Origin: a virus | Reading direction: 5' to 3' (one strand) | DNA: 64,000 nucleotides | IMG/VR virus record: IMGVR_UViG_3300025536_000015 | Shown: positions 1 through 64,000 of the stretch, in pieces | Layout: every line of letters starts with the position of its first letter | Position numbering within the stretch: the first letter of the stretch is position 1 | Made by a program: the position numbers and the translations under genes | The notes under the pieces: generated by a model | What the model was told of the DNA's origin: nothing | What the model saw: only the letters and a program-made list of their open reading frames with translations | The model's database searches: none

Positions 1-2
1 CC

Positions 3-218
3 TCCGTCGCCGCTTGCTCCAGCGCGCCCGTAAAGGCCCCGCTGGCCGTCGGCTGCGGCCCGACCCAGTACACGCGTCAGATAAACGCCGCCTCGTCGGC
101 GGTCATCAACATGTGCTTCCTCGCGGACGGCAGCGTCAAGTGGACCGACGGCGAGGCCGTCCCCGTCGCCCCGCAGATTAAACCGAAGAAGACCGCCACT
201 GCTACGAACAAGAAATAG
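3..218 (+). CDS. 3' part of a small, probably exported protein (truncated by window start)
   Basis: Open frame from nt 3 (SVAACSSAPVKAPLAVGCGP...TATNKK) ending TAG 216-218, 9 nt before the rep gene. Confidence 0.5.
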   Translation, partial: SVAACSSAPVKAPLAVGCGPTQYTRQINAASSAVINMCFLADGSVKWTDGEAVPVAPQIKPKKTATATNKK

Positions 219-227
219 CCTGCGGCA

Positions 228-1049
228 ATGGCCTCTCCGCAAACCGAAAACGGCTACTTCAAAGTCGCCAACGAACTAGCCGACGCGATATTCCTTTTCC
301 CATTCAGCGGCCCGCAGTTGCGGCTCGTGATTTGGGTAATGCGATACTCCTACGGCTGGCGGCGTAAGGAAACGCAGTCCATCACTCTCGACGGATTGAC
401 GTCGATCACCACCATCCCGCGTTCCACCCTCAGTTGGACGATTCAGCAACTGGTGGGCAGCGGCGTACTGGTGCGGAGCAAGGACTTGACCTACCGCCTC
501 AACAAGAACTACGAGGAGTGGATCGTGACCGGATCCGACATGCTACCGCTTAGGTCCAACCCATTGGATATCCAACCCATTGGAATAGATTCCAACCCAT
601 TGGACCTACAGCGTCCCCCTATAAGGAACTTAAAGACAATTAGTAAAGACAAAGGTGGACACGAACGCCCAACGGCTATTTTCAGCCCCCCCTCTCTTTC
701 AGCGGTCAAAGCTTACTGCACGGAACGGAAAAGCGTGGTGGACCCCGACAAGTTCTTCCACCACTTCGAGGCGAACGGCTGGTACATGGGCCGCACGAAG
801 ATGACCAACTGGAAGTCCGCCGTCTGCTACTGGGAGCGCACGCAGTACCCCGGCAACGGCCGCACCGCAGTCCTCGATGGAAAGGTCTGTCCGATCTGCG
901 ACAAGAACCAGATGGAGAAGGGCGCGACCGTCTGCGTATCCTGCGCCCGATGCAAGAAGTGCGGCGAGAGTACCCCCAACTTAAAGATCGGCAAGCGGCC
1001 GGACGGGACCAAGACGGCTTGGTGCCTCCGCTGCGTTAAAAACAAATGA
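228..1049 (+). CDS. Phage replication initiator, lambda O-like
   Basis: N-terminus ENGYFKVANEL...RYSYGW typical of the O family; internal iterons; C-terminal helical domain (FFHHFEANGW...NWKSA) and Cys-rich tail. Confidence 0.85.
   Translation: MASPQTENGYFKVANELADAIFLFPFSGPQLRLVIWVMRYSYGWRRKETQSITLDGLTSITTIPRSTLSWTIQQLVGSGVLVRSKDLTYRLNKNYEEWIVTGSDMLPLRSNPLDIQPIGIDSNPLDLQRPPIRNLKTISKDKGGHERPTAIFSPPSLSAVKAYCTERKSVVDPDKFFHHFEANGWYMGRTKMTNWKSAVCYWERTQYPGNGRTAVLDGKVCPICDKNQMEKGATVCVSCARCKKCGESTPNLKIGKRPDGTKTAWCLRCVKNK
555..651. promoter_or_regulatory. Probable replication origin: three iterons TCCAACCCATTGGA (555-568, 571-584, 591-604) plus AT-rich tract
   Basis: Exact 14-bp dyad repeats inside the initiator gene followed by an AT-rich segment (615-651), as in lambdoid origins. 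Confidence 0.8.
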
Positions 1050-1069
1050 CGGACAGGAGACGACACGCC

Positions 1070-1363
1070 ATGACCCACCGACAAGAAGTACTCAAGGACG
1101 TCCTGCCGCCGCTCACGCCCCTGCAGGAAGCCGCTCGGATCTACCTCGAAGCGGAGCAGGAGGCCGCGAACCTGAAGACGCGCGCCGGCAAGCGCAAGGA
1201 GGAGATGATCACGATGGCGAACAGGATCGGCGAGGACTTCGTCAAGGTCCGCGACGAGGACGGATTCATGCACACGTTCGCCTTCGAGAGCAAAGCGGCC
1301 GTCCGCCACAGCAAACTGCTCGACGTGAAGGTCGTCAAGCACGACAGCGCCGCCGACGCCTAA
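1070..1363 (+). CDS. Hypothetical protein
   Basis: ORF with AGGAGA SD upstream. Confidence 0.6.
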   Translation: MTHRQEVLKDVLPPLTPLQEAARIYLEAEQEAANLKTRAGKRKEEMITMANRIGEDFVKVRDEDGFMHTFAFESKAAVRHSKLLDVKVVKHDSAADA

Positions 1364-1369
1364 AGCGAC

Positions 1370-1726
1370 ATGAAGTTGACCATCCACGTGAAGCCGCTGT
1401 CGATCAACGACGCGTACCGCGGCGCCCACTACCCGACGAAGGAAAAGACGCAGTACGAGACGGCCCTGCGCTACGCGCTTCCGAACGTGCGCGTGGCGCC
1501 GGGCCCGTACTACCGGATCGCCTTCGACTTCCACCTGGTCAACTTCGCGCTCACGGACTACGACAATCTCATCAAGATCACGCAGGACTGCCTCGTCAAG
1601 CGCGGCATTATGACCGACGACCGCCTGATAGTCGACGCACGTATCCGTAAGTTTAAAGCCGACAAGGACCGCATCGAGATCGACCTGCAGCCCGCCGCCG
1701 ACGCTTTGGAGCCAAACCTAATATGA
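1370..1726 (+). CDS. rusA: RusA-family Holliday junction resolvase
   Basis: DYDNLIK...DCL...DDRLI motif. Confidence 0.85.
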   Translation: MKLTIHVKPLSINDAYRGAHYPTKEKTQYETALRYALPNVRVAPGPYYRIAFDFHLVNFALTDYDNLIKITQDCLVKRGIMTDDRLIVDARIRKFKADKDRIEIDLQPAADALEPNLI

Positions 1727-3165
1727 AAAATGAAGCCCCCGAAACCGTCCAGGCCATACGCGCCAAAGCGGCACCGTACAACCCACGCACGATCACGCCG
1801 GCGCAGGAAAAGATGTTGGCCGCAGCCATGACCGAGTTCGGCGATCTTGGCGGTCTGGTGGTCAACGTCAAGACCGGCCGCGTTGTTGGCGGCCACCAGC
1901 GGCTGAAGCAGCTCGATCCGTCCTGGCCTGTCGTTAAAAAATCCTACACGGACAAGACCGGAACCGTCGCGCTAGGCTACGTCGAAACGCCCCGAGGCCG
2001 GTGGGCATACCGCGAGGTCGACTGGCCCGAGGCCAAGGAAAAGGCGGCGAACATCGCGGCGAACAAGCACGGCGGCGCGTTCGACATTCCGAAGCTCAAG
2101 GACATCCTTGTTGAAATTCAGGCCGCCGAGATACCGCTCGAGCTCACCGGATTCGACGCCGACGACCTGGCCGAGATGCTCGCCGAGGAAGGCGCGGCGA
2201 TTCCGGAGAACGTGGACGACTTACCCCCCCCCATGGCGCAATCTAAGACCAAGCGCGGCGACGTCTGGATATGCGGCGACCACCGGGTCATGTGCGGCGA
2301 CAGCACGAGCGCCGCCGACATCTCACGCCTGATGGGAGACGACCGGGCCGCGCTATACTTCTCCGACCCGCCATACGGCGTGTCCTACGAGGGCGGAGGC
2401 TTCGACGTGATCAAGGGCGACCACAAGCGCGACGACGACCTCTACAACCTGGTCACCGGCGCGCTGAAGCAGGCCGTCGCCCACACGACGCCCGGCGCCG
2501 CCTTCTACATCTGGCACGCCAGCAGCACGCGCCGCGAGTTCGAGGACGCCATGCGCGACGCCGGCCTAATCGAGAAGCAGTACCTGATCTGGGTTAAGAA
2601 CTCGATCGTCCTCGGCCACGCCGACTACCACTGGACCCACGAGCCGTGCTTCTACGCCGGCAAGGAAGGCCAGAAGGTCGCCTTTCACGGCGACCGCACC
2701 CAGTCGACCGTCTGGCGCGCCACGCTCAAGAAGCGGGACGGCCTGGCGACCACCCTCGGCCAAGCCCTCCTGCTGACCGACGGCAAGGGCGGGCAGATCG
2801 CTTTGACCCCGCGCATGCCCAAGGGCAAGAAAACACGCACGGCGAGGCTCGTAGAGGGCCAGACGATGCGGATCGAGATACCCAGCAACAGTGTGGACGT
2901 TCTCGAGGTCGGCCGCGACCTGGACGGCTACAAGCATCCGACCCAGAAGCCGGTAGCCCTGTCGATGGTGGCGATCGCCAACAGCACGAAGCCGGGCGAG
3001 ATCGTCCTCGACACGTTCAGCGGAAGCGGATCCACCCTGCTCGGGTGCGAGGCGACCGGCCGGCGCGGCCGGGTGATGGACCTCGACCCCACGTACGCCT
3101 GGGTTGCGGTGGAGCGGTGGCAGGACCTGACGGGCCGCAAAGCGTTTGTCGAAAAAGGAGCTTAA
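1723..3165 (+). CDS. ParB-like domain fused to N6/N4 DNA methyltransferase
   Basis: N-terminal YNPR...GGHQRL ParB-like domain; SDPPYG, HPTQKPV and DTFSGSGST motifs. Confidence 0.88.
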   Translation: MKNEAPETVQAIRAKAAPYNPRTITPAQEKMLAAAMTEFGDLGGLVVNVKTGRVVGGHQRLKQLDPSWPVVKKSYTDKTGTVALGYVETPRGRWAYREVDWPEAKEKAANIAANKHGGAFDIPKLKDILVEIQAAEIPLELTGFDADDLAEMLAEEGAAIPENVDDLPPPMAQSKTKRGDVWICGDHRVMCGDSTSAADISRLMGDDRAALYFSDPPYGVSYEGGGFDVIKGDHKRDDDLYNLVTGALKQAVAHTTPGAAFYIWHASSTRREFEDAMRDAGLIEKQYLIWVKNSIVLGHADYHWTHEPCFYAGKEGQKVAFHGDRTQSTVWRATLKKRDGLATTLGQALLLTDGKGGQIALTPRMPKGKKTRTARLVEGQTMRIEIPSNSVDVLEVGRDLDGYKHPTQKPVALSMVAIANSTKPGEIVLDTFSGSGSTLLGCEATGRRGRVMDLDPTYAWVAVERWQDLTGRKAFVEKGA

Positions 3166-3687
3166 ATGCGATACGCCGCCGAAACCAGCGTCAGCAGCGA
3201 GAAGTCCAAAGGCGAGATCGAGGCCACGCTTCGACGCTACGGCGCCGACCAGTTTGGATCGATGTGGGAGGACGGCCGCGCGGCTATTCAATTTAGAATA
3301 AAGAGCAAGATGGTCCGATTCAACCTCCCGTTGCCCGACCAGCGCGACGACGAGTTCGCCAAGGGCGGGTGCATCCGGGCCGGGTGGCACGACGAGGACC
3401 CGACGCACCTGTCCCACTCGCGCGGGTGCTTCGCGCCGCGGCCGCCGGAAGTTTCCGCGCGACTCTGGGAGCAGGCCTGCCGACAACGGTGGCGCGCGCT
3501 GGCGCTGGCGATCAAAGCCAAGCTCGAGGCCGTCGAGTGCGGCATCACGACGTTCGAGGAGGAGTTTCTTAGCCACCTCGTGGTACCAGGCCAGAAGGGA
3601 AAGACCGTAGGCCAGATGATTATAAGCCAAATCGAAAGCGCCTACGTAACCGGGAAGACACCGTCGCTGGGCTGGGAGGAGAAGTAG
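3166..3687 (+). CDS. Conserved phage hypothetical protein
   Basis: YAAETSVS..SKGEIE..L..YGA and RQRWRALALAIKAKLEAVE...TFEEEFL pattern common in phages. Confidence 0.7.
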   Translation: MRYAAETSVSSEKSKGEIEATLRRYGADQFGSMWEDGRAAIQFRIKSKMVRFNLPLPDQRDDEFAKGGCIRAGWHDEDPTHLSHSRGCFAPRPPEVSARLWEQACRQRWRALALAIKAKLEAVECGITTFEEEFLSHLVVPGQKGKTVGQMIISQIESAYVTGKTPSLGWEEK

Positions 3688-4668
3688 ATGGACCGCACGA
3701 AAATCGAATGGACAGATGCGACGTGGAACCCGCTCCGTGGTTGCTCGCGCGTGAGCGAGGGGTGCCGCAACTGCTACGCCGAGCGCGTGGCCGCGCGATT
3801 CATCGGCAAAGGACAGGCATACGAAGGCTTGGCCTATCGCCACTACGAGAACGACACCGTGGCCAACACGATCGACTATGAACCGCGTTGGACCGGTGAG
3901 GTTCGACTTATTCGAGAAGCGATGGATCAGCCGCTAAAATGGAAACGTCCTAGAAAAATCTTCGTGAACAGCATGAGCGATCTGTTCCATGAGAAGGTAA
4001 GCGACGGCGTGATCTGGCAAATATTCAACGTGATGCGCCGCGCGCATTGGCACACGTTTCAGGTGCTCACAAAAAGACCTGAGAGAATGCTGAGATGGTT
4101 CCAAGAGATTGATCGTGGGACACTACGAGACCGAGACTTCCAGTGGCCGCTTCCAAACGTCTGGCTCGGCGTCAGCGTCGAGACGCAGGGAAATGCCGAC
4201 AAGAGGATCCCGCTCCTGCTACGAACGCCGGCCGCCGTACGTTGGATCAGCGCCGAGCCGCTGCTTGGGCCTTTAGACATCTCGCAGTTTACGCCCGGCG
4301 GATGGGGTTGCTCCGGATGCGGATACCGAGAGAGAGGGAGCGTCGGTCGATGTTACGGCTACTGCCAGGACCCGAGCGGCAGGTCCTGCGATGCGGTGCC
4401 GTGTCCGCGGTGCGGCAAGCGCCACTACTGGACCGGCAGCGTGGCGTCAATCAAATGGGTTGTGGCCGGCGGCGAGAGTGGGCCAGGAGCTAGGCCGATG
4501 GACGTAGCGTGGGCCTGGGAGCTCAAGGACCAGTGCAATAAAACCAACGTGCCGTTTCTGTTCAAGCAGTGGGGGGAATACGGCGAGAACGGAAGGAAGG
4601 TAGGTAAAAAAGTTGCTGGCCGTCTTCTGCTTGGAAAAACCTACGACGAATACCCGGTGCCAGCGTGA
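3688..4668 (+). CDS. Gp37/Gp68-family (DUF5131) protein
   Basis: IEWTDATWNP..GC..VS.GC.NCYA, IFVNSMSDLFH, WLGVSVE, WVVAGGESG. Confidence 0.88.
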   Translation: MDRTKIEWTDATWNPLRGCSRVSEGCRNCYAERVAARFIGKGQAYEGLAYRHYENDTVANTIDYEPRWTGEVRLIREAMDQPLKWKRPRKIFVNSMSDLFHEKVSDGVIWQIFNVMRRAHWHTFQVLTKRPERMLRWFQEIDRGTLRDRDFQWPLPNVWLGVSVETQGNADKRIPLLLRTPAAVRWISAEPLLGPLDISQFTPGGWGCSGCGYRERGSVGRCYGYCQDPSGRSCDAVPCPRCGKRHYWTGSVASIKWVVAGGESGPGARPMDVAWAWELKDQCNKTNVPFLFKQWGEYGENGRKVGKKVAGRLLLGKTYDEYPVPA

Positions 4669-4835
4669 TGAGCCTGCTCGCCTACATAGCTATTTTATTT
4701 TGGTTCCTTAGCGCCACATCTGCGCCCGGAAATCAAGGCAAGGCGGAAATAAAAACGTCTGGACACACGGTCATGGCCATCTGGGATTTCTTGATAGTCC
4801 TGGCGCTATGCGGGCGAGTGTTAGGGTGGTGGTGA
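4668..4835 (+). CDS. Small two-helix membrane protein (not in ORF track)
   Basis: MSLLAYIAILFWFLS...AIWDFLIVLALCGRVLGWW; start overlaps upstream stop. Confidence 0.5.
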   Translation: MSLLAYIAILFWFLSATSAPGNQGKAEIKTSGHTVMAIWDFLIVLALCGRVLGWW

Positions 4836-4841
4836 CGCATC

Positions 4842-5651
4842 ATGCAGCAGGACATGAAGCAACGCGCCGAGAATGGCCTGCGCGACTACCTGATCTATCT
4901 GCGCGACAAGGGCGATGCCTCAGAATCGTATGCGGTCAAGCGAACATTCATGGAGCGATCGTCAGCCCGTGGCAACTGCGGCCCGCACAAGGCTCGAGGC
5001 GACTTCGGTACCATGGATGGAATTGGAGCCGATACAGCGCGTTCTCGTCGATCAGTGGACCTCTGGGAGAAGCGCAAGCTGAACTCGTGGCGTGCCGGGG
5101 GTCGCTTGACGGCAAGCGGCCTGCTGAGAGTGTCCACGCGTCTGGCAAAGCCGTGGACGTTGGAGCAGGTGGCGAAGGCGGCGCCCGAGGCGAACTTCTG
5201 GGACCACCTGGCCGCGCTCATAATTTTAGACGGAGTCGTGAGGAGGAGATTCATGGACTCGCTTAAAAACATTCGAGAGGTCGTCGAGGGAATAGCGGAC
5301 GAACGCCTTCAGCGGTCGCTGCTTGATCCAAACAACTCTGGCCCGATTCGGTCCCTGATCCGCGAAGAAATCGGCCACATGTTTGGAGAGTTGCTCGGCG
5401 TGATTCAACGCAAGGTTCCGCAGCAGGAGCCATCCGTCATGAGTCGCGGCCAACGCAAGTGCTCGCGTTGCGGCGTCCTGGGCCACACCGCCAAGACGTG
5501 TCAGGCCAGAGGTCCCGTGGCACCCGACAAGTGGGCTTGCATGAAATGCTCGGACAAGGAGGGGCGCACCCTGGACAACCCTGTTACCCATGAGGTCCGA
5601 TCGGAAGAGTTCCACGATAAAGACGACGAGACGCAAATTCAAGGAGAGTAG
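4842..5651 (+). CDS. Hypothetical protein with zinc knuckle
   Basis: CSRCGVLGHTAKTC motif near the C-terminus. Confidence 0.55.
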   Translation: MQQDMKQRAENGLRDYLIYLRDKGDASESYAVKRTFMERSSARGNCGPHKARGDFGTMDGIGADTARSRRSVDLWEKRKLNSWRAGGRLTASGLLRVSTRLAKPWTLEQVAKAAPEANFWDHLAALIILDGVVRRRFMDSLKNIREVVEGIADERLQRSLLDPNNSGPIRSLIREEIGHMFGELLGVIQRKVPQQEPSVMSRGQRKCSRCGVLGHTAKTCQARGPVAPDKWACMKCSDKEGRTLDNPVTHEVRSEEFHDKDDETQIQGE

Positions 5652-5652
5652 A

Positions 5653-5994
5653 ATGAACTACCGAGAAGAAGTCTTACGAAACTGTCCCAACTTCAGCACC
5701 GACACGTTGATGCAGAAGTTGAGCCTGAGCGGACTCGGCGTCGCAGGCGAGGCCGGTGAAGTTGCCGACATCATAAAGAAGGTCCTGCACCACGAAGTGC
5801 CGATCATGTCGGTGCGAGAAAAGCTGATCAAAGAGATGGGCGACGTCCACTGGTACCTCGAATATCTCGCAGCGACGCTCGGAACGACGACCGAAGAAGT
5901 GCAACGTCTGAACGTGGAGAAGCTCCGCGCCCGACATCCGAACGGATGGACGCCTGCTTCGCAACAGGCGAAGGCCGACGAGGCTCTGCGCTAG
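5653..5994 (+). CDS. mazG: MazG-like nucleotide pyrophosphohydrolase
   Basis: GVAGEAGEVADIIKK...EMGDVHWYL motif. Confidence 0.88.
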   Translation: MNYREEVLRNCPNFSTDTLMQKLSLSGLGVAGEAGEVADIIKKVLHHEVPIMSVREKLIKEMGDVHWYLEYLAATLGTTTEEVQRLNVEKLRARHPNGWTPASQQAKADEALR

Positions 5995-6182
5995 TGAAAA
6001 GCTCTAACCGGCGGCCGGTCGCGCAAGCGCCGGCGGTGGAACGCTCCGGGGTCCGCTCCTGCTTCGACAGGATCGGCTCGCCTCGACAAGGACTCCACGC
6101 CGCGATCCAGTTGGGCGTAGCGTCCGCGCTGATACCGCGGACCTGGATTGTCGCCGGGTATTATTTTTGTTGAAAATATATG

Positions 6183-6211
6183 TTGACAAACGCAACGGCA
6201 CATGCCAAAAT
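6183..6211 (+). promoter_or_regulatory. Sigma70-like promoter TTGACA-N17-CAAAAT
   Basis: Consensus -35, 17-nt spacer, AT-rich upstream tract. Confidence 0.65.
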
Positions 6212-6278
6212 CAAAACGCACCTGGACCGAGGCCAGAAACGGTCGGACCTAAGACGCAGAACGCAAAGGAGCCGAACA

Positions 6279-6533
6279 ATGTCCGACGTCGAATCCGCAC
6301 CGAAGATGTGCCTAAGATGCGCCCGTCGCGCGTTGGCTAAACTTCCCGCCAAGCCCTGCGGCGCCTGCCCGTTGCTCAACGTAGATCGCCTGGCCCAGGT
6401 TCGCGCCAACGCCGCGCGCCCGTCGCCCCTGCAACGGTTCACATTCGCCTCGGCCGAAGCCAACGCGGCTCAGGTGGAGCCTCTGGCGTATGGCGAGCAA
6501 CACCGCCTGACGTCGTGGGAGCGCGGCGAGTGA
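6279..6533 (+). CDS. Hypothetical Cys-containing protein
   Basis: AAGGAG SD; CxxC motifs. Confidence 0.55.
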   Translation: MSDVESAPKMCLRCARRALAKLPAKPCGACPLLNVDRLAQVRANAARPSPLQRFTFASAEANAAQVEPLAYGEQHRLTSWERGE

Positions 6534-6724
6534 AGTGCATGACCTACGTAGAAAAGCGCATGTACGGCCGCCCCGGCCCCTGCGAGTACCCGCGCGGCGT
6601 CAAGGTCGTCCGTTGGGCCCCGACGCCGATGACCACGAAGGTCATCAAAGGCCTCTGCGCCGCGCACAAGAAGGTCCTCGACGCAGGTCGGCGCATAAAG
6701 CTGGTCGACGGCACGATCCTATGA
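6530..6724 (+). CDS. Hypothetical protein
   Basis: GTGA-coupled ORF. Confidence 0.5.
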   Translation: MKCMTYVEKRMYGRPGPCEYPRGVKVVRWAPTPMTTKVIKGLCAAHKKVLDAGRRIKLVDGTIL

Positions 6725-6930
6725 GCGACACGCGCGAAGACTTAGCGATTAACAAAATCGCCGAGCAGGCGCGCCTGCACCGCGACCCGTTCCCGTGCGA
6801 CTCCTTTCGCGCGATGTCGGAGAGCATCCCGCTCTGCGACCGATGCGGTTGGGACGTCGGGCCGCACCTCGACCAGATACACGACGAAGCGCTCGAGATG
6901 GACGCCGAGCGCCGCGAGGACCCATCATGA
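6721..6930 (+). CDS. Hypothetical protein
   Basis: ATGA-coupled ORF; CDRCGW. Confidence 0.5.
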   Translation: MSDTREDLAINKIAEQARLHRDPFPCDSFRAMSESIPLCDRCGWDVGPHLDQIHDEALEMDAERREDPS

Positions 6931-7181
6931 TCCAAGAGCAAGACGACGACGTCATCCAGATCGGCAAGTTGCGCCGTCCCGGTCGTCCGGCCGCGTCCGT
7001 GACCTACGACCCCGGCTACGGCATGCGCGTCGACGGTGAAGGCGCTCCGCCCGACGCCGAGCAGGCCGCGCGGTGGGTCAAGGCTTCCGGCGGCTGGTTG
7101 CGCCTGCGCGGCGACGTACGACGGCTGGCCAAGGCTCATCCCGAGGTTGCCTACTTCCTAAAGGCGGTGCGCCGGCGATGA
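6927..7181 (+). CDS. Hypothetical protein
   Basis: ATGA-coupled ORF. Confidence 0.5.
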   Translation: MIQEQDDDVIQIGKLRRPGRPAASVTYDPGYGMRVDGEGAPPDAEQAARWVKASGGWLRLRGDVRRLAKAHPEVAYFLKAVRRR

Positions 7182-7798
7182 AAAAAGACACGATCGTGAT
7201 CGACCTCGACGGCACCCTGGCCGACGTGAAGCACCGCCGGCACTTGGTCGCCGGAAAGAAGCGCAACTACGAGGCCTTCCATGCCTTGCTCAAGCAGGAT
7301 CCTGTCAACACGCCCGTCGCTATGCTGATGAGCGGGATGGCGTTCTACGGACGAAGCCAATACACCGATAGCATCTATAAAGTCGTCATCGTCAGCGCAC
7401 GGCCAGAATCAGTCGTAGAAGAAACTCGCGTCTGGCTGATGTTGAACGAGATCCAGTACGACGAACTCCACCTGTTGCGCCCCACCGACGACAGCACCCC
7501 CGACCAGGAACTCAAGCGCGCCTGGCTGAACAAGTACGGCAAGGAGCGCATCCTGTTCGTCGTCGACGACCGAGCCAAGGTTGTAAAGATGTGGAGGGAG
7601 GAGGGCATCACCTGTCTGCAGTGCGACGATTGGGAGGAGAAGGATGCCCTGGAAAAGAAAGATCAGGTCCTGCGCGATCTCGCCAATCTTCTCGGGGGGC
7701 CGACGATGAGCTACTCGCCTGATTACGAGAGCAAAGAACGCGCCGCTAGAATAAAAAAAGCAGTTGAGATGATCGCCAAGGAGTTAAAATCAAAATGA
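7178..7798 (+). CDS. HAD phosphatase, PseT/polynucleotide-kinase phosphatase type
   Basis: VIDLDGTLAD, VSAR, K, VDDR motifs. Confidence 0.85.
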   Translation: MKKDTIVIDLDGTLADVKHRRHLVAGKKRNYEAFHALLKQDPVNTPVAMLMSGMAFYGRSQYTDSIYKVVIVSARPESVVEETRVWLMLNEIQYDELHLLRPTDDSTPDQELKRAWLNKYGKERILFVVDDRAKVVKMWREEGITCLQCDDWEEKDALEKKDQVLRDLANLLGGPTMSYSPDYESKERAARIKKAVEMIAKELKSK

Positions 7799-8145
7799 AA
7801 ATATGGATACTCGTCGCGCTCATGGCTGTGTGCGCGTCGGAGGTGGCCACGCCGGAAGCCCCTGCGGATGCCCCAGCGGCGCCGTCGGCCGACAAGCCGA
7901 AGGAAGACGAGAAGGAAACGCCGGAGGAGCTCAAGAAGCGCGCCCGCAAGCCGCCGGCCGAAGGCCCGTGCAAGATGTGCGAGCAGATGCGGCAACTAAA
8001 TCGCCTGCTCCTCTGCTATCCCTGCTGGCTCAAGGACAAGCTCCACAAGGACAGCGGCGGCACGTGGCTCCCCGGCGACCCGCACCCCGCCTCGTGCGGT
8101 TGCGACGGCCCCGGCGGGTGCTCGACCAAGCGGAGAGGCAATTGA
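7795..8145 (+). CDS. Predicted secreted Cys-rich protein
   Basis: MKIWILVALMAVCA signal-like start; several Cys pairs. Confidence 0.55.
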   Translation: MKIWILVALMAVCASEVATPEAPADAPAAPSADKPKEDEKETPEELKKRARKPPAEGPCKMCEQMRQLNRLLLCYPCWLKDKLHKDSGGTWLPGDPHPASCGCDGPGGCSTKRRGN

Positions 8146-8404
8146 GCGAGCCATCCCCTTACCGCGAGCTCGGAGTGCAGGCCGACGTGCGCTCCTTCGC
8201 CGCACGGGGCCTGCGTAAGCCCAATAAGAACCGCGAGCGCGACCTCTACTCAGGCGCGCCGGCGGCGGCCCGCGGCAACCACTACTGGGAGAACGTCTAC
8301 AGCCGCGCCGACGTCGTCAGCAACACGCAACGATGTCGGAAGTGCGGGCGCCCCAAGTTCGCCGTAGACGGCCTGCGATGCGCCGGCCGCAAAGGAGTCC
8401 GACG

Positions 8405-8728
8405 ATGATGAGCGAGGATTTATTGATTTGGGCCGAACAGCTGTCTCCGATCACAAAGCGCCAACCGACAGACTTCGATCGCGTGAAGGCAATAGTTGCC
8501 TACGCACGAACACTCGAACGAATGCTCGAGGAAAAAAGCGGAGGTGGGCAATGGGACCCAGGCGCGCGGCCACTGCCAAACCCAACAACCGACAATGAGA
8601 CGTTAGAGGGTCGGCTACGCGAAGACGATAGTCCGGTCATCCGGGCCTATTCGTGGAGCAAGGTCGACACGTTCTTATTTCTCGGCATTGCCGCCTTCTG
8701 CTTCCTGGCCTGGCTCAAAACGAGGTAG
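8405..8728 (+). CDS. Hypothetical protein with C-terminal transmembrane helix
   Basis: AAGGAG SD; hydrophobic C-terminus. Confidence 0.55.
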   Translation: MMSEDLLIWAEQLSPITKRQPTDFDRVKAIVAYARTLERMLEEKSGGGQWDPGARPLPNPTTDNETLEGRLREDDSPVIRAYSWSKVDTFLFLGIAAFCFLAWLKTR

Positions 8729-8763
8729 GCCTAAAGACCCATACAAAAATAGGCCCTATGCCA

Positions 8764-8792
8764 TTGACATACCGCATGGCATATGCCATACT
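8764..8792 (+). promoter_or_regulatory. Sigma70-like promoter TTGACA-N17-CATACT containing palindrome ATGGCATATGCCAT (8776-8789)
   Basis: Direct reading; lies 43 nt upstream of ATG 8835. Confidence 0.7.
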
Positions 8793-8834
8793 AAAGCAAG
8801 AAGCAAGGACGAACCAAAGAGAGGTAGCAAAAAA

Positions 8835-9167
8835 ATGAAAAGCGAGATTACGAAGGTGACCTGCGAAGAAGCCGAAGACCAGATCGAACAAATCTCCGCC
8901 CTGCTCGGCGTGAACGGCCACGACGAACTCGGCGGCGGCCTCGTCGGGTTCGTGTTCGCGCACCCGACCAAACAAGACGTCACGCTCACGTTCGGCTACG
9001 CCCAGGGCCCGCTCGGCCATAGCGAGTTTGACGACGCGACCGGGCAACCGGGCGACTGCGGCGACATGCCCGAGGACGGACCGCACGACGCCGCCGCCCA
9101 GGCGGACTACATCAAGAGCGTCTGCGCGCGCCTCGGCTACGTCATCCCGACGACGGATGGCCGCTGA
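8835..9167 (+). CDS. Hypothetical protein
   Basis: GAGGT SD, downstream of promoter. Confidence 0.6.
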   Translation: MKSEITKVTCEEAEDQIEQISALLGVNGHDELGGGLVGFVFAHPTKQDVTLTFGYAQGPLGHSEFDDATGQPGDCGDMPEDGPHDAAAQADYIKSVCARLGYVIPTTDGR

Positions 9168-9168
9168 C

Positions 9169-9417
9169 ATGACCAGGCACCAAGCCAAACATAAGCAAAC
9201 GTTCGCGCAACGCGTCGCTGACCCGGACAAGGCCACGCTCGACGGTTCATTCGTAGAGAGCATCGTTATGACCGCCGCCAACAACGAACGCACGGCGGAC
9301 GACATCTGGGCCATGTGGATCGAGTACGTCCGCACATGCGAGGGCTACGACCAAAGCCCCGTCTTCCGAGAATTTTGCAACTGGAACAAGCTCGCCGGCG
9401 CGGGGCCGCTCTCATGA
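9169..9417 (+). CDS. Hypothetical protein
   Basis: Tightly packed ORF. Confidence 0.5.
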   Translation: MTRHQAKHKQTFAQRVADPDKATLDGSFVESIVMTAANNERTADDIWAMWIEYVRTCEGYDQSPVFREFCNWNKLAGAGPLS

Positions 9418-9608
9418 TCGCCGCCGACTACATGCTTCGTCGCCGCCTATTGCTCAAGGACATCAAGCATCTCCGCGACCAGATAGTAGTTATCACGACA
9501 CGCGTGGCGCAGATGCAGGCGTCCGCTGATCGATTAAACCAACAGGCCGACCGATTATGCCGAGAGTTGGCATCCCTTGACAGAAAAAAATCGCAGGAGG
9601 GACAGTGA
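9414..9608 (+). CDS. Small coiled-coil protein
   Basis: ATGA-coupled ORF with heptad pattern. Confidence 0.45.
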   Translation: MIAADYMLRRRLLLKDIKHLRDQIVVITTRVAQMQASADRLNQQADRLCRELASLDRKKSQEGQ

Positions 9609-9922
9609 GACATATCAGCCAAAGCCTGGCCTGCCTGTTGGTTGCCGCCGCCGCCGCAACCTTGAGCGGGTGCGTCGCCACCCGTGACGACCTCCGCCGC
9701 GCCGACGAGGCCTTCCTGCGCGCCGGGCTGACCGTCGCTCAGGCGGAGGCGCAGCTCGGGACATCCACGGGCCCCGTCACCGTCCTGGCGACCGCGCGCC
9801 GCAGTTGCACCACCGCGCGCTACACCCGAATCTACGGCCTGGCCGGCATGGCCCCCGTCAACGACTACTACCTGACCTACTGCGGCGGCCGGCTCGTCAC
9901 CTGGGTGATCGAACGACGATGA
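9605..9922 (+). CDS. Predicted lipoprotein
   Basis: Signal peptide ending in lipobox LSGC. Confidence 0.65.
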   Translation: MRHISQSLACLLVAAAAATLSGCVATRDDLRRADEAFLRAGLTVAQAEAQLGTSTGPVTVLATARRSCTTARYTRIYGLAGMAPVNDYYLTYCGGRLVTWVIERR

Positions 9923-10161
9923 AGACGCGCTTCCCCGAGATCGGCATGACCGTCCGCAAGCACTACAAGTGCGCCTGCGGCCGTTGGGTCACGCGCTCGA
10001 AACGCTTCTACCAGACGATAAACCCATACAACGTCACGGCCAGCGGCTTCATGAAGGACCAGTACCAGATCCTCGCGGAGTGCCGCCAGGAAGCCGCCGC
10101 CTGGACGCGCAAAAAGGATCCATGCACCCACAGCGCCCACGCCGTCAAGGAGATCAGATGA
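9919..10161 (+). CDS. Hypothetical zinc-ribbon protein
   Basis: ATGA-coupled; KCACGRW. Confidence 0.5.
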   Translation: MKTRFPEIGMTVRKHYKCACGRWVTRSKRFYQTINPYNVTASGFMKDQYQILAECRQEAAAWTRKKDPCTHSAHAVKEIR

Positions 10162-10376
10162 ACCGCGCCACGCTCGAGGAAGCCGAGGTCAAGTGCCGCC
10201 GCATCGGCACGCTCATCGGCAAGGACATGCCCGCCGGCTGGGGCTTCACCCTCATCCTGACCAGCTTCGGCGACAACGGCTACAGCACCTACCTCAGCAA
10301 CTGCCAGCGGCCCGACATGATCAAGGCCCTGCGCGAGATGGCCGACAAGCTCGAGAGCGGCGCACCGCAGCGATGA
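10158..10376 (+). CDS. Conserved hypothetical protein
   Basis: AAGGAG SD; GFTLIL...YLSN..R.DMI.ALRE. Confidence 0.55.
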   Translation: MNRATLEEAEVKCRRIGTLIGKDMPAGWGFTLILTSFGDNGYSTYLSNCQRPDMIKALREMADKLESGAPQR

Positions 10377-10603
10377 GCGAAAACTTGGATCCGTTCTGCC
10401 CGCATTGCAAACAGGCGATTGTCCCGCGTTATATTCGGATTCACCATATCCCGATGTGTGCCGATCTCGCCGCCGCAAGGGCCGCGCTGATGAAGATCGA
10501 CGACCGCGTGAACAATGAAGGCGATGACTCTCAGGCTTGTGTCAGCGATATTGGACACATTGCCCGCGCGGTCCTCGCCAAGCACACCGGGGGCAAGCCA
10601 TGA
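10373..10603 (+). CDS. Hypothetical protein
   Basis: ATGA-coupled; FCPHC. Confidence 0.45.
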   Translation: MSENLDPFCPHCKQAIVPRYIRIHHIPMCADLAAARAALMKIDDRVNNEGDDSQACVSDIGHIARAVLAKHTGGKP

Positions 10604-10752
10604 GCCAAGATAAAGTTCATAAATGCCGTGGAGACTACCGCACGGTTTGCGGGAAGAAATGCGGGAGAGTGTGGTGCCGAGGCCGCAATGGCAGAATTAA
10701 AGTAACCTGCCTGCGCTGTCGCCGCGTCTCCCCCAAGGGCGCGGGCAACTGA
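10600..10752 (+). CDS. Small Cys-rich protein
   Basis: ATGA-coupled; TVCG...VTCLRC. Confidence 0.45.
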   Translation: MSQDKVHKCRGDYRTVCGKKCGRVWCRGRNGRIKVTCLRCRRVSPKGAGN

Positions 10753-10896
10753 CGCGCGACACAGATCGATGGGTGGCCGCGCTGAACAAGCTCGCCCGAG
10801 ATATGGACGAGAATGCCGAGGCGATGCACGAAAGCGCCTGGAAAGAACAACTGGCCCCAGAGCGCGAGGCCTACACGAATCTGGCGAAACGCGGCC

Positions 10897-11010
10897 CTAC
10901 TGCGCGCAGGTGTTCGGCCAGACGCAAGGCTTAAACTGAGCGGCCGCCGGCGCGGGCCGGAGCGCGGCCCAGGCGAGCAGGAGCAACACGACGATCGCGG
11001 TGTTTTTCAT
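10897..11010 (-). CDS. 37-aa secreted peptide precursor MKNTAIVVLLLLAWAALRPAPAAA-QFKPCVWPNTCAQ
   Basis: Manual translation; n/h/c signal peptide ending AAA; 13-aa mature part with C-x5-C; too short for the ORF track. Confidence 0.65.
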   Translation of the reverse strand: MKNTAIVVLLLLAWAALRPAPAAAQFKPCVWPNTCAQ

Positions 11011-11072
11011 GCGCTCATCTTAGCGTAGCCCCCCGGCCGCGGTCCTTGACCGGAGTCAACTCCTCCCACTAT

Positions 11073-11102
11073 TTGCGTCAGGCGTATAAGCCCTGTTACC
11101 AT
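11073..11102 (+). promoter_or_regulatory. Candidate promoter TTGCGT-N18-TACCAT upstream of terS
   Basis: Extended -10 TG; same architecture as 18459 and 24752. Confidence 0.4.
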
Positions 11103-11109
11103 ATGACGC

Positions 11110-11760
11110 ATGCCGAGGAAGAAATCGGGCGAGGGAATCCAACAATACGAGGCCTTCGAGACCTGGTTCTGGATGCACCCGCGCTCGTTCGATAAGTTGG
11201 CGGAAGGCTTGAAAGTCACCTCCTCGATCGTGCGCGTCTGGCACGCAAAATATCGGTGGGAGGAACGCGCCGAGGAACGCGAGAAAAAGATCAAGACAGA
11301 CCTCGCCAACAAGAACGACGCCGAGGCGGTCAAGCAGCGCTCCAACATCATCAACGTGATGCAGGCCACCATGGCGCGCTACGCCGCCCGCCTGCTCAAA
11401 GACCCTGCGGTGCGCGACCAGCACGGCGTCACGCAGTACGAGCCGACTGCGGCCGACGCGGTCCGCGCCGCCCAGTTGCAGATCGTATTGGGAGGCGGGG
11501 CCACGAGCCGCACCGACATCACGATGGGCTCAGGCTTCACCGACGCCCTGCTCGCCATGGTGGGTGCCACCCTGCGCCGCGAGCTTCCGACCTGTTGCCC
11601 GAACTGCCGCGCCGACCTGGGCGGCCTGCCGGGGCGCATCAGCATGAAGCTCATCGAAGCCGCCTCCGGCCTGGCGGCCGACGCCGCCGCCGCCGTTCCG
11701 GTGCCGTTAGCGGGCTCCGTGGGCCGCGCCGAGAACCCCGACGAAGCGGGGCCGGAGTGA
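11110..11760 (+). CDS. Probable terminase small subunit
   Basis: N-terminal HTH (RSFDKLAEGLKVTSSIVRVWHAKYRWEER); position before TerL. Confidence 0.7.
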   Translation: MPRKKSGEGIQQYEAFETWFWMHPRSFDKLAEGLKVTSSIVRVWHAKYRWEERAEEREKKIKTDLANKNDAEAVKQRSNIINVMQATMARYAARLLKDPAVRDQHGVTQYEPTAADAVRAAQLQIVLGGGATSRTDITMGSGFTDALLAMVGATLRRELPTCCPNCRADLGGLPGRISMKLIEAASGLAADAAAAVPVPLAGSVGRAENPDEAGPE

Positions 11761-11960
11761 ACTCCCTGCGCGACCCGAAGGCGCTCGCCGGCAACGACCA
11801 GGACGGAACGATCTGGTGCGGCCTCTGCGCCTGGACGAGCAAGGCGCGCACGGTGGAGCTCGTAGAACACCGCGTCCAACAGCACCTGGCCGCAGCGCAC
11901 GGCCGGCGCGCGTTGTCGCGGTTCGACCACGACCTGCAGAAAAAGGTGATGCTCCCGTGA
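11757..11960 (+). CDS. Small C2H2-type zinc-binding protein
   Basis: WCGLCAW...HRVQQHLAAAH; GTGA-coupled at both ends. Confidence 0.5.
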   Translation: MNSLRDPKALAGNDQDGTIWCGLCAWTSKARTVELVEHRVQQHLAAAHGRRALSRFDHDLQKKVMLP

Positions 11961-13519
11961 TCCTGCAAAGCGCCGCGCCCGCCTTCGACCAAGCCGCCAT
12001 CGCCCGCCTCCCGTTTGCCGCCCTGGTCGCCAGCAGCATGCGCACCCTGGCGCGCGGCATCGACTCCGAGCACGTGCGCCTGCGCGACTTCTTCCGGCCC
12101 GCCTGGGGCATCGTCAACCCCGGCGTGCAGTACGTCCCGAACTGGCACAACGACCTGATCGCCGAGCATCTCGAGGCCGTCCACCTGGGCCAGATCAAGC
12201 TCCTCGACATCGAGATGCCCCCCCGCATGGGCAAGAGCTTCCACGTCTCGGTCGCCTTCCCGGCCTGGGAGTGGACCGAGGACGCCGGCGAGCGCTTCCT
12301 GTTCTCGTCGTACAACCAGAAGCTCTGCAACCGCCACAGCCTCGACCGCCGCGCCGTGATCTCGAGCGCGTGGTACCAGAAGAAGTGGGGCGAGTTCGTC
12401 ACCCTAGCCCCCGACCAGAACCTCAAAACGGAGTTTCAAAACACCGCGCGCGGGCACATGATCACGGCCCCGTTCGGCTCGAGCGGCACGGGGTCCGGCG
12501 GCCGGCGCCTGGTCATCGACGACCCGCTCAACCCGAAGCAGGCGAGCTCGAAGGTGCAGCGCGAGGCCGCCCACGACTACTACCGCGGCACCCTCTCCAC
12601 CCGCCTCGACGACGAGCACCACAGCGCGATCATCATGGTCGCCCAGCGCACCGACGTCGACGACCTGCAGGGCAAGTTCGTCAACGAGAAGGACGGCTGG
12701 ACGGTCCTGAAGATCCCGATCCAGGCCAAGAGCCGCACGGTGTACATCTTCCCGATTTCCAAGACGGAGAAGGTCTACGAGGCCGGCGAACTGCTCTGCC
12801 CGGCCCGCAAGTCGCAGAAGGGCGTCGACGCCCTGCGCAAGGCACTCAGCAACCGCGCGGCCGCGCAGCTGGACCAGGAACCGGAAGCGGCGAGCGGAAA
12901 CCTGTTCCCGCGCAACAGCTGGAAGAAGATGACGGAGATGCCCACGCCGCTATTCATCCTTAACGCCTGGGACACCGCCGTCAAGGAGCGCGAGGAAAAC
13001 GACCCGAGCGCCGGCCTTTGCATCGTCCTCCACGAGGGTGGCTTCCATTTCTGCAAAGGCGTCACGCACGGGCATATGCGCTTCTCGGAATTGAAACTCG
13101 CCGTGCGCGAGAGGTTTGACCTCGACCGCCCCGACGCCGTCTTCATCGAGGACAAGTCCAGCGGCCAGCAACTGATCCAGGAGTTCCAAGACGACCGCCA
13201 GGTGAACATGCCGCTCGTCGTGTTCAACCCCGACGACGAGGGGCCCGAGGCCGAGGCTTGGAAAGCCTGGTTCAAGATGGACAAGTACGCGCGCGCCCAA
13301 CTCGTTCAACCCTTGTGGGCCGCTGGCCGAGTGTCCTATGATCCGAACATGGAAGGCGCCGCCGACATGATCGCCGAGTTTGCGTCTTTTCCCAAAGGCC
13401 TTAAGGACCGCGTCGACGCCGGCGTCCACGGCGTGCGCTACTTGTCCCGCCTCAACCTGAACGCCCCGCCGACCGAGGAGGTCGAGCAGGCCGACGGCGA
13501 CATCACCGACGGACTCTAG
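11957..13519 (+). CDS. Terminase large subunit
   Basis: Walker A PPRMGKS, Walker B VIDDP, nuclease AWDTA...DRVDA; start probably GTG 11957. Confidence 0.92.
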   Translation: MILQSAAPAFDQAAIARLPFAALVASSMRTLARGIDSEHVRLRDFFRPAWGIVNPGVQYVPNWHNDLIAEHLEAVHLGQIKLLDIEMPPRMGKSFHVSVAFPAWEWTEDAGERFLFSSYNQKLCNRHSLDRRAVISSAWYQKKWGEFVTLAPDQNLKTEFQNTARGHMITAPFGSSGTGSGGRRLVIDDPLNPKQASSKVQREAAHDYYRGTLSTRLDDEHHSAIIMVAQRTDVDDLQGKFVNEKDGWTVLKIPIQAKSRTVYIFPISKTEKVYEAGELLCPARKSQKGVDALRKALSNRAAAQLDQEPEAASGNLFPRNSWKKMTEMPTPLFILNAWDTAVKEREENDPSAGLCIVLHEGGFHFCKGVTHGHMRFSELKLAVRERFDLDRPDAVFIEDKSSGQQLIQEFQDDRQVNMPLVVFNPDDEGPEAEAWKAWFKMDKYARAQLVQPLWAAGRVSYDPNMEGAADMIAEFASFPKGLKDRVDAGVHGVRYLSRLNLNAPPTEEVEQADGDITDGL

Positions 13520-13534
13520 CGAGGAGAACCGATT

Positions 13535-15253
13535 ATGCCCCCTAAGAAAACGACGTCCGCTGCTCCGAAGCCTGACGACAACGCGCCAGTTCTCGAGGAG
13601 TACGGTTCGGTGCTCAACAGCATCCGCGACGAGCTCGCTGCACAGCCGTGGGCCGTGGCGACGTCGAACAGCGATGAGTTCGAGGAAGGCGCGCCGCGCA
13701 GGACGCTCGTCGAGACCATCCCCGGCGGCGGCGTGAAGGTGACGGAGGGCGGACAAACGAAGATCATCAAGGCCGGGAAGAAGCTGACGGAGGCTGAGGC
13801 CGGTGACACCTTCAACCGCACGCTCTACAGCGAGGGAGGCTTGTCCGAAGGATACCTGACCAACGAAGCGCGCGTCGTCGCCATGCGCCAGTCGCTGATC
13901 ATGTACCGCGACGACCCCATGTATCGCGCCATCATTGACGGCTTCACATATTTCGTCATCGGCAAGGGCCTGAAGTTTAAGGCGCGCGACGAGAACCCGG
14001 CGGTGCAGGAACACCTCGACGCCTTCTGGAAGGAGTCTAAGATGGACGGCCGCGACGCCGACATCGTCCGCCGCTTCTTCAAGTACGGCGAGGTCCTCAT
14101 CCGCTACTTCAAGACCGGTGCCGGCGGCGGCCTGGCCAAGACGCCGCGCGTGCGCCTCGTTCCGTTCTGGCGCATCGACACCATGAGCGTCGACGCCGTG
14201 GATCCAGAGACGCTCAAAGGATTTAAGCTGAACAACTACAACGTCGAAGGCTTCAGCAGCGGTCCCGCCGAGGAGCTGGCCGCCGACGACGTACAATATC
14301 TTGTACATTCCGAGAACAGCGGCGGCCGCGGCGAGCCGCCGTTTCTCGTCGCCATGCGAGCCTGCAAGTGGTACGCCGACTTCATCCTCAACCGCGTCAC
14401 CCTCAACCGCTACCGTACCGCCTTCGTGCTGTTCAAAAAGATCACGGCTGCAGGGCCGAGTCGCGTGAGCACGGTGGACAACGCGGCGAGCAACGCGACG
14501 GCAACCGGCAAGAACGGCCAGCCGCAGAAGCGCCTGCCGAAGCCGGGCACGGTGGTCGTCCATAACAGCGGCATCGAGTACGAGTGGAAGTCCCCGCAAA
14601 CCGGCGCGATCGACGGCCAGGCCGACGGCAAGATGATCAAATCATACATCGCCGCCGGCGCGATGGTCCCCGAGTTCCTGCTCGGCGACGCCTCCCAGGC
14701 CAACCAGGACAACAGCCTCGTCGCCGACAACCCGTTCGTGCGCAAGGTCGAGTTTTATCAGGACTACTTCGAGGACGTCTTCGGCGAGATGTTCAAGCGC
14801 GTCATCGAGCAGGGCATCGCCACCGGCAAGATCCCGAAGACAAGCACCGAGACCGTGCTCACTGAGGCCGGGGCCATGAGACGCACGACCGCGCGCGCGT
14901 TGCGCAAGATCGGATTCGCCGAGGCGGCCGCCGCGATTGAGAAGCCCGGCAAGACCACAAAGGCTGTGCCTACCAGCACGGCTGTCGACATTGACTGGCC
15001 GACCCTCATCCAGAAGGACGCGCTCAAGGAAGCGCAGACGCTGGCGATCGACGCCAGCCTGGGCCTCGTGTCTGTCGAGACGATGCGCGGCAAGCGCGGC
15101 TACGACGACGAGGTCGAGGAGAAACGCCTCGAGCGCGACCGCGAACAGGGCCAGGACGCCATGGCCGCGGCTCGGGACGAGGAGATCGACGCCGAGGACG
15201 GCGACGAGCAGAACCCGCCCGCGAAAACCAAAAAAGACAAGGGAGCCGAATAA
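13535..15253 (+). CDS. Portal protein
   Basis: Size and position after TerL; portal-like pattern with acidic C-terminus. Confidence 0.82.
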   Translation: MPPKKTTSAAPKPDDNAPVLEEYGSVLNSIRDELAAQPWAVATSNSDEFEEGAPRRTLVETIPGGGVKVTEGGQTKIIKAGKKLTEAEAGDTFNRTLYSEGGLSEGYLTNEARVVAMRQSLIMYRDDPMYRAIIDGFTYFVIGKGLKFKARDENPAVQEHLDAFWKESKMDGRDADIVRRFFKYGEVLIRYFKTGAGGGLAKTPRVRLVPFWRIDTMSVDAVDPETLKGFKLNNYNVEGFSSGPAEELAADDVQYLVHSENSGGRGEPPFLVAMRACKWYADFILNRVTLNRYRTAFVLFKKITAAGPSRVSTVDNAASNATATGKNGQPQKRLPKPGTVVVHNSGIEYEWKSPQTGAIDGQADGKMIKSYIAAGAMVPEFLLGDASQANQDNSLVADNPFVRKVEFYQDYFEDVFGEMFKRVIEQGIATGKIPKTSTETVLTEAGAMRRTTARALRKIGFAEAAAAIEKPGKTTKAVPTSTAVDIDWPTLIQKDALKEAQTLAIDASLGLVSVETMRGKRGYDDEVEEKRLERDREQGQDAMAAARDEEIDAEDGDEQNPPAKTKKDKGAE

Positions 15254-15254
15254 C

Positions 15255-15548
15255 ATGAAGACCATCGACATCGAAGAAGCCGAGAAGAACAAGATCGGGG
15301 CCGCGGACCTTCGCGCCCTTTGCACCGAAGCCTACGTCGACCTGTCTGTAGGCACCGACGACGACCTGCGCAAGCTACGCGACATGATGATAAAGAAGCA
15401 CGGCAAGGTGCTCAAGGGCTTCTCCGACCTCGGCGACCAACGCTACTCCTCGCCCGAGGGCAACGAGTACATGCGCGACATGAACTACTACAACGAGCTC
15501 ATCCGACGGATCGAGAACGAAATGTCGTACCGGATGATCACGCTCTAA
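15255..15548 (+). CDS. Hypothetical protein
   Basis: GGAG SD; coding-like ORF. Confidence 0.55.
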   Translation: MKTIDIEEAEKNKIGAADLRALCTEAYVDLSVGTDDDLRKLRDMMIKKHGKVLKGFSDLGDQRYSSPEGNEYMRDMNYYNELIRRIENEMSYRMITL

Positions 15549-15554
15549 ACCGCC

Positions 15555-15764
15555 ATGGCCTCGCAGATGCCGCAGGAAAAGATCACGCTCCACTTGGACC
15601 TGTTGTGCCCAGTGTGCCGTGAGAACTTGGCCGGGCCAACGACGCAGGGCGTGGCCAAGCTCGGCCTAAACTTTCAAGAGATATTCCTGCAGCTGCCTCT
15701 GATCAAGAGCCGAGCCTGGGGCGGCTTCATGGTCAAGCACGTCCATCGGTGTCACCTGAACTGA
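15555..15764 (+). CDS. Hypothetical protein
   Basis: Packed ORF; CPVC. Confidence 0.45.
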   Translation: MASQMPQEKITLHLDLLCPVCRENLAGPTTQGVAKLGLNFQEIFLQLPLIKSRAWGGFMVKHVHRCHLN

Positions 15765-15767
15765 AAC

Positions 15768-15992
15768 ATGATGACTCGCGAGAACGTCCTGCGCAAGATC
15801 GCGTCTCTGAACAAGCTGGCCGCGGCCGGATCCGGCGCGACGCATGCCGAGCGCGACACCGCTCGAGCGATGGCCTCCAAGCTTGAGCGAATCTATCCAC
15901 CTGAAAAAACAGGAGATGGAGTCCAATGGTCGTATCAAAATGGAGCCGCTGAAATACGATTTACCTGGTCAACAGACACGACGACCTATTAA
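15768..15992 (+). CDS. DUF2786-like small protein
   Basis: VLRKIASLNKLA..GATHAERDTA..MA.KL. Confidence 0.55.
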   Translation: MMTRENVLRKIASLNKLAAAGSGATHAERDTARAMASKLERIYPPEKTGDGVQWSYQNGAAEIRFTWSTDTTTY

Positions 15993-16006
15993 ACTGGGAG
16001 GACTGC

Positions 16007-16507
16007 ATGCCGAACGATAAAGCGCCGGACTACACGACGAAGACCACGCGGCCGTGGGGCCACTTCCGACTGCTCGACCAAGGCCCCGGCTTCATCGTCA
16101 AAGCCATGCTGGTCAAAGGCGAGCAGCGCCTGAGTCTGCAACGGCACACGCATCGCGAGGAGCGCTGGACCGTTGCCATGGGGAACGCGGTCGCCACTGT
16201 TTCAGGGGTGAAACACGCGCTCGCTGCCGGAGACTCGGTTGTGATCCCGCGTGGTGCCGCGCACCGCCTGGCCAACCCCGCCAAAGAGCCGCTCATGGTT
16301 GTCGAGGTCTGGCTCGGCAACGACCTGCGCGAGGACGACATCGAGCGCCTCGAGGACGACTACGGACGCGTCGAGTTCGCCAAAGGTGGCGTGATCAGTG
16401 GCCCCCCCAAAGACATCAAGATCGGCAACGGCGAGAAGGAGCACGTTGTCCCGCTCAAGGAGACGAAGCACATCGAAAAGCACCCTGGCGGAAGGAACTG
16501 GGAATGA
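16007..16507 (+). CDS. Mannose-6-phosphate isomerase type II (ManC C-terminal) cupin with extra C-terminal motif
   Basis: RPWG...LSLQRH.HREE.W...HRL.N...VEVW.G..L.EDDIERLEDDYGR. Confidence 0.88.
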   Translation: MPNDKAPDYTTKTTRPWGHFRLLDQGPGFIVKAMLVKGEQRLSLQRHTHREERWTVAMGNAVATVSGVKHALAAGDSVVIPRGAAHRLANPAKEPLMVVEVWLGNDLREDDIERLEDDYGRVEFAKGGVISGPPKDIKIGNGEKEHVVPLKETKHIEKHPGGRNWE

Positions 16508-16734
16508 ATCCCCCAGAGGATAGTCGCTTCCAGTACGCGCACGGCCTGGTCTGGGACCGCGAGACCGAGCAGGGCGTGCCGCGCGCCAAGAACAACCCGC
16601 CGTCCTGCGACCGCGTCGCGGCGCTTTCGTGCTGGACGCCGAAGCCAAGGGTGATGCACGTCTACCGCCTACCAAACGGCCAGCACGTCTGGCAATGGGA
16701 GCCGCAGCCTCCCGGCGGTCAATATGCCCGCTGA
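16504..16734 (+). CDS. Hypothetical protein
   Basis: ATGA-coupled ORF. Confidence 0.45.
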   Translation: MNPPEDSRFQYAHGLVWDRETEQGVPRAKNNPPSCDRVAALSCWTPKPRVMHVYRLPNGQHVWQWEPQPPGGQYAR

Positions 16735-17887
16735 TCTGCCAGACGACGCGATAAGAATCCGCAACCTCTACCCGGTCATGAAGTGCGACCGCTCGGTGTG
16801 GAAGCGGATCATTGCTCTCTGTCGGAAAGGCGACGAAGCCAGCGTGTCCGCGGCCGAGGACCTGGCCAAAGCTTGCACCTCGAGGACTACGCGAACGCGC
16901 GCGCTACACATCGGCGCTCTCCGCAAGCGCGTTATGCGCCGTGCCTTCCTAGTCCAGCAGAAGCGCGATGAGCATGTCACGGCGGACGCGCTGCGCACGC
17001 TGGCCGACCGCGCGGACACGATCTTAAACCGATACGGGAAAACCGGCGCCATTCCTTCGAACCGATATCCGTCGATCGTAAGAGACCTATCCGATCGGAA
17101 CAAAGAGGCCTACGCGACCATTGCTCAGGGCTTCCAGGCCGCTCTCCGGGCCGCCGTCAAAGTGGGCCTCTCCCACTCCATGCAGAACGCGGAGGCCGTT
17201 GTAGCCCACGCCAGAGGCAAAACCACTGAGCAGGAATGGGCTGACCTGGAGCTTGTGTACCGATCCGGCTGCTACGTCTACGTTCCGCTTGACGAGGCCG
17301 ACCCTCTGAACCAGCAACTGACCTACGCGCCGAGCAGCAACGTTTTCAAAAAGCTGTTCAAAGGCGCGCTCAAGGACACGATGACGGCAGGGCTGTTCGG
17401 CAAGAGCAAGCGCGTTTCGAGCAGGGTCTGGGACCTGCGCGGCCAGAACATGGCGCAGATGAAGCGACTCGTGTCCGGCGGCATCGCCCGCGGCGAAGAC
17501 CCGGCCACGATCAGCCGCGCCATTCGGGGCCTACTCGTCCAACCGAAGACCCTGCGCGGCGCGGCGCGCGCTGATGCGACGCCAGGCGCTGGTTCATACA
17601 GGTCAGCCTACGCCAACGCCATGCGCCTCACGCGCACCGAGACCAACCGCGCCTACATCCTATCCGACACGATCTTCGCCGACAAGAAGGGCTGGAATCT
17701 GATCTGGCAGGTCAGCGCCGGCCAGCGCGAGGAGGACGAGTGCGACGACTTGGGTGGCAAGGAGATGACCCCGGAGGAGTTCGCTGACAATTATCCGCAA
17801 CATCCGCAGTGCTTGTGCTATTCAATTCTCGCGCCGAAAACGGAGTTCGATAGCCCGCTTTCGGACACGCCGGCGGACCCCGAATGA
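16724..17887 (+). CDS. Head morphogenesis / minor capsid protein (SPP1 gp7, Mu gpF-like)
   Basis: RLTRTETNRAY...W...ECDDL...PQHPQCLC. Confidence 0.8.
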   Translation: MPADLPDDAIRIRNLYPVMKCDRSVWKRIIALCRKGDEASVSAAEDLAKACTSRTTRTRALHIGALRKRVMRRAFLVQQKRDEHVTADALRTLADRADTILNRYGKTGAIPSNRYPSIVRDLSDRNKEAYATIAQGFQAALRAAVKVGLSHSMQNAEAVVAHARGKTTEQEWADLELVYRSGCYVYVPLDEADPLNQQLTYAPSSNVFKKLFKGALKDTMTAGLFGKSKRVSSRVWDLRGQNMAQMKRLVSGGIARGEDPATISRAIRGLLVQPKTLRGAARADATPGAGSYRSAYANAMRLTRTETNRAYILSDTIFADKKGWNLIWQVSAGQREEDECDDLGGKEMTPEEFADNYPQHPQCLCYSILAPKTEFDSPLSDTPADPE

Positions 17888-17907
17888 TGCGTCAAAAAGC
17901 AGTCAGG

Positions 17908-18037
17908 TCTAATGGATTGGAAGTCGCATATACGCGAGTTCCAATGGGTTGGATATCCAATGGGTTGGACAAACAGTCCAATGGGTTGGATATTTCGCCG
18001 CCCCCTATAAGGTACTTAAAGACAATTTGTAAAGACA
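17908..18037. repeat. Second copy of origin elements: iterons TCCAATGGGTTGGA (17940, 17956, 17977; degenerate 17908) plus 35/37-nt copy of the AT-rich tract
   Basis: Iterons are the reverse complement of those at 555-604; 18001-18037 matches 615-651 in direct orientation. Confidence 0.88.
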
Positions 18038-18071
18038 TGGTAGACAACCGCCCCCGCTTTTTAGAAAAAAG

Positions 18072-18239
18072 ATGAACAACAGCATATGCCAAGTCAGCGG
18101 TAAGATCATGCACGCGACCGCAGCGGCTGCGCACCGCCATATTCCGCGGAGAGGCGGCAAGCGAGAACGCGGCACGGCCTACCGTTGCGGCTACTGCCAC
18201 CACTGGCATACGACCTCGAGCATGACATCTCGATCATGA
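18072..18239 (+). CDS. Small zinc-finger protein (not in ORF track)
   Basis: CQVSGK...AYRCGYCHHWHTTS. Confidence 0.55.
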   Translation: MNNSICQVSGKIMHATAAAAHRHIPRRGGKRERGTAYRCGYCHHWHTTSSMTSRS

Positions 18240-18240
18240 C

Positions 18241-18444
18241 ATGACCGGCTACGAGCGCGACCCGTTGGTCAAGTGCGCACGTCAGCGACCAGTGTGCGGC
18301 CACACTCGCCGCGAGCACGGCAATGGGAAATGCTTCGGCGTGACCTTCGCTGTTGGCGTGGCCGGCGACTGCCACTGCAAGGGGATGATGGAGCCGCCGG
18401 ACCCAGCGCGATTTGCACGCGAAGGCGAGAGAGTTGACGAGTGA
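18241..18444 (+). CDS. Small Cys/His-rich protein
   Basis: CGH...EH...C...C.C. Confidence 0.45.
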   Translation: MTGYERDPLVKCARQRPVCGHTRREHGNGKCFGVTFAVGVAGDCHCKGMMEPPDPARFAREGERVDE

Positions 18445-18458
18445 TGACAAAAATATAT

Positions 18459-18488
18459 TTGCGTTGCGAACTGCCCGCATGGTATAAA
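18459..18488 (+). promoter_or_regulatory. Candidate promoter TTGCGT-N18-TATAAA
   Basis: Extended -10 TGGTATAAA; AT-rich upstream; 30 nt before the SDR start. Confidence 0.55.
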
Positions 18489-18517
18489 CTTCCCAACATG
18501 ATCTACAAAGCCAGCTG

Positions 18518-19513
18518 ATGCGTGCGCTGATCACCGGAGCAAACGGATTCGTTGGTTCCCACCTCATTGAGCATCTGATTTCAATCGGCGCTGAAGTCCA
18601 CGGCACGATCAGATCATTCCGCAGTGACCTCTCCAACCTGGCGCACATCGATCCCGTCACGTATACGATTCATTTTTGTGACATCACCGACGAAGTGGCG
18701 ATCACTGATCTCGTCGCGCGATTGATGCCCACGCACATCTTTCACCTGGCCGCGCACTCCTACGTGCCGACGTCTTGGGACGCGCCGCACGCAACGATCG
18801 ACGCGAACATCAAAGGGACGCTAAATCTTCTTGAGGCGGTGCGCCGCAGCGCACCTGGGGCGCGAGTCCAGGTGGCCGGGTCCAGCGAGGAGTATGGCCG
18901 CGTCGAAGCGCACGAAGTACCCATCGCGGAATCGCAGCCGCTGCGCCCGCTCTCGCCTTACGGCGTGTCGAAGGTCGGGGCTGAGATGTTCGCGCTGCAA
19001 TACGCCGCCAGCTACAATTTACATGTGATCGTCACACGGTCGTTTAACCACACCGGCCCGCGCCGCGGGAAGGTCTTCGCCGAAAGCGACTGGGCGAGGC
19101 AGGTCGCGCTCATCGAGGCAGGCTTGCAAGAGCCTGCCATTATGCACGGAAATCTTGACGCGATCCGCGACTACACCGACGTCCGCGACATTGTGCGCGG
19201 CTACGTCATGGCGATCGACAACGGACAGACCGGTGAGGTCTACAATCTCTGCTCAGGATCCGATGCGTCCCCGACCATGCGCCAAGTTCTCGACAACCTC
19301 TGCGCGCTCGCGCACGTCAATGTGACGAAGGTGCAGGACCCGAAGCGCATGCGTCCGTCGGACGTTGCGCGTTTGGTCGGCAACGGGATGAAAGCCCGTC
19401 TTGCTTTTGGATGGGAGCCGAGCATTCCGCTTGCGCGAACTTTGGCCGACCTGCTACAGTATTGGCGATCGACACTGCACGCCACAGGGTCGAAGATTCC
19501 GGAGCCTGCTTAG
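18518..19513 (+). CDS. GDP-mannose 4,6-dehydratase/Rmd-like extended SDR
   Basis: GANGFVG, HLAAHSYV, GSSEEYG, YGVSK, FNHTGPRR, GNLDA.RDYTDVRD. Confidence 0.88.
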   Translation: MRALITGANGFVGSHLIEHLISIGAEVHGTIRSFRSDLSNLAHIDPVTYTIHFCDITDEVAITDLVARLMPTHIFHLAAHSYVPTSWDAPHATIDANIKGTLNLLEAVRRSAPGARVQVAGSSEEYGRVEAHEVPIAESQPLRPLSPYGVSKVGAEMFALQYAASYNLHVIVTRSFNHTGPRRGKVFAESDWARQVALIEAGLQEPAIMHGNLDAIRDYTDVRDIVRGYVMAIDNGQTGEVYNLCSGSDASPTMRQVLDNLCALAHVNVTKVQDPKRMRPSDVARLVGNGMKARLAFGWEPSIPLARTLADLLQYWRSTLHATGSKIPEPA

Positions 19514-19520
19514 GAGCCCT

Positions 19521-20765
19521 GTGGCCAAACCTTTAGTCAAGACGTCGAAGAACAAGCTCGCCGACCAAGGCGTCTTCACGCTTTTCTTTGGCCTCAGCGA
19601 AGCGAAGACCGACGACTCCGCCGGCGACGACGGCAAGCCGAAGCACGAGATCGTGTTGACCGCTCTGCAGGAAGGGCGAGGAAACGAGCGCGACCGCCGC
19701 TACTACACGCGCGAAGCGGTCGTCGGCGCGGAAGGCGTCTTCAAGGCGCGCCGTAAACTTTTCGTCAACCACCTCGAGGAGGGCAAGCCGTCGTCCTCCG
19801 AGGACCTGCGCAACTGGTGTGCCACGCTCAAAGAGACCTGGATCGAAAACCTCCCGAGCGGGAAGGTCGCGCGCAAGGTGCGCCTTAAGATTCATGAGGA
19901 GTGGCTGTGGACGCGCTGCCTTGAGGCCCCCGAGGAAATCGCGCTGTCCATCGAAGGCAGCGGCGCCGGCAAAGAGGCCGTTGTTGAAGGCGAGACCTAC
20001 ATGGTCATCGAGAAGATTTGGTCGCTGAACGCCACGAAGTTCGTGACTTATCCCGGCAACGCAAAGATGGGGGCCGACCTCGTCGAAAGCGCCACCGAGG
20101 AATCTCCGGAGGAAACACCCATGGACCTGAAAGCTTTGACCGAAGCGCTCCTGAAGGAGCACCGCCCGGACCTCGTCGCCGCGATTGTCGCGAGCGTTGA
20201 GGCGTCGTACAAGGCCAAGCTGATCGAGGCCGAGGCCAAGGCGACGAAGATCGCCGAAGCTGCACCGACCCCCGCCACCTTCGCGGCCGCCGTTGCCGCC
20301 GAGGTCAAGGGCGTGAAAGATTCCTTCAACGCCTCTCTCGACGAGATGCGCAAGAAGCTCGACGAGTCCGACCGCAAGCTCGACGCCGCCGAGGTCAAGA
20401 CCCGCCTGGCCGAGAAGAAAGCCCTCATCGAGGCAAAGCTCAAGGAGTCCAAGCTGGCCCCCGAGGCGAAGACCGAGCGCTTCCTGGCTCGCTGCTACGC
20501 CGTCGCAGAGCGCAAAGAAGGCGACAAGGTCATCACCGTCGCCGAGCAGGTGGACGCCGAGATAGCCGAGCAGCTCAAGCTCACCACGTCCGAGTTCGGC
20601 GCGGTGCGCACCAGCGTCTCTGGCGAGACCAAGATCGCCGAGTCTGAAGTACTGACGGTTGAGGAGGAGCAAATCCTTTTCAACAACCGGGTGCTCGGAC
20701 ACGTTCTCACGCTCGAGCAGTTCCGCGAGCAGAAGAAGAAGGACGCCGCCGCAAAGACCGCGTAA
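19521..20765 (+). CDS. Prohead protease/scaffold fusion
   Basis: N-terminal protease-like region (RDRRYY...NHL...ALSI) followed by a long coiled coil; position before capsid genes. Confidence 0.7.
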   Translation: MAKPLVKTSKNKLADQGVFTLFFGLSEAKTDDSAGDDGKPKHEIVLTALQEGRGNERDRRYYTREAVVGAEGVFKARRKLFVNHLEEGKPSSSEDLRNWCATLKETWIENLPSGKVARKVRLKIHEEWLWTRCLEAPEEIALSIEGSGAGKEAVVEGETYMVIEKIWSLNATKFVTYPGNAKMGADLVESATEESPEETPMDLKALTEALLKEHRPDLVAAIVASVEASYKAKLIEAEAKATKIAEAAPTPATFAAAVAAEVKGVKDSFNASLDEMRKKLDESDRKLDAAEVKTRLAEKKALIEAKLKESKLAPEAKTERFLARCYAVAERKEGDKVITVAEQVDAEIAEQLKLTTSEFGAVRTSVSGETKIAESEVLTVEEEQILFNNRVLGHVLTLEQFREQKKKDAAAKTA

Positions 20766-20842
20766 AGATCAATCCGCAGCTGCAAGGCGTCCCCCCCGAG
20801 TCACGCCGCCGGGGACATCTGAAGTACGGAGGAATCTGATTT

Positions 20843-21790
20843 ATGGCCCAGAAGAAAGAGAACCGCGCCTGCTCGGCGGACAGCATCCAACTCATCCCCA
20901 AGGCGTCGACCGACATCTCGTCGGGCGACGTCGTGGTCATGGCTCGCAAGAACGACCCGATCAGCCTCTCGGCTCTCGGGCCGGCCGGGCGCGTCAGCCC
21001 GATCGCCGCGGCCCGCCAGGGCCAGTGGTGCGTCGGCGTGGCCGATAACGTCTTCACCTCGGCCGTGGTCGGCGCGACGGACTACGCCACCCCGGACGCG
21101 GACAACAAGATCAACGTCCTGCGCGAGGGGCAGTTCTACCTAGCCCTCTCCACTGCGGCTGGCAAGGCCGGCGACGCGGTCGTCTACGCGTCCGGCGCGT
21201 CCGGCGCGCAGCTGTTCGCGATCGACAACATGCGCCAGGGCTATGCGGTGGCGCGCGTGGTCAGCGACTTCTCGGGCGCCTCGTCCGGCGACCTGCAGCT
21301 GTGCGAGTTGATCCTCAAGCCCACCGGCGGGCCTGACGTCGCGCACTGGCTCGAGAACCGAGTGGTCAACGGCTGCGAGGTCTTGCTGCACGCCGCGCCC
21401 GGATCGCAGGTTAAGGTCGGCCACAACACCGGCACGGTCGTCCATAAGAACCTCGTGCTGATCCAGAACGCCATCAAGTCGATCGCCCAGGACGTGACGC
21501 TCGCGTTCGGCGGCGTCGGCTCTGCAGCGGCGTCCACCATCCGGTTCAAGTGGGTCGTGGCGCGCTCCGGATCATTCGCCATCCGCTCCGGATCCGGAAG
21601 CAAAGCCGCGTTGGCCTCCTACACGGTGGCCGGCGTGACGGCGGGCCTGCTCGCGCCTGTCACGATGACTGCCGGGGAGATTCCGATCGCCCTGCTGATC
21701 CAGTTCAGCGCGGCAACCCAGTCGGCGGCGCGCATCAAGAACATCCGCGGCCTCGGCGTCGTGCCCCGCGTCGGTTCTTGGGGCATCTAA
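20843..21790 (+). CDS. Head decoration/cement protein (DUF2190-like) with C-terminal extension
   Basis: ISSGDVV...GVAD...REGQF...AGDAVVY; position after scaffold. Confidence 0.5.
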   Translation: MAQKKENRACSADSIQLIPKASTDISSGDVVVMARKNDPISLSALGPAGRVSPIAAARQGQWCVGVADNVFTSAVVGATDYATPDADNKINVLREGQFYLALSTAAGKAGDAVVYASGASGAQLFAIDNMRQGYAVARVVSDFSGASSGDLQLCELILKPTGGPDVAHWLENRVVNGCEVLLHAAPGSQVKVGHNTGTVVHKNLVLIQNAIKSIAQDVTLAFGGVGSAAASTIRFKWVVARSGSFAIRSGSGSKAALASYTVAGVTAGLLAPVTMTAGEIPIALLIQFSAATQSAARIKNIRGLGVVPRVGSWGI

Positions 21791-21803
21791 GCATTACCCG
21801 TAA

Positions 21804-21835
21804 CTGGGGGCGGCGGGTTATCCTGCCGCCCCCAG
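21804..21835 (+). terminator. GC-rich hairpin / possible terminator
   Basis: CTGGGGGCGGC...GCCGCCCCCAG stem after the gene end; weak U-tract. Confidence 0.5.
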
Positions 21836-21874
21836 GTCTTCGTATCGACGATGCGACGAAAAGGAAAAACGGAA

Positions 21875-22861
21875 ATGTCTGATCTCTCCGAGAAGGCGAA
21901 GCAGGTGTCCTCGTTCATGGACTCGTGCGCCAACGAAAAGACGATCGAGGCGCGCGCCGATTCTTGGCTCGCCAACGTGACGGCCAATCGGCCTCACTTC
22001 CTCACCCCCAACCCGCCCCTGCTCGGCCTGACCGCCTTCGTGGTCGCGGCCGGCCCCTCTCTCCGCAAGAACGTCAAGGCGCTCAAGACCATCGGCCGCA
22101 TGGGCGTCATCGTATGCGTGGACGCCGCCTACCGATATCTGGTTGAGCAGGGCGTCACGCCCGACTACTGCGCCACGATTGACGCCGACACGCGCATGGT
22201 AACGATGATTGAAGGAGTGGATACGTCCAAGACTACTCTTGTCGCGCAAGCCTCCGCGAGCCCGGCCCTCATCAACGCGTGGCGCGGCCCGAAGTATTTC
22301 CTGCGCGCCACCGGCGGCTCTAGGGAGCTCGACGACAAGCTGCACGCGGCGCACCGAATCGTCAAGGCAAAGCGCGCCATGCTCCCCGGCGAGGAGATCG
22401 ACCCTGTCGCAGACGTCGAGGTGGTGTTTGCCGGCCTCAACGACGCGCTCGCCTGCGGCGGCAACGTGACGTCCTACGCGCATGTCTTCGCCCTCTCGCT
22501 GCTCCGGGCCACGAAGGTAGTCTTCGTCGGCGCCGACTACGCGTGGCTCGACGACAACGACTTCTACGCCGGCGGCGCCCACCAGAAGCTAGCCGCAGAG
22601 CGCATGTCCGGCGAACAGATTCTCTCCCACAGCGGCCTCGGCGGCGCAGAGAACGCGACGAACTTCACTCTCTTTCACCTGAAGTCGTGGCACGAGGAGA
22701 TCGCCTCCGCGCACCCCGGCCACTGCGTCAACGCGACCGAGGGCGGGATCTTGGGCGTCGGCAAGAAAGGCAACACCCTCGTTGGCTGGGAACACTTGTC
22801 TCTGGCGGACGCGGTCGCGAAGTATGCGCCCACCTGCGCGCGGGAAGCTGTCACGGCATGA
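21875..22861 (+). CDS. DUF115 (Maf/MptE-like) protein 1, putative nonulosonate transferase
   Basis: VAAGPSL, VCVDAA, PDY..TID, GGNV, VGADY, NATEGG. Confidence 0.8.
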   Translation: MSDLSEKAKQVSSFMDSCANEKTIEARADSWLANVTANRPHFLTPNPPLLGLTAFVVAAGPSLRKNVKALKTIGRMGVIVCVDAAYRYLVEQGVTPDYCATIDADTRMVTMIEGVDTSKTTLVAQASASPALINAWRGPKYFLRATGGSRELDDKLHAAHRIVKAKRAMLPGEEIDPVADVEVVFAGLNDALACGGNVTSYAHVFALSLLRATKVVFVGADYAWLDDNDFYAGGAHQKLAAERMSGEQILSHSGLGGAENATNFTLFHLKSWHEEIASAHPGHCVNATEGGILGVGKKGNTLVGWEHLSLADAVAKYAPTCAREAVTA

Positions 22862-23709
22862 GCCCCATGATCGCCCCTGACGTAAAAGAGGTCCTGGCCA
22901 ATCGTGGCCACGCATCTGCTGCGGCCCACAAGGACCGCTGGTCGCGTCACGCCGCGGCGAACAAGGGCCGAATTGTCTTCCAGGTGTCGCGCCTCTGGTG
23001 CGACGTCAACCCGAAGACCGGCGTGCTGATCGCCGCCGGCCCGAGCCTCAAGGACAGCCTCGCGGAGCTCAAGGCGATCGATAGGAACACGCACGAGATC
23101 GTGTGCGTCGACATGGCGCTCAAGTTCCTCCTCGACAACGGCTTGGTGCCCGACTACGTGATCTGCGCCGACGCCTCCGAGGAGATCGCGCGGACGCTGG
23201 TCGCGGCGCCTCCCGAGGTCGCGCTCTTGCTGAACGTCGTGGTCCACCCTGACACCGCGAAGGACTGGGTCGGCGACATCTTCTGGTTCTGCATGATGTC
23301 GAACTACCGCGACAAGGAAGCCAACGACTGGATGCAACACGACCACGCGAAGAAATCCGGAGTCTCCTCGTTTCTTGTCCCCGGCGGCAACGTCTCCAGC
23401 CTCGGCGTCAGCTTCCTCGGCTCCGTCCGGGCCGTTGCGAAGATACTGCTCTACGGACACGATTTTTGTTGGACCGACGACGCCGAGTTCTACGCGGGCG
23501 GCGTCCAGAAGGACCTGGCGGATATTCGCATCAAGACCGAAGCCGACGCAGGCACGGTCATGACTGTGCCCGACAGCCGCGGTAAGCCGGTGAAGACGAC
23601 GGGGAGCCTATTGGCGTTCGCGTCCTGGTACTCCGACATCGCCCGCACCATGCCCGGTCTGCTCGAGTCTCGCACGCCGACGACAATATTATCCCTCGGA
23701 GGAAACTGA
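22858..23709 (+). CDS. DUF115 (Maf/MptE-like) protein 2
   Basis: IAAGPSL, VCVDMA, PDYVICAD, GGNV, YGHDF. Confidence 0.78.
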   Translation: MSPMIAPDVKEVLANRGHASAAAHKDRWSRHAAANKGRIVFQVSRLWCDVNPKTGVLIAAGPSLKDSLAELKAIDRNTHEIVCVDMALKFLLDNGLVPDYVICADASEEIARTLVAAPPEVALLLNVVVHPDTAKDWVGDIFWFCMMSNYRDKEANDWMQHDHAKKSGVSSFLVPGGNVSSLGVSFLGSVRAVAKILLYGHDFCWTDDAEFYAGGVQKDLADIRIKTEADAGTVMTVPDSRGKPVKTTGSLLAFASWYSDIARTMPGLLESRTPTTILSLGGN

Positions 23710-23710
23710 T

Positions 23711-24721
23711 ATGACGATTCAAGAGATGGAAGCCGTAATCAAGAACGGCGACGGCAAGGCCCTCCGCGAGGCCATGACCCGCTCCGACTTCGCTGCCTTC
23801 ATGGCCAAAGGGCTCAAGGGCACGATCATCGACGCGTACTCCCGCGCGCAGGCGCAGACGAACTTCGAGCAGCTCACCGTCGACGAGACGAGCGAGTCCA
23901 ACGAGGAGACCTACCCGACGATGGGCGCGACCGAGCTGCCCCGCAAGGTGCTCGAGGGCGAGAAGTTCAAGACCCTGAACCCCGGCTCGCCGGACACCGT
24001 CAAGGTCACGAACTTCAAGTACGGCGGCATCATCGAGCTGACCAGCGAGGCCTCCGAAGACGACCAGACCCCCGGCAAGACCCTGTCCAAGCAGGCCGCG
24101 GCGCTCGGCTCCGGCCACGCCCGCTACAAGGACAAGGCCTTCTTCTCCATCCTGACGGACAATCCCCCGATCTACGACGGCGGGGACCTGTTCGCGCTCG
24201 ACCACCCCGGCTACACTGGCGGCGCGGCGCGCGGCAGCAACGACAACATCTACACCGCCGTGACGCTCTCGGCTAACGCCCTGGCGACGGTGCTCGGCAA
24301 GATCGCGATCTGGGAAGGCGCCGATGCCGACCAGGACCTCGACATCATGGTCGACGCGCTCGTCGTGCCCGTCACGCTGCAGCCGGTCGCCTTCGGCTTG
24401 ACGCGCGCGGACCTGCTGCCCGTCGGCTACGCTGCCGGCGCGCTCGGGCCGGCGACGAACAACGGCCTCATGCCCAACGCCTTGGGCCTCAAGAAGATCG
24501 GCGTCATCGCCAGCCACCGCCTGGACCGCGCGTCCTTGACGGACTGGTACGTGAAGACGAACTTCCCCGGCCTGATGCACCAGAAGCGCAAGGGTCTCGA
24601 GATCATGCAGGAAGGCCTCGGCACCGGGATGCACTTCGAGAACGGGATGCACCGCACCCGCACCGAGGAACGCTTCGGCGCCAAGATTGTGAACTGGCGC
24701 GGCTTCGTCCTCGTCAGCTAA
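23711..24721 (+). CDS. Major capsid protein (Mu gpT-like)
   Basis: 336 aa; KYGGIIELTSEASEDD, LVVPVTL, RTEERFGA pattern; followed by hairpin. Confidence 0.8.
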   Translation: MTIQEMEAVIKNGDGKALREAMTRSDFAAFMAKGLKGTIIDAYSRAQAQTNFEQLTVDETSESNEETYPTMGATELPRKVLEGEKFKTLNPGSPDTVKVTNFKYGGIIELTSEASEDDQTPGKTLSKQAAALGSGHARYKDKAFFSILTDNPPIYDGGDLFALDHPGYTGGAARGSNDNIYTAVTLSANALATVLGKIAIWEGADADQDLDIMVDALVVPVTLQPVAFGLTRADLLPVGYAAGALGPATNNGLMPNALGLKKIGVIASHRLDRASLTDWYVKTNFPGLMHQKRKGLEIMQEGLGTGMHFENGMHRTRTEERFGAKIVNWRGFVLVS

Positions 24722-24731
24722 ACGATCATAA

Positions 24732-24768
24732 GCCGCCGACTCGCGTGACTCTTGCGCGAGTCGGTGGC
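24732..24768 (+). terminator. 14-bp stem hairpin after capsid gene, overlapping candidate promoter TTGCGC-N18-TATAAA (24752-24781)
   Basis: GCCGCCGACTCGCG/CGCGAGTCGGTGGC. Confidence 0.5.
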
Positions 24769-24825
24769 GATGTCGTATAAAAGTCGCTCGTTCGCAACAT
24801 CTCAAAAACAAGGAGCAACACGCCA

Positions 24826-25290
24826 ATGCCTCCCAGAACCGCTGCCGTCATCAAGGTCGTCGAAGTCAAGGACATCATCGTCGGCGACAAGCTGCTCGCC
24901 GACCTCGTCGGCTACAAGGGCAACGTCCTCATCCATCGCGGCGTGACGATCTCCGCTCGCGAGGTGACGTGGCTGAAGAAGAAGCTCGCCGAGAACGCTC
25001 CCGTCCGCCCGAGCATCAAGTACCGAACCAACGTCAAAGCCATCGGCGACATCCGCACGAAGGCCGGCGTGCTCCTCGTGGCCCGCGGAACCGTGGTTGA
25101 GGAGGCTGTGTTGGCTCCCCTGCTGAAGGAAGGATTCGCGGTCGTCGACCTCATGGAGTCCGGCTCGAAGATGTTCCACAAGTCGCAGCCGTGGACCGAG
25201 AAGTCGAACGTCTCGGAGTTCAACCCCGCCGTCCAGGTTGAGCGCATCGAGCTCGTCAACGACGACGCGAAGACCCCCGTCAAAGCGTAG
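24826..25290 (+). CDS. Hypothetical protein with two copies of an HD-GYP N-terminal-like domain
   Basis: DIIVGDKLLADL...GNVLIHRGVTI; DIRTKAGVLLVARGT. Confidence 0.55.
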   Translation: MPPRTAAVIKVVEVKDIIVGDKLLADLVGYKGNVLIHRGVTISAREVTWLKKKLAENAPVRPSIKYRTNVKAIGDIRTKAGVLLVARGTVVEEAVLAPLLKEGFAVVDLMESGSKMFHKSQPWTEKSNVSEFNPAVQVERIELVNDDAKTPVKA

Positions 25291-25293
25291 GGC

Positions 25294-25695
25294 ATGCGCG
25301 CGACGCGCTACATCGGCATCGCCCGGAAGGTTCACGTTAAGGACCTGCAGCCCGGCATGGCGCTCATCGACCCCATCGTGGGTTTGCGAGGCAAGGTCCT
25401 TGTCTGCGCCGGCGAGGTCCTATCCGTGAAGCACGTCGCCCAGCTTAAGAAGGTCATCGAGCGGCCCGGCGTCGGTTGCCTGCTGAACTACACCAGAGAG
25501 GTGTGGGCGCAGGCGACCGACGCGTCCGGCGACGAGAAGCCGGCCTGCGAGACCAATCCTTACGAGGCTTTCAGCGTGCAGCGCGTGTGGAAGAAGGGCA
25601 TGAGCGCGGCCGGCCCGCAGGCGGCGGCACAACCCTCGAGCGCGCGGAAGGTTTACCGTATGGTGGACGGCCAGATGACGGAGGTCGACGCGTGA
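25294..25695 (+). CDS. Hypothetical protein with one HD-GYP N-terminal-like domain
   Basis: VKDLQPGMALIDPI...GKVLVCAGEVLS..HVAQL. Confidence 0.55.
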   Translation: MRATRYIGIARKVHVKDLQPGMALIDPIVGLRGKVLVCAGEVLSVKHVAQLKKVIERPGVGCLLNYTREVWAQATDASGDEKPACETNPYEAFSVQRVWKKGMSAAGPQAAAQPSSARKVYRMVDGQMTEVDA

Positions 25696-26054
25696 AGACG
25701 CCCAAGGTGAATGGATTCCGACCGTCGTATATGCGTCGCGCCCTGCAGGACTACTCCACGGCCAGCCAGGAGGCCGAGCGCGTCACCGCAGCGAAGGCCT
25801 TCGTGGAGATGTGGATCGCGGACGCGGTCGCCGGCGACGCCGCCCTGGGCCGCACCGGCGCCTGCTTTGTCGTCTCCCCGCAGGAGGCCGTGGACCAGGC
25901 CACGCGCAAAGCCCTGCTGGTCCGCGGCATCGTCTGCTACGCCGGCAGCGGCAACTACTTCCAAGCGGATCTGACCGGTGACACGCCGCGCGTGATCCAG
26001 CGCCGGCCGCTGGCCCAGCGCTTCGTCCAACTCGCCCCAGGAGGCAACGCCTAA
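25692..26054 (+). CDS. Hypothetical protein
   Basis: GTGA-coupled ORF. Confidence 0.55.
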   Translation: MKTPKVNGFRPSYMRRALQDYSTASQEAERVTAAKAFVEMWIADAVAGDAALGRTGACFVVSPQEAVDQATRKALLVRGIVCYAGSGNYFQADLTGDTPRVIQRRPLAQRFVQLAPGGNA

Positions 26055-26055
26055 A

Positions 26056-26811
26056 ATGCGCTATTTCGTCATCCCAGCACGCGCCGGCAGCAAAGCAATC
26101 CTCGACAAGAACCTGGTCGACCTAGGTGGCCATCCTCTCGTCGCCTGGACGATCCACGCCGCCAAGGAAGCTGCCAAGTCCTACGACGGCGCGCGCGTCT
26201 ACGTCACGTCCGAGGACCGCAAGATTCTCGACGTGGCCGAGTCCTACGGCGCGGTCCCGCACCTGCGCCCGCCCCACCTCGCCGACGACCAGGCGTCCAT
26301 GGTTGGCGTCCTCCGCGACTTCTTCCGGATGCACGAAGACGCCCACGAGGTCGTCCTGCTCTACCCCACCTGCCCGTTCCGAATGGCCTCAACGATCAAG
26401 AACGCGATCGCGGCCTTCGAGTCCGGCCCGCTGCACGCCGAGCACGAAAGCCTGATGAGCGTGACCGCCTTCAACGGCCGGCCCTACGGCGGGGTCATGA
26501 TCGTCAACGGAAAGCTCGAGTACGCGGAGTCGGCCGAGGCGTTCTACCGCAAGCAGGACACCCCAAAGCTCTACCACGCCAACGGGGCCATTTTCATCCT
26601 GCGCCGCGGCGTATTGGACAAGCTGAACACCCAGCTGTTCTGCAAGGAGACAGTGCCTTACGAGATATACGGCATTGAACCGCTGGACATCGACACCCCC
26701 TTCGACCTCGAAGTGGCCCGCGCTTGGGTCGCCTCTGGCCGCGCCAAGCTGGCCTTAAAGGACACCTTCACCGTGGCTGAAGGCATTGAAACGATGGGGC
26801 ACGCTCCTTGA
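26056..26811 (+). CDS. neuA: Acylneuraminate (CMP-nonulosonate) cytidylyltransferase
   Basis: IPARAGSKAILDKN, LYPTCPFR, NGAIF, DIDTPFD. Confidence 0.9.
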   Translation: MRYFVIPARAGSKAILDKNLVDLGGHPLVAWTIHAAKEAAKSYDGARVYVTSEDRKILDVAESYGAVPHLRPPHLADDQASMVGVLRDFFRMHEDAHEVVLLYPTCPFRMASTIKNAIAAFESGPLHAEHESLMSVTAFNGRPYGGVMIVNGKLEYAESAEAFYRKQDTPKLYHANGAIFILRRGVLDKLNTQLFCKETVPYEIYGIEPLDIDTPFDLEVARAWVASGRAKLALKDTFTVAEGIETMGHAP

Positions 26812-28448
26812 CCAATACAGGCCAACTTAATCACTTACCTCAAGTCGTTAAGTCGGCCATCAGTTCGAGCCTGCGCGGCCTCAGAGCGATGATTATAAAC
26901 ATGCCCCTGCGCGAGGACGCCCCTCCCAACTGCGCCCCGCTGGGGCCAGCCCTGCTCGCCGCACGACTCCTGCAGCACGAGGCCGACTGCTCCATTGTGG
27001 ACCTCAACGCATACCGGGTAGGACCTTTTCAGCGACACTTGACAGGCGGCGAAGCCATGGGGCTGATCGTCCGGACGGCCCACAAGCACGGCTCGCCGCA
27101 CCTGATCGGTATGGGCGGCATGGTCACGACGCTACGCTGGCAGCGCATGCTGGCGAAGGAACTGCGCCGGATATTTCCCGACGCCATGCTCGTCAGCGGC
27201 GCCGGCCTGGCGACCGAGTTCCGCGCCGGATTGTTCAACTGGATCCCTGAACTGGATGCCATTGTTCATAGCGAAGCAGACGACGTCATCCTGCAGGTAG
27301 GTCAAGATGCGCTTCTATCCCACAAGATCGGGCGAGGCTTGCTGAATCTGCTCGAGCCAAAAGTGTACGCAGGCGACCGCCCTGCCGACCTCGACGCGCT
27401 CCCGCTCCCGGCCTGGGACCTGCTCGCCGCCGACGTCGACGGCTTCCCGGTCCTCGAGACGTACATCAAGAACCAAATCTGGGGCCTCGAGGCGAACAAC
27501 TCGAGCGCCACGCCGTTCAAGATGACGCGATCGCTCAACACCGTTTCTTCGCGCGGGTGCCCGTACGCCTGCAAGTTCTGCTTCCGCGGCGCGCAGGGGG
27601 AGCGTGAGTACGGCGTACGTACAGCCGCGAGCCTGACCCATGAGGCGATGTACCTGCACGAGCGCTACGGCATCGACTTCCTCGGCGTCTTGGACGACAA
27701 CTGCTTGGTCCAAGCCAAGCGCCTCGAGGACATGGTGCCGACCCTCGGCCGCTTCTGCCGCGACAGCGGCATGCGCTGGGGCACGCACGGACGCCTGGAT
27801 GAAGCCGCGGACCTGCGACCGAACGGCTCCGGCGGCTTCGTGCGAGCCGCGCGCCGGCGCACTCAGGCCCTCGCGGAGAGCGGGTGCGTCTACGTTGGAT
27901 TCGGCGCTGAGAGCGCCAGCCCTGCGGTCCTCCTTGCCATGGGCAAGGGAGGCTTCATGCTGGCCAACGGGACCGAAAACGTCGGCGGCTACGACCTGCC
28001 CAAGACCATGCTCGAGGGCTACCGCAACACCGTTGAGGCCGGCCTGCACGGCAACTGCACCTGGATCATGGGCTACCCCGGCGAGGGCCTGCGCGAACTG
28101 CAGCACAGCGTCGCCTTCATCGCCTGGCAGAAGACGCTCCTGAACAACCCGGCCGCCGTCAACAGCCGCATGTTCACCGCGACCGCCTACCCCGGCACGG
28201 AGATGTTCAAGAACCAGAAGGTGCAGGCGCGCCTCGCGCGCGGCTTCGGCCTGTCCTTCGACGCCGCCGGCGAGCCGATCTGCGACAACGCCCTCCTCGC
28301 CTACTGCCTTGAGCTCGACGACGCCACAAAGGTCCTCAAGGACAAGAACGGCGACGACGTCTACTACGGTGACATGACCATGGCGCAGTTCGAGAAGTGC
28401 CGCAACCTGGTAGACGCCGGCAAGACCGAGGAGATCCTGTCCCTATGA
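26808..28448 (+). CDS. Cobalamin-binding radical SAM protein
   Basis: N-terminal PLGPALLA B12-type domain; SRGCPYACKFC; GAES; IMGYPGE. Confidence 0.88.
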   Translation: MTNTGQLNHLPQVVKSAISSSLRGLRAMIINMPLREDAPPNCAPLGPALLAARLLQHEADCSIVDLNAYRVGPFQRHLTGGEAMGLIVRTAHKHGSPHLIGMGGMVTTLRWQRMLAKELRRIFPDAMLVSGAGLATEFRAGLFNWIPELDAIVHSEADDVILQVGQDALLSHKIGRGLLNLLEPKVYAGDRPADLDALPLPAWDLLAADVDGFPVLETYIKNQIWGLEANNSSATPFKMTRSLNTVSSRGCPYACKFCFRGAQGEREYGVRTAASLTHEAMYLHERYGIDFLGVLDDNCLVQAKRLEDMVPTLGRFCRDSGMRWGTHGRLDEAADLRPNGSGGFVRAARRRTQALAESGCVYVGFGAESASPAVLLAMGKGGFMLANGTENVGGYDLPKTMLEGYRNTVEAGLHGNCTWIMGYPGEGLRELQHSVAFIAWQKTLLNNPAAVNSRMFTATAYPGTEMFKNQKVQARLARGFGLSFDAAGEPICDNALLAYCLELDDATKVLKDKNGDDVYYGDMTMAQFEKCRNLVDAGKTEEILSL

Positions 28449-28819
28449 GCAAACGCATCTCTGGCGTCATATTCGACGAGGCCAACGTGGGGTGCCGCGT
28501 CCATCGATCATATGCCGATACCTCCGGAACCGGTTTGCAGTTGTTGCAGGCCGGTGTGCCCGGCAAGTGCATCCGCATCCTGGCCGGCCTGCTGATGTCG
28601 TCGGGGGAGTGCGCGGTCTATTTTGCGTCAGGTGCTCAGGGATCAAAGAAAAGCGGCACATACCCGCTGATCGTCAACCAGGGCTTCAACCTCAACAAGG
28701 ACGACGACGGCCACTTTCAAACCAACAAGGGCGAGGGCCTCTACATCAACCACGGCTCGTCGACAACGCTCGGCGTTACGTTTCGATTCATACTGACTGA
28801 AGTTGAGGACCCCATATGA
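28445..28819 (+). CDS. Hypothetical protein, possibly virion-associated
   Basis: ATGA-coupled ORF. Confidence 0.55.
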   Translation: MSKRISGVIFDEANVGCRVHRSYADTSGTGLQLLQAGVPGKCIRILAGLLMSSGECAVYFASGAQGSKKSGTYPLIVNQGFNLNKDDDGHFQTNKGEGLYINHGSSTTLGVTFRFILTEVEDPI

Positions 28820-29067
28820 TCAAGAAAATAGTCGGACGACTGCTCGGAACGGACCGGCCGTCGCCGAACTACTACCACGAGTGCATGGTCCAGTCGGGCG
28901 CCGATAAGTTCGGACGCTTTCCCTGGACCGTCCGCGTGTACGGACGCGTCGGCTCCGGGCCTGTTGAAGTTTTGGAAGGGTTCGAGGTATCGCACGAGAA
29001 GGCCAAGAAGGTGGCCTACGCAGCAGCCGTTAAGGTCGTGAAGGCCAAGGAGGCCGCATGGCGATAG
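28816..29067 (+). CDS. Hypothetical protein
   Basis: ATGA-coupled ORF. Confidence 0.5.
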   Translation: MIKKIVGRLLGTDRPSPNYYHECMVQSGADKFGRFPWTVRVYGRVGSGPVEVLEGFEVSHEKAKKVAYAAAVKVVKAKEAAWR

Positions 29068-29459
29068 GATACGCGACGACGCTGCGCAACGCACGGCTCG
29101 ACCAGATCAAGACGGCGATCGACGCAGGGGCCGGGGCTGGCCTACTGCGCTTCTATGACGGGTCTCGACCGGCCACCGGCGGCGCCGCCACTACGCTGCT
29201 CGCCGAACTGACCATGTCGGATCCGTCCGCTGGCGCGGCCTCTGGCGGTGTTCTAACTCTCAGCGCCATCACGGCAGACTCGAGCGCGAACGCGACCGGC
29301 ACTGCGACGTGGGCGCGCATCGTAGACTCGACCGGGGCCTTCGTCCTCGACTGCTCCGTCGGCACGTCTGGCGCGGACATCAACCTTAACAGCGTGGCCA
29401 TTCAGGTCGGCGCGCAGGTTAGCATCACGAGTGCTACGATCACTGAGGGGAATCCATAA
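29058..29459 (+). CDS. Conserved phage virion-type protein
   Basis: RNARLD...LRFYDG.RPA...LLAEL...ATGTATWARI pattern of phage structural proteins. Confidence 0.65.
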   Translation: MAIGYATTLRNARLDQIKTAIDAGAGAGLLRFYDGSRPATGGAATTLLAELTMSDPSAGAASGGVLTLSAITADSSANATGTATWARIVDSTGAFVLDCSVGTSGADINLNSVAIQVGAQVSITSATITEGNP

Positions 29460-30140
29460 ATGGCTGCTCCTATCGACGCAATAATCACACTGCCGGATGA
29501 TTCTGGCAACACCGGAAAGAAAGTCAGAACGCAGACCGAGGTCGTCGGAGCCAACACTGTTCATACGCATTACTTCGTGATGCAGAGGGCGAAGAAGGTC
29601 ATCACGACATATCGACTCGCGCTCGTCCAGGCGACCGTTCTTGCGTCTGCGCAGAACGGAACGACGGCCGGAATGCTGTTCGGTCACATGGGCTCTGCTG
29701 TCAGCGGCAAGGCGATGAGGATTCGAAGGATCGGCGTGTCCTCTCAGCACTCAACTGCTCTTGCCACGCCGACGGCACCGCGCCTCCTCATCCGACGATT
29801 CACATCATCCGGGGCGCTCAACACGTCGTTGATTTCCCCAAACACAAACGACTCAACGCAGACTGCTCCCGCTGCGCTGTTCTCGTTGGTGAACACTGGA
29901 TGCACCGTAGTTCATGTCGGAATAGGCTTTGCCCATGCAGCTCTCGCTGGTGCTATAACCGCCGTTGGTGCCTACGAGCCGTGCGATAAGGACATGATTG
30001 ACCCAGCGGCAGAAGAAGACGCGTGGCCAGTATTCCGTCCTGGCGAGGGCTTCGTGATATACCAGGACGTAGCCGGGACTACCTCGGACACGCGCAAGTT
30101 CAATATCGAGATCAGTTGTGATGAGATCGACATCGCCTGA
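29460..30140 (+). CDS. Hypothetical beta-rich virion-type protein
   Basis: Coupled ORF; lower GC than neighbours. Confidence 0.6.
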   Translation: MAAPIDAIITLPDDSGNTGKKVRTQTEVVGANTVHTHYFVMQRAKKVITTYRLALVQATVLASAQNGTTAGMLFGHMGSAVSGKAMRIRRIGVSSQHSTALATPTAPRLLIRRFTSSGALNTSLISPNTNDSTQTAPAALFSLVNTGCTVVHVGIGFAHAALAGAITAVGAYEPCDKDMIDPAAEEDAWPVFRPGEGFVIYQDVAGTTSDTRKFNIEISCDEIDIA

Positions 30141-30143
30141 TGA

Positions 30144-31073
30144 ATGGCCTGGGAACTAAACGACGTCGCGCCGGTATCGATTGGGCAAGAGTTCTCAGCC
30201 CCTGCATCGCCGTGGACGGAGCAGGGGTGGTTCCTCGGCTACTCCATGCCAACCGGAGGAGCCCCGCCAATTACCGGCACGTTGGCGGTGTCTCTGGCAG
30301 CCGACACGTCATCGGCGTCTGGCAAGGAAATATTTACCGGATCAGCGGCACCGACATTATCCCCAGACGTCATGGCCGGAGTCGGGAAAGAGGTCTTCTC
30401 TGGGAGCGCTTCGGCTACTTCAGCCGGCGACTCCTCGGCAGTGGTCGGCAAGTTGAATTTCACAGGCACGTCCGCGCAGACGGAAACAGCGGATGCAATG
30501 GCTGCTACCGGGACCGCTGGCTCGAGCTTCGACGGAACATTAGAGGTTACGAACGACGACGACGCACAAGCAGCGTCCGGGTTGCTGCTGTTCTCAGGGA
30601 CCGCGTCGACGTCGTCTGCGAACGACGCGATGGCCGCCGCAGGAGTGATGAGCTTCTCCGGTTCTTCCGGTCCCACCTTGGGCGCGGACGTGTTGGAGGC
30701 GACAGCTCAACTAAACTTTGCTGGGGCGGAATCGCCGGCGACAGCATCAGACATCTCGTCGGCCTCTGGCCTCTTGACGTTCTCAGGATCGGCGGCGGTC
30801 GCATGCGCTGGGGACGCGCTGACGGCTTCGGGCTTGCAAAGATTTATCGGTGCATTCTCGACAACGAACGAGCCAGACGTTCTGTCGCTGTCCGCGGAGC
30901 TTGGGTTCCGAGGTCCGATGTCCGTGACGCTTTTGTCAGACACGCCGACGGCTGCAGGAAAGGAAGACTTCGTCGGCGTGATGTCCACGACGATGCAGAA
31001 CGACAGCGGCTACAAGCAAGGCATGGTGATCCGCTACAACACCATCATGAACCCGGTGTCGCCTTCAGACTGA
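30144..31073 (+). CDS. 21-aa repeat, Ser/Thr/Ala-rich fibre-like protein
   Basis: About 12 tandem repeats F-x-G-x8-D-x5-G. Confidence 0.7.
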   Translation: MAWELNDVAPVSIGQEFSAPASPWTEQGWFLGYSMPTGGAPPITGTLAVSLAADTSSASGKEIFTGSAAPTLSPDVMAGVGKEVFSGSASATSAGDSSAVVGKLNFTGTSAQTETADAMAATGTAGSSFDGTLEVTNDDDAQAASGLLLFSGTASTSSANDAMAAAGVMSFSGSSGPTLGADVLEATAQLNFAGAESPATASDISSASGLLTFSGSAAVACAGDALTASGLQRFIGAFSTTNEPDVLSLSAELGFRGPMSVTLLSDTPTAAGKEDFVGVMSTTMQNDSGYKQGMVIRYNTIMNPVSPSD

Positions 31074-31074
31074 T

Positions 31075-31296
31075 ATGAGAAAAAAGAGATTGACCTTCGA
31101 GCAGAAACGGGCGTTGTCGATTCAGCGTCAGGCGCGCATCGGCATCACCATCCTGGCGGTGTTGGTGGTCACGTTTATTTACACCGTTCTGTTCAGCGTG
31201 CCGCGAGAACAAGAACCAATGCTATTATTTCCGCCAGGCACGAAAGTGAATCTTGGATTTGGAAAATATCAAACAGGAGGTCATGCTCGCCCATGA
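31075..31296 (+). CDS. Small membrane protein
   Basis: Basic N-terminus plus one transmembrane helix. Confidence 0.55.
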   Translation: MRKKRLTFEQKRALSIQRQARIGITILAVLVVTFIYTVLFSVPREQEPMLLFPPGTKVNLGFGKYQTGGHARP

Positions 31297-31976
31297 CTAC
31301 AAAGAAGAAGTCGTCAAAGTCTGTCACCGCAACGCTCGAGCAGCCGAAGGCCGGCGTGCTGGCCAAAGAGCACGAGGAGCGAATCGACATCGAGCGCACC
31401 GACATTTATCCCGAGGATATGATCAAGCGCCACCGCGAGCGCTACTGCTGGTCAATCTCAGAAATCTCCAAGCGCTTCTGCCGCGCTGGACGCGTACTCG
31501 ACGCAGCTTGTGGGACAGGGTACGGATCAAGCCTGCTCCTCGGCATCTCGAACAAAGTCGTTGGACTTGACGGCGACCACGGAGCTCTTGACCACGCGCG
31601 CAAGCGCTTCGGCGGATCGCTCCTGTCCTTCCGTTGGTCAGACCTGAACCATACTATCGCTGGTAACACCGAGGAGTTCGACGCGGCCGTGACCATCGAA
31701 ACGATCGAGCACTTGCCCGAGGAAGGCGCTCAGTTCTTCCTCTCTGAGCTTCACCGAGTCATCGCCAAGAACGGCCTGCTCCTTATCTCCACGCCAGAAT
31801 TTAACGCCGAGCGCGGCCTGACGTCCACGTTTCACCTGAAAGAGTACACGCCGAATGAGATGATCGCGCTCGTCACGGCGGCCGGATTTGTTGACGTGGT
31901 GCTCTCCGATGCAACGAACATCTGGGTGAAAGACTTGCCCGGCTTCATCTTCCTCAGCGCACGGAAGCCAGGATGA
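31293..31976 (+). CDS. Class I SAM-dependent methyltransferase (type common in glycan clusters)
   Basis: HRERY, VLDAACGTGYGS, ETIEH, LLISTP. Confidence 0.85.
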   Translation: MTTKKKSSKSVTATLEQPKAGVLAKEHEERIDIERTDIYPEDMIKRHRERYCWSISEISKRFCRAGRVLDAACGTGYGSSLLLGISNKVVGLDGDHGALDHARKRFGGSLLSFRWSDLNHTIAGNTEEFDAAVTIETIEHLPEEGAQFFLSELHRVIAKNGLLLISTPEFNAERGLTSTFHLKEYTPNEMIALVTAAGFVDVVLSDATNIWVKDLPGFIFLSARKPG

Positions 31977-33118
31977 GCCGCATTCCACAAGCGGCGCCGG
32001 CCGCCATCGAGATATTTGGCAAGAAGGTCGGCAACGAAGCTGTAACCTTTGCGCAGGCTTCGAACGCTGGCGCGCACCCGTGCCTGATCGTGGCCGAGTG
32101 CGGCATCAACCACGGCGGGGACACGGCCCGCGCCATGGACATGGTCCGCGCCGCGGCCGACGCCGGCGTGGACGTTGTGAAATTCCAGCGGCGCGACCTA
32201 CAGGCGACCTACACGCCCGAGGCGTTCGCCGACCCCAACCGCGCGGCGCACGGCCTGGCCCACTACCTGCCCGTGCTGAAGCAGACGCAGTTGCCGGACA
32301 AGGACTATCCCAGGCTGAAGGCGCTGGCCGAGGCCTTGGGCCTGGGCTTCTTGGTCACTCCGTTCGACGAGCCGTCCGTCGACTTCCTCGAGGCGCTCTG
32401 CGTCGATGCCTACAAGGTGGCGTCGTGCGACTTCAACAACCCGTTCCTGCACGCGAAGATCGCGGCGACCGGAAAGCCGGTGATCGTGTCGACAGGCATG
32501 CAACACGAGATCGCGCTGTTCGAAGTGATCCCGACGCTGAAGGAGATGTTCCCCGGCCGGCTCGCGCTTATGCACACGGTGTCGAGCTACCCAACGGCCT
32601 TCCGCGACTGCCAGCTGCACAGCATCCTGCGCATGAAGATCAACCACGGCGTCCCCGTCGGCTGGTCCGGCCACGAGCGCGGTGTCGCCGTCAGCACCTC
32701 GGCGGCTGCGCTGGGCGCAGACATCATCGAGCGCCACTTCACGCTCGACCGGACCCTGCCCGGCCCCGACCAAGCGGCCTCGCTCGAGCCGGACGGCCTC
32801 AAGAAGCTCGTGGAGCGGATCCGCGCGACCGAGGACGCCTACGGGGACCCGTACTCCACGAAGGTGCCGACGCGCGGCGAGGCGCAGACGCAGGAGATCC
32901 TCGGCAAGAGCCTCTGCGCGCGGCGCGACATCAAGGCCGGTGAGCCCGTCACCATGGACATGCTCGAGGCGAGGTCCCCCGGCCGCGGCCTGTCGCCGTT
33001 CCTCGCCACCTACCTCGTCCGAACGCACGCAGTTATGGCGCGCGACGTCGCGGCCGGTGTACACTTAAGCGCGCAGGACATCGACAAGAAGGTGACGGTG
33101 GGGGCCGGCCCATGCTGA
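31973..33118 (+). CDS. neuB: NeuB-family nonulosonic acid synthase with C-terminal SAF domain
   Basis: IVAECGINHGG, DVVKFQ, YKVAS, STGM, GWSGHE, IERHFTLD..LPGPDQAASLEP. Confidence 0.92.
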   Translation: MSRIPQAAPAAIEIFGKKVGNEAVTFAQASNAGAHPCLIVAECGINHGGDTARAMDMVRAAADAGVDVVKFQRRDLQATYTPEAFADPNRAAHGLAHYLPVLKQTQLPDKDYPRLKALAEALGLGFLVTPFDEPSVDFLEALCVDAYKVASCDFNNPFLHAKIAATGKPVIVSTGMQHEIALFEVIPTLKEMFPGRLALMHTVSSYPTAFRDCQLHSILRMKINHGVPVGWSGHERGVAVSTSAAALGADIIERHFTLDRTLPGPDQAASLEPDGLKKLVERIRATEDAYGDPYSTKVPTRGEAQTQEILGKSLCARRDIKAGEPVTMDMLEARSPGRGLSPFLATYLVRTHAVMARDVAAGVHLSAQDIDKKVTVGAGPC

Positions 33119-33206
33119 CCGACCAAAACAATTTGTCCCGTTCCTCCGGACTGTGGGGGCGTGCCCACGGCGAGGAGGGGCGGGGCATTCGTTTTATGGT
33201 GACGCG

Positions 33207-34028
33207 ATGCTGAACGTTCGCGGCATTAAGGCGCGCCCGCGTGACCTGCACGAGATGATGGCGCACAAGCCGTCGCTCGTCGAGATGCACTGCTCCGTAG
33301 ACGACCTGCTCTGGACGCCGCCGAGCACCTACGACGCGCCGCTCGCCGTCCACCTGCCTGAGTACGACAAAGGCGACCTGGTTGACGCAGCAAGCCTCAA
33401 CGAAACCAAGCGACGCGCGGCGGAAGACCTCTACTGCATGGCTGTCCGCAAAGCCGTCCAGTGGGCTCCGCATTTCGCGAATTGCAAACCGAAAATTGTC
33501 TTCCACCCTGGCGGCATGGACGTCGACGTGTTCACGCAGTCGCAGATAGACGACGCTCGCTCTCAGCTTGGCAGGACGATCGAGTCCATGGTCGCGGCTG
33601 CCGGCAACGAGGCCGACATCCTCATCGAGAACGTGCCTCGCCACTGCTGGTTCTTTGGCGGTGACTGGATCGCCAACCTCGGCGTGGACGTAAAACAGAT
33701 GGCCGAGATTTGCACCACTCACAAGATCGGCATGACCCTCGACCTCTGCCACCTCTACCTCGCGTCGCAGGCGATGAAGTTCGACGTCTCCGAAGCTGTT
33801 TCACTGGTGAAAGAACACGTTCGTCACATACACTATTCAGGAGCGAAGGGCATGGACGGTGAGGGCCTGGCGATCGACGACCCGGCCAACACCTTCGACC
33901 TTGGCTCTGAGCTCCAACGGCTGCGAGACATCGACGCCGTGGCGGTGCCAGAGATATGGTTCGGGCACGAGAACGGCGGTGCCGGCTTCGTGAAGGCGTG
34001 GGCGTCGGCGGAACAGGCACTCGGATAA
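33207..34028 (+). CDS. Xylose-isomerase/AP-endonuclease-2-like TIM barrel protein
   Basis: VEMH, VHLPE, HPGG, IENVP, TLDLCH, HIHYSGAKG..GEGL, PEIWFGH. Confidence 0.75.
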   Translation: MLNVRGIKARPRDLHEMMAHKPSLVEMHCSVDDLLWTPPSTYDAPLAVHLPEYDKGDLVDAASLNETKRRAAEDLYCMAVRKAVQWAPHFANCKPKIVFHPGGMDVDVFTQSQIDDARSQLGRTIESMVAAAGNEADILIENVPRHCWFFGGDWIANLGVDVKQMAEICTTHKIGMTLDLCHLYLASQAMKFDVSEAVSLVKEHVRHIHYSGAKGMDGEGLAIDDPANTFDLGSELQRLRDIDAVAVPEIWFGHENGGAGFVKAWASAEQALG

Positions 34029-34032
34029 AACT

Positions 34033-34320
34033 ATGGCAGAGCTAACCCAGACGGAGCTCGAAGACAAGATCAGCGCGATCGACACCGCGATCGCTGCCGG
34101 CGTCACTGCACTGTCCAGCGCCACGGAGTCGGCGGCTTGGGTCGACTACACGATGGGCGACAAGTCCGTCAGTGCGTCACAGAAGCTGGCGCAACTCCAA
34201 GAACTCCGCAAGATGTACCAGGGCATGCTCGACGTCTACCCGAAGGAGATCACGCGCAACGCGAGCTATGACGTGGACCGCGACGGCACGGACAACTCGG
34301 ACCTCGAGGGCGATCAGTGA
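34033..34320 (+). CDS. Head-tail connector / head completion protein
   Basis: DYTMGDKSV...LQELRKMY (gpW-like); first gene of the neck block. Confidence 0.55.
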   Translation: MAELTQTELEDKISAIDTAIAAGVTALSSATESAAWVDYTMGDKSVSASQKLAQLQELRKMYQGMLDVYPKEITRNASYDVDRDGTDNSDLEGDQ

Positions 34321-34679
34321 GCGTCGCCCAGGACACGGTCTCCATCCTCGCCGTCTGGGGCCAGACCGTGACCATCATGCGCAAGACGCCGACTTTTTCC
34401 GATAGTGGCGCGCCGACTCCTGTCTGGGCATCCGTTGGGACGGCCACAGCCGACATCCAGCCGATCGACGGAAGCGAGAAGCGGATCGAACTCGGCGAGC
34501 GCGTGCTGACCACGCACGAAATCTATTTCCCCAACGGGACCGACATCCGCGGAGGCGACCGCGTGCAGCCTGCTGGCTGGGCCGCCGGCGACGACGAGTA
34601 CGAGGTCCGCGCGCTCATCGCTGAGACACCGAGCCACGTCCGCGTCAACGCGACGCTCGTCCGGGGGCACGGTGGCTGA
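34317..34679 (+). CDS. Head closure / head-tail adaptor
   Basis: ADIQP, THEIYFP..TDIRGGDRV. Confidence 0.7.
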   Translation: MSVAQDTVSILAVWGQTVTIMRKTPTFSDSGAPTPVWASVGTATADIQPIDGSEKRIELGERVLTTHEIYFPNGTDIRGGDRVQPAGWAAGDDEYEVRALIAETPSHVRVNATLVRGHGG

Positions 34680-35166
34680 CGGGTTCCAGATTTCTGTGAC
34701 AGCGAAGAACCTCAAGTTCGACAAGTATGCCTTGTCTGCCGAGGACTTAATTATTGACGCGATCGACGTGACCATCGGCGAGGTCCAGGCCCACATCCGC
34801 GACGGCCACCCTAAGGTGAACAAGCTGACCTTAAAACGAACGCGCGGCGATCGCGACTCGCTCGACACCTACCGCGTGCGCACCGGCGGCGAGGTCGGCG
34901 AGTTCCGCGGAATGATGCGCTGGCTCACACATACCGGAGTGTCGCGCAATTCGGTCTTCCTGGTGCAGGCCAAAGTCTCAGGCACCGGCTTCACGCGGAG
35001 CATCTCCGGCAAGGTCTACAGCGCGCAGAAGCACATGAATGATTTGGAGTTCGGCACGGCCGGCCGGCGCGCCTTCCCAGCCTTCCGGCCAGCTCTGATC
35101 GCCAAGGGACCGCGAGGGCAGTACCTAGTCCGCGAAGCACTCCTACGGGCGGCGGCGCGCTTGTGA
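34672..35166 (+). CDS. HK97 gp10-like neck protein
   Basis: LEFGT...FPAFRPAL. Confidence 0.65.
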   Translation: MADGFQISVTAKNLKFDKYALSAEDLIIDAIDVTIGEVQAHIRDGHPKVNKLTLKRTRGDRDSLDTYRVRTGGEVGEFRGMMRWLTHTGVSRNSVFLVQAKVSGTGFTRSISGKVYSAQKHMNDLEFGTAGRRAFPAFRPALIAKGPRGQYLVREALLRAAARL

Positions 35167-35627
35167 AGGTCCTTAAGGAGATGGTCCATAAGGCCATGCG
35201 TGACGACGCGACCTTGCGCACGCTTCTGGCCCACGCGGCCACGCCATACGGCGTCTACGAGGGCCACTTCCCAACCACGCCTGACTTCAGCGCGGCGGCC
35301 GGCGCGGCCCGTTCCTACGTCACCTGGATGTTCATCGGGGGCGGCGGCGACGGATCGACCAACGGGCCTGAGATGCGCCTTGGAGAAAAGGTTTTCACCG
35401 TGACCGCGTGGAGCGCCAACCCAGACACCGTCGAGTCAGCGCACAAGCGGATCCGGCGCCTACTCACCGACCTCTACGGCTGCACGCTCCCGACGACCGA
35501 CGCAAACGTGACCGGCCTCAAGCCTGAGCCAGGCGGCTACGGCCCGGACCTGTTCGACGACGAGGCCAAGGCGTACTTCCGATCAGAGACCTACCGCGTC
35601 TGGTACCGCGAGGACGTCACCTCATGA
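35163..35627 (+). CDS. Tail terminator-like protein
   Basis: Position and size; D..L..L start; fourth gene of neck block. Confidence 0.55.
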   Translation: MKVLKEMVHKAMRDDATLRTLLAHAATPYGVYEGHFPTTPDFSAAAGAARSYVTWMFIGGGGDGSTNGPEMRLGEKVFTVTAWSANPDTVESAHKRIRRLLTDLYGCTLPTTDANVTGLKPEPGGYGPDLFDDEAKAYFRSETYRVWYREDVTS

Positions 35628-36652
35628 GCGAAGTGGCCGCAGAAGTCAACAAGGACGAGGAGATCGAGCGCGGCCTCGAGCGCATGCACGCCATGGGCGT
35701 CGAGGTAAAGACGCTCAAGCACCCGCTCATCGTCGACCGCAACTGGGAGGCCGAACAGGAGATGCAGGGATGGGTCGGCCCCTACATGCGCAACATCGCC
35801 TGGCACTACCACGACATCCTGGCCGCCGGCCACATCGGCCCCCTGCTCAACAGGCTCGGCGGCCGCCCCGTTGCCGTGGTCGGCGCTGGCGCGAGCCTGG
35901 ACAAGAACGTGGACAGCTTGCGAGACTTCCCAGGCATCATCATCGCGTGCGACCGAGCGGCGAAGGCGCTCACGGCGCGGGACATTTGTCCGGACATTGT
36001 GGTCGCCGTGGACCCGCGGCCATACCACATCGCTAAGATGCTGGACTACCCGCAGAGTAAGGGCCAGACGCTCGTCGCGTCCGTCTGCTTGCACCCAGAC
36101 GTGGTCCAAGCCTGGCGCGGCCGCGTGCGCTACATGAGCCATGAGAACCCAGGCACGCAGTTCTTCGACCACGGCCTGCCGCATCTGTTCCCCGGCATGC
36201 CAGCGCTCTACTGCCTAGGAAACGTCGGGAACATGGCCGTGCAGCTTGCGGCGGAGATGGGGGCCGGAAAGATCGTCCTAGTCGGTCAGGACTACGGCTA
36301 CACCGACGGCAAGATGAGCGCCGACGACTGGGTCTACCAGCATCAATCGATGTTCTTGGAAAGCGGCTGGCGGCGCGAAGTGCCCGACCACGCCTACAAC
36401 CTCGAGCGGCGCACAGGCAAGGTGATGACGAAAGGCATCGACGGTGAGGTGCAGACCTACGCACCGTTCCTCGGCTATCGTGATTCTCTTTATAACATCG
36501 TGAAACTTTGGAATCTCGACGTGGTCAACGCGACGGAGGGCGGCATCCTAGTCGACCTTCCGCAGATGGCCCTGTCAAAAGTCGTAACAAGCCTGTTACA
36601 ATTTAACGCCGGGGAGGCACGCACCCTCCTTAGTCAGGCGCTCGGGGGATAA
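35624..36652 (+). CDS. DUF115 (Maf/MptE-like) protein 3
   Basis: VVGAGASLDKN, IACDRA, PDIVVAVDP, GNVGN, VGQDYG, NATEGG. Confidence 0.82.
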   Translation: MSEVAAEVNKDEEIERGLERMHAMGVEVKTLKHPLIVDRNWEAEQEMQGWVGPYMRNIAWHYHDILAAGHIGPLLNRLGGRPVAVVGAGASLDKNVDSLRDFPGIIIACDRAAKALTARDICPDIVVAVDPRPYHIAKMLDYPQSKGQTLVASVCLHPDVVQAWRGRVRYMSHENPGTQFFDHGLPHLFPGMPALYCLGNVGNMAVQLAAEMGAGKIVLVGQDYGYTDGKMSADDWVYQHQSMFLESGWRREVPDHAYNLERRTGKVMTKGIDGEVQTYAPFLGYRDSLYNIVKLWNLDVVNATEGGILVDLPQMALSKVVTSLLQFNAGEARTLLSQALGG

Positions 36653-36653
36653 T

Positions 36654-37409
36654 ATGGTTGAAACCAATAATCTGTTGCTCGGCCTCGGCAAGCTTTACCT
36701 CAAGCGCGAGGGCGACACCGACGGCAAGTACCGCATGGTCGGCGCGCTGAAGGACAAGGTAGAGTTCACCTACAAGCAGGAGATCGTCAAGCAGAAGGTG
36801 GGCGAGCTCATGGGCGCGCCGCGCGCTGACCGTATCAATGAGGAGGCCATGCTTAAGGCCCAGATATGCGACTTCAAGATCGAGCAGCTCATTCCGTTGC
36901 TCGGCCTGACCGTCTCGACGACCGCCCTCACGGTGACGAACTCCATCCGCCGCGTCGAGGAGCATATCACAGGCATCTCCACGACCGACACGCAGACGCT
37001 GTCGCAGACCGCCAAGTCGAAGACCTCAGTTCATATCACGAGCCTAGACCGCGCCACGGACTACGTGCAGGGCACCGACTTCACCATGCCCACCGCCCGC
37101 GGGATCAAGCCGGTGACGTCCGCGTTCCGCAACCTCACCGTCCTTGCGCACTACACGTCGCGCCGCACCACGAAGCGCGTGCGCATCGGCGACCACAAGA
37201 CACTGCCCGTGATGAGCCTGATGTTCACCCACAAGATGAAGAACGGCAAGATGATCAGCCTGATCATTCCGCGCTGCCACATCGAGGGAGACATCACAAT
37301 CCCGTGGGGCGAGAAGGAGTACACCGCATACGACATCTCGTTCTCGGCGCTTGCTGACACCACGCAGCCCGAGGGTCGGCGCCTGTTCCACATCGTGAAG
37401 GAGTCGTAA
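36654..37409 (+). CDS. Major tail (tube) protein
   Basis: LLLGLGKLY...VEFTY...YDISFSALAD; precedes chaperone and tape measure genes. Confidence 0.72.
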   Translation: MVETNNLLLGLGKLYLKREGDTDGKYRMVGALKDKVEFTYKQEIVKQKVGELMGAPRADRINEEAMLKAQICDFKIEQLIPLLGLTVSTTALTVTNSIRRVEEHITGISTTDTQTLSQTAKSKTSVHITSLDRATDYVQGTDFTMPTARGIKPVTSAFRNLTVLAHYTSRRTTKRVRIGDHKTLPVMSLMFTHKMKNGKMISLIIPRCHIEGDITIPWGEKEYTAYDISFSALADTTQPEGRRLFHIVKES

Positions 37410-37434
37410 TCCAAACCGTAGGAGGCCATTCGTA

Positions 37435-37881
37435 ATGACGAGCACGCCAGACGAAGACGTTCTTATCCCTGTGCCGGTCGTATTTCGGCTCGGGGCGCAC
37501 GAGATCCGCGTCACGCCGCTGCCGGTGCGGCGCGTCAAGGAACTGATCCGCGCTGTCGAAGGACACAAGGACCTGCTGGAGAAGCTGCCGCAAGTGTTGC
37601 AGATCGGCGTCGAGACGTTCCTCGACAAAGAAATCTACAAACGTCTCAACGCGCTCGTGCGCTTGGTCGTCTCGCCGGCGTCCGCGCACGAGTTTATGAC
37701 GGACGAGTGGTGCGAGGAAAACATGACGCACGCGCACTACCGGGCTATCTTCATGACGGTGCTGAAGCAGAACGAGTTGCACGGCGTTTTTCTAAAGGCG
37801 AAGGCCTTTCTGGGGGCGAACATGGACGGAGCCCTTCGCCAGGCGCTGACGAAGGTAAACCCGGACGCACCGTTGAACTGA
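37435..37881 (+). CDS. Tail assembly chaperone (G-like)
   Basis: Position between tail tube and tape measure genes. Confidence 0.7.
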   Translation: MTSTPDEDVLIPVPVVFRLGAHEIRVTPLPVRRVKELIRAVEGHKDLLEKLPQVLQIGVETFLDKEIYKRLNALVRLVVSPASAHEFMTDEWCEENMTHAHYRAIFMTVLKQNELHGVFLKAKAFLGANMDGALRQALTKVNPDAPLN

Positions 37882-38147
37882 CGGAGATCCTGCATCTGTT
37901 GATGTCGTCGTACGGCTGGACGCTGGACCAGGCGCTGGACCTGACGTATCCGCAGATCAAGGCGCTCTATCGGACCTTGATGAAGTGGCCGACGGCGAAT
38001 ATGTTTGTAGCCATGATGTCGCAGCACCTGAACGAAGGCAAGGACGAAACCGGGAAGCTCGAAAGCATGAAATCCGGGTCTGTCTCCGTGGTCGACGGAG
38101 CAGATTTTTTTAGCAAGCTCGGCATCAAACCTGAACCGGAGGGCTAG
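37857..38147 (+). CDS. Tail assembly chaperone extension (T-like), probably reached by -1 frameshift
   Basis: Overlapping -1 frame (YGWTLDQALDLTYPQ); heptamer A AAC CCG at 37857-37863. Confidence 0.55.
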   Translation, partial: KPGRTVELTEILHLLMSSYGWTLDQALDLTYPQIKALYRTLMKWPTANMFVAMMSQHLNEGKDETGKLESMKSGSVSVVDGADFFSKLGIKPEPEG

Positions 38148-39847
38148 TGGCGACGAACGCGGGCATCCTTGAAGTCGTCATCACGGCTACCACCTCCGGC
38201 CTCACGGCCGGCATAGCCAATGCCCGCGACGCCATCAACAAGGCTGGCCCCGACTTCAAGCGGTACGGGGCCTTACTGTTCGGCTCCGTGGTCGTCGGCC
38301 TGACCGCCAGCGTCCACGCCTTCGGGGAAGCCGAGAAGAACGCAACACTCCTAAGCCAAGCGCTCGCAAACCAAGGCATCCACTCGCGCGAGGCGCTCGA
38401 GGAACTGCTGAAGCTCTCGACCGAGCTGCAACACCTCAGTGGAATCTCCGACGATGCCATCCAAAATGCTGAAAAAATAATCGTCACGTTCGGCGCGACC
38501 GGCAAAGAGCTTGAGCGCATGACGCGCGCTGCTGTTGACGCTGCGGCACAAGGGAAGGACCTTGAAGGCGCGGCCGAAGCGCTCGGCAAAGCCTACCTCG
38601 GCGAGACCGGCCGACTCAAACAGTACGGGATCACGATCGACGAAGCGGTCCCCAAGGCGTTGCGCTTCGCAGAGGCCCTACGTCAGTGGGAGAAGTTATA
38701 CGGCGGGTCTGCGGCTGCCAAAGGAAAAACATTCTTCGGGATGATCGGAATCGCCAAGGAAGATATTGAAGATTTCGGCGAGGAAATCGGTCGCAACCTT
38801 GTGCCGACCGTCAAGCGGTTTGTCCAGTTCATGATCGACAACCGCGACGTGCTCATGAAAGCATCAGCAGACATTGGTCGCGGCATCCTGAAATGGGCAG
38901 ACGATTTTGCGACTGTCTTCACGTACTTCAAGACGAAATATGCCCAGTTAAAAGCGTTCATGGCAAGCAGCCCGAATCTATTCTTCGGGAAGACGACGCC
39001 AGAGCAAAAGAAATTATGGGATGACTTTTCTGATCCTGGCAACTCACCCACACACGTCGATACGAAGCCTGCAACGCTTGTGCCTGCTGGTATGTCTGCT
39101 GGCGCCAAGGACGACGACAAAAAAGGTAAAGGGAGCCCCAGCGAATTTAGCGAGCTGTGGAAGCAGGCGTACAGCGAAATCTTTGCTGACGGCAAGATTG
39201 TATTCGACGGCATCAAGGACCTCATCAGCGGCACGATCGGCGTCCTCTCGCAGACCTTCCAGCAGGTGTTCATCAACCTGGCCGAGGGCGGCAAGAACTT
39301 CACGCAGATCATGTCCAACCTTGGCACGAGCTTCCGCAACCTCATGTTCAAGGTGATCGCCGACATCCTGGCCAAACAGATCACCGCGATCCTGATGAGC
39401 GTCACGGCGGAGCGCGCGGCCGCGCTGGCCAAGGTCGCCTTCCATAAGGCCGTCGCGTTCGCCGGCGCACTGGCCGCGCACGCGCCCATCCCTTTCGTCG
39501 GCGTCGCGCTGGGCTTGGCGGCTGCGGCCGCGATCGCGGCCTACCTGGCCGGGGCCATCCAATTCGCCGAAGGCGGCATCGTCAACGGGCCGACGTTGGG
39601 CCTGGTAGGCGAGGCCGGCCCGGAGGCCATCATCCCCCTCAAGAAGGGCAAGGAGATGGGCATCTTTGGCGGCGGGGGCGGCGGCGGGACCACCGAGGTC
39701 CACCTGCACTTCGACGGCGCCGCGCTCGTGGACGGCGACGAGACGAAGTGGGACAACATCGCTCGCCGCCACATCATCCCGGCCCTGGCCGCTTACCAGG
39801 ACAAGACCCGTGCCAACGACTTCCGGCGCTGGCCGACGAGGGGCTGA
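38147..39847 (+). CDS. Tape measure protein
   Basis: Helical Ala-rich sequence; C-terminal FAEGGIVNGPTLGLVGEAGPEAIIPL. Confidence 0.85.
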   Translation: MATNAGILEVVITATTSGLTAGIANARDAINKAGPDFKRYGALLFGSVVVGLTASVHAFGEAEKNATLLSQALANQGIHSREALEELLKLSTELQHLSGISDDAIQNAEKIIVTFGATGKELERMTRAAVDAAAQGKDLEGAAEALGKAYLGETGRLKQYGITIDEAVPKALRFAEALRQWEKLYGGSAAAKGKTFFGMIGIAKEDIEDFGEEIGRNLVPTVKRFVQFMIDNRDVLMKASADIGRGILKWADDFATVFTYFKTKYAQLKAFMASSPNLFFGKTTPEQKKLWDDFSDPGNSPTHVDTKPATLVPAGMSAGAKDDDKKGKGSPSEFSELWKQAYSEIFADGKIVFDGIKDLISGTIGVLSQTFQQVFINLAEGGKNFTQIMSNLGTSFRNLMFKVIADILAKQITAILMSVTAERAAALAKVAFHKAVAFAGALAAHAPIPFVGVALGLAAAAAIAAYLAGAIQFAEGGIVNGPTLGLVGEAGPEAIIPLKKGKEMGIFGGGGGGGTTEVHLHFDGAALVDGDETKWDNIARRHIIPALAAYQDKTRANDFRRWPTRG

Positions 39848-41031
39848 TGGCGAACCAAGTCCTGACCACCAGCCTCACCCCGAGCCTCGACTGGGCCGAC
39901 GTCTCTGGCGCGCTCGAGTACTGGGTGCAGGTCGCTACGGACCCGCGCTTCCGAACGATCACGCAGCAGAAGACCGGCCTGGCGACGAGCACCCACACCA
40001 TCGCCTCCTCGCTGACCGACGCCAAGAAGTACTACTGGCGCTTCCGGACGCGCACCACGGCGGCCTACACGACCGACCAGGCGCAGACCACACAAGGCGC
40101 TGTCGGAGTCGCCCTGCGTGACGCGGCGGCGCGGACCGGCCTGGCCCAGTCCTTTAAGCCAACATACTCCCTGCCGATCGCGCGCATCGCGCTCAGTCTA
40201 AAGAAGACCCTCGCGCCGACCGGGAACATCTGGGTGGAGATATGGACCGACTCGCCCGGCGCGCCCAGCGCCCAGCTGCTGGCCGATAGCGCCGTCGTGA
40301 ACATCGCCACACTCACGACCAGCTTCGCCTCCTACAACTTCGACTTCACCTTCCCCATCCCGGTCGTCGCCGGCACGACCTACTACGTTGTCCTGCAAGC
40401 AGACAACGCCATCGACGCCGCGAACTACGCCACTTGGGAGACATCAGGCTCCAACAACTACAGCCGCGGCGGGCCGTTCCAACACGACGGCTCCGTGGCC
40501 TGGACGGCGCCCAACACGTTCGACCACGTCTTCAATACGCAGTACCAGGGTGGCTGGGGGACTTGGTCGCCGACGTGGTCCTTCTGGGTGGACTCGACCG
40601 CTGAGGCCGCGTTCACGCCTAGCGTGTCGAACGCCGTCGGCCGCTACAGCTACATCGACCCCGACGAAACCACAGACACCTATACCTTTGCCTGCAACCC
40701 GAAGACCAAGGCCGACCCCGTGCAAATGCAGAAGGCGTTCGAGCGCAACCTGTCCGGCGACCTGCTCTCCGAGTTCATCGCCACGCGCGCGCTGATCAAG
40801 CTGGACTTCAACGAAACGTACATAGCCCTCGAGCAGAAGACGGAGATCGAACGCTTTGCGAACAAGCGCAAGGACGTCTACCTCGTGGTCCTGAGCTACA
40901 ACCGCCAGGACGTCGTCGAGAACATCTACAAGGTGGCATTCACGAAGGGGCCGACGTTCGAGCCGCTGGCACACGGCCGCGAGGACTTGTTCGTCGGCGA
41001 CGTGGAGCACGAGGAGTCGGCAAACACATGA
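39847..41031 (+). CDS. Tail protein (Ig/Fn3-like and beta-sandwich domains, distal-tail-like C-terminus)
   Basis: Follows TMP; YYWRFR Fn3-like motif; AQSF...YYVVL domain. Confidence 0.62.
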   Translation: MANQVLTTSLTPSLDWADVSGALEYWVQVATDPRFRTITQQKTGLATSTHTIASSLTDAKKYYWRFRTRTTAAYTTDQAQTTQGAVGVALRDAAARTGLAQSFKPTYSLPIARIALSLKKTLAPTGNIWVEIWTDSPGAPSAQLLADSAVVNIATLTTSFASYNFDFTFPIPVVAGTTYYVVLQADNAIDAANYATWETSGSNNYSRGGPFQHDGSVAWTAPNTFDHVFNTQYQGGWGTWSPTWSFWVDSTAEAAFTPSVSNAVGRYSYIDPDETTDTYTFACNPKTKADPVQMQKAFERNLSGDLLSEFIATRALIKLDFNETYIALEQKTEIERFANKRKDVYLVVLSYNRQDVVENIYKVAFTKGPTFEPLAHGREDLFVGDVEHEESANT

Positions 41032-41041
41032 GGATTTCTAT

Positions 41042-41374
41042 ATGCCCGAAATAGGAAGCGGGGGCGGCAGCGGGTACCCGGCCGCCATCGACTCAGACGC
41101 GACGCTCGAAACGAACGCCGACTACGCGCGCATCCAGGTCCCCAACGACTTGGCCGCGTGCATTGTCGCGATCGAGACGGAGCTCGGTATCGCGCCGTCC
41201 GGGGGATATGCTACGGTCGTTGCCCGATTGGACACTTTAAGCAATACGTCCGGCGGCGTGCCGAGAGGCGCGAACTCAGCTCGTCCAGCTGCCAGCGCCG
41301 GCACGTTTTATCTGAGCACCGATCTCGGAATCTTCGAATACAGTGACGGCACGAACTGGTTCCCGATCCTATAA
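41042..41374 (+). CDS. Small tail-associated protein
   Basis: AIETELG...ARLD; GTFYLSTD...YSDGTNW. Confidence 0.6.
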   Translation: MPEIGSGGGSGYPAAIDSDATLETNADYARIQVPNDLAACIVAIETELGIAPSGGYATVVARLDTLSNTSGGVPRGANSARPAASAGTFYLSTDLGIFEYSDGTNWFPIL

Positions 41375-41378
41375 AAAT

Positions 41379-44024
41379 ATGAAAAAACTTCGACACCTCC
41401 TGACGGCAATCGGACTCCTCGCCTGCGTGGCGGCGCCTTCCGCCGCCGTCACGCTCACCACGACCGGCTACTACAGCCTGCAATACGACACGGTCAAAGG
41501 CACGTCTACGATCCAGATCGCCGGAGAGATAAAGGTCGCCCAGAGTTCGATGACGCTGTCCACGGCTAAGGTGATCATCAACGGCACGACCGGCTTCATC
41601 ACGCTGGCCGGCGCGCTGACGCTGTCCGGCGCGTCGGCCAACGCAGTATTTCCGGCCTCTACAACCGTCTCCGGCGTGTTTGGACGGAGCGCATCTTTTA
41701 TCACCATCGATCAGACCGGAGCCGCCGGATACATCACCTCGGTGTCCTCCGTAAACGCTGCTTCGTTCTGGGGCGACGGCTCTCATTTGACCGGAATAGG
41801 CGTTGGCGGCGATGGTGCTGTTCAGTTCGTAAAGAGCGGCAGTCTATTCGGACGCACCGACAAAATCTATTTCAATGAGCTCACTGGCACGCTCGCGCTC
41901 GGAACCGGCGTCTCGACGACCAGGGGACTAAAGATATCTTCAACTGTCATAGCCGAGATCGATGTTTGCTCTGTCACCGGAACACCGACCTGCGGTGGCA
42001 TTTTTACCGCCTCCTCAGGTGCCAATCCGTACACCACAATTACTGCTGATGGTGCGCTGCGCTTTAACTCCGCCGGGTCCAATCGCGGTGGCTTCTCGAC
42101 TGGTGGGGCGCTCTACATCGGCACCGATCCAGTGGCCGCCGGCGGAACTGCTGGAGACCTCTATTTGTCTGGCAACGTCACGTCCGACCTTGCGGTAATC
42201 GCTCTGAACTTCACGCAGAACGGAGCTGCTGGGAGATATTCCGGAGCCTCGTCTGTCACAGCCTCCGGCTTCTTTGGGGACGGATCACAACTGAAAGGCA
42301 TCCCATCCACGTCATCGATCAGCGGGGTCTACCTGCCCCTGGCTGGCGGCTACATGTCCGGCCAGCTGACCAACACGTCGAGCATAACAGCGACCGTGCG
42401 GATGCTTTCGCCGCTCTACACACCTCTGGTCGGCAACGGCAACAGCATCGCCATCACCGCCAACAACGGGGCCGCCGCGCCTGCTGGTTCAATCACGCTT
42501 ACCGGCGGCACCGGCTCATCTTCCGGCGGAGCAGGCGGCAACATCGTCATCAATGGCGGCGGGTCAAATGCCAATGACGCGGACGGCGGGGACATCACGA
42601 TTACAGGCGGTGGTGCCGACAACGCGTCCACGCCTGGCGGTGGAGACGTGACGATTACTGCCGGAAGCGGCAACAACGGGGACGGCGGCGTCTTGACCCT
42701 GGCCGGAGGAACTGGCGCTGGGGCCAACGCCGGATACATCGCCTTCTTGTCCAGCGGCATCGAGCGCGGGCGCCTGTCGCAGACTGGGAACCTGACGTTT
42801 TATAGCTCAGTCACCGCGTCGGCTTTCTACGGAAACGGGGCTGGCTTGGTCGGAGTGACTGGGACAGAGGCCAACACCTACACCTCCTCCAAGACGTTCA
42901 CCAGCACCGTGCAAACCGCCGCGCTGTACTCCACGTCTTCATCCTTTCGCAATTCAATCAGCACCCAGGCGCAGTTCTACGGCATGGCCGTCGGTGTCCC
43001 GAGCGATTTAAACGGGTCAATCGGTCTTGGAAATGCCGCCGTTGCGCGAGGCATTCTTCAATACCAGGGGAACACCAATGGGTTCTTCTATCTCGATAAC
43101 ACCTACAACAACGACAACGCCGACTTTGTATTTAGATCAAAAACCTCCGTTTTGGCGCAGGAGAATTTCCGGATTCGCGGGAATGGACATGCCGGGTTTG
43201 GCGTAGCGGCTCCTGCGTCTTCTTGGGGGGCGTCGAAGACGGTTGAAATTTCAACCGGGAACAATGGCCCGAGCCTGTCTCTGACAAATACAGGAGGCAC
43301 AGCTTCTAGATGGGAGCTTATCGCGAAGGGCGGGTCGTCTGGCGAAGTTGCGCTCGCCGAAAGCGGCACTACTCTGTGGATTCTGGATAAGACCACGGGC
43401 CGGATGACGCTCGGGTCAACGGCTGGAACTGGGGTTGGTGGTCTTATCGCCGGGTCGGCTATTATCGATGCCGGGTCGGGAGTCTCCACGGTAACGGTCG
43501 GCAACGCCTCCAACGGCTCCGGCTCTGTAATGATCTATGCCAACAGCGGCGTCACCAACGGGATAACTATTGGACCATCAGTCGATTTAGGGGCACGGAT
43601 CAGGTACAACTCGAATGGGAATCTGGACATCAGCCCGCGCGAAGGCTTCCATATCAATTTTAGAGGCGGCGGCCAGGTCTATTCATCCTCTGGGACCTGG
43701 ACACCGGCATGGACCGGGTTCAGTGCCGACCCCACTGGAACCACCGCCGTCTTGCAGATCGGGAAGATGGTGAAGGCCGAAATTGAACTTTCGGGGCATG
43801 GAACAAGCAACGCCACCACACTCACCGTCACACTCCCCGTCGCGGCAAAGCGGGCCACAAGCTATCCGATGCAAGTCGTAGACAATGGCACCAACGTCAT
43901 TGGTGTTTGCGACACAGCTGCCGCGTCTAACATTCTTACTTGCTACGCATCTTCGGCCTACGCCAGTTTCACCGGATCAGGGCTTAAGAGCGTGCGGATA
44001 AATATCTCGTACATCGCCAACTAA
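41379..44024 (+). CDS. Gly/Ser/Thr-rich tail-fibre/adhesin-like protein with N-terminal signal peptide
   Basis: MKKLRHLLTAIGLLACVAAPSAA; three SSV.AS.F.GDG repeats; C-terminal GTWTPAWTG fibre-tip motif. Confidence 0.7.
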   Translation: MKKLRHLLTAIGLLACVAAPSAAVTLTTTGYYSLQYDTVKGTSTIQIAGEIKVAQSSMTLSTAKVIINGTTGFITLAGALTLSGASANAVFPASTTVSGVFGRSASFITIDQTGAAGYITSVSSVNAASFWGDGSHLTGIGVGGDGAVQFVKSGSLFGRTDKIYFNELTGTLALGTGVSTTRGLKISSTVIAEIDVCSVTGTPTCGGIFTASSGANPYTTITADGALRFNSAGSNRGGFSTGGALYIGTDPVAAGGTAGDLYLSGNVTSDLAVIALNFTQNGAAGRYSGASSVTASGFFGDGSQLKGIPSTSSISGVYLPLAGGYMSGQLTNTSSITATVRMLSPLYTPLVGNGNSIAITANNGAAAPAGSITLTGGTGSSSGGAGGNIVINGGGSNANDADGGDITITGGGADNASTPGGGDVTITAGSGNNGDGGVLTLAGGTGAGANAGYIAFLSSGIERGRLSQTGNLTFYSSVTASAFYGNGAGLVGVTGTEANTYTSSKTFTSTVQTAALYSTSSSFRNSISTQAQFYGMAVGVPSDLNGSIGLGNAAVARGILQYQGNTNGFFYLDNTYNNDNADFVFRSKTSVLAQENFRIRGNGHAGFGVAAPASSWGASKTVEISTGNNGPSLSLTNTGGTASRWELIAKGGSSGEVALAESGTTLWILDKTTGRMTLGSTAGTGVGGLIAGSAIIDAGSGVSTVTVGNASNGSGSVMIYANSGVTNGITIGPSVDLGARIRYNSNGNLDISPREGFHINFRGGGQVYSSSGTWTPAWTGFSADPTGTTAVLQIGKMVKAEIELSGHGTSNATTLTVTLPVAAKRATSYPMQVVDNGTNVIGVCDTAAASNILTCYASSAYASFTGSGLKSVRINISYIAN

Positions 44025-44081
44025 AATGACCGCCCCCCTCCACCTGCTCTACCCCCGGCTGGTTAAGCTGGCGGAGCGCGC

Positions 44082-45269
44082 GTGAGCTTCCTATCCCGTC
44101 TCAAGTCGACGCTTCTGTCTGCCGTGGATCTGGTCAACGGCAAGCGTCCGGCCTTCGCGCGCCCGCCGTCCTTTGACGAAGCGTGGAGCATCCACGACGG
44201 CACGACCCGCCTCGAGGCCATCCGCGCGTCTGCTGAGATGGAGATTTCTGCCTTCGTCCGATCTGGCGACTTTGTGGCGCAGAAGCCCAACGACCTCGGC
44301 GACGCCTGCATCTGGCAAGGCGTCTACACCGCGATGTGCGTACACCGCTGGCGCGTGACCAAGAGCGATGTCTTGCGCATCGAGATGGTCTGGGCCGCGC
44401 AAGCGCTGGCAAAATATATCCGATCGGGGATACTCCACCGCGGAGCCATGCCAACGTCGCTCCAAGGTGTTTTGTTTCACAAAGACGCGACAAAAATCTA
44501 CCTGGACGACCCGGACGGGTATACTTACCGCGACGACGCGTCCCTCGACTCGCTCCTGGGCTTCTGCTTCGGCGCGGCCACGGTCCTGCGGTACGGAGAC
44601 GCCGAGACGTGGAGCCTGCTCCGGCCGGCGGTGGTCGCGCTCGCAAAGCGCTTCGAGGACGACGGCTTCCGCCTGGTCAAGCGCGACGGCACGCCGACGC
44701 AGTACGGCGACTGCCGCCCTGGCCTCATCCAAGCCCCCGTGCGCGTCTTGGCGGCTGCCCTGCCGTCCCTGCTGGCCGGCGGTGAGGCCTGGCGCAAGAT
44801 CGCCAAGTCGCACGCGCCAGAGTTCCGCACGCCCGACACGCAGATCCCCGGAAAGATGTCCTGGGTGAACGCCCACTTGGCCATGCTGGCTTCGCTGGCG
44901 TACGCCACGGCGACGCACACCGGCGACCCCGGCCGTAAGGAAGCGGAGGACGGCCTACGATCGCTTCTGACGAAGTACGCGCCCACCGGAAACGCCTTCT
45001 TGATCAACGCGTGCGGCGCGGCCGGCCTCGCGGTCCGCGCCGAGGACCAGCGCGTTGCCGCGCAGGTGCTGTCCGAGTTCCCCGTTGGCGGCAAGCCCAT
45101 GACGCCCATCGCGCCGAAGAACGTCTACCCCACGCCGGCGCACCTGCGCCCGCGCTTCGACGTGTTCTGGCAGCGCGACCCATATGAACAGGGCAGCGGC
45201 GAGGAGATGAGCGTCGCCATAAGCCGCATAGATTTCTTGCTGGCCTACTACATGGGAGCGGGGGCTTGA
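44082..45269 (+). CDS. Hypothetical enzyme-like helical protein
   Basis: 395-aa ORF, GTG start; family not recognised. Confidence 0.6.
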   Translation: MSFLSRLKSTLLSAVDLVNGKRPAFARPPSFDEAWSIHDGTTRLEAIRASAEMEISAFVRSGDFVAQKPNDLGDACIWQGVYTAMCVHRWRVTKSDVLRIEMVWAAQALAKYIRSGILHRGAMPTSLQGVLFHKDATKIYLDDPDGYTYRDDASLDSLLGFCFGAATVLRYGDAETWSLLRPAVVALAKRFEDDGFRLVKRDGTPTQYGDCRPGLIQAPVRVLAAALPSLLAGGEAWRKIAKSHAPEFRTPDTQIPGKMSWVNAHLAMLASLAYATATHTGDPGRKEAEDGLRSLLTKYAPTGNAFLINACGAAGLAVRAEDQRVAAQVLSEFPVGGKPMTPIAPKNVYPTPAHLRPRFDVFWQRDPYEQGSGEEMSVAISRIDFLLAYYMGAGA

Positions 45270-45270
45270 T

Positions 45271-45693
45271 ATGAATATCACTGCCGACGGCGTCGCCGCA
45301 GTTTGTGCCGTGATTGTGGTCGTGGGAGGCGCGATCGGCGCCTACCTCGCCGTCGTCGACCGCCGCCAGGCTGCGGAGATCAAGGACCTCAAGGACGCGG
45401 CCAAGGAGGCCAAAGACGAGATGACGCGCCGCATCGACGGCTTCCACTCGTCCGTCAACTCCCAGATGCGCGACGCCGAGAACCTGCGCCGTGACCTCGA
45501 ACGGCGCCTGGGCGAGGTACAGCGCGAGCATATCACGCGCACCGATCAAGCCGAGTTTCGCGCGGAGATGCTGTCGACCGTGGACAAGGTCGGCGATCGT
45601 ATCGGCCACTCCATCGACAAGCTGAGTTCCGAGATCCGAGAGGACATGAAGGCGATCTCCAAGCGCGTCTCTGACGTCGAGGCCAGAAGCTAA
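45271..45693 (+). CDS. Membrane-anchored coiled-coil protein (possibly holin-like)
   Basis: N-terminal transmembrane helix then coiled coil. Confidence 0.55.
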   Translation: MNITADGVAAVCAVIVVVGGAIGAYLAVVDRRQAAEIKDLKDAAKEAKDEMTRRIDGFHSSVNSQMRDAENLRRDLERRLGEVQREHITRTDQAEFRAEMLSTVDKVGDRIGHSIDKLSSEIREDMKAISKRVSDVEARS

Positions 45694-45694
45694 A

Positions 45695-47479
45695 ATGCCG
45701 ACGCCACAGAAGTGGGGAACGTCGCGTTGGGGAACATTCCTATGGGGCGGCAGCAACAGCGCCGCGCTCACAGAACTCCTCGACCGCAAGGACGGCCTAC
45801 ACGTCCATCGCCGCATCATCTGGGAGCTGGACGCTGCCGACCAGAACATCACTCCGTATTTCCTGAGCGCGTCGTCCGTCTACCAGGAGAAGGAGCGCTC
45901 GCCCGACCGCGTGGCCGCCGGCGACGCCACGCTTACGTTCAGTAACTACAACGACGCCTTCACCGAGACGGACTCTTCGAGCTTCCTCTACAACGTCAAC
46001 TACCATAACCGAAACGTGACGATCGAGGTTGGCTTGGAGCTCGACGACGGCACCATCGAGTACGTCAAGGTCGCGACGATGAAGGTCCGATCAATAACCC
46101 TTTCTTCGGACAAGTCGCGCGTGACGATCCGCATCTACGACCTCATACGCCGCTTGCTGACCGAGACGATCAACCGGAAGCCCGAGGCCGCAGTCGCCGT
46201 CGCCGGCGGCTCCAACGTCGGCAACGGCACCTGCTCTGACGTGGACGTGAAGCCATTCGTAAACGTCTCGCAGACGTGGGCCGTAACCTGCACCCTCGGC
46301 GGCGGCACCGGCGTCGCTACCTTCAGCGTCGTCGGATCGGTCTCCGGCAACATCGGCACGCTGACCGACGGCACCGAGTTCTCGAACGCCACGACCGGCG
46401 GCATCAAGCTCTCCATCCGCGGCGGCACGATCAACTGGGTCATCGGCGACGTCTTCACCTTCTCGACGTTCAAGATGATGGAGTACAACGTCGTCAACCC
46501 CGTCAAGATACTATGGTCGCTGCTGACCGGGGTCAACTGGGACACCGGCCTCAACGAGGACTGGAAGGCGCGCACGCCGCAACTGGACGGCACGCTTAAC
46601 AGCGCGAACGTCGACCTCAACTACGGCGGCTTTGCCTCGGCCGTCGATAACGCCACCTTCGACATCAAGGGCTTTGTCCCGTGGGACTACGACCTCGTGA
46701 AGGTCATCGAGGAAATCATGATGCACTTCCTCGGCTCGATCAACGTCGACTCGAACGGCCGCCTCTACGTGAAGATATGGCGGCCGGAGCTTGGCCTGGT
46801 CCGAACCTTCGCCGACACGAAGAAGAACCGATCCATGAGCCTGACGCGCGACACCCAGGACATGATCAACTGGGTCAACGTCAAGTACCGGAAAGCCGAC
46901 TCGTGGCCGTGGAGCAACGAGCGCGAGGAGGACACGCTGGACGGAGTGTACGTCGCCAAGAACCAGGACTCCTACGACGACTTCGGCCAGTGGTTCACGC
47001 TCAACCTAGAGACGCGCTGGTACAACGCCGCTGCCGACCAGGCGAGCTTCCCGGCCACGCGCCTCGTCGACAAGTACGCGATCCCGCCGCGCCGTTTCAC
47101 CTTCAAGACCGGCCTGGACGGTCTCGAGACACAGATCGGCGACGTCATCGGCGTCACGGACGAGAAGCTCGGCTATACGGATTATCAGGTAGAGGTCATG
47201 CGCAAGGACGGCGACTACGCCGCGCGACCCGCCGCCATCGTCTTCGAGGCCGAGGACACCGGCACCGCCGGCGTCAAGTGGGTCTTCCTCGGCTCGACCG
47301 ACGACGAAGGCGACGACGCCAGCCCGCAGGCCACGAGCTTCCTGACCGCGACGGACGCCGACAAACAATTTTGTTACTTGAGTCAGACCGGGGGCAGCGG
47401 CTCTACCGGCCCCGACTACTATTTGTTCAGCCTGCTCGCGTGCCTATTGTGCCACGCGCGGGACTTGGTTACACTTTAG
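45695..47479 (+). CDS. Tail tip / baseplate hub protein
   Basis: KWGTSRWG start; LETQIGDVI..TD hub-type C-terminal motif. Confidence 0.65.
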   Translation: MPTPQKWGTSRWGTFLWGGSNSAALTELLDRKDGLHVHRRIIWELDAADQNITPYFLSASSVYQEKERSPDRVAAGDATLTFSNYNDAFTETDSSSFLYNVNYHNRNVTIEVGLELDDGTIEYVKVATMKVRSITLSSDKSRVTIRIYDLIRRLLTETINRKPEAAVAVAGGSNVGNGTCSDVDVKPFVNVSQTWAVTCTLGGGTGVATFSVVGSVSGNIGTLTDGTEFSNATTGGIKLSIRGGTINWVIGDVFTFSTFKMMEYNVVNPVKILWSLLTGVNWDTGLNEDWKARTPQLDGTLNSANVDLNYGGFASAVDNATFDIKGFVPWDYDLVKVIEEIMMHFLGSINVDSNGRLYVKIWRPELGLVRTFADTKKNRSMSLTRDTQDMINWVNVKYRKADSWPWSNEREEDTLDGVYVAKNQDSYDDFGQWFTLNLETRWYNAAADQASFPATRLVDKYAIPPRRFTFKTGLDGLETQIGDVIGVTDEKLGYTDYQVEVMRKDGDYAARPAAIVFEAEDTGTAGVKWVFLGSTDDEGDDASPQATSFLTATDADKQFCYLSQTGGSGSTGPDYYLFSLLACLLCHARDLVTL

Positions 47480-47481
47480 CC

Positions 47482-47832
47482 ATGGAACCGCAACCTCCCG
47501 CCGCCGCGTGCCGCCCCGCGAAGACGAAGGCCGAGACCGCGATCACGATCACGCTCGAGACGAACACCTGCTACCGCGAGAGCAAGTTTCCTGCTGGCCA
47601 CCCCGCGCGTGAGTGTCACGTTGGCCTGGCCGCGCTCGACCCGCTCATCTGCTCGCACTGCACGTGGTACGGCGCCGTCGCCAAGAAGCAGATGGCCAAG
47701 TTGACCGGCGAGCACCGCGTCGCGCTCGTCACGTTCCTCAAGCGACTGCAGCAGGACGGCGTGCCAGGCGTCGACGCGCACGAGCCGCAGCCCACGGGCT
47801 GGCTGGCGCGTCTGCGGAGGATACTCCAATAG
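47482..47832 (+). CDS. Hypothetical Cys-containing protein
   Basis: ORF following the hub gene. Confidence 0.5.
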   Translation: MEPQPPAAACRPAKTKAETAITITLETNTCYRESKFPAGHPARECHVGLAALDPLICSHCTWYGAVAKKQMAKLTGEHRVALVTFLKRLQQDGVPGVDAHEPQPTGWLARLRRILQ

Positions 47833-48521
47833 CATACACCGACCTTAGCAGCACGTTCGTCTACCGGCTCTTGCTGACGCATCAGCTCATGGACCAGCTC
47901 GCCGAGAACGACAAGGTCTTCAACAACTTGCTCACGGCGGCCGCGGACATGCCGAACTTCCTGCAGTTCGACAACACGTTCGGCGTCAAAGGCGAGATCG
48001 CCGCCGGCTCGACGTACAAGAAGCTGATCTTGCTCGACGCGAGCAACGTCGTCCAACTCGGCGAGAGCGGGACCGAGGTGCGCGTGCCGGCAGACCCCTC
48101 GAACGCGCTCGGGGTCGCCACCAAGCAGTACGTCGACGGAGTCCAAATGTTTCAGTCCCAAGCGATCGTGACGGTGAACAGCGGCCTAACCGGGTCCTTC
48201 GCCACCATCCTAAGTTTGTCCGCAACGACGCGCGGCGTCGTACACGCCATCTGGATCGACACCGCCGGCGGCAGCAGCACCTGCCGGATCAAGGTTACTG
48301 TCGACGGCACGCTGATCATCGACGACACGTCAGGCGCGCTAACGAATAACCGCTTCTACGCTATGCGCGCCAACGGTAATATAGAAACAACCGCCAGCAC
48401 CGACGCCGGCGATGCCGGCCACCCGCTCGAGATACGCTTCACATCCACGCTGCTGATCGAGGCGACGTCCGGCGACGGAAACAGCCGGGCCATCAGTGTG
48501 CGCTACTCGAAGATACCCTAA
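47829..48521 (+). CDS. Tail-associated protein, probable ATA start
   Basis: GGAGG 8 nt upstream of ATA-GCA-TAC; ATKQYVD fibre-like motif. Confidence 0.55.
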   Translation: MAYTDLSSTFVYRLLLTHQLMDQLAENDKVFNNLLTAAADMPNFLQFDNTFGVKGEIAAGSTYKKLILLDASNVVQLGESGTEVRVPADPSNALGVATKQYVDGVQMFQSQAIVTVNSGLTGSFATILSLSATTRGVVHAIWIDTAGGSSTCRIKVTVDGTLIIDDTSGALTNNRFYAMRANGNIETTASTDAGDAGHPLEIRFTSTLLIEATSGDGNSRAISVRYSKIP

Positions 48522-48793
48522 TGAAATTTATCCAACTGATGACCTGCAAGATAGGCGACAAGTCTGTGACCTACACCGGTCGCCAGCCGTTCCGTATCGA
48601 CAACGACGCTGCGTTCGAAGCCGCCCTGCTGGCCATCGGCGTCTTCGAGCGTCTCGAAGACGGGACCATGCGCTACTCCGGCGGCGTCACCGTGCCTCTC
48701 AAGGACGGCGGCGAAGCGAAGGTGGACGTCGACGGCAATATCCAGCACGGAAAAGCTGACCTGTTGGCGTACGACAAGGGCTCATTCATTTGA
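48521..48793 (+). CDS. Hypothetical protein
   Basis: TAATG-coupled ORF. Confidence 0.55.
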   Translation: MKFIQLMTCKIGDKSVTYTGRQPFRIDNDAAFEAALLAIGVFERLEDGTMRYSGGVTVPLKDGGEAKVDVDGNIQHGKADLLAYDKGSFI

Positions 48794-49461
48794 TGGCCAT
48801 GTTCAACTGGCTGGCTGCGTGGCTCGGCAGCACGCGCGACAGCCGCCTTGCCGCCCTCAACCCTCCTGTCGCTCCGGATAGTCATAAAAACGTACACACT
48901 TTTATGACACCAGAGGCATACGTCATCATCAATCCTAAGCCGCCGGTCACGTCGCGCTTTGAGCAGAGCCCCGACTTCCGTAGCAACGGCGACGTCGCGC
49001 GCAAGATCGACCTCATGGTCCTGCACTGCACCGAGGGCTCGTTCCTGAGCGCGGTCGCCTGGCTCACGGCCAAGGACGACACGCTCGTCTCCGCCCACTA
49101 CACGGTCAGCAAGGCCGGCCACGTTGTGCAGACGGTCGGGATCAACGACGTCGCCTACCACGCCGGCGGGACGAAGGAGAAGCCGTCGTCCTGGCGTGGC
49201 CGCGGCAACATCAACGGTCGGTCCATCGGGGTCGAGATCGAGAACAAGAACGACGGCCTCGACCCCTACACCCCCATGCAGCTGTCCGTCTGCCTCTGGC
49301 TGGCCCTGCGCACCTGCCGCCAGAACAACATGACCGCCGAGCAGGTGGTCGGCCACGAGGACGTGGACCCAGGCCGGAAGACGGACCCGCGCAACTTCCC
49401 ATGGCCACTCTTTAGGACGTCGCTGGCTGTACACCTGAGCCGCCCCGGAGGAATCGCATGA
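48790..49461 (+). CDS. Endolysin, N-acetylmuramoyl-L-alanine amidase (Amidase_2)
   Basis: VLHCT, SAHY, AYHAG, SIGVEIEN, GHEDV..RKTDP. Confidence 0.9.
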   Translation: MMAMFNWLAAWLGSTRDSRLAALNPPVAPDSHKNVHTFMTPEAYVIINPKPPVTSRFEQSPDFRSNGDVARKIDLMVLHCTEGSFLSAVAWLTAKDDTLVSAHYTVSKAGHVVQTVGINDVAYHAGGTKEKPSSWRGRGNINGRSIGVEIENKNDGLDPYTPMQLSVCLWLALRTCRQNNMTAEQVVGHEDVDPGRKTDPRNFPWPLFRTSLAVHLSRPGGIA

Positions 49462-49973
49462 CCCGACTCACCCGCGCCCTGATGCTGATGCTCGCCGTCG
49501 CCCTGCCCGCCGCCGCGAACCCGTACCTGCGCCCGATCGACCTGTCCCGCCCGCACTTCATCGCCGGCGGCTACTTGGACGTCGAGGAAGTCGGCTCGAG
49601 CGAGGGCGGCACCGCCGTCGCGCTCCTGACCCACTCCACCGAGGACGGCTGCGGCCTGCCGTCCATCGTCTGCACGGACTGGACGCCGCTCGCCGTGGGC
49701 GGCCTGTTCAACGGCGGCAGCATAAAGGTGGCCGTCGGGCCGGTCTTCAACGTCGCCCCGATCGCCAAGAGCCTCCTGCTCAAAGGCCTACAGGCCGTCA
49801 CGGCCGAGGGCTCCTTCGGGAACCTCAAGCAGAGCCTTGGGTCCGTGGCGCTCAGTGGGAACGACGTCACGGTGTCCATGGGGCCGGCGTGGGTCTTGGC
49901 GCCGCAGGACAACTTCAAAGGATACTTCCGCGTCTTCGTGGGTGGTGAGCTCCGGTTCGGCGCAAAGCAGTAA
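49458..49973 (+). CDS. Secreted beta-rich protein, outer-membrane-protein-like
   Basis: Signal peptide ending AAA; terminal FRVFVGGELRF strand. Confidence 0.55.
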   Translation: MTRLTRALMLMLAVALPAAANPYLRPIDLSRPHFIAGGYLDVEEVGSSEGGTAVALLTHSTEDGCGLPSIVCTDWTPLAVGGLFNGGSIKVAVGPVFNVAPIAKSLLLKGLQAVTAEGSFGNLKQSLGSVALSGNDVTVSMGPAWVLAPQDNFKGYFRVFVGGELRFGAKQ

Positions 49974-50005
49974 AAATTGTAAAAATTCGTAAAGGAGCAT
50001 CTGCC

Positions 50006-50554
50006 ATGAACCGACTGCTCAAAGCCCTCGCCTGGCTCGGCCTACGCGCCCCGGCCGCGCTCGCCTTCCTGCTCCTTCCCATCATCCTGCACGCTGCCGA
50101 TGGCACCACCGGCCTGTTGGACGTCGCCAAGGCCAACGTAGCTGCCGTTGGCATGGGCCTTGGTGGAACCGTACTATTCGGAATTTCCTTCATGTTGGCC
50201 GGCCGCTTCGTCCCCGGCATCGTGGTCGGCAAGCTGCGCAAGGTCTTCGAGGAGGCCAAGGCGTCGCCCTGGTGGCGCGAGAAGCCGCACCGCGCAAAGT
50301 TCCTCCACGCCGCTGTCGTCTTCCTTGAGGCCGAGGTGCCGGACGCCGGCGAGGGCCAGGAGGTCTACGACGCCTTCGGGGCCTGGGCCAACGCGCACGC
50401 GCGGGTCGGCGGCATGCCTCTCGGCAGCGCCGCGCAGTGGGCCGCGCTCGCGCGCAAGGGCGGGGACGCCATCGACCTACAACTGAACGCTGAAATAGTG
50501 GAAATAGCCGCGATCGTGCCGCAAACGCAGTCCGACGTGCCGCCTGCCGCTTAA
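50006..50554 (+). CDS. Membrane protein
   Basis: Two hydrophobic segments; AAGGAG SD. Confidence 0.6.
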   Translation: MNRLLKALAWLGLRAPAALAFLLLPIILHAADGTTGLLDVAKANVAAVGMGLGGTVLFGISFMLAGRFVPGIVVGKLRKVFEEAKASPWWREKPHRAKFLHAAVVFLEAEVPDAGEGQEVYDAFGAWANAHARVGGMPLGSAAQWAALARKGGDAIDLQLNAEIVEIAAIVPQTQSDVPPAA

Positions 50555-50581
50555 CGCGCGCAAAGAAAGGAGGCCACCTTT

Positions 50582-51502
50582 ATGGCGGACATCGGACGAT
50601 CCATCGTGACCATACCCGGTCCCGGTCGCGTCACCCTGCACGCGCTGGCTGACTTGCAGTACGGCTCCAAGTCTTCCGACGAGACGCTGATGCGGCGCAA
50701 GCTCAAGGACATCGTCGACGATCCCACCGGCGGCATGTCCGTCGTCCTTGGCGACCTGACCGACGACGACCGGCCGACCACCCGGATCATGCGCAAAGCC
50801 GCCTTTGCCGGCCGGCCTGAAGTCCTCGACGCCGACGCCCGCGATAAGAAGTTCTTCGTCGACGACAAGGTGATCCCAATGCTCCTGCCGCTGGCGTCCA
50901 CGAAGCACGGCATCATCGGCGTCCTGGCCGGCCACCATTGGAGCTACGTCCGCGTCGAGGATGAGAAGGGCGTCAAGTACGTCAACTCAGCGCGCTACAT
51001 CTGCGACGAGCTCGGGCGGATGACCAAGCGAAAAGTCCCCTACCTCGGGATCATGTCCGCGTGGATTCAGCTGGTGATCGAGATGAAAAGCAATCACCAG
51101 AGCGTCCTGCAGATGATCCATATCCAGCACGGCGTCGGCGGCGGCCAGACGCTGGCCTCGGCGCTCAACAAGCTCGAGACGACCGCCCGCTGGGCCGAGG
51201 CTGACCTGCTGATCCGCGCGCACGACTGCAAGCTGGTCGCCGGCAAGATCGTCCGCCTTGGACCCCGGATGCAACGCAGCGGCATGACGCGTTCGCTGAA
51301 GTCCTCTACCATCGGCTTGCTCAACATCGGCTCGATGACGCGCGGCTACGTCATCGGCGAGGAGGAGCCAGACTACGTCGAGATGGAGATGATGCGGCCC
51401 ACCTCGATGGGCTGGGGCAAGGCCCACTTCAATATCCGGAAGTCATCCCGTGTTGAGGATCCGAATCAAAACTTCCGCGCTGACCTAACCTGCGAGATAT
51501 GA
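50582..51502 (+). CDS. Calcineurin-like metallophosphoesterase
   Basis: ADLQYG, LGDLTD, AGHH, QHG, RAHD motifs. Confidence 0.72.
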   Translation: MADIGRSIVTIPGPGRVTLHALADLQYGSKSSDETLMRRKLKDIVDDPTGGMSVVLGDLTDDDRPTTRIMRKAAFAGRPEVLDADARDKKFFVDDKVIPMLLPLASTKHGIIGVLAGHHWSYVRVEDEKGVKYVNSARYICDELGRMTKRKVPYLGIMSAWIQLVIEMKSNHQSVLQMIHIQHGVGGGQTLASALNKLETTARWAEADLLIRAHDCKLVAGKIVRLGPRMQRSGMTRSLKSSTIGLLNIGSMTRGYVIGEEEPDYVEMEMMRPTSMGWGKAHFNIRKSSRVEDPNQNFRADLTCEI

Positions 51503-51729
51503 AGAAACGACCCAGCCCCCTGCGCCCCTTCGACTTGACGCGCTACGTCGGCAGCGAGGAGCGCGGCATCCCGGCCCGCTACACGCCCGCCCAGCTGATC
51601 GTCCTAAGCGCTGGCGCCGTCGGCCTCCTGGCCGCGTTGGCCCAGCCCACCGAACCCGCCGCCCGCGCGGCGGCGCACCTGGCCAGCAAGCACAACCGCC
51701 GTCGATTTCAACCTCGCTTGAATAAATAA
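51499..51729 (+). CDS. Small hypothetical membrane protein
   Basis: ATGA-coupled; hydrophobic stretch. Confidence 0.45.
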   Translation: MKKRPSPLRPFDLTRYVGSEERGIPARYTPAQLIVLSAGAVGLLAALAQPTEPAARAAAHLASKHNRRRFQPRLNK

Positions 51730-51769
51730 CCCGCGCCACGCGCGACTTCCCAGACGAAGAAAATAGCAC

Positions 51770-51798
51770 TTGACAAGTGCCATGGCATCCTTTATACT
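51770..51798 (+). promoter_or_regulatory. Sigma70-like promoter TTGACA-N17-TATACT with palindromes GCACTTGACAAGTGC and TGCCATGGCA
   Basis: Near-consensus boxes at the start of the early block. Confidence 0.75.
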
Positions 51799-51840
51799 TT
51801 GTTCAGAAGGATCAAGACGCACCTGAGAGGTCACAAAAAA

Positions 51841-52083
51841 ATGAAGAACGAGATCAACCAGCACCTCGCCGCCTACCGAGCCAACGACCACCTGAAGTCC
51901 ACCTGCGAAGCCGTCTGTCGCAAGCCCTGCGACCAGGCCGTGAAGCAGGGCCCGAACGGCCGGTGGTTCATAACCGCCGGACACGCCGGCTTCAACAGCC
52001 ACGCGAACAACCGGAGCGGCTACAAGACGTGCGGCACCGCCGAACGCATCACCCACCAATACGCGGCCAAGGCGGGCCGCTAA
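51841..52083 (+). CDS. Hypothetical early protein
   Basis: GAGGT SD downstream of promoter. Confidence 0.55.
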   Translation: MKNEINQHLAAYRANDHLKSTCEAVCRKPCDQAVKQGPNGRWFITAGHAGFNSHANNRSGYKTCGTAERITHQYAAKAGR

Positions 52084-52084
52084 C

Positions 52085-52297
52085 ATGGCCCAAGTCTACA
52101 TCGTAAAAAACGATTGCCTCCCGCCGACCACGTGGGGCATCTACCGCGTCGGAACCGGCCCCGGACGAGGCGAGGCCTTGGGCTTCACCATGGTCGCAGA
52201 GGCCCGACGATGGGCCAAGGTCCATGGCCACGAAGTCGTCACGCTCACCATGAAGACGGAAGCCAAAAAGACCAGAACATCAAGGAGCCAAAAATGA
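52085..52297 (+). CDS. Hypothetical protein
   Basis: Packed ORF. Confidence 0.5.
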   Translation: MAQVYIVKNDCLPPTTWGIYRVGTGPGRGEALGFTMVAEARRWAKVHGHEVVTLTMKTEAKKTRTSRSQK

Positions 52298-52569
52298 CCA
52301 ACCCCGCCGTCGCCCCAGAAGAACTGACCGTCGAGAGCCAGGCCATGAAGAACCTCCGCGCCGCCCACGCCAGCTTCCATAGCGCTCGCCTCGGTGTGTT
52401 GCGCATGCACGACAAGCTCGAAAGCGTAACAGGCGTCGAGCGCGACAGCATCCTCGCCGCATTGAGCATCCTGCAGGAAGTAGACGGCCAGATCGCCATG
52501 GAATACGGCCGCCTTGCCTTCCTGCGCGACATGCCGAGCGTTCCGATAAGCCCGGAGGGCGCGCAATGA
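52294..52569 (+). CDS. Hypothetical protein
   Basis: AAGGAG SD. Confidence 0.55.
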   Translation: MTNPAVAPEELTVESQAMKNLRAAHASFHSARLGVLRMHDKLESVTGVERDSILAALSILQEVDGQIAMEYGRLAFLRDMPSVPISPEGAQ

Positions 52570-52793
52570 AAACGAGCTGCGGCCCCAAGTTCGGTCGTGG
52601 CCCCGCTCCGCTCGTGCGGCCGCGCAAGCACAAGGCCCACCATCGGATCGGCACCGCCGCGCGGCTGGCTTGGTATATCACTTGGCTCGTCGTCGTTGTC
52701 ACGCGCCCGCTCGCTGGCGCGGCCATATTCGCGCTCGTACTCCTGCTCAACTTGGAACGCAAGCGTAACGGCTTCTACGTGGAACGGCTATGA
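52566..52793 (+). CDS. Small membrane protein
   Basis: Hydrophobic C-terminal half. Confidence 0.5.
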   Translation: MKTSCGPKFGRGPAPLVRPRKHKAHHRIGTAARLAWYITWLVVVVTRPLAGAAIFALVLLLNLERKRNGFYVERL

Positions 52794-52941
52794 TCATGCG
52801 CTTCATCTGTTGGCTGACGGGTCGGCATTTCGTCTTTCGGACGACCGACATCGTGATGACGCCAAAGCTCTCTTGGCGCACGCGCCTCCGGTGCCGGTGC
52901 GGCCTCGTCGACTACTACCGCGACGGACTCGTGGAGCATCC

Positions 52942-54114
52942 GTGAGCGGGACGACGCTCGACCTGTCCGCCGACCAGAAGCGCGCCCACGACACCGTTGT
53001 CGATTGGCTTCGAAGCCGGAGCGGCAAGCTGATGACGTTGGGCGGCTACGCTGGCACGGGCAAAAGCACGACCCTCGGCGCAATCGCGCGGACGCTCAAG
53101 AAGCGCGACGAGCATCTGGCGATCGCTTTCGCCTGCTTCACGGGCAAGGCGGCGCACGGACTGCGCCTCAAGCTCGAGGCAGCTCGCGTCTTGGACGAAG
53201 ACGGCGGCGACTACTGCGGCACCCTCCACGGCCTCCTGTATGAAGCCGTACGCCTCCCGAGCGGCGGAGTGCGTTGGCGGCGGCGCCCGCGCAGCGAGAT
53301 GGCCTACGGCCTGTTCGTCCTCGACGAAGCCAGCATGGTCGACGAGCCGTTGCTCAAGGACCTATCTTCATATGGCATCCCGATCCTGGCCGTTGGCGAC
53401 CACGGCCAGCTGCCGCCGATTAACGGCGCGCTCAACCTCATGAAGAACCCCGACCTGCGCCTCGAGAAGATCCACCGCCAAGCGGAGGACAGCCCGATCA
53501 TCCGCCTGTCGATGATGGCCCGCCTCGACGGCAAGATTCCGGTCGGCGCGTACGGCCCCGGCGTATACAAAACGACCGACGCCAGCATCCTCGACCGCCT
53601 GCGCGACCCAAAGGCCGGCGTGGTCCTGTGCGCCACCAACCGCACCCGCGGACGCATCAACCGCCTCCTGCGCAAGCGGTGCGGCCACCTCGAGGCGGAA
53701 CCGCAGGTGGGCGAGCCGATCATCGCGCTCAAGAACGACCGCGACGCCGGGACCTATAACGGAATGGTGGGCATCCTGGCTTCTTGGAAGAAGGCGGAGC
53801 GCGCGACGCACGCCGAGGCGATTATAAACTTCCCCGACGCCGGCGTGACTTGGGCCGGCGACGCGTTGCGGGCGCAGTTCGGCGCAGGCAAGACATTGCA
53901 GGCGACCGAGGACATGCCGTGGCAGGAACTCGGCGGCTTGTTCGACTGGGCCTATGGGATCACGACGCACAAGGCGCAAGGCGCTGAATTTGAAAACGTC
54001 GTCGTGATCGAGGAAACCGACCATATGAAAACCGACGAAGAAAAGCGCCGCTGGCTGTACACCGCCGTCACCCGCGCCAAGCAGAAGCTCGTCATTATCG
54101 GAGCGCCATGTTGA
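52942..54114 (+). CDS. RecD/Dda-like SF1B helicase
   Basis: GYAGTGKS, DEASMV, VGDHGQLPP, AYGITTHKAQG, YTAVTRA. Confidence 0.9.
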   Translation: MSGTTLDLSADQKRAHDTVVDWLRSRSGKLMTLGGYAGTGKSTTLGAIARTLKKRDEHLAIAFACFTGKAAHGLRLKLEAARVLDEDGGDYCGTLHGLLYEAVRLPSGGVRWRRRPRSEMAYGLFVLDEASMVDEPLLKDLSSYGIPILAVGDHGQLPPINGALNLMKNPDLRLEKIHRQAEDSPIIRLSMMARLDGKIPVGAYGPGVYKTTDASILDRLRDPKAGVVLCATNRTRGRINRLLRKRCGHLEAEPQVGEPIIALKNDRDAGTYNGMVGILASWKKAERATHAEAIINFPDAGVTWAGDALRAQFGAGKTLQATEDMPWQELGGLFDWAYGITTHKAQGAEFENVVVIEETDHMKTDEEKRRWLYTAVTRAKQKLVIIGAPC

Positions 54115-54139
54115 CAAATGCCCCCACAAGTGCCATACT
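54111..54139 (+). promoter_or_regulatory. Sigma70-like promoter TTGACA-N17-CATACT
   Basis: Upstream of the HTH gene. Confidence 0.65.
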
Positions 54140-54167
54140 CCATCGATACCGTAAACTAGGAGATTAT

Positions 54168-54368
54168 ATGAACCGCCCGAAGCTGTTACCGCCCGAGATC
54201 GGACGCCTTCAAAAATACATCGACGCCCACGGAGGCCAAGAAAAGGTCGGCGTATCCTGGGGAGTCAACTCGAGCACCCTCAGCCGCATCCTCAACCGCC
54301 ACCACGCGCCGTCGCCTCTGCTCAAGCAGAAGCTCGTCGAGGTCGGCGTCGTCAAGCCGGCGAAGTAA
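54168..54368 (+). CDS. Cro/XRE-like HTH regulator
   Basis: GQEKVGVSWGVNSSTLSRILN. Confidence 0.75.
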   Translation: MNRPKLLPPEIGRLQKYIDAHGGQEKVGVSWGVNSSTLSRILNRHHAPSPLLKQKLVEVGVVKPAK

Positions 54369-54412
54369 GCCGCGCCGTTTTCTGTCGGACACGCCGCCAC
54401 CAGGAGACATCA

Positions 54413-55723
54413 ATGACCACCGACGCGCCTAAGAAGGACCTGACGACCAAGCGCAAGACCCTGCCGGAACTGTTGAACGACGAGAACAACAAGCAGCGAT
54501 TCGCGGAAATGCTCGGCAAGGACGCGCGTTCGTTTCAGCAGAACATCCTCACCGTCTACAACGGCAGCAAGTCGCTCCAGGAATGCGAACCCGAGAGCAT
54601 CATCGCCGCCTGCGCAATCTCGGCGTCGATTAACCTGAGCATCCTGCCGAGCCTCGGGCAGTCGTGCGTCGTCCCCTACAAGGACGGCGACCGCCTCGTG
54701 GCGCAATGGCAGATCATGTGGAAGGGCCTAATCCAGCTGGCGCACCGCTCCGGCCAATACGAGCGCATCCACCTCGCGCACGTTTACGAGGGCGAACTCG
54801 TCAGCTACGACAAGTTCAAGGGCATCATCCAGCTGGACGAGAGCAAAAAGAAATCCGGTCGGGTGCAGGGCTACTACTTCTACTTCAAGCTCCTGACCGG
54901 CGGCTCCTTCGAGTTCTATTGGTCGGCCAAGGAGTGCGTCGAGCACGGCCTGCGCTACTCGAAGTCCTTCCAGAAGGGCAGCGGGAAGTGGGCCGAGGAT
55001 CCGGAGTTCGAGAAGGTCAAGACCGTCAAGGCGTGGCTCGCTGGCAAGGAGCATTTCTTGACTGAGGGCAGCGGCGCCGACGCCATGAGCGCCAAGTCGA
55101 TCGTCAAGAACGAACTCCAAACCTGGGGACCGCTCGAAACCCGCATCAAGGAGATGGTCGCCAACGACCAGGCCGTCATCGGCGCGGACGGAACGAAGCG
55201 CTACATCGACACGACGGCCGAGCCGGCCGGCGAGCCGAAGACCTACGCCACGGCGCCGACGCCGAGCGGGGACCAGCCGTTCCCGGCGGAGAAGATCAAG
55301 TGGGCGCGCGACGCCGCCAAGAAACAGGGCGTTTCAAACGAACAGTTCGATGCCTGGCTGGCCCTGCAGGTCGGCGACGAAGCGGTCAAAGCGGCGGCGG
55401 CTGAGATCGCCTGGAAGAAGGTCGCGGCCAAGGAGGCCAAGGCCGTGGACGTCTTCGCGGTCAAGGCCCCGGAGGCCGCGCCGACGGAGCAGCAGGCGGC
55501 GTTCCTGGTGACCGGAACGGCCACCGCGGACTTCAACGGCAACCCAGACTGCTACGCGATCAAGGACGACAGCGACCCCGTCGTGAAGTACTACACCGAC
55601 CAGGAAGCCGTCTACCTGGCCGCGAAGACGGCGCAGAAGGACGAGGCCAAGCTCGTCGTGAAGTTCGTCGACAAGCCGACGGGCAACAAGACCGCTCGCT
55701 GGATCGTCGGCCTCGTCGCCTAA
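54413..55723 (+). CDS. recT: RecT-family single-strand annealing protein with long C-terminal extension
   Basis: CEPESII..C..SASINL...VVPY...WKGLIQLAHRSGQY. Confidence 0.85.
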   Translation: MTTDAPKKDLTTKRKTLPELLNDENNKQRFAEMLGKDARSFQQNILTVYNGSKSLQECEPESIIAACAISASINLSILPSLGQSCVVPYKDGDRLVAQWQIMWKGLIQLAHRSGQYERIHLAHVYEGELVSYDKFKGIIQLDESKKKSGRVQGYYFYFKLLTGGSFEFYWSAKECVEHGLRYSKSFQKGSGKWAEDPEFEKVKTVKAWLAGKEHFLTEGSGADAMSAKSIVKNELQTWGPLETRIKEMVANDQAVIGADGTKRYIDTTAEPAGEPKTYATAPTPSGDQPFPAEKIKWARDAAKKQGVSNEQFDAWLALQVGDEAVKAAAAEIAWKKVAAKEAKAVDVFAVKAPEAAPTEQQAAFLVTGTATADFNGNPDCYAIKDDSDPVVKYYTDQEAVYLAAKTAQKDEAKLVVKFVDKPTGNKTARWIVGLVA

Positions 55724-55737
55724 AGATTCGTGGCAGC

Positions 55738-55767
55738 GCGCGGCGGGGACACGCCTCCCCGCCGCGC
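55738..55767 (+). terminator. Perfect 12-bp stem hairpin
   Basis: GCGCGGCGGGGA/TCCCCGCCGCGC; weak U-tract. Confidence 0.5.
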
Positions 55768-55781
55768 TTGGGCCGGAGAAC

Positions 55782-56405
55782 ATGTTCCACTATACCGACG
55801 CGCCTGACCTAAAACGGGACGACCAGCACAAGTACTCGCTCATCCCCTCGAACGAAAACCCACTCGGCGTCACGGAAGTCATGGTCGACGTGGGCCTCGA
55901 GTCCGACGACTATTTCACCGAAACGGACAGCAGCCGCGGCATCGCCATCCACGCCGAACTAGCCAACGCCGCCCGCGGCATCGCCCCATTCCCATTCCTA
56001 GACCCCGACCTGTACGGCTGGCGTCAAAGCGGCCTCGACAAGCTCGCGGAACTCCTAGCCGACGGCGCCGTCATCCTCGGCGTCGAGGTCATGGCCTACC
56101 ACCCGCTCTACCGCTTCGCCGGCACCGTCGACCTCATCGTGCTTTGGCGCGGCTACGAATGGATACTGGACTGGAAGTCGGGCAAGGCGTCGAAGGTCAC
56201 GCGCTTTAAGCTCGCCGCCTACGACATGATCCTGGGCCCCGCGAAGAACGGCAAGCAACGCAAGCGGGCGGCAATTGAGGTGCAGGAGGACGGAAGTCGT
56301 GCGAAGCTAATCGAGTACAACACGCCCGATCATTTCCACGACGGCAACCGCTTCCTGAGCTACCTCAATACGTCCCGCGACCGTAAGACTTACGGCGCAA
56401 AATAG
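55782..56405 (+). CDS. PD-(D/E)xK nuclease (Cas4/exonuclease-like)
   Basis: E...AGTVDL...ILDWKSG; next to recT. Confidence 0.78.
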   Translation: MFHYTDAPDLKRDDQHKYSLIPSNENPLGVTEVMVDVGLESDDYFTETDSSRGIAIHAELANAARGIAPFPFLDPDLYGWRQSGLDKLAELLADGAVILGVEVMAYHPLYRFAGTVDLIVLWRGYEWILDWKSGKASKVTRFKLAAYDMILGPAKNGKQRKRAAIEVQEDGSRAKLIEYNTPDHFHDGNRFLSYLNTSRDRKTYGAK

Positions 56406-56407
56406 AT

Positions 56408-56436
56408 TTGACAAACGCCATGGCATCTGATACGAT
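56408..56436 (+). promoter_or_regulatory. Sigma70-like promoter TTGACA-N17-TACGAT
   Basis: Spacer contains GCCATGGCA. Confidence 0.65.
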
Positions 56437-56466
56437 CTGGCAACATTGCTAAAACACGGAGAACAC

Positions 56467-57705
56467 ATGGAAAACACAGACGAACCGACCACCGCTCTAG
56501 AAAGAATCCCGGTCCCCGAAGTCGTCGACCTCGAAATCATCCGTTCCTCGATCGGCCCGTCTATCGACAAGGCCCTGCACCACGCCGCAAAGATTGCGGC
56601 CAGCATCACTGACGACGCCTCCCGCGAGATCGCCATAGATGCGGTCGAGAAGGTCAAAGACGACTGCCTCACCGTTTTAGAGAAGTGGCGCGAAGACTAC
56701 TACGTCCCGAAGTACCGCGACGCCGAAGACGCCCGGTCCGTTTTCGACACGCGCATCAAGGAGGCCAAGGCTGTCGTCAAGACCATCATGAGCCACGTCT
56801 CCGACTACAACGTGCGCAAGAAGCGCGAGGCCGACCTGGCACGGGAGCGCGCCGAAGCCGAGGCGCGGCGCCTGCGCGAGGAACTGGAGCGCAAGCAACG
56901 GGAACTCGAAGCCGCCGAGCGCCGCGCCAATGAGGCGGCGGAGGCGGAGAAGCGCCGCATCAAGGAGGCCGAGGAGGCCGAGGAGCGCCGGATCGTGGCC
57001 GAGGCCGAAGCACGCATCCGCGCCGAACGCGCCGCCCGCGAAGCGGCCGCCGCCGAGACAGCCCGTAAGCTCAAGGAGGAGGAGGATGCCCGCCTCAAGC
57101 AGGCCCAGCTGGCCAAGGACGTCGGAAACGGGGACGCCAAGGTCGATACCATCCTCGAGAGCGCCACGCCGATCAGCCCAGTCCTGGCCAAGCCCGAGCA
57201 GGCCAAGGACCTCGAGACGCTTCGCCTGGAGAACGAACAGGCCACGCGCGTCGCCGAGGAGAAGGTCCTGCGGGAGCAGGCCGCTGCGGCCGAGGCCGAG
57301 AATGTGCGCCTAGCGGCCGAGGCCGACGCCAAAGCCAAGCGCGAGGAGCTGGCCACGGCCACCGCCGCCGCGACCAGCGCGGCCGCCGCCGCAGCGGCGA
57401 CATCGATCGCCACAACGACCGACTCCCGTACCGTAAGCGTGACCAGATGGAAGGTCGACTTAGCCAGCGACGGGACGGTGGACGGAGACCGCGCCGCAGT
57501 CATGACGCTACTCAAGGCGATCGTGGAAGGCCGTGCGCCCATCGAGGCCATGGGATTCGATGAGAACCACCCAGAGGATTTTAGGCCGTCTTGGGTCGTC
57601 AAGCAGGCAGCAGAAAAAAAGGATAGATTTTTTTGCCCTGGCTGGAAGGCTTATCCACAAGCTGATGAACAACTAAAACGTCGCACCGTAGGTGGGAGAC
57701 GTTAG
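56467..57705 (+). CDS. Long coiled-coil protein
   Basis: Extended E/A/R-rich helix. Confidence 0.65.
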   Translation: MENTDEPTTALERIPVPEVVDLEIIRSSIGPSIDKALHHAAKIAASITDDASREIAIDAVEKVKDDCLTVLEKWREDYYVPKYRDAEDARSVFDTRIKEAKAVVKTIMSHVSDYNVRKKREADLARERAEAEARRLREELERKQRELEAAERRANEAAEAEKRRIKEAEEAEERRIVAEAEARIRAERAAREAAAAETARKLKEEEDARLKQAQLAKDVGNGDAKVDTILESATPISPVLAKPEQAKDLETLRLENEQATRVAEEKVLREQAAAAEAENVRLAAEADAKAKREELATATAAATSAAAAAAATSIATTTDSRTVSVTRWKVDLASDGTVDGDRAAVMTLLKAIVEGRAPIEAMGFDENHPEDFRPSWVVKQAAEKKDRFFCPGWKAYPQADEQLKRRTVGGRR

Positions 57706-57706
57706 A

Positions 57707-58183
57707 ATGCCACGAGGCGTCTACGCTCGCACCATAAAATCTCTCCCGGAAAGATTCTGGGCCATGGTTGATAAGAACGGTCCAGCGCCAAAGCACAACC
57801 AAAAGATCGGAGCGTGCTGGTTGTGGACAGGATATCGTTCCACGAATGGATACGGCCAGATCAATCGCGGTGACCACCGCATCGATTATGCCCATCATGT
57901 CGCATTTGAGATTCAGAACGGGACGATCGACACCAATCTGGACGTAATGCATGAGTGCGACAATCGCCCCTGCGTACGCGGAACACACCTCGTGCAAGGG
58001 ACGCGAAGCAAGAACATTGGTGATTGCGTCGTTCGCGGAAGACACTTCTCACCATATCGCCATAGGACACATTGCAAAAACGGGCATCTGTTCACTGAAG
58101 AAAAACGCCCCGACGGTGAAGGAAGAATATGCCGAACATGCATTAATGATAGGGCAAGAAAATATCGTAAAGGGAGACGCTAA
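57707..58183 (+). CDS. HNH homing endonuclease
   Basis: CWLWTG..GYG...VMHECDNRPCV..HL...N; HCKNGH; lower GC. Confidence 0.85.
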   Translation: MPRGVYARTIKSLPERFWAMVDKNGPAPKHNQKIGACWLWTGYRSTNGYGQINRGDHRIDYAHHVAFEIQNGTIDTNLDVMHECDNRPCVRGTHLVQGTRSKNIGDCVVRGRHFSPYRHRTHCKNGHLFTEEKRPDGEGRICRTCINDRARKYRKGRR

Positions 58184-58185
58184 CC

Positions 58186-58527
58186 ATGGCCGAAGGTGGA
58201 GCCGTTTATAAAGAAATCATCCTCAAGACGATCCGCGAGAAGGAATGGAAGGATGGGAAAGGCTTCGGCGTTTGGGTGGTGCAGACCGTCAAGGACGACA
58301 AGAGCTTTAAGATTCAGGTCCGCGCCGGCATGTACCGGCCGGACAAGGTGACTGGCGAGAAGGTCCTGCCCAAAGACGGCCTCGATGAAGGCGACTTCAA
58401 AACCGTCCACGCCGCCTGGAAGGAAGTCGAGCCGTTGCTTCAGATCCCGAAAGGAACCGCCGTCGACCCGCGCACGACCGACGACACGCCGGAACCGGAG
58501 GCCGAACTGCCTCCGTGGATGAAGTAA
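58186..58527 (+). CDS. Possible ssDNA-binding protein (PC4-like)
   Basis: Beta-rich core with acidic tail ending ELPPWMK. Confidence 0.45.
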   Translation: MAEGGAVYKEIILKTIREKEWKDGKGFGVWVVQTVKDDKSFKIQVRAGMYRPDKVTGEKVLPKDGLDEGDFKTVHAAWKEVEPLLQIPKGTAVDPRTTDDTPEPEAELPPWMK

Positions 58528-58535
58528 GGAGAACC

Positions 58536-60035
58536 ATGAAATCACTGAGCAAGAGCCAGTACGTGCGCGGCAACCAATGCCTCAAGAGCCTGTGGTTGTA
58601 TAGAAACAGAAAAGATTTACAGGACCCCGTCGACCCGTTCCAGCAGTCGATCTTCCACTCCGGCACCGCCTTCGGCCTCCTGGCCATGAAACGGTTCGCC
58701 GGCGGCGTCCTCATCCATGCCGACCACGCGCATCCCGAGGACGCTCTGGCCCAAACGGCCGACGCCGTCGCCAGCGGCACCAAGATCATCTACGAGGCCG
58801 CGTTCTTGTTCGAGGACGTCCTGGTGCGCGCCGACGTCGTCACGAAGAACGACAACGGAACCTGGGACCTGACCGAGGTCAAGAGCGCCACGAAGATGAA
58901 CGACGTCTACCTCCTCGACGTCGCCGTGCAGCGCCATGTTATGAGCGGCGCTGGCTTCCCGGTTGCGCACGCGCGCGTGGCGCACGCCAACCCCGGATAC
59001 GTCCGCTACGGCGAGCTCGACCTCGACAAGCTGTTCGTGGTCGTAGACGTCACGGAGGCGTCCGAGCCGGCCCTGAGCGAGGTCCCCCAGCGCCTGGGGC
59101 GCATGAAGGTCTTCGCCGACGCGCCGGCCGCGCCCGAGATCGGCATCGGGAGCCATTGCGCCAACCCGTACCCCTGCGACTTCGAGGGGAACTGCTGGGC
59201 GCACGTTCCCGAGTACTCCGTCTTTAACCTGGCCTACGCGAAGATGGAAACGAAGCTGGACCTGTTCAACCGCGGCGTCCAGCTGGTCCATCAGGTCAAC
59301 CCAGACTTCGACAACCTTACCGACAAGCGCACGATCAAACAGGTCCAGATCGCGCGCCTGGGCAAGCCGTACGTGGACCTCGAGGCCATCGGCTCCTTCC
59401 TCAACGGCCTGCGCTACCCGATCGCGCACCTGGACTTCGAGACGGACAACCCGGTCATCCCACCGTACGACGGCCTCAAGCCCTACCAGCAGATGCCGTT
59501 CCAGGCTTCCGTGCGCGTCCAGCAGGAGCGCGGCGGGCCGCTCACCGAGTACGGCTACCTAGGCGACGGCTTGGAGGATCCGCGCCGCGACCTGATCGGC
59601 TTCCTCTCCGAACACGTTCCCGAGCAGGGCCACGTCCTGGCCTACTACAAGAGCTTCGAAGGCGGGCGCCTGAAGGAACTCGCGCAGGGCCCCGGCGTCG
59701 GCAACCGAGGGCCGCAGCTCCTCGACATGGCCGCGCGCCTCGTCGACCTGGCAGACCCGTTCAGCAAGAACTGGTACACGCATCCCGGCTTCAAGGGCAA
59801 GTGGTCGATCAAGAACGTCCTGCCTATCCTCGTCCCGACGATGACCTACGCCGGCCTCGTCATCCGCGACGGCACGGCTGCGATGGCCGCGTACGCCGAA
59901 CTCCGCGACCCGAAGCTCGACCCGGCGCGCCGCGCCATGCTCACCGAGGCGCTCAAGGTCTACTGCGGCCAGGACACGATGGCCATGGTTAAAATCCTCG
60001 AACACCTATGGGCGCAGGTCGGCGTAGCGGCGTAA
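58536..60035 (+). CDS. DUF2779-domain protein (PD-(D/E)xK plus RNase H-like domains)
   Basis: LSKSQY...C.K.LWL, EVKS, HC.NPYPCDF, LDFET, MPFQAS, YC.QDT. Confidence 0.82.
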   Translation: MKSLSKSQYVRGNQCLKSLWLYRNRKDLQDPVDPFQQSIFHSGTAFGLLAMKRFAGGVLIHADHAHPEDALAQTADAVASGTKIIYEAAFLFEDVLVRADVVTKNDNGTWDLTEVKSATKMNDVYLLDVAVQRHVMSGAGFPVAHARVAHANPGYVRYGELDLDKLFVVVDVTEASEPALSEVPQRLGRMKVFADAPAAPEIGIGSHCANPYPCDFEGNCWAHVPEYSVFNLAYAKMETKLDLFNRGVQLVHQVNPDFDNLTDKRTIKQVQIARLGKPYVDLEAIGSFLNGLRYPIAHLDFETDNPVIPPYDGLKPYQQMPFQASVRVQQERGGPLTEYGYLGDGLEDPRRDLIGFLSEHVPEQGHVLAYYKSFEGGRLKELAQGPGVGNRGPQLLDMAARLVDLADPFSKNWYTHPGFKGKWSIKNVLPILVPTMTYAGLVIRDGTAAMAAYAELRDPKLDPARRAMLTEALKVYCGQDTMAMVKILEHLWAQVGVAA

Positions 60036-60217
60036 TGACTTTGATGGGGCTGCCGGGAGACCCCGGACCGGAACGGACTTCGAAAGGCCGGTGCCTTCGG
60101 GCATGGCGGGCGCGAGGTTCGTTTCCTGCAAACTTGTGGTACCCAAGAAATGAAGGCGAGGTTAAACCTTGGCCGAAGCAGGCGCAAGACCTGCCCCCAT
60201 TACCGATTGGATTTTAG

Positions 60218-60246
60218 TTGACAAGTAACATGGCGTTTGCCATCAT
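60218..60246 (+). promoter_or_regulatory. Sigma70-like promoter TTGACA-N17-CATCAT
   Basis: Spacer contains ATGGC-N4-GCCAT. Confidence 0.6.
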
Positions 60247-60289
60247 ACGCAACGGATAAAATCCGGACGAATTGACGGACAGGAGAGCC

Positions 60290-60682
60290 ATGAGCGACAC
60301 GACGGGAATGGTCCACGCCGATCCGCGCCGCGCCGAGGCCGAGGCACTGGCCAAGGTCGCGCCGCACCTCAAGCGCATCAAGACACGTATCATGGCCTGG
60401 GCGACGAACGCCGGGGAGAACGGATTGACCCCCGACGAGTTCGCGCGGGAAACCGGGGCGCTCATCAACACGGTGCGCCGGCGCTTCGTGGACCTTTGGA
60501 AGGCCGGCGAGCTCAAGCCCACCAAGATGACGCGCCCGAACGCGCGCGGCAACCCGGAGACGGTCTGGGTCCTGGGCCACGACGCGCTCGGTGCGGCGGT
60601 GCGCGAGACCAAGGACCAGAAGATCAAACGCCTCGAGGCGCGCGTCGCGGAGCTTGAGAGCACCCTGAGCCGAGCGATATGA
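60290..60682 (+). CDS. Winged-helix DNA-binding protein
   Basis: GLTPDE...INTVRRRF.DL...G.L. Confidence 0.65.
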   Translation: MSDTTGMVHADPRRAEAEALAKVAPHLKRIKTRIMAWATNAGENGLTPDEFARETGALINTVRRRFVDLWKAGELKPTKMTRPNARGNPETVWVLGHDALGAAVRETKDQKIKRLEARVAELESTLSRAI

Positions 60683-60867
60683 CCAACGACCAGATCAAGG
60701 CGCACACGATCGACTTCGCCATCAAAATGGCCAACGACGGTGCCGAGCCGGCCGACCAGCTGACGGCCGTCGCGTTGCTGATCCAGTGCAGCTTAAAGGC
60801 CGTAACGCCTTTGCAACGGACGAAGATCGCCAGCATTTACTTCGACACGATCAGGGCAAACTTGTGA
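60679..60867 (+). CDS. Hypothetical protein
   Basis: ATGA-coupled ORF. Confidence 0.5.
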   Translation: MTNDQIKAHTIDFAIKMANDGAEPADQLTAVALLIQCSLKAVTPLQRTKIASIYFDTIRANL

Positions 60868-61448
60868 AAGGTTTCACCCATGAAACACCACGCCAGGGCG
60901 CGACCAACGTCTGGCTGACGCCGCACATCGGGAACGGAAGATTAAACCAAGAGCAGGCCATCGAACGTTTCCTGCCACGCTATAAACTGCTCGACGAATG
61001 GACTGGATTCGATAAGCAACACCGCTTTTTAGACACAGCCACCGGAAGGGTCGTAACAAAAAGCGGATATTCGGCACGTTCCTCTAGGAAATGGAAAGGT
61101 CGATGGGCCATGATACGAGAGAAGATTTGGCATGGATGTTCAGATAAGCCTTGGTACAGATGCTGGGAAGGGATGATCTCTAGGACCACAGACGGAAAAA
61201 AGAGATGTTACGATGGCATTGTCGTCTGCGTGGAATGGCGAGATCCGCGCGTCTTTGGAGAATGGGCAGAGCGCAACGGATTCGCGCCTGGATTGACCAT
61301 CGAGCGAAAAAACCCGCGCTCTCATTACGCGCCAGAAAATTGCGAGTGGATCACTAAGCAAGAAAACAGCTCGCGAAGTCATATCACAAGCCCGCGTCAC
61401 CATGATAGTAAAGGCCGGTTTGCCCGCGGCGTTTGGAAGCCGGCGTGA
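60864..61448 (+). CDS. HNH-like endonuclease with unusual N-terminus
   Basis: HG...WY..W.GM..R...VC.EW...F..WA..NG...LTIER...Y.PENC.W; lower GC. Confidence 0.75.
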   Translation: MKGFTHETPRQGATNVWLTPHIGNGRLNQEQAIERFLPRYKLLDEWTGFDKQHRFLDTATGRVVTKSGYSARSSRKWKGRWAMIREKIWHGCSDKPWYRCWEGMISRTTDGKKRCYDGIVVCVEWRDPRVFGEWAERNGFAPGLTIERKNPRSHYAPENCEWITKQENSSRSHITSPRHHDSKGRFARGVWKPA

Positions 61449-62554
61449 CGCCGGAACTCAACCGGATATACCTAGGCGACAACCTCGCCACCATGAAGAC
61501 GTGGCCGGACGCCTTCGTCCACACCTGCGTCACCTCGCCGCCTTATTTCGCGCTCCGCGACTACGGCACGGCATCGTGGGAAGGCGGAGACGCCTCGTGC
61601 GCGCACAGCGTCGGAGGACAGGTGCCGGACGGAAAGGCACCGGGCGCGATCTCTGCCGGCGTCCGCCCCGGGGTAGACGCCAGCAAGTGCCGCAAGTGCG
61701 GAGCGAAACGCATCGACCAACAGATCGGCCTCGAGGCCACGCCAGAGGCCTACGTCGCACGCCTCGTCGAATTGTTCCGCGAGGTCCGACGCGTTCTCCG
61801 CGATGACGGTACGCTCTGGCTCAACCTCGGCGACTCATATAACGCCTACAACGGCAACCGGGGCACCGAGAGCGAGTACGCCGGCAAGCGCAACGCCATG
61901 GAGCCGGCGTTCCCGGCTGGCCATGGCCTCATGGCGAAAGGGCTCAAGCCCAAGGACCTCATCGGGATCCCGTGGATGGTCGCACTCGCTCTGCGCGCCG
62001 ACGGCTGGTACCTGCGATGCGACATTATATGGGCCAAGAAGAACTGCATGCCGGAGAGCGTTACGGACCGGCCCACGAAGGCGCACGAGTATATTTTTCT
62101 GTTGTCGAAGTCGGAGAAATATTTTTACGACGCGGAGGCGATCAAGGAGGCGATCACAGAATCGTCCATCGCGCGCGTGGCGCAAAATGACGGACGGCCA
62201 GTGCTCAACACCGACCGCAAGCGCGATAGCACGCAGGCCGAACAGACGCTTGACATCGCGGCGATGGTGCCGGCGGACGGACGAAGGAACAAACGATCGG
62301 TGTGGAACGTCGCGCTTAAACCTTTCAACGAAGCACACTTCGCAACTTTCCCTCCGGACCTGATCTCCCCGTGCGTATTGGCCGGCGCGCCACGTGGGGG
62401 GGTCGTATTGGACCCATTCATGGGCGCGGGGACCACGGCCCTCGTCGCCGCCACACATGATCGCCAATATATCGGGTGCGAATTGAACCCGGAATATAAG
62501 TCCATAGCCGACGCGCGCGTGGCGAACGAATCCGCGCAAGAGAAAATGCTATGA
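61445..62554 (+). CDS. N4/N6 DNA methyltransferase (beta class)
   Basis: VTSPPYF, HFATFPP, VLDPFMGAGTT. Confidence 0.9.
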   Translation: MTPELNRIYLGDNLATMKTWPDAFVHTCVTSPPYFALRDYGTASWEGGDASCAHSVGGQVPDGKAPGAISAGVRPGVDASKCRKCGAKRIDQQIGLEATPEAYVARLVELFREVRRVLRDDGTLWLNLGDSYNAYNGNRGTESEYAGKRNAMEPAFPAGHGLMAKGLKPKDLIGIPWMVALALRADGWYLRCDIIWAKKNCMPESVTDRPTKAHEYIFLLSKSEKYFYDAEAIKEAITESSIARVAQNDGRPVLNTDRKRDSTQAEQTLDIAAMVPADGRRNKRSVWNVALKPFNEAHFATFPPDLISPCVLAGAPRGGVVLDPFMGAGTTALVAATHDRQYIGCELNPEYKSIADARVANESAQEKML

Positions 62555-64000
62555 GTAAGCGGAGGCCCCCGATGACGTTCGGTAGCGTCTGCTCGGGCAT
62601 CGAGGCCGCCAGCGTCGCCTGGCATCCGCTCGGCTGGCGTGCGGCGTGGTTGGCCGAGATCGATAAATTCCCCGCCGCCGTCCTGAAGCACCGCTACCCC
62701 GACGTGCCGAACCTCGGGGACATGACCAAGATCCACGAGTCGGAGGTTTTCAATGGAGCAGATATCGATGTTCTCGTCGGAGGAACCCCCTGCCAATCCT
62801 TCAGCGTCGCAGGACTTAGAGCGGGACTGGCGGACCCGCGCGGCAACTTGGCACTCGTCTTTCTTAGGCTTCTTGACCATAAACGCCCCCGCTGGGTGGT
62901 CTGGGAGAACGTCCCCGGCGTCCTATCCTCCTGGTCGGATGCGGCGGAGCGTCCTGCGACCGCCGGGGACTACGACGCCGCCGGACAACCCGACCCCGGA
63001 GACGGACGACGAGGAAGCGTCGTCGAGCAGTCCAGTGATTTTGACACCTTCACCTGCGGCCTTCGGGAACTCGGGTATGGTCTCGCCTGGCGAGTGCTTG
63101 ACGCTCAGTATTTCGGAGTTCCCCAGCGCCGGCGTCGCGTCTTCGTTATCGGCTATCTTGGAGACTGGCGACCTGCCGCGGCGGTTCTTTTTGAGCGCCA
63201 CAGCTTGTATGGGAATCCTCCGCCGAGCCGCAACAAGGGGGAAAACGTTGCCGGCCCGCTTGGAGCTTGCTCTGAAACAGGCGGCCGGAGGACAACAGAT
63301 TTAGATGGACACAGGGCTCATGTCGTATATGAAAACCATGGCCAGGACTCGCGCGTTAAGGAGTGCGACGTCAGCCCGCAGATCAATGCCAAGGCCGGCA
63401 CTGGCGGCGGGAACCTGCCGCTGACGATCACGCCTGCGCCAGTAATGTTTAAACCGTCGCACTACACGCGCGGTAAGGACGGCGCGCCGAGCGAGGTTTC
63501 GCCGCCGCTGTCCGCCGACGCCGACAAAGGCGACCAGGATCCTCTCGTGTTTGAAACACGCTTTGCGCGCAACGGGAGAGGAGCTCCGGACACCGTATGT
63601 CCCCCGCTCAAAGCGCAGAGCGGCGAGACGGGCAAGGGCGACGCCGCGCCCGTCGTGGCTTTCACACAGAACAGCCGATCAGAGGTCCGTGAGATAGGAG
63701 GCGACGGCCAGATCGTCGGCGCTCTGGCGGCGGAGCCGGGTGCCCAACAACAGAACTACATAGCCGCAGGGGGGGGGATACCTGCGCCGGGACAGGCGAC
63801 GGCTCGAACCGCCGTGCGTCGTCTCACGCCGCGCGAATGCGAACGCCTTCAGGGTTTCCCAGACGACTACACGAACATCGCGCGCAACGGGAAAGACACG
63901 ACCGACGGTCCGCGATACAAGGCACTCGGCAATTCCATGGCGGTCCCGGTCATGCGGTGGATCGGGGAACGGATACAGATGGTGGAAGATTTAAATAAAA
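62551..64000 (+). CDS. C5 cytosine DNA methyltransferase (runs off window end; absent from ORF track)
   Basis: SVCSGIEA, GGTPCQSFS, WENVPG, PQRRRRVF, RRLTPRECERLQGFPD, GNSMAVPV in one frame. Confidence 0.92.
   Translation, partial: MSKRRPPMTFGSVCSGIEAASVAWHPLGWRAAWLAEIDKFPAAVLKHRYPDVPNLGDMTKIHESEVFNGADIDVLVGGTPCQSFSVAGLRAGLADPRGNLALVFLRLLDHKRPRWVVWENVPGVLSSWSDAAERPATAGDYDAAGQPDPGDGRRGSVVEQSSDFDTFTCGLRELGYGLAWRVLDAQYFGVPQRRRRVFVIGYLGDWRPAAAVLFERHSLYGNPPPSRNKGENVAGPLGACSETGGRRTTDLDGHRAHVVYENHGQDSRVKECDVSPQINAKAGTGGGNLPLTITPAPVMFKPSHYTRGKDGAPSEVSPPLSADADKGDQDPLVFETRFARNGRGAPDTVCPPLKAQSGETGKGDAAPVVAFTQNSRSEVREIGGDGQIVGALAAEPGAQQQNYIAAGGGIPAPGQATARTAVRRLTPRECERLQGFPDDYTNIARNGKDTTDGPRYKALGNSMAVPVMRWIGERIQMVEDLNK

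Follow-up and report, generated by a model that had tools for sequence, protein, structure and literature searches.

We analyzed a 64,000-nt stretch of viral DNA (referred to here as the window) that represents almost all of a 65.6-kb circular phage contig (G000:C72) with its genes on the plus strand; from position 55765 onward, the window corresponds to the contig from position 59. A preliminary description of this DNA, made from the sequence alone, had proposed that a lone minus-strand ORF at the boundary between early and late genes encodes a tiny secreted peptide with a Cys loop. Our translation of this ORF reproduced the earlier one exactly, and its ATG is the first start codon of a 40-codon open frame. 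As had been described, the ORF is divergent from terS, and a short plus-strand ORF overlaps its 3' end. We confirmed both neighbors and list them with the other features of the locus in Table 1. TerL lies downstream of terS (approximately 11957-13519, plus strand). The convergent plus-strand ORF scores weakly for codon usage (0.08 per codon; GC3 0.70-0.72), with no Pfam or PHROG match, no tblastx match in related phages, and no record as a called protein.

Table 1. Features of the peptide locus, in window coordinates.
Feature	Coordinates	Strand	Basis or remarks
Peptide gene, 37 codons plus TAG stop	10897..11010	-	Codon profile, homologues
Predicted signal peptide, residues 1-24: MK, 15-residue hydrophobic core, RPAPAAA, AxA at -3/-1	10939..11010	-	Rule-based test; putative cleavage site
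Predicted mature 13-aa peptide QFKPCVWPNTCAQ, one family unit	10900..10938	-	286-unit consensus
terS, divergent neighbor	11110..11760	+	phrog_6299, E 3.8e-11; PF10668, weak
Convergent ORF, 53 aa	10773..10934	+	Overlaps last 38 nt of peptide gene
Perfect palindrome TTGAC-N4-GTCAA, FNR/CRP-family type box	11046..11059		23 nt upstream of -10-like hexamer, centered at ~-42.5
-10-like hexamer TAAGAT, 6 nt before ATG	11017..11022	-	Layout shared with L025 and L026; putative transcription start

The codon profile of the ORF is gene-like. Its GC content at the three codon positions is 0.62/0.54/0.86, compared with means of 0.61/0.47/0.82 for 16 confident genes. By codon log-odds score it ranks third among 277 small ORFs outside confident gene frames, and the score itself is close to the lower quartile for length-matched segments of true genes. 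We note that the top codon score among such small ORFs (0.57 per codon, GC3 0.86) belongs to a 35-codon ORF at 111-218 (+), which is probably another real micro-gene. A rule-based signal-peptide test was passed by 10 of 3287 candidate ORFs in the window, including the peptide ORF; three of the ten are real plus-strand genes. A 32-aa minus-strand ORF at 60624-60722 with a lipobox-like signal (...LGSGC), the other signal-like minus-strand ORF that we checked, also passed, but it overlaps a plus-strand gene with a GC3 of 0.89, has a poor codon profile of its own, and is probably spurious. The earlier view that the peptide ORF is the sole convincing minus-strand gene was not contradicted.

The calculated monoisotopic mass of QFKPCVWPNTCAQ is 1518.68 Da with a disulfide, or 1501.65 Da if the N-terminal Gln also cyclizes; an N-terminal pyroglutamate is possible on the predicted mature peptide. 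A terminator-like hairpin downstream of the gene (10871-10853) does not exceed shuffled sequence in stability (z -0.7), and we dropped it as a feature of the locus. The stretch was found only in its probable source DNA run, with no RNA run among the sequencing matches listed, and the ESM Atlas held no usable match for the peptide or for its relative P0127.

The preliminary description had named a lack of conservation, along with a lack of transcription or translation, as what would count against its reading. We found conservation: a filter-free phmmer (HMMER) search of 1.84 billion representative proteins returned 124 matches at E<=1e-3, 16 of them at E<=1e-10 (best 1.6e-15), most with 2-4 matching stretches each. 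The relatives are 36-135 aa long and consist of a hydrophobic N-terminus followed by 1-4 tandem units of the form A-Q-F-x-P-C-V-W-P-N-x-C. In a logo of 286 units, both Cys residues and the Pro after W are invariant, V is present in 277 units, W in 266, and N in 228, and the preceding A-Q-F and P are strongly conserved. The window peptide agrees with every conserved column (Q-[FVI]-x-[PT]-C-V-W-P-N-x-C, containing C-x5-C), and the N-terminal Gln and Cys loop of the preliminary description are features of the family. A 12-residue stretch of the predicted mature peptide, QFKPCVWPNTCA, is also present in P0123, P0127, and P0216. An A immediately before Q-F, after the hydrophobic segment, is found in the window (PAAA/QF, with the slash at the predicted cleavage site) and at the same junction in P0165, P0181, P0191, P0208, P0237, P0238, and L080; AxA/Q(F/I/V) is conserved in all family members with classical signal peptides. 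Together with the rule-based test, this junction bears out the classic signal peptide of the preliminary description.

Based on its homologues and codon profile, we conclude that the ORF is a genuine gene. Export of its tiny product, cleavage after AAA, and a Cys5-Cys11 disulfide are predictions that draw on the conserved junction and on what is standard for the Sec pathway, signal peptidase I, and Dsb proteins. Neither Pfam nor NCBIfam has a model for the AQFxPCVWPNxC family, and a literature search found no paper that prints the CVWPN motif; we regard the family as previously undescribed.

We searched 185,579 species genomes, one per species, with a degenerate DNA pattern for Q-F-x-P-C-V-W-P-N and obtained 51 loci. 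All 51 are in Elusimicrobia/Elusimicrobiota MAGs, two of them labelled only 'bacterium'. The genes at these loci usually contain several units each, often as 2-3 paralogous genes in tandem, and third codon positions vary beneath the conserved residues. P-C-V-W-P-N was detected in 37 of 401 sampled Elusimicrobiota genomes, mostly larger ones, while a reversed control pattern gave three matches. The phage contig is binned with a MAG of another phylum (discussed below). In that phylum the longer pattern was absent from all 400 genomes, within the MAG it occurs on the phage contig only, and a tblastn-type peptide search of the MAG and 60 relatives returned noise only. An exact-pattern search of viral contigs for CVWPNTC, a probe put forward in the preliminary description, yielded only two chance matches. 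Judged by this distribution, the family is confined to a subset of Elusimicrobiota plus phages. The original interpretation as an exported tiny Cys-loop peptide is supported, with a correction as to origin: rather than having arisen in a phage, the peptide is a single unit of a multi-unit family encoded on Elusimicrobiota chromosomes.

Conserved neighbors at the 51 host loci include a Crp/Fnr regulator, an exported TPR protein, an exported 298-aa protein, a metallophosphoesterase, and nucleotide-salvage genes. Beside the host genes at these loci we found no maturase (radical SAM, cyclodehydratase, or peptidase/ABC exporter), transporter, conserved processing enzyme, or receptor. RiPP multi-core precursors, in contrast, have a neighboring maturase. 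A link between the peptide and a B12 radical-SAM gene located 16 kb away on the phage was considered and rejected, because the host loci carry no such enzyme. The first ten residues of host-type family proteins (L029-L079) follow the form M-[ILM]-[polar]-L-[IL]-L-x-L-S-L, with no Lys or Arg. Such N-termini depart from classical signal peptides, which makes export less certain for the host proteins than for the phage copies.

At least five other phage contigs carry a single-unit copy with a classical Sec signal peptide (AxA/Q). Of these contigs, L026 shares several genes with this phage at 61-87% identity, and its peptide gene is the sole gene on its strand, antisense to all neighbors. On either side of the L025 copy are opposite-strand genes, including a member of the Pam3_Gp34 family; the L080, L094, and L098 copies are on IMG/VR contigs. 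Like the copies in L025, L026, L080, and L098, the window peptide contains one unit and not 2-4 in tandem, a state that defines a phage-type subgroup and does not argue against homology. For the 13-codon core of the four high-GC phage copies (window, L025, L026, and L080), pN/pS is ~0.1-0.3, indicating that the core is under purifying selection. The hydrophobic segment differs completely between phage copies, and the C-terminal loop is conserved. In L026 (6202-6408), the unit reads C-V-Y-P-N-R-C and the frame continues for ~40 residues beyond the point at which the window gene stops, through a hairpin and T-run; this copy may be decaying or extended.

The window contains a single match to TTGAYN4RTCAA (0.09 expected), namely the palindrome in Table 1, and in an alignment of the window with L026 conservation begins, upstream of the ATG, at this palindrome. 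A perfect TTGAC-N4-GTCAA is located 22-23 nt upstream of a -10-like hexamer in each of the four high-GC phage copies, and in the window, L025 (TAGAAT), and L026 (TACCAT) the hexamer is followed by exactly 6 nt and the ATG. A box matching at least 8 of 10 positions lies within 110 nt upstream of 66 of 69 host genes, compared with 4.8% of random windows, and of the 49 exact boxes found across the 371 kb of host loci, 37 fall immediately upstream of family genes, in regions that make up 2% of the sequence. TAnnnT is found 5-7 nt before the ATG in 31 of the 69 host genes, which therefore look leaderless. The main TTGAC-to-ATG distance in host genes is 48 nt, which places the box end 34 nt from the ATG, in agreement with the phage copies (35 nt in the window); for family genes with a Shine-Dalgarno (SD) leader, the box would be expected further upstream. 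This layout implies for the window gene a leaderless mRNA whose first nucleotide would be the A of the ATG. The preliminary description had listed a weak SD as a caveat, which the conserved leaderless layout accounts for. The layout is not universal among phage copies: on the low-GC contigs L098 (1305-1433) and L094, one of which is 210 kb, the single unit is a variant (...ARA/NVEPCVWPNHCITK), the SD is strong, and an FNR-type box is missing.

Class II FNR-dependent promoters have a palindromic TTGAT-N4-ATCAA-like site centered near -41.5. If transcription starts at the ATG, the window palindrome is centered at ~-42.5, a position that fits such a site. The geometry, conserved in L025 and L026, is that of a class II FNR/CRP-family promoter, which an FNR-type protein would be expected to bind and activate. 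In 19 host loci, a gene for a Crp-family regulator (cNMP_binding plus HTH_Crp_2) is directly upstream of the family gene on the same strand, and in 19 of 19 the encoded regulator has C-x2-C-x5-C plus a fourth Cys, an FNR-like feature. A neighbor with four invariant Cys suggests both the identity of the regulator and that it senses oxygen. Since TTGAC is also the -35 consensus, the box signal could in part reflect a plain promoter. We note that terS lies on the other side of the symmetric palindrome. The distance from the box end to the terS ATG is 50 nt, with a TATAAG hexamer 25 nt beyond the box, and the palindrome might also affect the late/packaging promoter on that side.

The MAG with which the phage contig was binned is placed in Novosphingobium by rpoB. 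Tetranucleotide usage of the phage is close to that of Elusimicrobia loci of similar GC (r 0.94, distance 0.022) and further from that of the rest of the MAG (r 0.86, distance 0.033; the 5th percentile of random 8-kb pieces is 0.031). TerL does not discriminate between hosts, the best identities being 39% in Elusimicrobiota and 36% in the MAG's own family (placed with Novosphingobium by rpoB). Based on the restriction of the peptide family, the promoter, and the tetranucleotides, we consider it quite likely that the host belongs to Elusimicrobiota and that the contig was mis-binned; the Novosphingobium binning could reflect a real association. A phage gene at 9605-9922 (+) encodes a lipoprotein-type signal (...LSGC lipobox), and in the relative L006 the early region in question contains a gene of the BamE family; each of these is compatible with a diderm host.

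The position of the peptide gene at the early/late boundary holds for this phage but is not fixed. In the two closest phages (TerL 82-83% identical), the syntenic gap upstream of terS contains no ORF like the peptide gene, and a related phage carries it elsewhere. Its absence from this gap indicates that the gene is dispensable. Close relatives were also sought by blastn against phage records and by scanning viral and genome contigs with terS and TerL, with no useful result. In Pfam and PHROG scans, none of the nine ORFs between 9605 and 13519 matched a receptor-like family. A PHROG scan of ten early-region ORFs, a partial survey of the region, identified no integrase or repressor; the matches were to replication, kinase, HNH, and methylase families. 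Phage morons such as lambda bor and lom are accessory genes with their own promoter that lie between modules, often on the opposite strand, and are variably present among relatives. The window gene is alike in setting, and differs in its predicted 13-residue product and its putative host-regulon (FNR-type) leaderless promoter.

We consider it probable that the ORF is a functional host-derived moron, i.e., a single-unit phage version of the Elusimicrobiota family of exported Cys-loop repeats, and we propose the following mechanism. A host FNR-like Crp-family regulator would bind the TTGAC-N4-GTCAA box at ~-42 and activate a class-II-type promoter, and the transcript would begin at the A of the ATG, so that no SD is needed. 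The 37-aa precursor would be exported by the Sec pathway and cleaved by signal peptidase I after AAA, releasing the 13-residue peptide, in which the Cys5-Cys11 disulfide would form in the periplasm and the N-terminal Gln may cyclize. The core of this product is identical to the host units (2-4 copies per host protein), and the phage would thereby supplement or imitate the host peptide pool. The phage peptide would be under the same physiological (oxygen/redox-type) control as in the host, independent of the unidirectional transcription program of the phage. The Elusimicrobiota genes and the phage copy share the unit, the AxA/Q junction where a classical signal is present, and the spacing of FNR-type box, -10, and ATG. 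The phage copy differs in having one unit and not 2-4, in having an MK-type Sec signal in place of the M-I/L-polar-L-I-L N-terminus, and in forming an antisense island in a phage genome.

With respect to function, the peptide may act as a host-signal mimic or as a redox/metal peptide. That the unit is nearly invariant speaks against strain-specific pheromones and bacteriocins and leaves two readings: (i) a ligand of a conserved receptor; and (ii) a redox or metal role. An extended form of the first reading, which we consider unlikely, is that the Elusimicrobiota pGlu-F-x-P-[C-V-W-P-N-x-C] loop is an oxygen/redox-gated, multi-copy extracellular signal, and that phages have repeatedly captured the unit with its FNR-dependent leaderless promoter, forging the signal to steer host populations during infection. 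If true, this would be the first peptide signaling system of the phylum and the first phage counterfeit of a host peptide signal under the control of a host oxygen sensor.

Apart from the moron interpretation, we weighed four other explanations. A periplasmic helper, in which the Cys pair (with Trp and Asn) buffers thiol/disulfide balance or binds a soft metal and the phage copy serves as an auxiliary stress gene for the infected cell under oxygen or redox change, would be in keeping with the predicted control by an FNR-like four-Cys regulator, with a unit nearly invariant family-wide, which is unusual for strain-specific pheromones or bacteriocins, and with the loose Ala/Pro/Val-rich linkers of the multi-unit host proteins, beside whose genes no dedicated processing enzyme was found. 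We nevertheless find it rather improbable: one 13-residue unit is a very small dose next to several host genes of 2-4 units, the unit is without a His/Met-type metal motif, and the neighborhoods examined gave no link to metal or oxidative-stress genes. A chance ORF within GC-rich intergenic DNA has next to no probability. The ORF is short, no pipeline calls it (there is no record of it as a called protein), and it is missing at the same position in the closest phages, yet the homologue search effectively refutes this reading, and purifying selection, conserved promoter geometry, and the gene-like codon profile stand against it as well.

The conservation pattern also bears on an uncleaved small membrane peptide (a type I toxin, holin-like, or exclusion peptide) with its hydrophobic N-terminus as an anchor. 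A length of 37 aa with a 15-residue hydrophobic stretch suits such a peptide, as does the convergent overlap with a plus-strand ORF or transcript, often seen for type I toxin genes. However, conservation resides in the C-terminal loop and not in the hydrophobic segment, the AxA/Q junction is conserved, and the host relatives are multi-unit, soluble-looking proteins, making a membrane peptide very improbable. To an arbitrium-like phage-to-phage peptide steering lysis and lysogeny we assign equally little weight. Arbitrium AimP of Bacillus SPbeta-like phages is a phage-encoded, Sec-exported precursor that yields a very short extracellular peptide, and the window gene is likewise phage-encoded with a Sec signal and a very short predicted mature product. 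AimP, however, gives a linear, phage-specific C-terminal hexapeptide that is paired with AimR, a TPR-HTH receptor, and with AimX, and we know of no host homologues of it. The window peptide is a predicted disulfide loop whose core is shared by many host chromosomal copies and very different phages, and therefore could not report a phage-specific infection history. The ORFs scanned include no TPR-HTH receptor (nine ORFs, 9605-13519) and no integrase or repressor (ten early-region ORFs). The preliminary description had itself set the peptide apart from the linear arbitrium peptides and reported no receptor, and our scans agree.

The Clostridioides phage phiCDHM1 reportedly carries a host quorum-sensing agr cassette. 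It would likewise be a phage copy of a host secreted-peptide gene, while the phage studied here has no processing or sensor genes. The heat-stable enterotoxin STa, a Sec-exported precursor with a small Cys-constrained mature peptide, is an analogy only: STa has three disulfides compared with one predicted here, there is no sequence similarity, and the window peptide has no animal link.

A 114-nt ORF ignored by every gene caller is thus a conserved gene, tied to a peptide family that has no database model or literature, and its predicted 1.5-kDa product is concrete and easily synthesized. The promoter comparison suggests a way for phages to bring an accessory gene into an oxygen-sensing regulon of the host, namely by copying a leaderless FNR-type promoter. 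To our knowledge, few phages are known for Elusimicrobiota, and this analysis reassigns a complete 65.6-kb phage, found in a Novosphingobium bin, to a host that probably belongs to Elusimicrobiota; the probable binning error would mislead host assignment of a complete circular phage contig. Finally, a 50-aa Cys/Arg-rich ORF just upstream at 10600-10752 (+), for which there is no family match, contains eight Cys residues with zinc-ribbon-like spacing.

Follow-up and report, generated by a model that had tools for sequence, protein, structure and literature searches.

Bacteria decorate their flagella with sialic-acid-like sugars by means of Maf proteins, whose sole proven acceptor is flagellin (PMC4065374; bioRxiv 10.1101/2020.06.03.131540). 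Maf-1 owes its flagellin specificity to a C-terminal TPR domain, Maf-2 requires a separate factor, GlfM, and in the one case tested, Maf-1, it is the outer domains that confer acceptor specificity (PMC11339370; bioRxiv 10.1101/2023.12.03.569772). An earlier note on the DNA analysed here knew of no described NeuB/NeuA/Maf system in a tailed phage, and this agrees with the literature that we searched, which holds no published precedent for a phage sugar-coating its own particle by this route.

We analysed a window of 64,000 nucleotides (IMG/VR record IMGVR_UViG_3300025536_000015), the whole stretch of viral DNA to which all positions below refer. Its source contig, from a subsurface (groundwater) metagenome, is circular (65.6 kb; its ends overlap by 58 nt) and is the complete genome of an uncultured phage, with genes for terminase, portal, capsid, tail tube/tail and lysis. 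No tyrosine or serine integrase was found in the phage genome. The phage is tailed and probably virulent, and its gene order, with genes for TerL (terminase; 11816-13519), portal (13535-15253) and a MuF-like minor head protein (16724-17887), resembles that of long-tail (siphophage-like) phages. The cassette lies in the late structural operon; every sugar-related gene, and each structural gene from the scaffold-like gene to the tube gene, is on the + strand. Ten sugar-related genes had been claimed to sit among the structural genes, and Pfam and NCBIfam profile searches, on which our family calls for the sugar genes are based, recovered all ten, at or no more than 54 nt from where they had been placed. 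Most of them had also been described as translationally coupled. Indeed, seven of the ten share a 4-nt overlap or a gap of 1-4 nt with a neighbour on at least one side, while no such coupling is seen for the cupin gene or at the upstream end of the SDR gene, whose distance to the next gene is 7 nt. The cassette has the same GC content as the rest of the genome and no promoter or terminator signals above chance were found inside it, which argues against a recent insertion.

The core donor-sugar set comprises a NeuB-type synthase, a CMP-transferase, a radical SAM enzyme, a SAM methyltransferase and a TIM-barrel ketose-epimerase-like protein. The NeuB-type nonulosonate synthase (31973..33118; PF03102, E 2.7e-69) aligns with Neisseria meningitidis NeuB (4IPI, E 2.6e-40) and retains the GINH and ERHFT catalytic motifs, and the CMP-nonulosonate synthetase (NeuA/PseF-like; 26056..26811; CTP_transf_3, E 3.4e-19) has the CMP-Neu5Ac synthetase 6IFD as its best solved relative (E 2e-23). 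Neither enzyme reaches an NCBIfam equivalog cut-off: the synthase scores 280.7 bits with NeuB_NnaB versus 210.9 with PseI, both below their own cut-offs, and the top match of the CMP-transferase, PseF, stands at 120.6 bits, below its cut-off of 205.7. These homologies fit the proposal, made in the earlier note, that the phage makes and activates a nonulosonate. Late in infection the synthase would join PEP to a manno-type hexose, yielding a nine-carbon 2-keto-3-deoxy sugar acid that the CMP-transferase would then activate. The hexose would probably be prepared by the TIM-barrel protein (ketose 3-epimerase/sugar isomerase-like; 33207..34028, alternative start 33153; AP_endonuc_2, E 3.1e-10), whose model (pLDDT 95.7) best matches the D-tagatose 3-epimerase-like 3WQO (Z 26.6, 239 residues), with sugar epimerases and endonuclease IV ranking next. 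The radical SAM enzyme (26808..28448; Radical_SAM, E 5.6e-12; B12-binding, E 0.0098) carries the CxxxCxxC motif (CPYACKFC) at residues 251-258. No solved relative was found for it by sequence, its top NCBIfam matches are all weak and all B12-type radical SAM methyltransferases, and its relative in one other locus (L004) gives a solid PF02310 match; it is probably a cobalamin-dependent methyltransferase. Together with the SAM-dependent methyltransferase (31293..31976; Methyltransf_11, E 1.7e-13; Methyltransf_25, E about 1e-13), it would probably methylate the sugar.

As a ten-gene system the cassette has to be narrowed: the core set is conserved in relatives, but two genes fall outside it. One encodes a cupin akin to the C-terminal mannose-6-phosphate isomerase domain (16007..16507; MannoseP_isomer PF01050, E 7e-30) that aligns with the final 110 positions of GMP_PMI (TIGR01479); tblastn found no homologue in related loci, and we regard it as an accessory seen in the present phage only. 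The other, previously called a GDP-sugar SDR (18518..19513; GDP_Man_Dehyd, E 6e-77), can be refined to an Rmd-like SDR of the GDP-4-keto-6-deoxy-D-mannose reductase type, since its best solved relative, 2PK3, matches over the full length with 260 bits (E 2e-76) versus 109-144 bits for Gmd structures. It too is accessory, being found in L005 and L006 and not in L023 or L024. In the present phage both proteins may feed the hexose, which would suggest a mannose or 6-deoxy-mannose precursor and hence a non-aminated, Kdn-like acid; the genome bin of the putative host encodes Gmd, which could supply the Rmd substrate. The cassette holds no phosphatase and no enzyme freeing the hexose from a GDP-sugar, leaving the pathway incomplete on paper. 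No signal peptides or membrane segments were found in the cassette enzymes, which therefore look soluble.

The remaining three sugar-related genes encode DUF115 proteins of 283-342 residues ("mini-Mafs"), paralogues that we call DUF115a (21875..22861, alternative start 21851; PF01973, E 1.3e-24), DUF115b (22858..23709; E 9.3e-21) and DUF115c (35624..36652; E 2.3e-31). DUF115a matches the DUF115c family with an hhalign probability of 99.8%. PF01973 also takes in MptE and SteA, and the phage proteins might thus act as kinases or pyrophosphokinases in the manner of MptE, or in assembly, with the sugar acid serving some other end or the sugar genes being metabolic helpers that have nothing to do with the virion. 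The phage proteins carry the same Asp as MptE does in its 'ADGA' motif, sequence-profile matches of DUF115a and DUF115b do not favour Maf over MptE (the MptE match is slightly better), and some complete phages carry DUF115 and no NeuB. However, the DUF115c model (pLDDT 91.7) is closest to Maf 5MU5 (Z 25.0, rmsd 3.1, 253 residues, chain 237-530), well ahead of MptE (Z 15.1, 195 residues) and then sialyltransferases (Z 8-9.5), and its sequence profile also favours 5MU5 (E 1e-7) over MptE (E 7e-5). Moreover, the present phage shares the combination of DUF115, NeuB and a CMP-transferase with two further viral contigs (L016 and L022), genes for pterin or thiamine are absent, and three ancient paralogous kinases would have no obvious role beside structural genes. 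We therefore consider it very unlikely that these proteins are not glycosyltransferases. The MptE identity, which the earlier note had named as refuting its reading, is accordingly disfavoured. DUF115b may be non-catalytic, judging from its degenerate C-terminal NATEGGIL motif.

The position of the three genes is conserved. The order cement, DUF115a, DUF115b, major capsid protein (MCP), NeuA, radical SAM, methyltransferase, NeuB, TIM barrel, connectors, DUF115c, tube recurs in about 10 distinct metagenomic phage contigs with MCP identities as low as 34%, so the arrangement is not due to chance. DUF115 orthologues are 34-78% identical versus 21-29% between paralogues, and the DUF115 tree resolves three orthologous clades (support 96-100), each linked to its own neighbouring gene: DUF115a (SH-aLRT 96) always follows the cement gene, DUF115b (SH-aLRT 100) precedes the MCP gene in every locus extending that far, and DUF115c (SH-aLRT 99) always precedes the tube gene. 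DUF115 and tube genes also remain adjacent under a changed gene order, both in L015 and in a sister clade (L054, L055) with tube proteins of only 28-32% identity. Junctions in the present phage measure -4 nt for DUF115a/DUF115b, +1 nt for DUF115b/MCP, -4 nt for NeuA/radical SAM and for methyltransferase/NeuB, and, for DUF115c, -4 nt with the upstream connector gene and +1 nt to the tube gene.

These neighbours provide the candidate acceptors. Upstream of them lies the gene for a scaffold-like protein (19521..20765), in which an N-terminal domain precedes a long helical stretch rich in Ala, Glu and Lys; it has no Pfam or PHROG match and keeps its position in L005, L006, L023, L024 and L028. It is followed by the capsid cement/decoration-like protein (20843..21790), a candidate acceptor whose Phage_cement match (E 0.008) is below the cut-off and whose atlas feature and structure neighbours are the Phage_cement_2 and DUF2190 clusters; its gene is invariably directly upstream of DUF115a. 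The MCP (23711..24721; Phage_capsid_4, E 3.2e-13; Mu-like_gpT; PHROG major head families) is another candidate. DUF115a and DUF115b would target the cement protein, the MCP or both. Downstream of the connectors, the major tail (tube) protein (36654..37409; phrog_807, E 6.8e-11; relatives match PF27730 and YomU_Tube) is our leading candidate and the predicted target of DUF115c: residues 86-155 are Ser/Thr-rich, with 18 columns of at least 80% Ser/Thr among 11 orthologues, and this conserved central segment makes an acceptor role plausible.

The neck genes, four head-tail connectors (34033..35627; phrog_501 head closure; mutual overlaps of 4-8 nt) that include a head completion protein (34317-34679; Phage_HCP, E 7e-7), lie 9.3 kb from the capsid gene (24721 to 34033), close to the 9 kb noted before. 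The sugar genes account for only part of this distance, which also includes three small basic conserved ORFs (24826..26054; 24826-25290, 25294-25695 and ~25692-26054), without family matches and shared with L002 at 50-68% identity, and a variable insert of ~2.7 kb (28445..31073) missing in L002, L004 and L008. The insert encodes a virion structural protein (29058-29459; phrog_3758, E 5e-33), a 226-residue ORF and a Ser/Thr-rich acidic repeat protein (30144-31073; 24.6% Ser plus Thr, net charge -22) that is possibly a fibre and an acceptor. A repeat protein of this kind within the cassette would suit an arrangement in which the three DUF115 proteins act serially on one acceptor, which could be a head fibre or cement protein, or build a sugar-acid oligomer or polymer in the manner of polysialyltransferases, to which the relation of the fold to sialyltransferases and the overlapping tandem pair with its degenerate second member also lend themselves. 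We think this improbable, because the repeat protein is not kept in relatives, DUF115c lies 12 kb from the DUF115a/DUF115b pair and always adjoins the tube gene, and the sister clade has DUF115c alone at that gene.

Could the cassette instead modify a host structure, such as flagellin, pilin, S-layer or envelope glycans, which could block superinfection or keep progeny from sticking to cell debris? The contig was binned in a 94%-complete genome bin, taken as the putative host from binning alone; the tetranucleotide correlation of the phage contig with this bin is 0.87 versus 0.98-0.99 for host contigs. The bin encodes two flagellins, flagellin being the only proven Maf acceptor, and NeuB and DUF115 are absent from its own genes, which leaves the mimicry suggested earlier unsupported. 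The mini-Mafs, however, lack the flagellin-binding domains and partner proteins of Maf. Their three paralogues have kept cement, capsid and tube genes as neighbours through deep divergence, even after reordering, and the cassette belongs to a late operon in translational coupling with structural genes. Lysogenic conversion is unlikely as well, since there is no integrase. Modification of the host thus appears unlikely to us.

On the basis of gene context, we favour with moderate confidence a system in which the phage makes a nonulosonate and its head and tail-tube proteins are O-glycosylated with it in the cytoplasm. Three soluble mini-Mafs would transfer the sugar from CMP to Ser/Thr residues of virion proteins there, either ahead of assembly or while it proceeds, and the phage would thereby coat its own particle with a sialic-acid-like sugar. 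That the virion is the target, as the earlier note proposed, gains strength from the deeply conserved adjacency and from the loss of the outer Maf domains. The data show which genes are present, how the proteins fold, how tightly the genes are coupled and that their order is conserved, whereas the donor sugar, the activity of the transferases, the acceptors and any advantage to the phage we infer. The occurrence of a head-module DUF115 without NeuB in some complete phages indicates that the transferase is not strictly bound to a phage-made sugar. Compared with Maf 5MU5, the model of the third protein, DUF115c, matches the central domain and lacks the outer ones; at the 'acDRA' position the phage DUF115 proteins carry an Asp, as does MptE ('ADGA'), where the long cellular Mafs, 5MU5 included, have Gly-Thr.

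Ten sugar-related genes had been proposed in an earlier note to lie among the head and tail genes of this phage and to be, for the most part, translationally coupled to their neighbours. Profile searches back each of the ten, at the positions then proposed or no more than 54 nt from them, and analysis of the gene junctions bore out the coupling. Three of the ten encode PF01973 (DUF115) proteins, henceforth mini-Mafs. DUF115a (21875-22861) and DUF115b (22858-23709) overlap by 4 nt, with 1 nt between the end of DUF115b and the capsid gene, and DUF115c (35624-36652) shares 4 nt with the last connector gene and stops 1 nt short of the tail tube gene. The CMP-transferase gene is separated by 1 nt from the end of its upstream gene and overlaps the radical SAM gene by 4 nt, as the methyltransferase gene overlaps that of NeuB; the cupin gene stands alone and uncoupled. 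The spacing from the capsid gene to the first neck gene, earlier put at about 9 kb, measures 9.3 kb.

Between the MuF-like minor head gene and the SDR gene lies a 630-nt stretch (features at 17908-18450) in which a 17-nt palindromic unit, TCCAATGGGTTGGATAT, occurs four times (17908-17993), ahead of an AT-rich segment (about 18001-18070) and a pair of small Cys-rich ORFs; a promoter-like site lies at 17966-17994. Scans for promoters and terminators gave no signal exceeding chance. Given the repeats, the AT-rich segment and the promoter-like site, the late region may comprise more than one transcription unit. In L005, a Hainich groundwater relative, the MuF-like minor head homologue (L005:2506-4173) is 555 aa long and bears PT-HINT and Hint_2 domains, and these Hint-type domains suggest an intein inside the head gene.

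An insert of roughly 2.7 kb, missing in close relatives, holds a plus-strand gene (30144-31073) adjoining that of a phrog_3758 virion protein. The product is acidic (net charge -22), contains 24.6% Ser+Thr and has degenerate repeats of about 21 residues, with no tandem DNA repeat beneath them; it may be a fibre and serve as an additional acceptor. A longer ORF at 30140-31078 was rejected as a gene, being an Arg-rich overlapping frame. Two other contigs, L010 (L010:1944-3035) and L012 (L012:2774-3859), carry about 1.1 kb of extra DNA at the methyltransferase-gene junctions, between the radical SAM gene and NeuB, at the same place as the insert in the window, an apparent hot spot of gene acquisition.

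Gene contexts were compared across contigs from Hainich groundwater (L002, L003, L005), three Logan assemblies (L004/L006, L008, P0028) and IMG/VR (L010-L014, L023, L024, L028). Single-protein queries against IMG/VR were unsuccessful and an alignment query was needed; a scan of IMG/VR with the tube alignment returned only contigs already known. Close relatives of DUF115c number about 30 in 5.8 billion proteins, all of them metagenomic, and at 50% identity it falls into about eight clusters in a set of 1.84 billion representatives. A synteny survey in viral metagenomes found one gene order recurring in about ten related contigs: cement, DUF115a, DUF115b, capsid, three small ORFs, CMP-transferase, radical SAM, methyltransferase, NeuB, TIM barrel, connectors, DUF115c and tube. 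Capsid identity among these contigs goes down to 34%.

In a midpoint-rooted tree of 45 DUF115 proteins (quick IQ-TREE, SH-aLRT support), the a, b and c proteins form separate clades (support 96, 100 and 99, respectively), with a and b as sisters (support 99) and the long cellular Mafs (480-695 aa) placed elsewhere. Every a gene follows a cement gene, every c gene precedes a tube gene, and b precedes the capsid gene in every locus reaching far enough. That the DUF115 proteins build a chain on a single acceptor strikes us as quite unlikely.

The DUF115 gene is found in other positions outside this group. In L015 (L015:3697-5593) it stands after the tube gene, and a sister clade of roughly 43-45-kb phages, L054 (L054:10001-11915) and L055 (L055:10001-11897), has a single DUF115c-like gene directly after the tube gene; in all three the DUF115 gene lies ahead of chaperone-like ORFs and the tape measure gene. 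For L054 and L055, identity is 28-32% in the tube protein and 26% in the portal, and their structural block contains neither NeuB nor CMP-transferase. The link between DUF115 and the tube gene predates the cassette. Two complete IMG/VR phages of about 44 kb (L026, L030) encode a DUF115 protein of 336-351 aa with no NeuB anywhere in the genome and must therefore use a host CMP-sugar or another donor; in L030 (L030:5943-11706; terminal repeats, 100% complete) this gene lies 3 kb beyond that of the major head protein and has an overlap with a SAM methyltransferase gene. In the tube protein itself, residues 86-155 hold 18 columns with at least 80% Ser/Thr across 11 orthologues, an enrichment in the central segment that is no more than suggestive of the tube protein as a candidate acceptor. 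On contig L009 (L009:259-11254), a distant DUF115 gene (25% identity) is coupled to a series of very large ORFs (730 aa, 954 aa with CBM_5_12, 1082 aa and over 2159 aa), which may encode fibre-like proteins of a different phage. Among cultured phages, neither megablast with the whole region nor tblastn with DUF115c gave a match, and a NeuB query gave only three distant ones; the nearest cultured phages are the Roseobacter phages CRP-901 and CRP-902, with about 32% TerL and 28% MCP identity.

All three mini-Mafs match PF01973 (E-values of 1.3e-24, 9.3e-21 and 2.3e-31 for DUF115a, b and c). A model of DUF115c built from an alignment of 30 relatives (pLDDT 91.7) was compared exhaustively with known structures, and the first match was the Maf 5MU5 (Z 25.0 over 253 residues, chain 237-530), followed by the archaeal pterin enzyme MptE (8SD5, Z 15.1 over 195 residues), SteA and, at Z 8-9.5, GT29/GT42 sialyltransferases. 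The DUF115c sequence profile gave the same order for the first two (5MU5 E 1e-7 vs MptE 7e-5). The phage proteins (283-342 aa) correspond to the Maf central domain plus a short N-terminal helical extension. DUF115a and DUF115b are clear homologues of DUF115c (hhalign probability 99.8%); their own sequences put them at equal distance from Maf and MptE. All three have Asp where long cellular Mafs have Gly-Thr, a residue shared with MptE, and the NATEGGIL motif is lost in DUF115b. The earlier note had raised the possibility that the DUF115 proteins are MptE-type pterin kinases; the DUF115c model turned out nearer to Maf, no pterin genes were found in the phage, and a PF01973 control among 14 model genomes gave matches in archaea only. 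A non-transferase role for the DUF115 proteins is in our estimation very unlikely, and we treat them as putative glycosyltransferases. A predicted complex of DUF115c with the tail tube protein scored 0.00 in both runs, carried out without controls, and is neutral on binding.

The donor-sugar enzymes point to a CMP-activated nonulosonate. NeuB matches PF03102 with 233.7 bits, has a C-terminal SAF domain (E 5.6e-5), aligns lengthwise with N. meningitidis NeuB 4IPI (E 2.6e-40) and keeps the GINH, SxH and ERHFT motifs; it scores 280.7 bits with the NeuB_NnaB model (cut-off 399.65) vs 210.9 bits with PseI (cut-off 340.25), under both equivalog cut-offs. The CMP-transferase matches PF02348 with 69.9 bits and PseF with 120.6 bits (under the equivalog cut-off) vs at most 38 bits for KdsB models; its best solved relative by sequence is 6IFD (E 2e-23), with KdsB structures at E 3e-6 or weaker. 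By these comparisons it is nearest to PseF and the CMP-sialate synthetases and far from KdsB. The best solved relative of the SDR is 2PK3 (Rmd, GDP-6-deoxy-D-lyxo-4-hexulose reductase; E 2e-76, 260.6 bits, residues 1-318), which leads the Gmd structures (109-144 bits, best 143.9) by a wide margin, so assignment as a generic dehydratase was rejected and the SDR is, judged by full-length similarity, of Rmd type. The cupin matches the mannose-6-phosphate isomerase end of bifunctional GMP/PMI enzymes. A model of the TIM barrel (pLDDT 95.7) is closest to 3WQO, a D-tagatose 3-epimerase-like protein (Z 26.6), followed by other ketose epimerases and isomerases and endonuclease IV. The radical SAM enzyme (Radical_SAM E 5.6e-12) has a CxxxCxxC core, CPYACKFC at residues 251-258; its B12-binding match is weak (E 0.0098), and PF02310 is solid in the 51%-identical L004 orthologue.

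The scanned phage ORFs gave no match to an aminotransferase, an acetyltransferase or a hydrolysing 2-epimerase, and the parts list includes no step freeing the hexose from GDP. This list fits a non-aminated, manno-derived, probably methylated nonulosonate, which could be 9-deoxy if Rmd takes part. The cupin is confined to this phage and the SDR is missing in some relatives; the conserved core is therefore NeuB, the TIM barrel, the CMP-transferase, the radical SAM enzyme, the methyltransferase and the three DUF115 genes. Two other pathways were rejected: phosphonate synthesis, because matches to P-methyltransferase-like radical SAM enzymes are weak and no PEP mutase was found among the Pfam-scanned ORFs, and DNA hypermodification, because the genes sit in the structural operon and not in the replication module.

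The window spans the complete phage genome minus about 1.6 kb: positions 1-55764 equal 9886-65649 of contig C72, one of 247 contigs in a 3.09-Mb bacterial bin from a subsurface or groundwater metagenome, and the remainder equals the start of C72 (wrap at 55764/55765). The termini of C72 share a 58-nt overlap and the assembly is therefore circular, at 65.6 kb. All convincing genes of the window lie on the plus strand, with a GC content of 0.59-0.65 throughout, and include the tailed-phage set (small and large terminase, portal, MuF-like minor head, major capsid, head completion and major tail proteins) as well as an Amidase_2 lysin, a replication O-like protein, a helicase, RecT, a nuclease and three DNA methylases (1723-3165, 61433-62554 and 62551-63999; two of the N6/N4 type and one C5). 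The early region also encodes a DUF5131 protein (3688-4668, E 6e-95) and a HAD phosphatase of the PNKP type (7073-7798, E 6e-20). No tyrosine or serine recombinase was found on the phage contig, and a prophage with lysogenic conversion was rejected since the contig is circular and without integrase.

The methylase genes at 61433-62554 and 62551-63999 share 70-75% nucleotide identity with genes on bin contigs C211, C69 and C98, which is the sole sequence link between the phage and other contigs of the bin; no spacer-like match joining the two was found. The tetranucleotide profile of the phage contig agrees with that of the bin at 0.87, vs 0.98-0.99 for host contigs. With methylase similarity only and a differing profile, binning alone assigns the bin as host. 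No close DUF115c relative was found in 400 genomes of the order of the bin or in a species-genome collection, where the best match was 35% identical. A true Gmd is present in the bin and could supply the Rmd substrate. The bin also has two flagellin genes, with Flagellin_N matches confined to its contigs C128 and C79 and none on the phage contig, and has no NeuB or Maf of its own, as would suit a phage cassette that modifies a host target such as flagellin instead of the virion. The fixed adjacency of each paralogue to structural genes and the lack of an integrase speak against such a target, and we consider it unlikely. More broadly, a moron-like cassette for host conversion is disfavoured by the long retention of three paralogues, their adjacency and coupling to the cement, capsid and tube genes, a link to the tube gene that survived reordering and the missing integrase.

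The most economical reading of the gene context is thus that virion proteins are O-glycosylated in the cytoplasm with a CMP-nonulosonate made by the phage, and we lean slightly towards it. In this mechanism the mini-Mafs would have swapped the flagellin-binding modules for another means of finding their acceptors. A more specific version, in which each of the three mini-Mafs of this phage lineage glycosylates a different virion protein (cement, capsid and tube) with a phage-made, methylated, non-aminated and possibly 9-deoxy nonulosonate, is offered tentatively, as possible rather than probable.

The earlier note knew of no described phage NeuB/NeuA/Maf system, and our full-text literature searches agree, returning no report of phage NeuB/Maf systems or of nonulosonates on phage particles; a large phylogeny of nonulosonate synthases makes no mention of phages. 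If true, three dedicated mini-Mafs would provide the first non-flagellin acceptors of the Maf family, the first phage particle coated with a nonulosonate and perhaps a new sugar. The donor pathway, with a TIM barrel, a methyltransferase and a radical SAM enzyme of probable cobalamin type but without amination genes, may yield an undescribed nonulosonate. Were the virion the target, phages could cover their heads and tails with self-made acidic, sialic-acid-like sugars, and such a coat might influence how stable the particles are, whether they stick to surfaces or debris, how host defences or grazers recognise them, and how they bind the host. The DUF115c/tube and DUF115b/capsid pairs are directly testable in E. 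coli with no need for phage culture, and compact transferases of 280-340 aa paired with defined acceptors would be attractive tools for glyco-engineering.

The closest known counterparts are the Maf flagellin O-glycosyltransferases, such as Magnetospirillum magneticum Maf (5MU5), Aeromonas caviae Maf1, Clostridium botulinum Maf, and Shewanella Maf-1 and Maf-2/GlfM. Like these, the phage proteins have the PF01973 central catalytic domain, for which 5MU5 is the best structural match to DUF115c, look cytoplasmic and soluble, and are encoded with a NeuB-type synthase and a CMP-transferase, here in one operon and likewise in about ten related contigs; by analogy, the chemistry is presumed to be transfer from a CMP-sugar to Ser/Thr. 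[quoted passage not shown] By contrast, the virus-encoded proteins are half the size (283-342 aa vs about 600-700 aa), lack the N-terminal Rossmann-like and C-terminal helical/TPR domains, have Asp in place of Gly at the 'scGTA' position and come with no recognised GlfM-like partner, and their genes neighbour those for capsid, cement and tail tube, with no flagellin gene in the phage. The system is presumed to be Maf-type nonulosonate O-glycosylation transferred to a virus and to new acceptors.

Archaeal MptE (6-hydroxymethyl-7,8-dihydropterin pyrophosphokinase, 8SD5) shares with the phage proteins the PF01973 domain, the core fold, the GxGPS loop and the 'ADGA' Asp. At about 230 aa, however, it lacks the C-terminal subdomain common to the phage proteins and Maf, and the phage, with its three paralogues next to structural genes, offers no pterin pathway context.

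Compared with the bacterial CMP-nonulosonate pathways for Neu5Ac (NeuBAC), legionaminic acid (LegB-I, F), pseudaminic acid (PseB-I, F) and Kdn, the phage shares a NeuB-family synthase, a CTP_transf_3 cytidylyltransferase and a GDP-sugar-class SDR matching LegB/Gmd-like models. Unlike them, it has no aminotransferase, N-acetyltransferase or hydrolysing 2-epimerase of the NeuC, LegG or PseG kind, encodes instead an epimerase-like TIM barrel, a methyltransferase and a radical SAM enzyme of probable cobalamin type, and has no enzyme that reaches an equivalog cut-off.

Virion glycosylation is known in mycobacteriophages, whose putative glycosyltransferases are of a conventional kind and draw on host sugars. 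In Cluster F1, two putative glycosyltransferase genes lie by the capsid gene and capsid glycosylation has been inferred (PMC11256854). The present phage resembles these in having transferases of its own encoded next to structural genes and in the result proposed, a capsid or tail coated with glycan, but its transferases are Maf/sialyltransferase-like and it encodes a separate pathway to a nine-carbon sugar acid activated with CMP.

Follow-up and report, generated by a model that had tools for sequence, protein, structure and literature searches.

A putative KDN-family nonulosonate pathway encoded among the virion genes of a circular phage genome

The gene set of phage IMGVR_UViG_3300025536_000015 makes it reasonably probable, as far as sequence can tell, that its late region encodes a self-contained pathway to a KDN-family nonulosonic acid that bears no amino group and is activated with CMP. 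This sugar probably decorates the phage's own particle. The genome is a complete circular contig of 65.6 kb with a terminal overlap of 58 bp; we analyzed it through a 64,000-nucleotide stretch, hereafter the window, in which the circle wraps at position 55765. The enzyme set is located among the head and tail genes and contains a five-enzyme core that is kept across a clade of related phages:

26056..26811, + strand: CMP-nonulosonate synthetase (cytidylyltransferase); PF02348, E 3.4e-19
26808..28448, + strand: probable cobalamin-type (class B) radical SAM enzyme, putative C-methylating tailoring enzyme; PF04055, E 5.6e-12
31293..31976, + strand: class I SAM-dependent methyltransferase, its stop overlapping the neuB start; PF08241, E 1.7e-13
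31973..33118, + strand: NeuB-family nonulosonate synthase of the TIM-associated clade; PF03102, E 2.7e-69, 233.7 bits
33153..34028, + strand: Endonuclease-IV-like TIM barrel (AP_endonuc_2) that defines the NeuB clade; PF01261, E 3.1e-10

Gene inventory

An initial annotation of positions 16007–34028 had listed a PMI-type cupin, an SDR, and two methylating-type enzymes, with no aminotransferase, acetyltransferase, or NeuC-type epimerase. Pfam matches recover all of the listed enzymes, and the sugar genes named there all lie on the plus strand at the positions assigned to them. The absences hold as well: Pfam scans of every window ORF of at least 100 aa returned no aminotransferase, acetyltransferase, or NeuC, and six-frame searches of the whole assembly gave no match to DegT, Epimerase_2, Hexapep, or GNAT on the phage contig (C72). 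No KdsC-type HAD phosphatase was found linked to the module; the sole HAD protein (7073–7798) is of the PNKP type, lies in the early region, and is without a homologue in related loci.

The NeuB synthase and its TIM barrel

The phage NeuB retains the metal- and PEP-binding motifs (K70, Q72, H234, E253, and H255, all invariant in alignment A1). The NeuB phylogeny that the initial annotation had proposed as a check places the enzyme inside a TIM-linked clade and outside the PseI, LegI, and Neu5Ac synthases, which were labelled from their annotated gene clusters; the Serratia NeuB and the Bacteroides and human KDN-9-P synthases were not among the tree rows. This clade comprises all TIM-fused and TIM-adjacent synthases and is recovered with UFBoot 100 and SH-aLRT 99 as a 32-row clade, and with SH-aLRT 99 for 73 rows. 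Arg314 of NmNeuB binds the N-acetyl carbonyl of ManNAc (PMC11339185); that position holds Arg in all six references and in none of the 69 clade members, with Ser in the phage enzyme.

Two established identities were considered for the synthase and rejected. Against the PseI equivalog TIGR03586 it scores 210.9 bits, below the cut-off of 340.25, and PseB, PseC, PseH, and PseG are absent from the contig. Against the N-acetylneuraminate/legionaminate synthase equivalog TIGR03569 it scores 280.7 bits, below the cut-off of 399.65, and it carries Ser at the Arg314 position.

The TIM-barrel gene adjoining neuB, left unused in the initial annotation, is the most informative part of the locus. It begins 35 bases past the neuB stop, with the true start probably at the ATG at 33207, and its product is 26–56% identical to the barrel domains of NeuB fusions. 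Profile matches to solved proteins include MJ1311 (1e-18), Endo IV (9e-8), and tagatose 3-epimerase (0.01), MJ1311 being a predicted archaeal Endo IV (PMC2770678). The 5zhz profile match lines up seven invariant residues (H67, H118, E159, D197, H200, H227, and E267) with columns of Endo IV. Foldseek with the AF2 model of the barrel (pLDDT 85.7) ranked Endo IV first with sugar epimerases close behind, and did not separate a phosphoesterase from an epimerase.

Cellular relatives show how the barrel is usually deployed. Among the best 80 cellular loci of the TIM family, the barrel is fused to NeuB in 68 and adjacent to it in 8 (76/80 together); a CMP-transferase is present in 60/80, DegT in 10/80, NeuC in 2/80, and PseG in none. 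Given that DegT-type aminotransferases lie within 8–10 kb in those ten loci and in one viral contig (L061), some members of the clade may make aminated sugars. Minimal three-gene modules occur in five loci (L010–L014). An Ensifer replicon has an operon in which ManC/PMI is followed first by a CMP-transferase and next by a CBS-NeuB-SAF-TIM fusion, and a Desulfocapsaceae operon (L136) encodes NeuB-TIM, a CMP-transferase, and a methyltransferase, followed by two B12 radical SAM genes.

Predicted methylating enzymes

The two methylating-type enzymes picked out earlier proved to be conserved parts of the module. Homologues of the radical SAM enzyme in related phages are 70% (L009), 48% (L016/17), 44% (L018), and 24–26% (L019–21) identical, and the methyltransferase is kept in all related phages at 27–74% identity. 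Operon L136 encodes homologues of both: its methyltransferase is 32% identical to that of the phage, and its radical SAM enzyme is 35% identical with a B12-binding match of E 2.7e-7. The phage enzyme gives only a weak B12-binding match (E 0.0098, below cut-off), and an ATG at 26889 is an alternative candidate for its start. Because five related phage lineages and one NeuB-TIM operon of a bacterium keep the pair, methyl tailoring of the sugar is likely.

Maf-like transferases and candidate acceptors

Three predicted transferases stand beside the genes of abundant virion proteins:

21851..22861, + strand: Maf/MptE-like transferase 1, upstream of the major capsid gene; PF01973, E 1.3e-24
22858..23709, + strand: Maf/MptE-like transferase 2, directly before the major capsid gene, with an ATG at 22858; PF01973, E 2e-20
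23711..24721, + strand: major capsid protein, candidate acceptor; PF25209, E 3.2e-13, and Mu-like gpT
35624..36652, + strand: Maf/MptE-like transferase 3, directly before the major tail gene; PF01973, E 2.3e-31
36654..37409, + strand: major tail protein with an Ig-like domain, candidate acceptor; phrog_807, E 6.8e-11

Their PF01973 scores, 87.4, 73.7, and 109.3 bits for transferases 1, 2, and 3, all exceed the cut-off of 34.6. Transferase 1 is 36–81% identical in related phages, and transferases 2 and 3 are conserved there too. The capsid and tail proteins are candidate acceptors by virtue of gene position only.

The PMI cupin and the Rmd-like reductase

Two further enzymes appear to be accessory to this phage:

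16007..16507, + strand: stand-alone type II phosphomannose isomerase (PMI) cupin; PF01050, E 7e-30
18518..19513, + strand: Rmd-like extended SDR, interpreted as a GDP-4-keto-6-deoxy-D-mannose reductase; PF16363, E 6e-77

Across 109 aa the cupin shares 43% identity with the PMI domain in the Ensifer ManC/PMI, and its metal motifs, QxHxHRxExW and HRLANP, are intact. The PMI domain in that NeuB-TIM operon is of the same type. The SDR shows the sequences GANGFVG and SPYGVSK (GxxGxxG and YxxxK motifs). Its closest solved relative is the GDP-6-deoxy-D-lyxo-4-hexulose reductase Rmd (2pk3, 2e-76, 260 bits), followed by a GDP-heptose 4,6-dehydratase; the best GDP-mannose dehydratase (GMD) reaches 144 bits. 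The gene had been described as a "GDP-mannose-dehydratase/Rmd-like SDR": the Rmd-like part of that description stands, and we set the dehydratase part aside. A bona fide GMD (592 bits) is found instead in the binned MAG, the candidate host.

In six loci from Desulfobacterota MAGs, the gene directly upstream of a NeuB-TIM fusion encodes an SDR homologue with 45–48% identity. In the phage, the SDR gene lies at a distance from the core genes. L019–L021 have no homologue of it between MuF and the 454-aa gene, nor was one found in the other related phage stretches fetched, and the stretches of L009 and L016–L021 likewise hold no cupin homologue; the link of both genes to the sugar is therefore weaker than that of the core.

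Proposed pathway

The chemical steps that follow, and the acceptor, are all proposals; what the sequences show directly is which genes are present, the clade to which NeuB belongs, its active-site signature, and the conserved gene contexts. The PMI cupin and the Rmd-like reductase would steer host mannose metabolism toward the precursor, with the GDP-mannose dehydratase of the host bin supplying the substrate of the reductase. The TIM barrel would free a mannose-configured precursor, in one version by hydrolyzing a GDP-sugar and in the other by dephosphorylating a phosphorylated intermediate. NeuB would join this precursor to PEP, the CMP-transferase would activate the resulting nonulosonate, and the radical SAM enzyme and methyltransferase would tailor it. 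Finally, the three Maf-like transferases, encoded beside the capsid and tail-tube genes, would attach the sugar to virion proteins.

The initial annotation had favored a non-aminated, KDN-like product. That much is supported by the NeuB clade, the missing Arg, the scarcity of amino-sugar genes, and KDN production in Serratia; the Man-6-P route and the 9-deoxy form that accompanied the proposal are hypothetical. NDP-sugar release in known pathways is carried out by NeuC, LegG, and PseG. Judged by gene contexts, a GDP-sugar route in which the TIM barrel is the hydrolase would be no worse a fit than the Man-6-P route. With the host-bin GMD, the cupin and the Rmd-like reductase could possibly yield a 9-deoxy (D-rhamnose-derived) KDN analogue. 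This idea depends on an Rmd-like gene that is missing from the related phage stretches seen. The full version, a 9-deoxy, C-/O-methylated KDN analogue made from GDP-D-rhamnose with the barrel in the NDP-sugar-releasing role and attached by Maf-like enzymes to the capsid and tail tube, seems doubtful to us. If true, the nonulosonate would be new and the virion the first phage particle coated with such a sugar.

Alternative explanations

The product could be aminated, with the phage supplying the last steps (synthase, CMP activation, tailoring, and transfer) for a pseudaminic or legionaminic acid derivative and the host giving the diamino-trideoxy-hexose. Maf-family enzymes are known to transfer pseudaminic and legionaminic acid, both of them aminated, the CMP-transferase finds its top NCBIfam match in PseF (120.6 bits, below the 205.7 cut-off), and in the same database the SDR matches LegB (164.8 bits) as well as gmd (165.7 bits, far below the 415 cut-off). 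The binned MAG encodes a DegT aminotransferase beside an SDR (C208) and an Epimerase_2 protein (C151), and many other viral NeuB contigs carry DegT, PseB, or LegB. We nevertheless judge this quite unlikely: the phage NeuB falls with full support outside the labelled PseI, LegI, and Neu5Ac groups and lacks the N-acetyl-binding Arg, the SDR is much nearer to Rmd than to any dehydratase, and DegT is missing from the six nearest phage contigs, as are amino-sugar genes from most cellular NeuB-TIM loci. The MAG, moreover, has no NeuB of its own and thus shows no native NulO pathway from which to borrow. A simpler product, plain or O-methylated KDN derived from mannose or Man-6-P, strikes us as possible, if rather unlikely. 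The SDR and cupin would then be unrelated morons, serving for instance GDP-D-rhamnose supply for another glycan or host-surface remodeling, as their absence from core-bearing related phage stretches and the distance of the SDR from the core would allow. In Serratia, neuA and neuB-TIM alone suffice for KDN, and 5-O-methyl-KDN is known to occur naturally (cited in PMC9000132). Against this reading, six independent MAG loci have Rmd-like homologues upstream of NeuB-TIM, a recurrence that speaks for a functional link, and Pfam scans found no glycosyltransferase in the phage able to use GDP-rhamnose.

Two other accounts concern the chemistry of individual enzymes. The radical SAM enzyme and methyltransferase might act on virion proteins or another non-sugar substrate: the former has weak NCBIfam matches to RiPP and P-methyltransferase families, its nearest Atlas cluster (721 members) is 77% viruses, and both genes lie among structural genes. 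The same pair nonetheless occurs in a bacterial NeuB-TIM/CMP-transferase operon devoid of phage structural genes, and all five related phage lineages have it flanked by the CMP-transferase gene and neuB, the stop and start codons overlapping, so we give this account little credence. It is very improbable that NeuB-TIM enzymes join PEP to a non-hexose aldose, such as a heptose, yielding an ulosonic acid with a different number of carbons. GmhA-like SIS and HldE-like kinase/nucleotidyltransferase genes do lie beside NeuB-TIM in L136 and L178, and the SDR's second-best solved relative acts on a GDP-heptose, but the Serratia system yields nine-carbon KDN, Pfam scans found no heptose genes in the phage, and the heptose-type neighbors could serve a separate glycan.

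Comparison with known systems

Our preferred reading, a non-aminated KDN-family sugar, has its nearest parallel in Serratia marcescens, the only characterized system of NeuB-TIM architecture, which we tie to the phage clade by published domain architecture alone. The only NulO genes of its KL1/KL2 capsule locus are neuA and a neuB with an extra COG1082 domain, and strains make KDN in a neuB-dependent manner (PMC9000132). Both systems join NeuB and CMP-transferase activities to a sugar-phosphate-isomerase-like (AP_endonuc_2) barrel in a locus devoid of aminotransferase, acetyltransferase, and NeuC, with a non-aminated product, known in Serratia and predicted in the phage. They differ in that the barrel is a separate gene in the phage, which adds the putative B12 radical SAM enzyme, the methyltransferase, the Rmd-like reductase, and the PMI cupin; the Serratia sugar goes into capsule, whereas phage transfer would proceed through Maf-like enzymes encoded beside virion genes.

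In the Bacteroides thetaiotaomicron KDN-9-P synthase/HAD phosphatase system and the human Neu5Ac/KDN-9-P synthase, a NeuB-family enzyme likewise joins PEP to a mannose-type substrate to give a non-aminated nonulosonate. The mammalian synthase also lacks the N-acetyl-binding Arg (PMC11339185). Unlike Bacteroides, the phage has an Endo-IV-like barrel in place of a linked KdsC-type HAD phosphatase. The pseudaminic and legionaminic acid flagellin islands (PseBCHGIF or LegBCHGIF with Maf) share with the phage a NeuB-family synthase, CMP activation, and Maf/MptE-like transferases linked to abundant structural proteins. The sugars of these islands are 9-deoxy. The phage lacks their dehydratase, aminotransferase, acetyltransferase, and NDP-sugar hydrolase, and its synthase lies outside the PseI and LegI groups. 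The GDP-D-rhamnose pathway of Aneurinibacillus thermoaerophilus and Pseudomonas aeruginosa (GMD and Rmd) resembles the present case in the Rmd-like phage SDR and the true GMD of the host bin, but differs in that no rhamnosyltransferase is evident in the phage. In some bacteria, homologues of the reductase adjoin NeuB-TIM fusions, which suggests that a 6-deoxyhexose feeds the nonulosonate.

Genome and predicted sugar genes of the phage

The first 55,764 bases of the window come from a 65,649-bp phage contig (C72) within a 3.09-Mb assembly of 247 contigs, a binned MAG that is the presumed host. The 58 bases at the start of C72 are repeated at its end and window 55765-64000 continues from the contig start (C72:59-8294), so the window represents 64 kb of a circular 65.6-kb element; ~1.6 kb of phage (C72:8295-9885) lie outside it. 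Every window gene is on the + strand. Pfam and PHROG scans identify a tailed phage, with genes for replication and DNA metabolism (replication protein O, RusA, DNA methylases, RecT, helicase), for the head (small and large terminase, portal, MuF-like protein, major capsid, head completion proteins), for a major tail protein with an Ig-like domain, and for an amidase. The 18-kb sugar stretch had no match at the DNA level in a megablast search of GenBank phages.

Predicted sugar genes of the phage (window coordinates, strand, assignment and basis)
16007-16507, +, PMI cupin; PF01050, 7e-30, full-length match to the C-terminal PMI domain of type II PMI/GMP enzymes
18518-19513, +, SDR; 260 bits to the solved Rmd 2pk3, GDP-mannose dehydratases at most 144 bits
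26056-26811, +, CMP-transferase; Pfam scan
26808-28448, +, radical SAM enzyme, putatively B12-type; Pfam scan
31293-31976, +, class I methyltransferase; Pfam scan
31973-33118, +, NeuB; Pfam scan
33153-34028 (probable start 33207), +, AP_endonuc_2 'xylose-isomerase-like' TIM barrel; Pfam scan

All of the genes named in the initial annotation are present. The PMI cupin retains both metal motifs and shares 43% identity with the PMI domain of an Ensifer ManC/PMI. The SDR had been called GDP-mannose-dehydratase/Rmd-like, and 'Rmd-like' is the better half of that label: beyond the bit scores, its NCBIfam gmd score of 165.7 falls far under the cut-off of 415. A separate gene of the binned MAG scores 592 and is a true GMD. 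The reported lack of an aminotransferase, acetyltransferase or NeuC-type epimerase holds, as Pfam found none of these families in any window ORF of at least 100 aa, and six-frame searches of the whole assembly for DegT, Epimerase_2, Hexapep and GNAT placed no match on C72. Elsewhere in the assembly, a DegT aminotransferase gene lies beside an SDR on a 2.8-kb contig (C208:1-2769), and an Epimerase_2 gene lies beside another SDR (C151:971-5008).

Two further regions were considered as sources of sugar enzymes. Between the radical SAM and methyltransferase genes, the block 28397-31078 has a third-position GC below that of its neighbours and is not conserved in related phages; the related locus L009 carries an OmpA-like gene at its position. 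Its ORFs were rejected as hidden enzymes: one is the virion structural protein phrog_3758 (29058-29459), and the remainder are family-less and without counterparts in relatives. In the early region, a PNKP-type HAD phosphatase that stands alone and has no kinase domain (7073-7798) is encoded near genes for a MazG-like pyrophosphohydrolase (5590-5994) and a DUF5131 protein (3688-4668). It was rejected as a KDN-9-P phosphatase on account of its type, its early location and its lack of conservation with the sugar module.

Phylogeny and active site of NeuB

Reference synthases took their labels from their annotated gene clusters: pseB/C/G/H marks PseI of Bacillus thuringiensis and of Klebsiella plasmids, LegB, LegC, NeuC and an acetyltransferase mark the LegI type of Rhizobium sp. 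WL3 and of Haladaptatus, a neuA-neuB-neuC cluster marks the Neu5Ac type of Moritella viscosa, and an Azospirillum synthase stands for the amino type. In both the 136-row and the 59-row tree, a single clade unites the phage NeuB with every synthase that is fused or adjacent to a TIM barrel (SH-aLRT 99 in the former; UFBoot 100 and SH-aLRT 99 in the latter, the more careful tree), and every reference falls outside. The phylogeny for which the initial annotation had asked thus sets the phage NeuB apart from the Pse/Leg synthases. A well-supported sister clade consists of 49 viral NeuB proteins (IMG/VR loci L022-L095) that apparently lack the whole C-terminal SAF/AFP domain; DegT or LegB-like genes are often linked to them, and they have Q-K-R and S-G-H-E motifs in common with the TIM clade.

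The active site of the clade is distinctive. At the Arg314 position (Neisseria NeuB numbering, in the SAF/AFP domain), arginine is found in six of six references and in none of 69 clade members, which have serine (39), glycine (28) or valine (2); the metal-site motif of the clade is S-G-H-E-R instead of S-D-H-[ST]. PMC11339185, citing Gunawan et al. 2005, describes Arg314 as touching the N-acetyl carbonyl of ManNAc, and as conserved in bacterial Neu5Ac synthases and missing from mammalian 9-phosphate synthases. The loss of Arg314 fits a substrate that has no 2-acetamido group or that binds in another way.

Architecture and gene neighbours of the NeuB-TIM family

Among cellular proteins, those most similar to the phage NeuB (41-49% identity) are ~630 aa long and combine NeuB, SAF and TIM barrel in one chain. 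A barrel profile search found relatives in 285 species genomes. Among the 80 best cellular loci, every one has NeuB next to the barrel (as a fusion in 68 and as an adjacent gene in eight) and a CMP-transferase gene occurs in 60, while DegT occurs in only ten, NeuC in two and PseG in none; minimal loci hold just CMP-transferase, NeuB and barrel. A second, longer fusion family with an N-terminal CBS pair numbers at least 7,995 proteins in the database (E ≤ 1e-30), including those of Xanthomonas campestris, Comamonas aquatica, Parvularcula marina and marine Synechococcus. On a replicon of Ensifer canadensis, the operon order is ManC/PMI, CMP-transferase, CBS-NeuB-SAF-TIM and glycosyltransferases, an independent link of NeuB-TIM to mannose metabolism. 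An Azospirillum plasmid (L097:14047-15647) carries, in an amino-nonulosonate cluster, a gene annotated as 'sugar phosphate isomerase/epimerase family protein' that adjoins an acylneuraminate cytidylyltransferase gene.

Given the ten DegT-bearing cellular loci and a viral NeuB-TIM contig (L061) that also carries DegT, the clade may include makers of mono-amino sugars. Across 50 viral NeuB contigs, many of them fragments, barrel and DegT occur together in two, barrel only in 11, DegT only in 13 and neither in 24; co-occurrence is below expectation, though not significantly so (Fisher p = 0.29), and these counts do not support mutual exclusion.

In two Desulfobacterota MAGs (L136:3433-14559 and L178:5197-12223), the genes that flank the NeuB-TIM fusion include one for an HTH regulator and one for an HldE-like protein of reversed order (nucleotidyltransferase, then PfkB kinase). 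L178 also encodes a GmhA-like SIS protein, and the fusion of L136 lies beside FliK- and PilZ-like genes. A possible reading is an island for flagellin glycosylation that includes a branch for heptose or another NDP-sugar.

Related phages and probable methyl tailoring

The phage belongs to a clade of uncultured phages, whose other members carry NeuB proteins that are 72% (L009) or 41-47% (L016/17, L018, L019, L020/21) identical to its own. The gene order common to the whole clade is Maf, Maf, capsid, then CMP-transferase, radical SAM, methyltransferase, NeuB and TIM barrel, followed by head completion protein, Maf and tail tube, which makes the radical SAM enzyme and the methyltransferase part of the core of the module. 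A Desulfocapsaceae MAG operon (L136) that adjoins flagellar genes and has no phage genes likewise contains, in this order, NeuB-TIM, CMP-transferase, a SAM methyltransferase and two B12 radical SAM genes, which argues for the sugar, and against virion proteins, as the target of the two methylating enzymes. In both the phage and L009, the stop of the CMP-transferase gene overlaps the start of the radical SAM gene. Fom3, a class B enzyme, methylates a substrate that is cytidylylated, and by this analogy action of the phage enzyme on the CMP-sugar is a reasonable guess. In the ESM Atlas, the cluster nearest to the radical SAM enzyme (26808-28448) has 721 members, 77% of them viral, and the type seems widespread in phages.

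Aminated or non-aminated product

An aminated sugar could instead be made from host precursors. Maf enzymes are known for Pse/Leg, the phage CMP-transferase is PseF-like and the binned MAG has DegT and Epimerase_2 genes. We disfavour this route: the phage NeuB lies outside the labelled reference synthases, its clade lacks the N-acetyl-binding arginine, the MAG has no NeuB other than that of the phage, and DegT is absent from the six nearest phage contigs. Phylogeny, arginine loss and gene contexts together support the main proposal of the initial annotation, a non-aminated and probably methylated nonulosonate.

The TIM barrel and a possible 6-deoxy branch

The barrel profile matches MJ1311 best (1e-18), a protein listed as a predicted Endonuclease IV of M. 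jannaschii (PMC2770678). Matches to Endonuclease IV of M. tuberculosis (9e-8) and Thermotoga (6e-4) exceed that to tagatose 3-epimerase (0.01), and the invariant residues H67, H118, E159, D197, H200, H227 and E267 line up with Endo IV match columns. With an AF2 model (pLDDT 85.7), Foldseek ranks Endo IV first in the PDB, with MJ1311 and sugar (ketose) 3-epimerases within one order of magnitude; such near-equality means that the fold does not settle the chemistry.

We favour a hydrolytic role. Aldose release from a nucleotide sugar is the step of NeuC, LegG or PseG in known bacterial pathways, and the chances that the barrel frees an aldose from a GDP-sugar seem evenly balanced; the ManC/PMI, Rmd-like and HldE-like nucleotide-sugar genes found nearby fit this role. 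Removal of the 9-phosphate following condensation with Man-6-P, the route assumed in the initial annotation, is less probable, and an isomerase or epimerase is improbable. An Atlas structure search found the barrel fold (TM 0.84, 261 residues) in a 674-aa actinomycetotal cluster named UDP-GlcNAc 4,6-dehydratase family, which hints at a second kind of barrel fusion, to an NDP-sugar enzyme. A cluster of such PseB-like dehydratases would also fit the GDP-sugar role, as a hint; a sequence search for longer barrel-containing proteins recovered NeuB fusions only, and this fusion therefore stays a lead.

A hydrolytic barrel could connect the SDR and cupin to the pathway. The PMI cupin followed by host ManB/ManC would yield GDP-mannose, host GMD the 4-keto-6-deoxy intermediate, the phage Rmd-like SDR GDP-D-rhamnose, the barrel free D-rhamnose, and NeuB 9-deoxy-KDN. 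This route is coherent, though we regard it as less likely than not; alternatively, the SDR and cupin serve some other purpose. Neither has a homologue in the fetched stretches of related phage contigs, so both are accessory to this phage, and in L019-L021 the MuF gene is directly followed by a homologue of the 454-aa gene. Even so, in six loci of Desulfobacterota MAGs a NeuB-TIM fusion is directly preceded by an SDR 45-48% identical to that of the phage, and the binned MAG encodes its true GMD.

Novelty and comparison with known systems

Scans of IMG/VR that used NeuB or the SDR as a single-protein query returned no match, and an alignment-based scan confirmed at least 83 NeuB homologues on IMG/VR contigs, where they are common. 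NeuB is almost absent from isolated phages in GenBank, in which tblastn gave only three matches (~30% identity). No paper on phage particles that bear nonulosonates, or on what the NeuB-linked barrel does, came up in literature searches. The gene content supports a predicted phage-borne pathway of the KDN family and the NeuB-TIM type, to which methylating enzymes and perhaps a 6-deoxy branch are added, and which is linked to Maf-like transferases encoded next to virion genes.

Nonulosonic acids influence the recognition of cells, and possibly viruses, by immune systems, lectins and other phages. The case joins three little-explored things: the very large and almost unstudied NeuB-TIM-barrel family, sugar tailoring by radical-SAM and SAM-dependent enzymes, and phage capture of both beside capsid and tail genes. 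The compact, co-transcribed gene set offers a route to the function of the barrel, the product of the NeuB clade and a new methylated sugar, and it directly predicts a sugar on virion proteins that glycoproteomics could detect.

The closest known system is that of Serratia marcescens, whose KL1/KL2 capsule loci were described by Anderson et al. (PMC9000132) and, by their published domain architecture, match the NeuB-TIM clade. KL1/KL2 strains make KDN over Neu5Ac at ~20:1, in a neuB-dependent manner (PMC9000132), and KDN in Serratia is the only functional anchor of the NeuB-TIM family.
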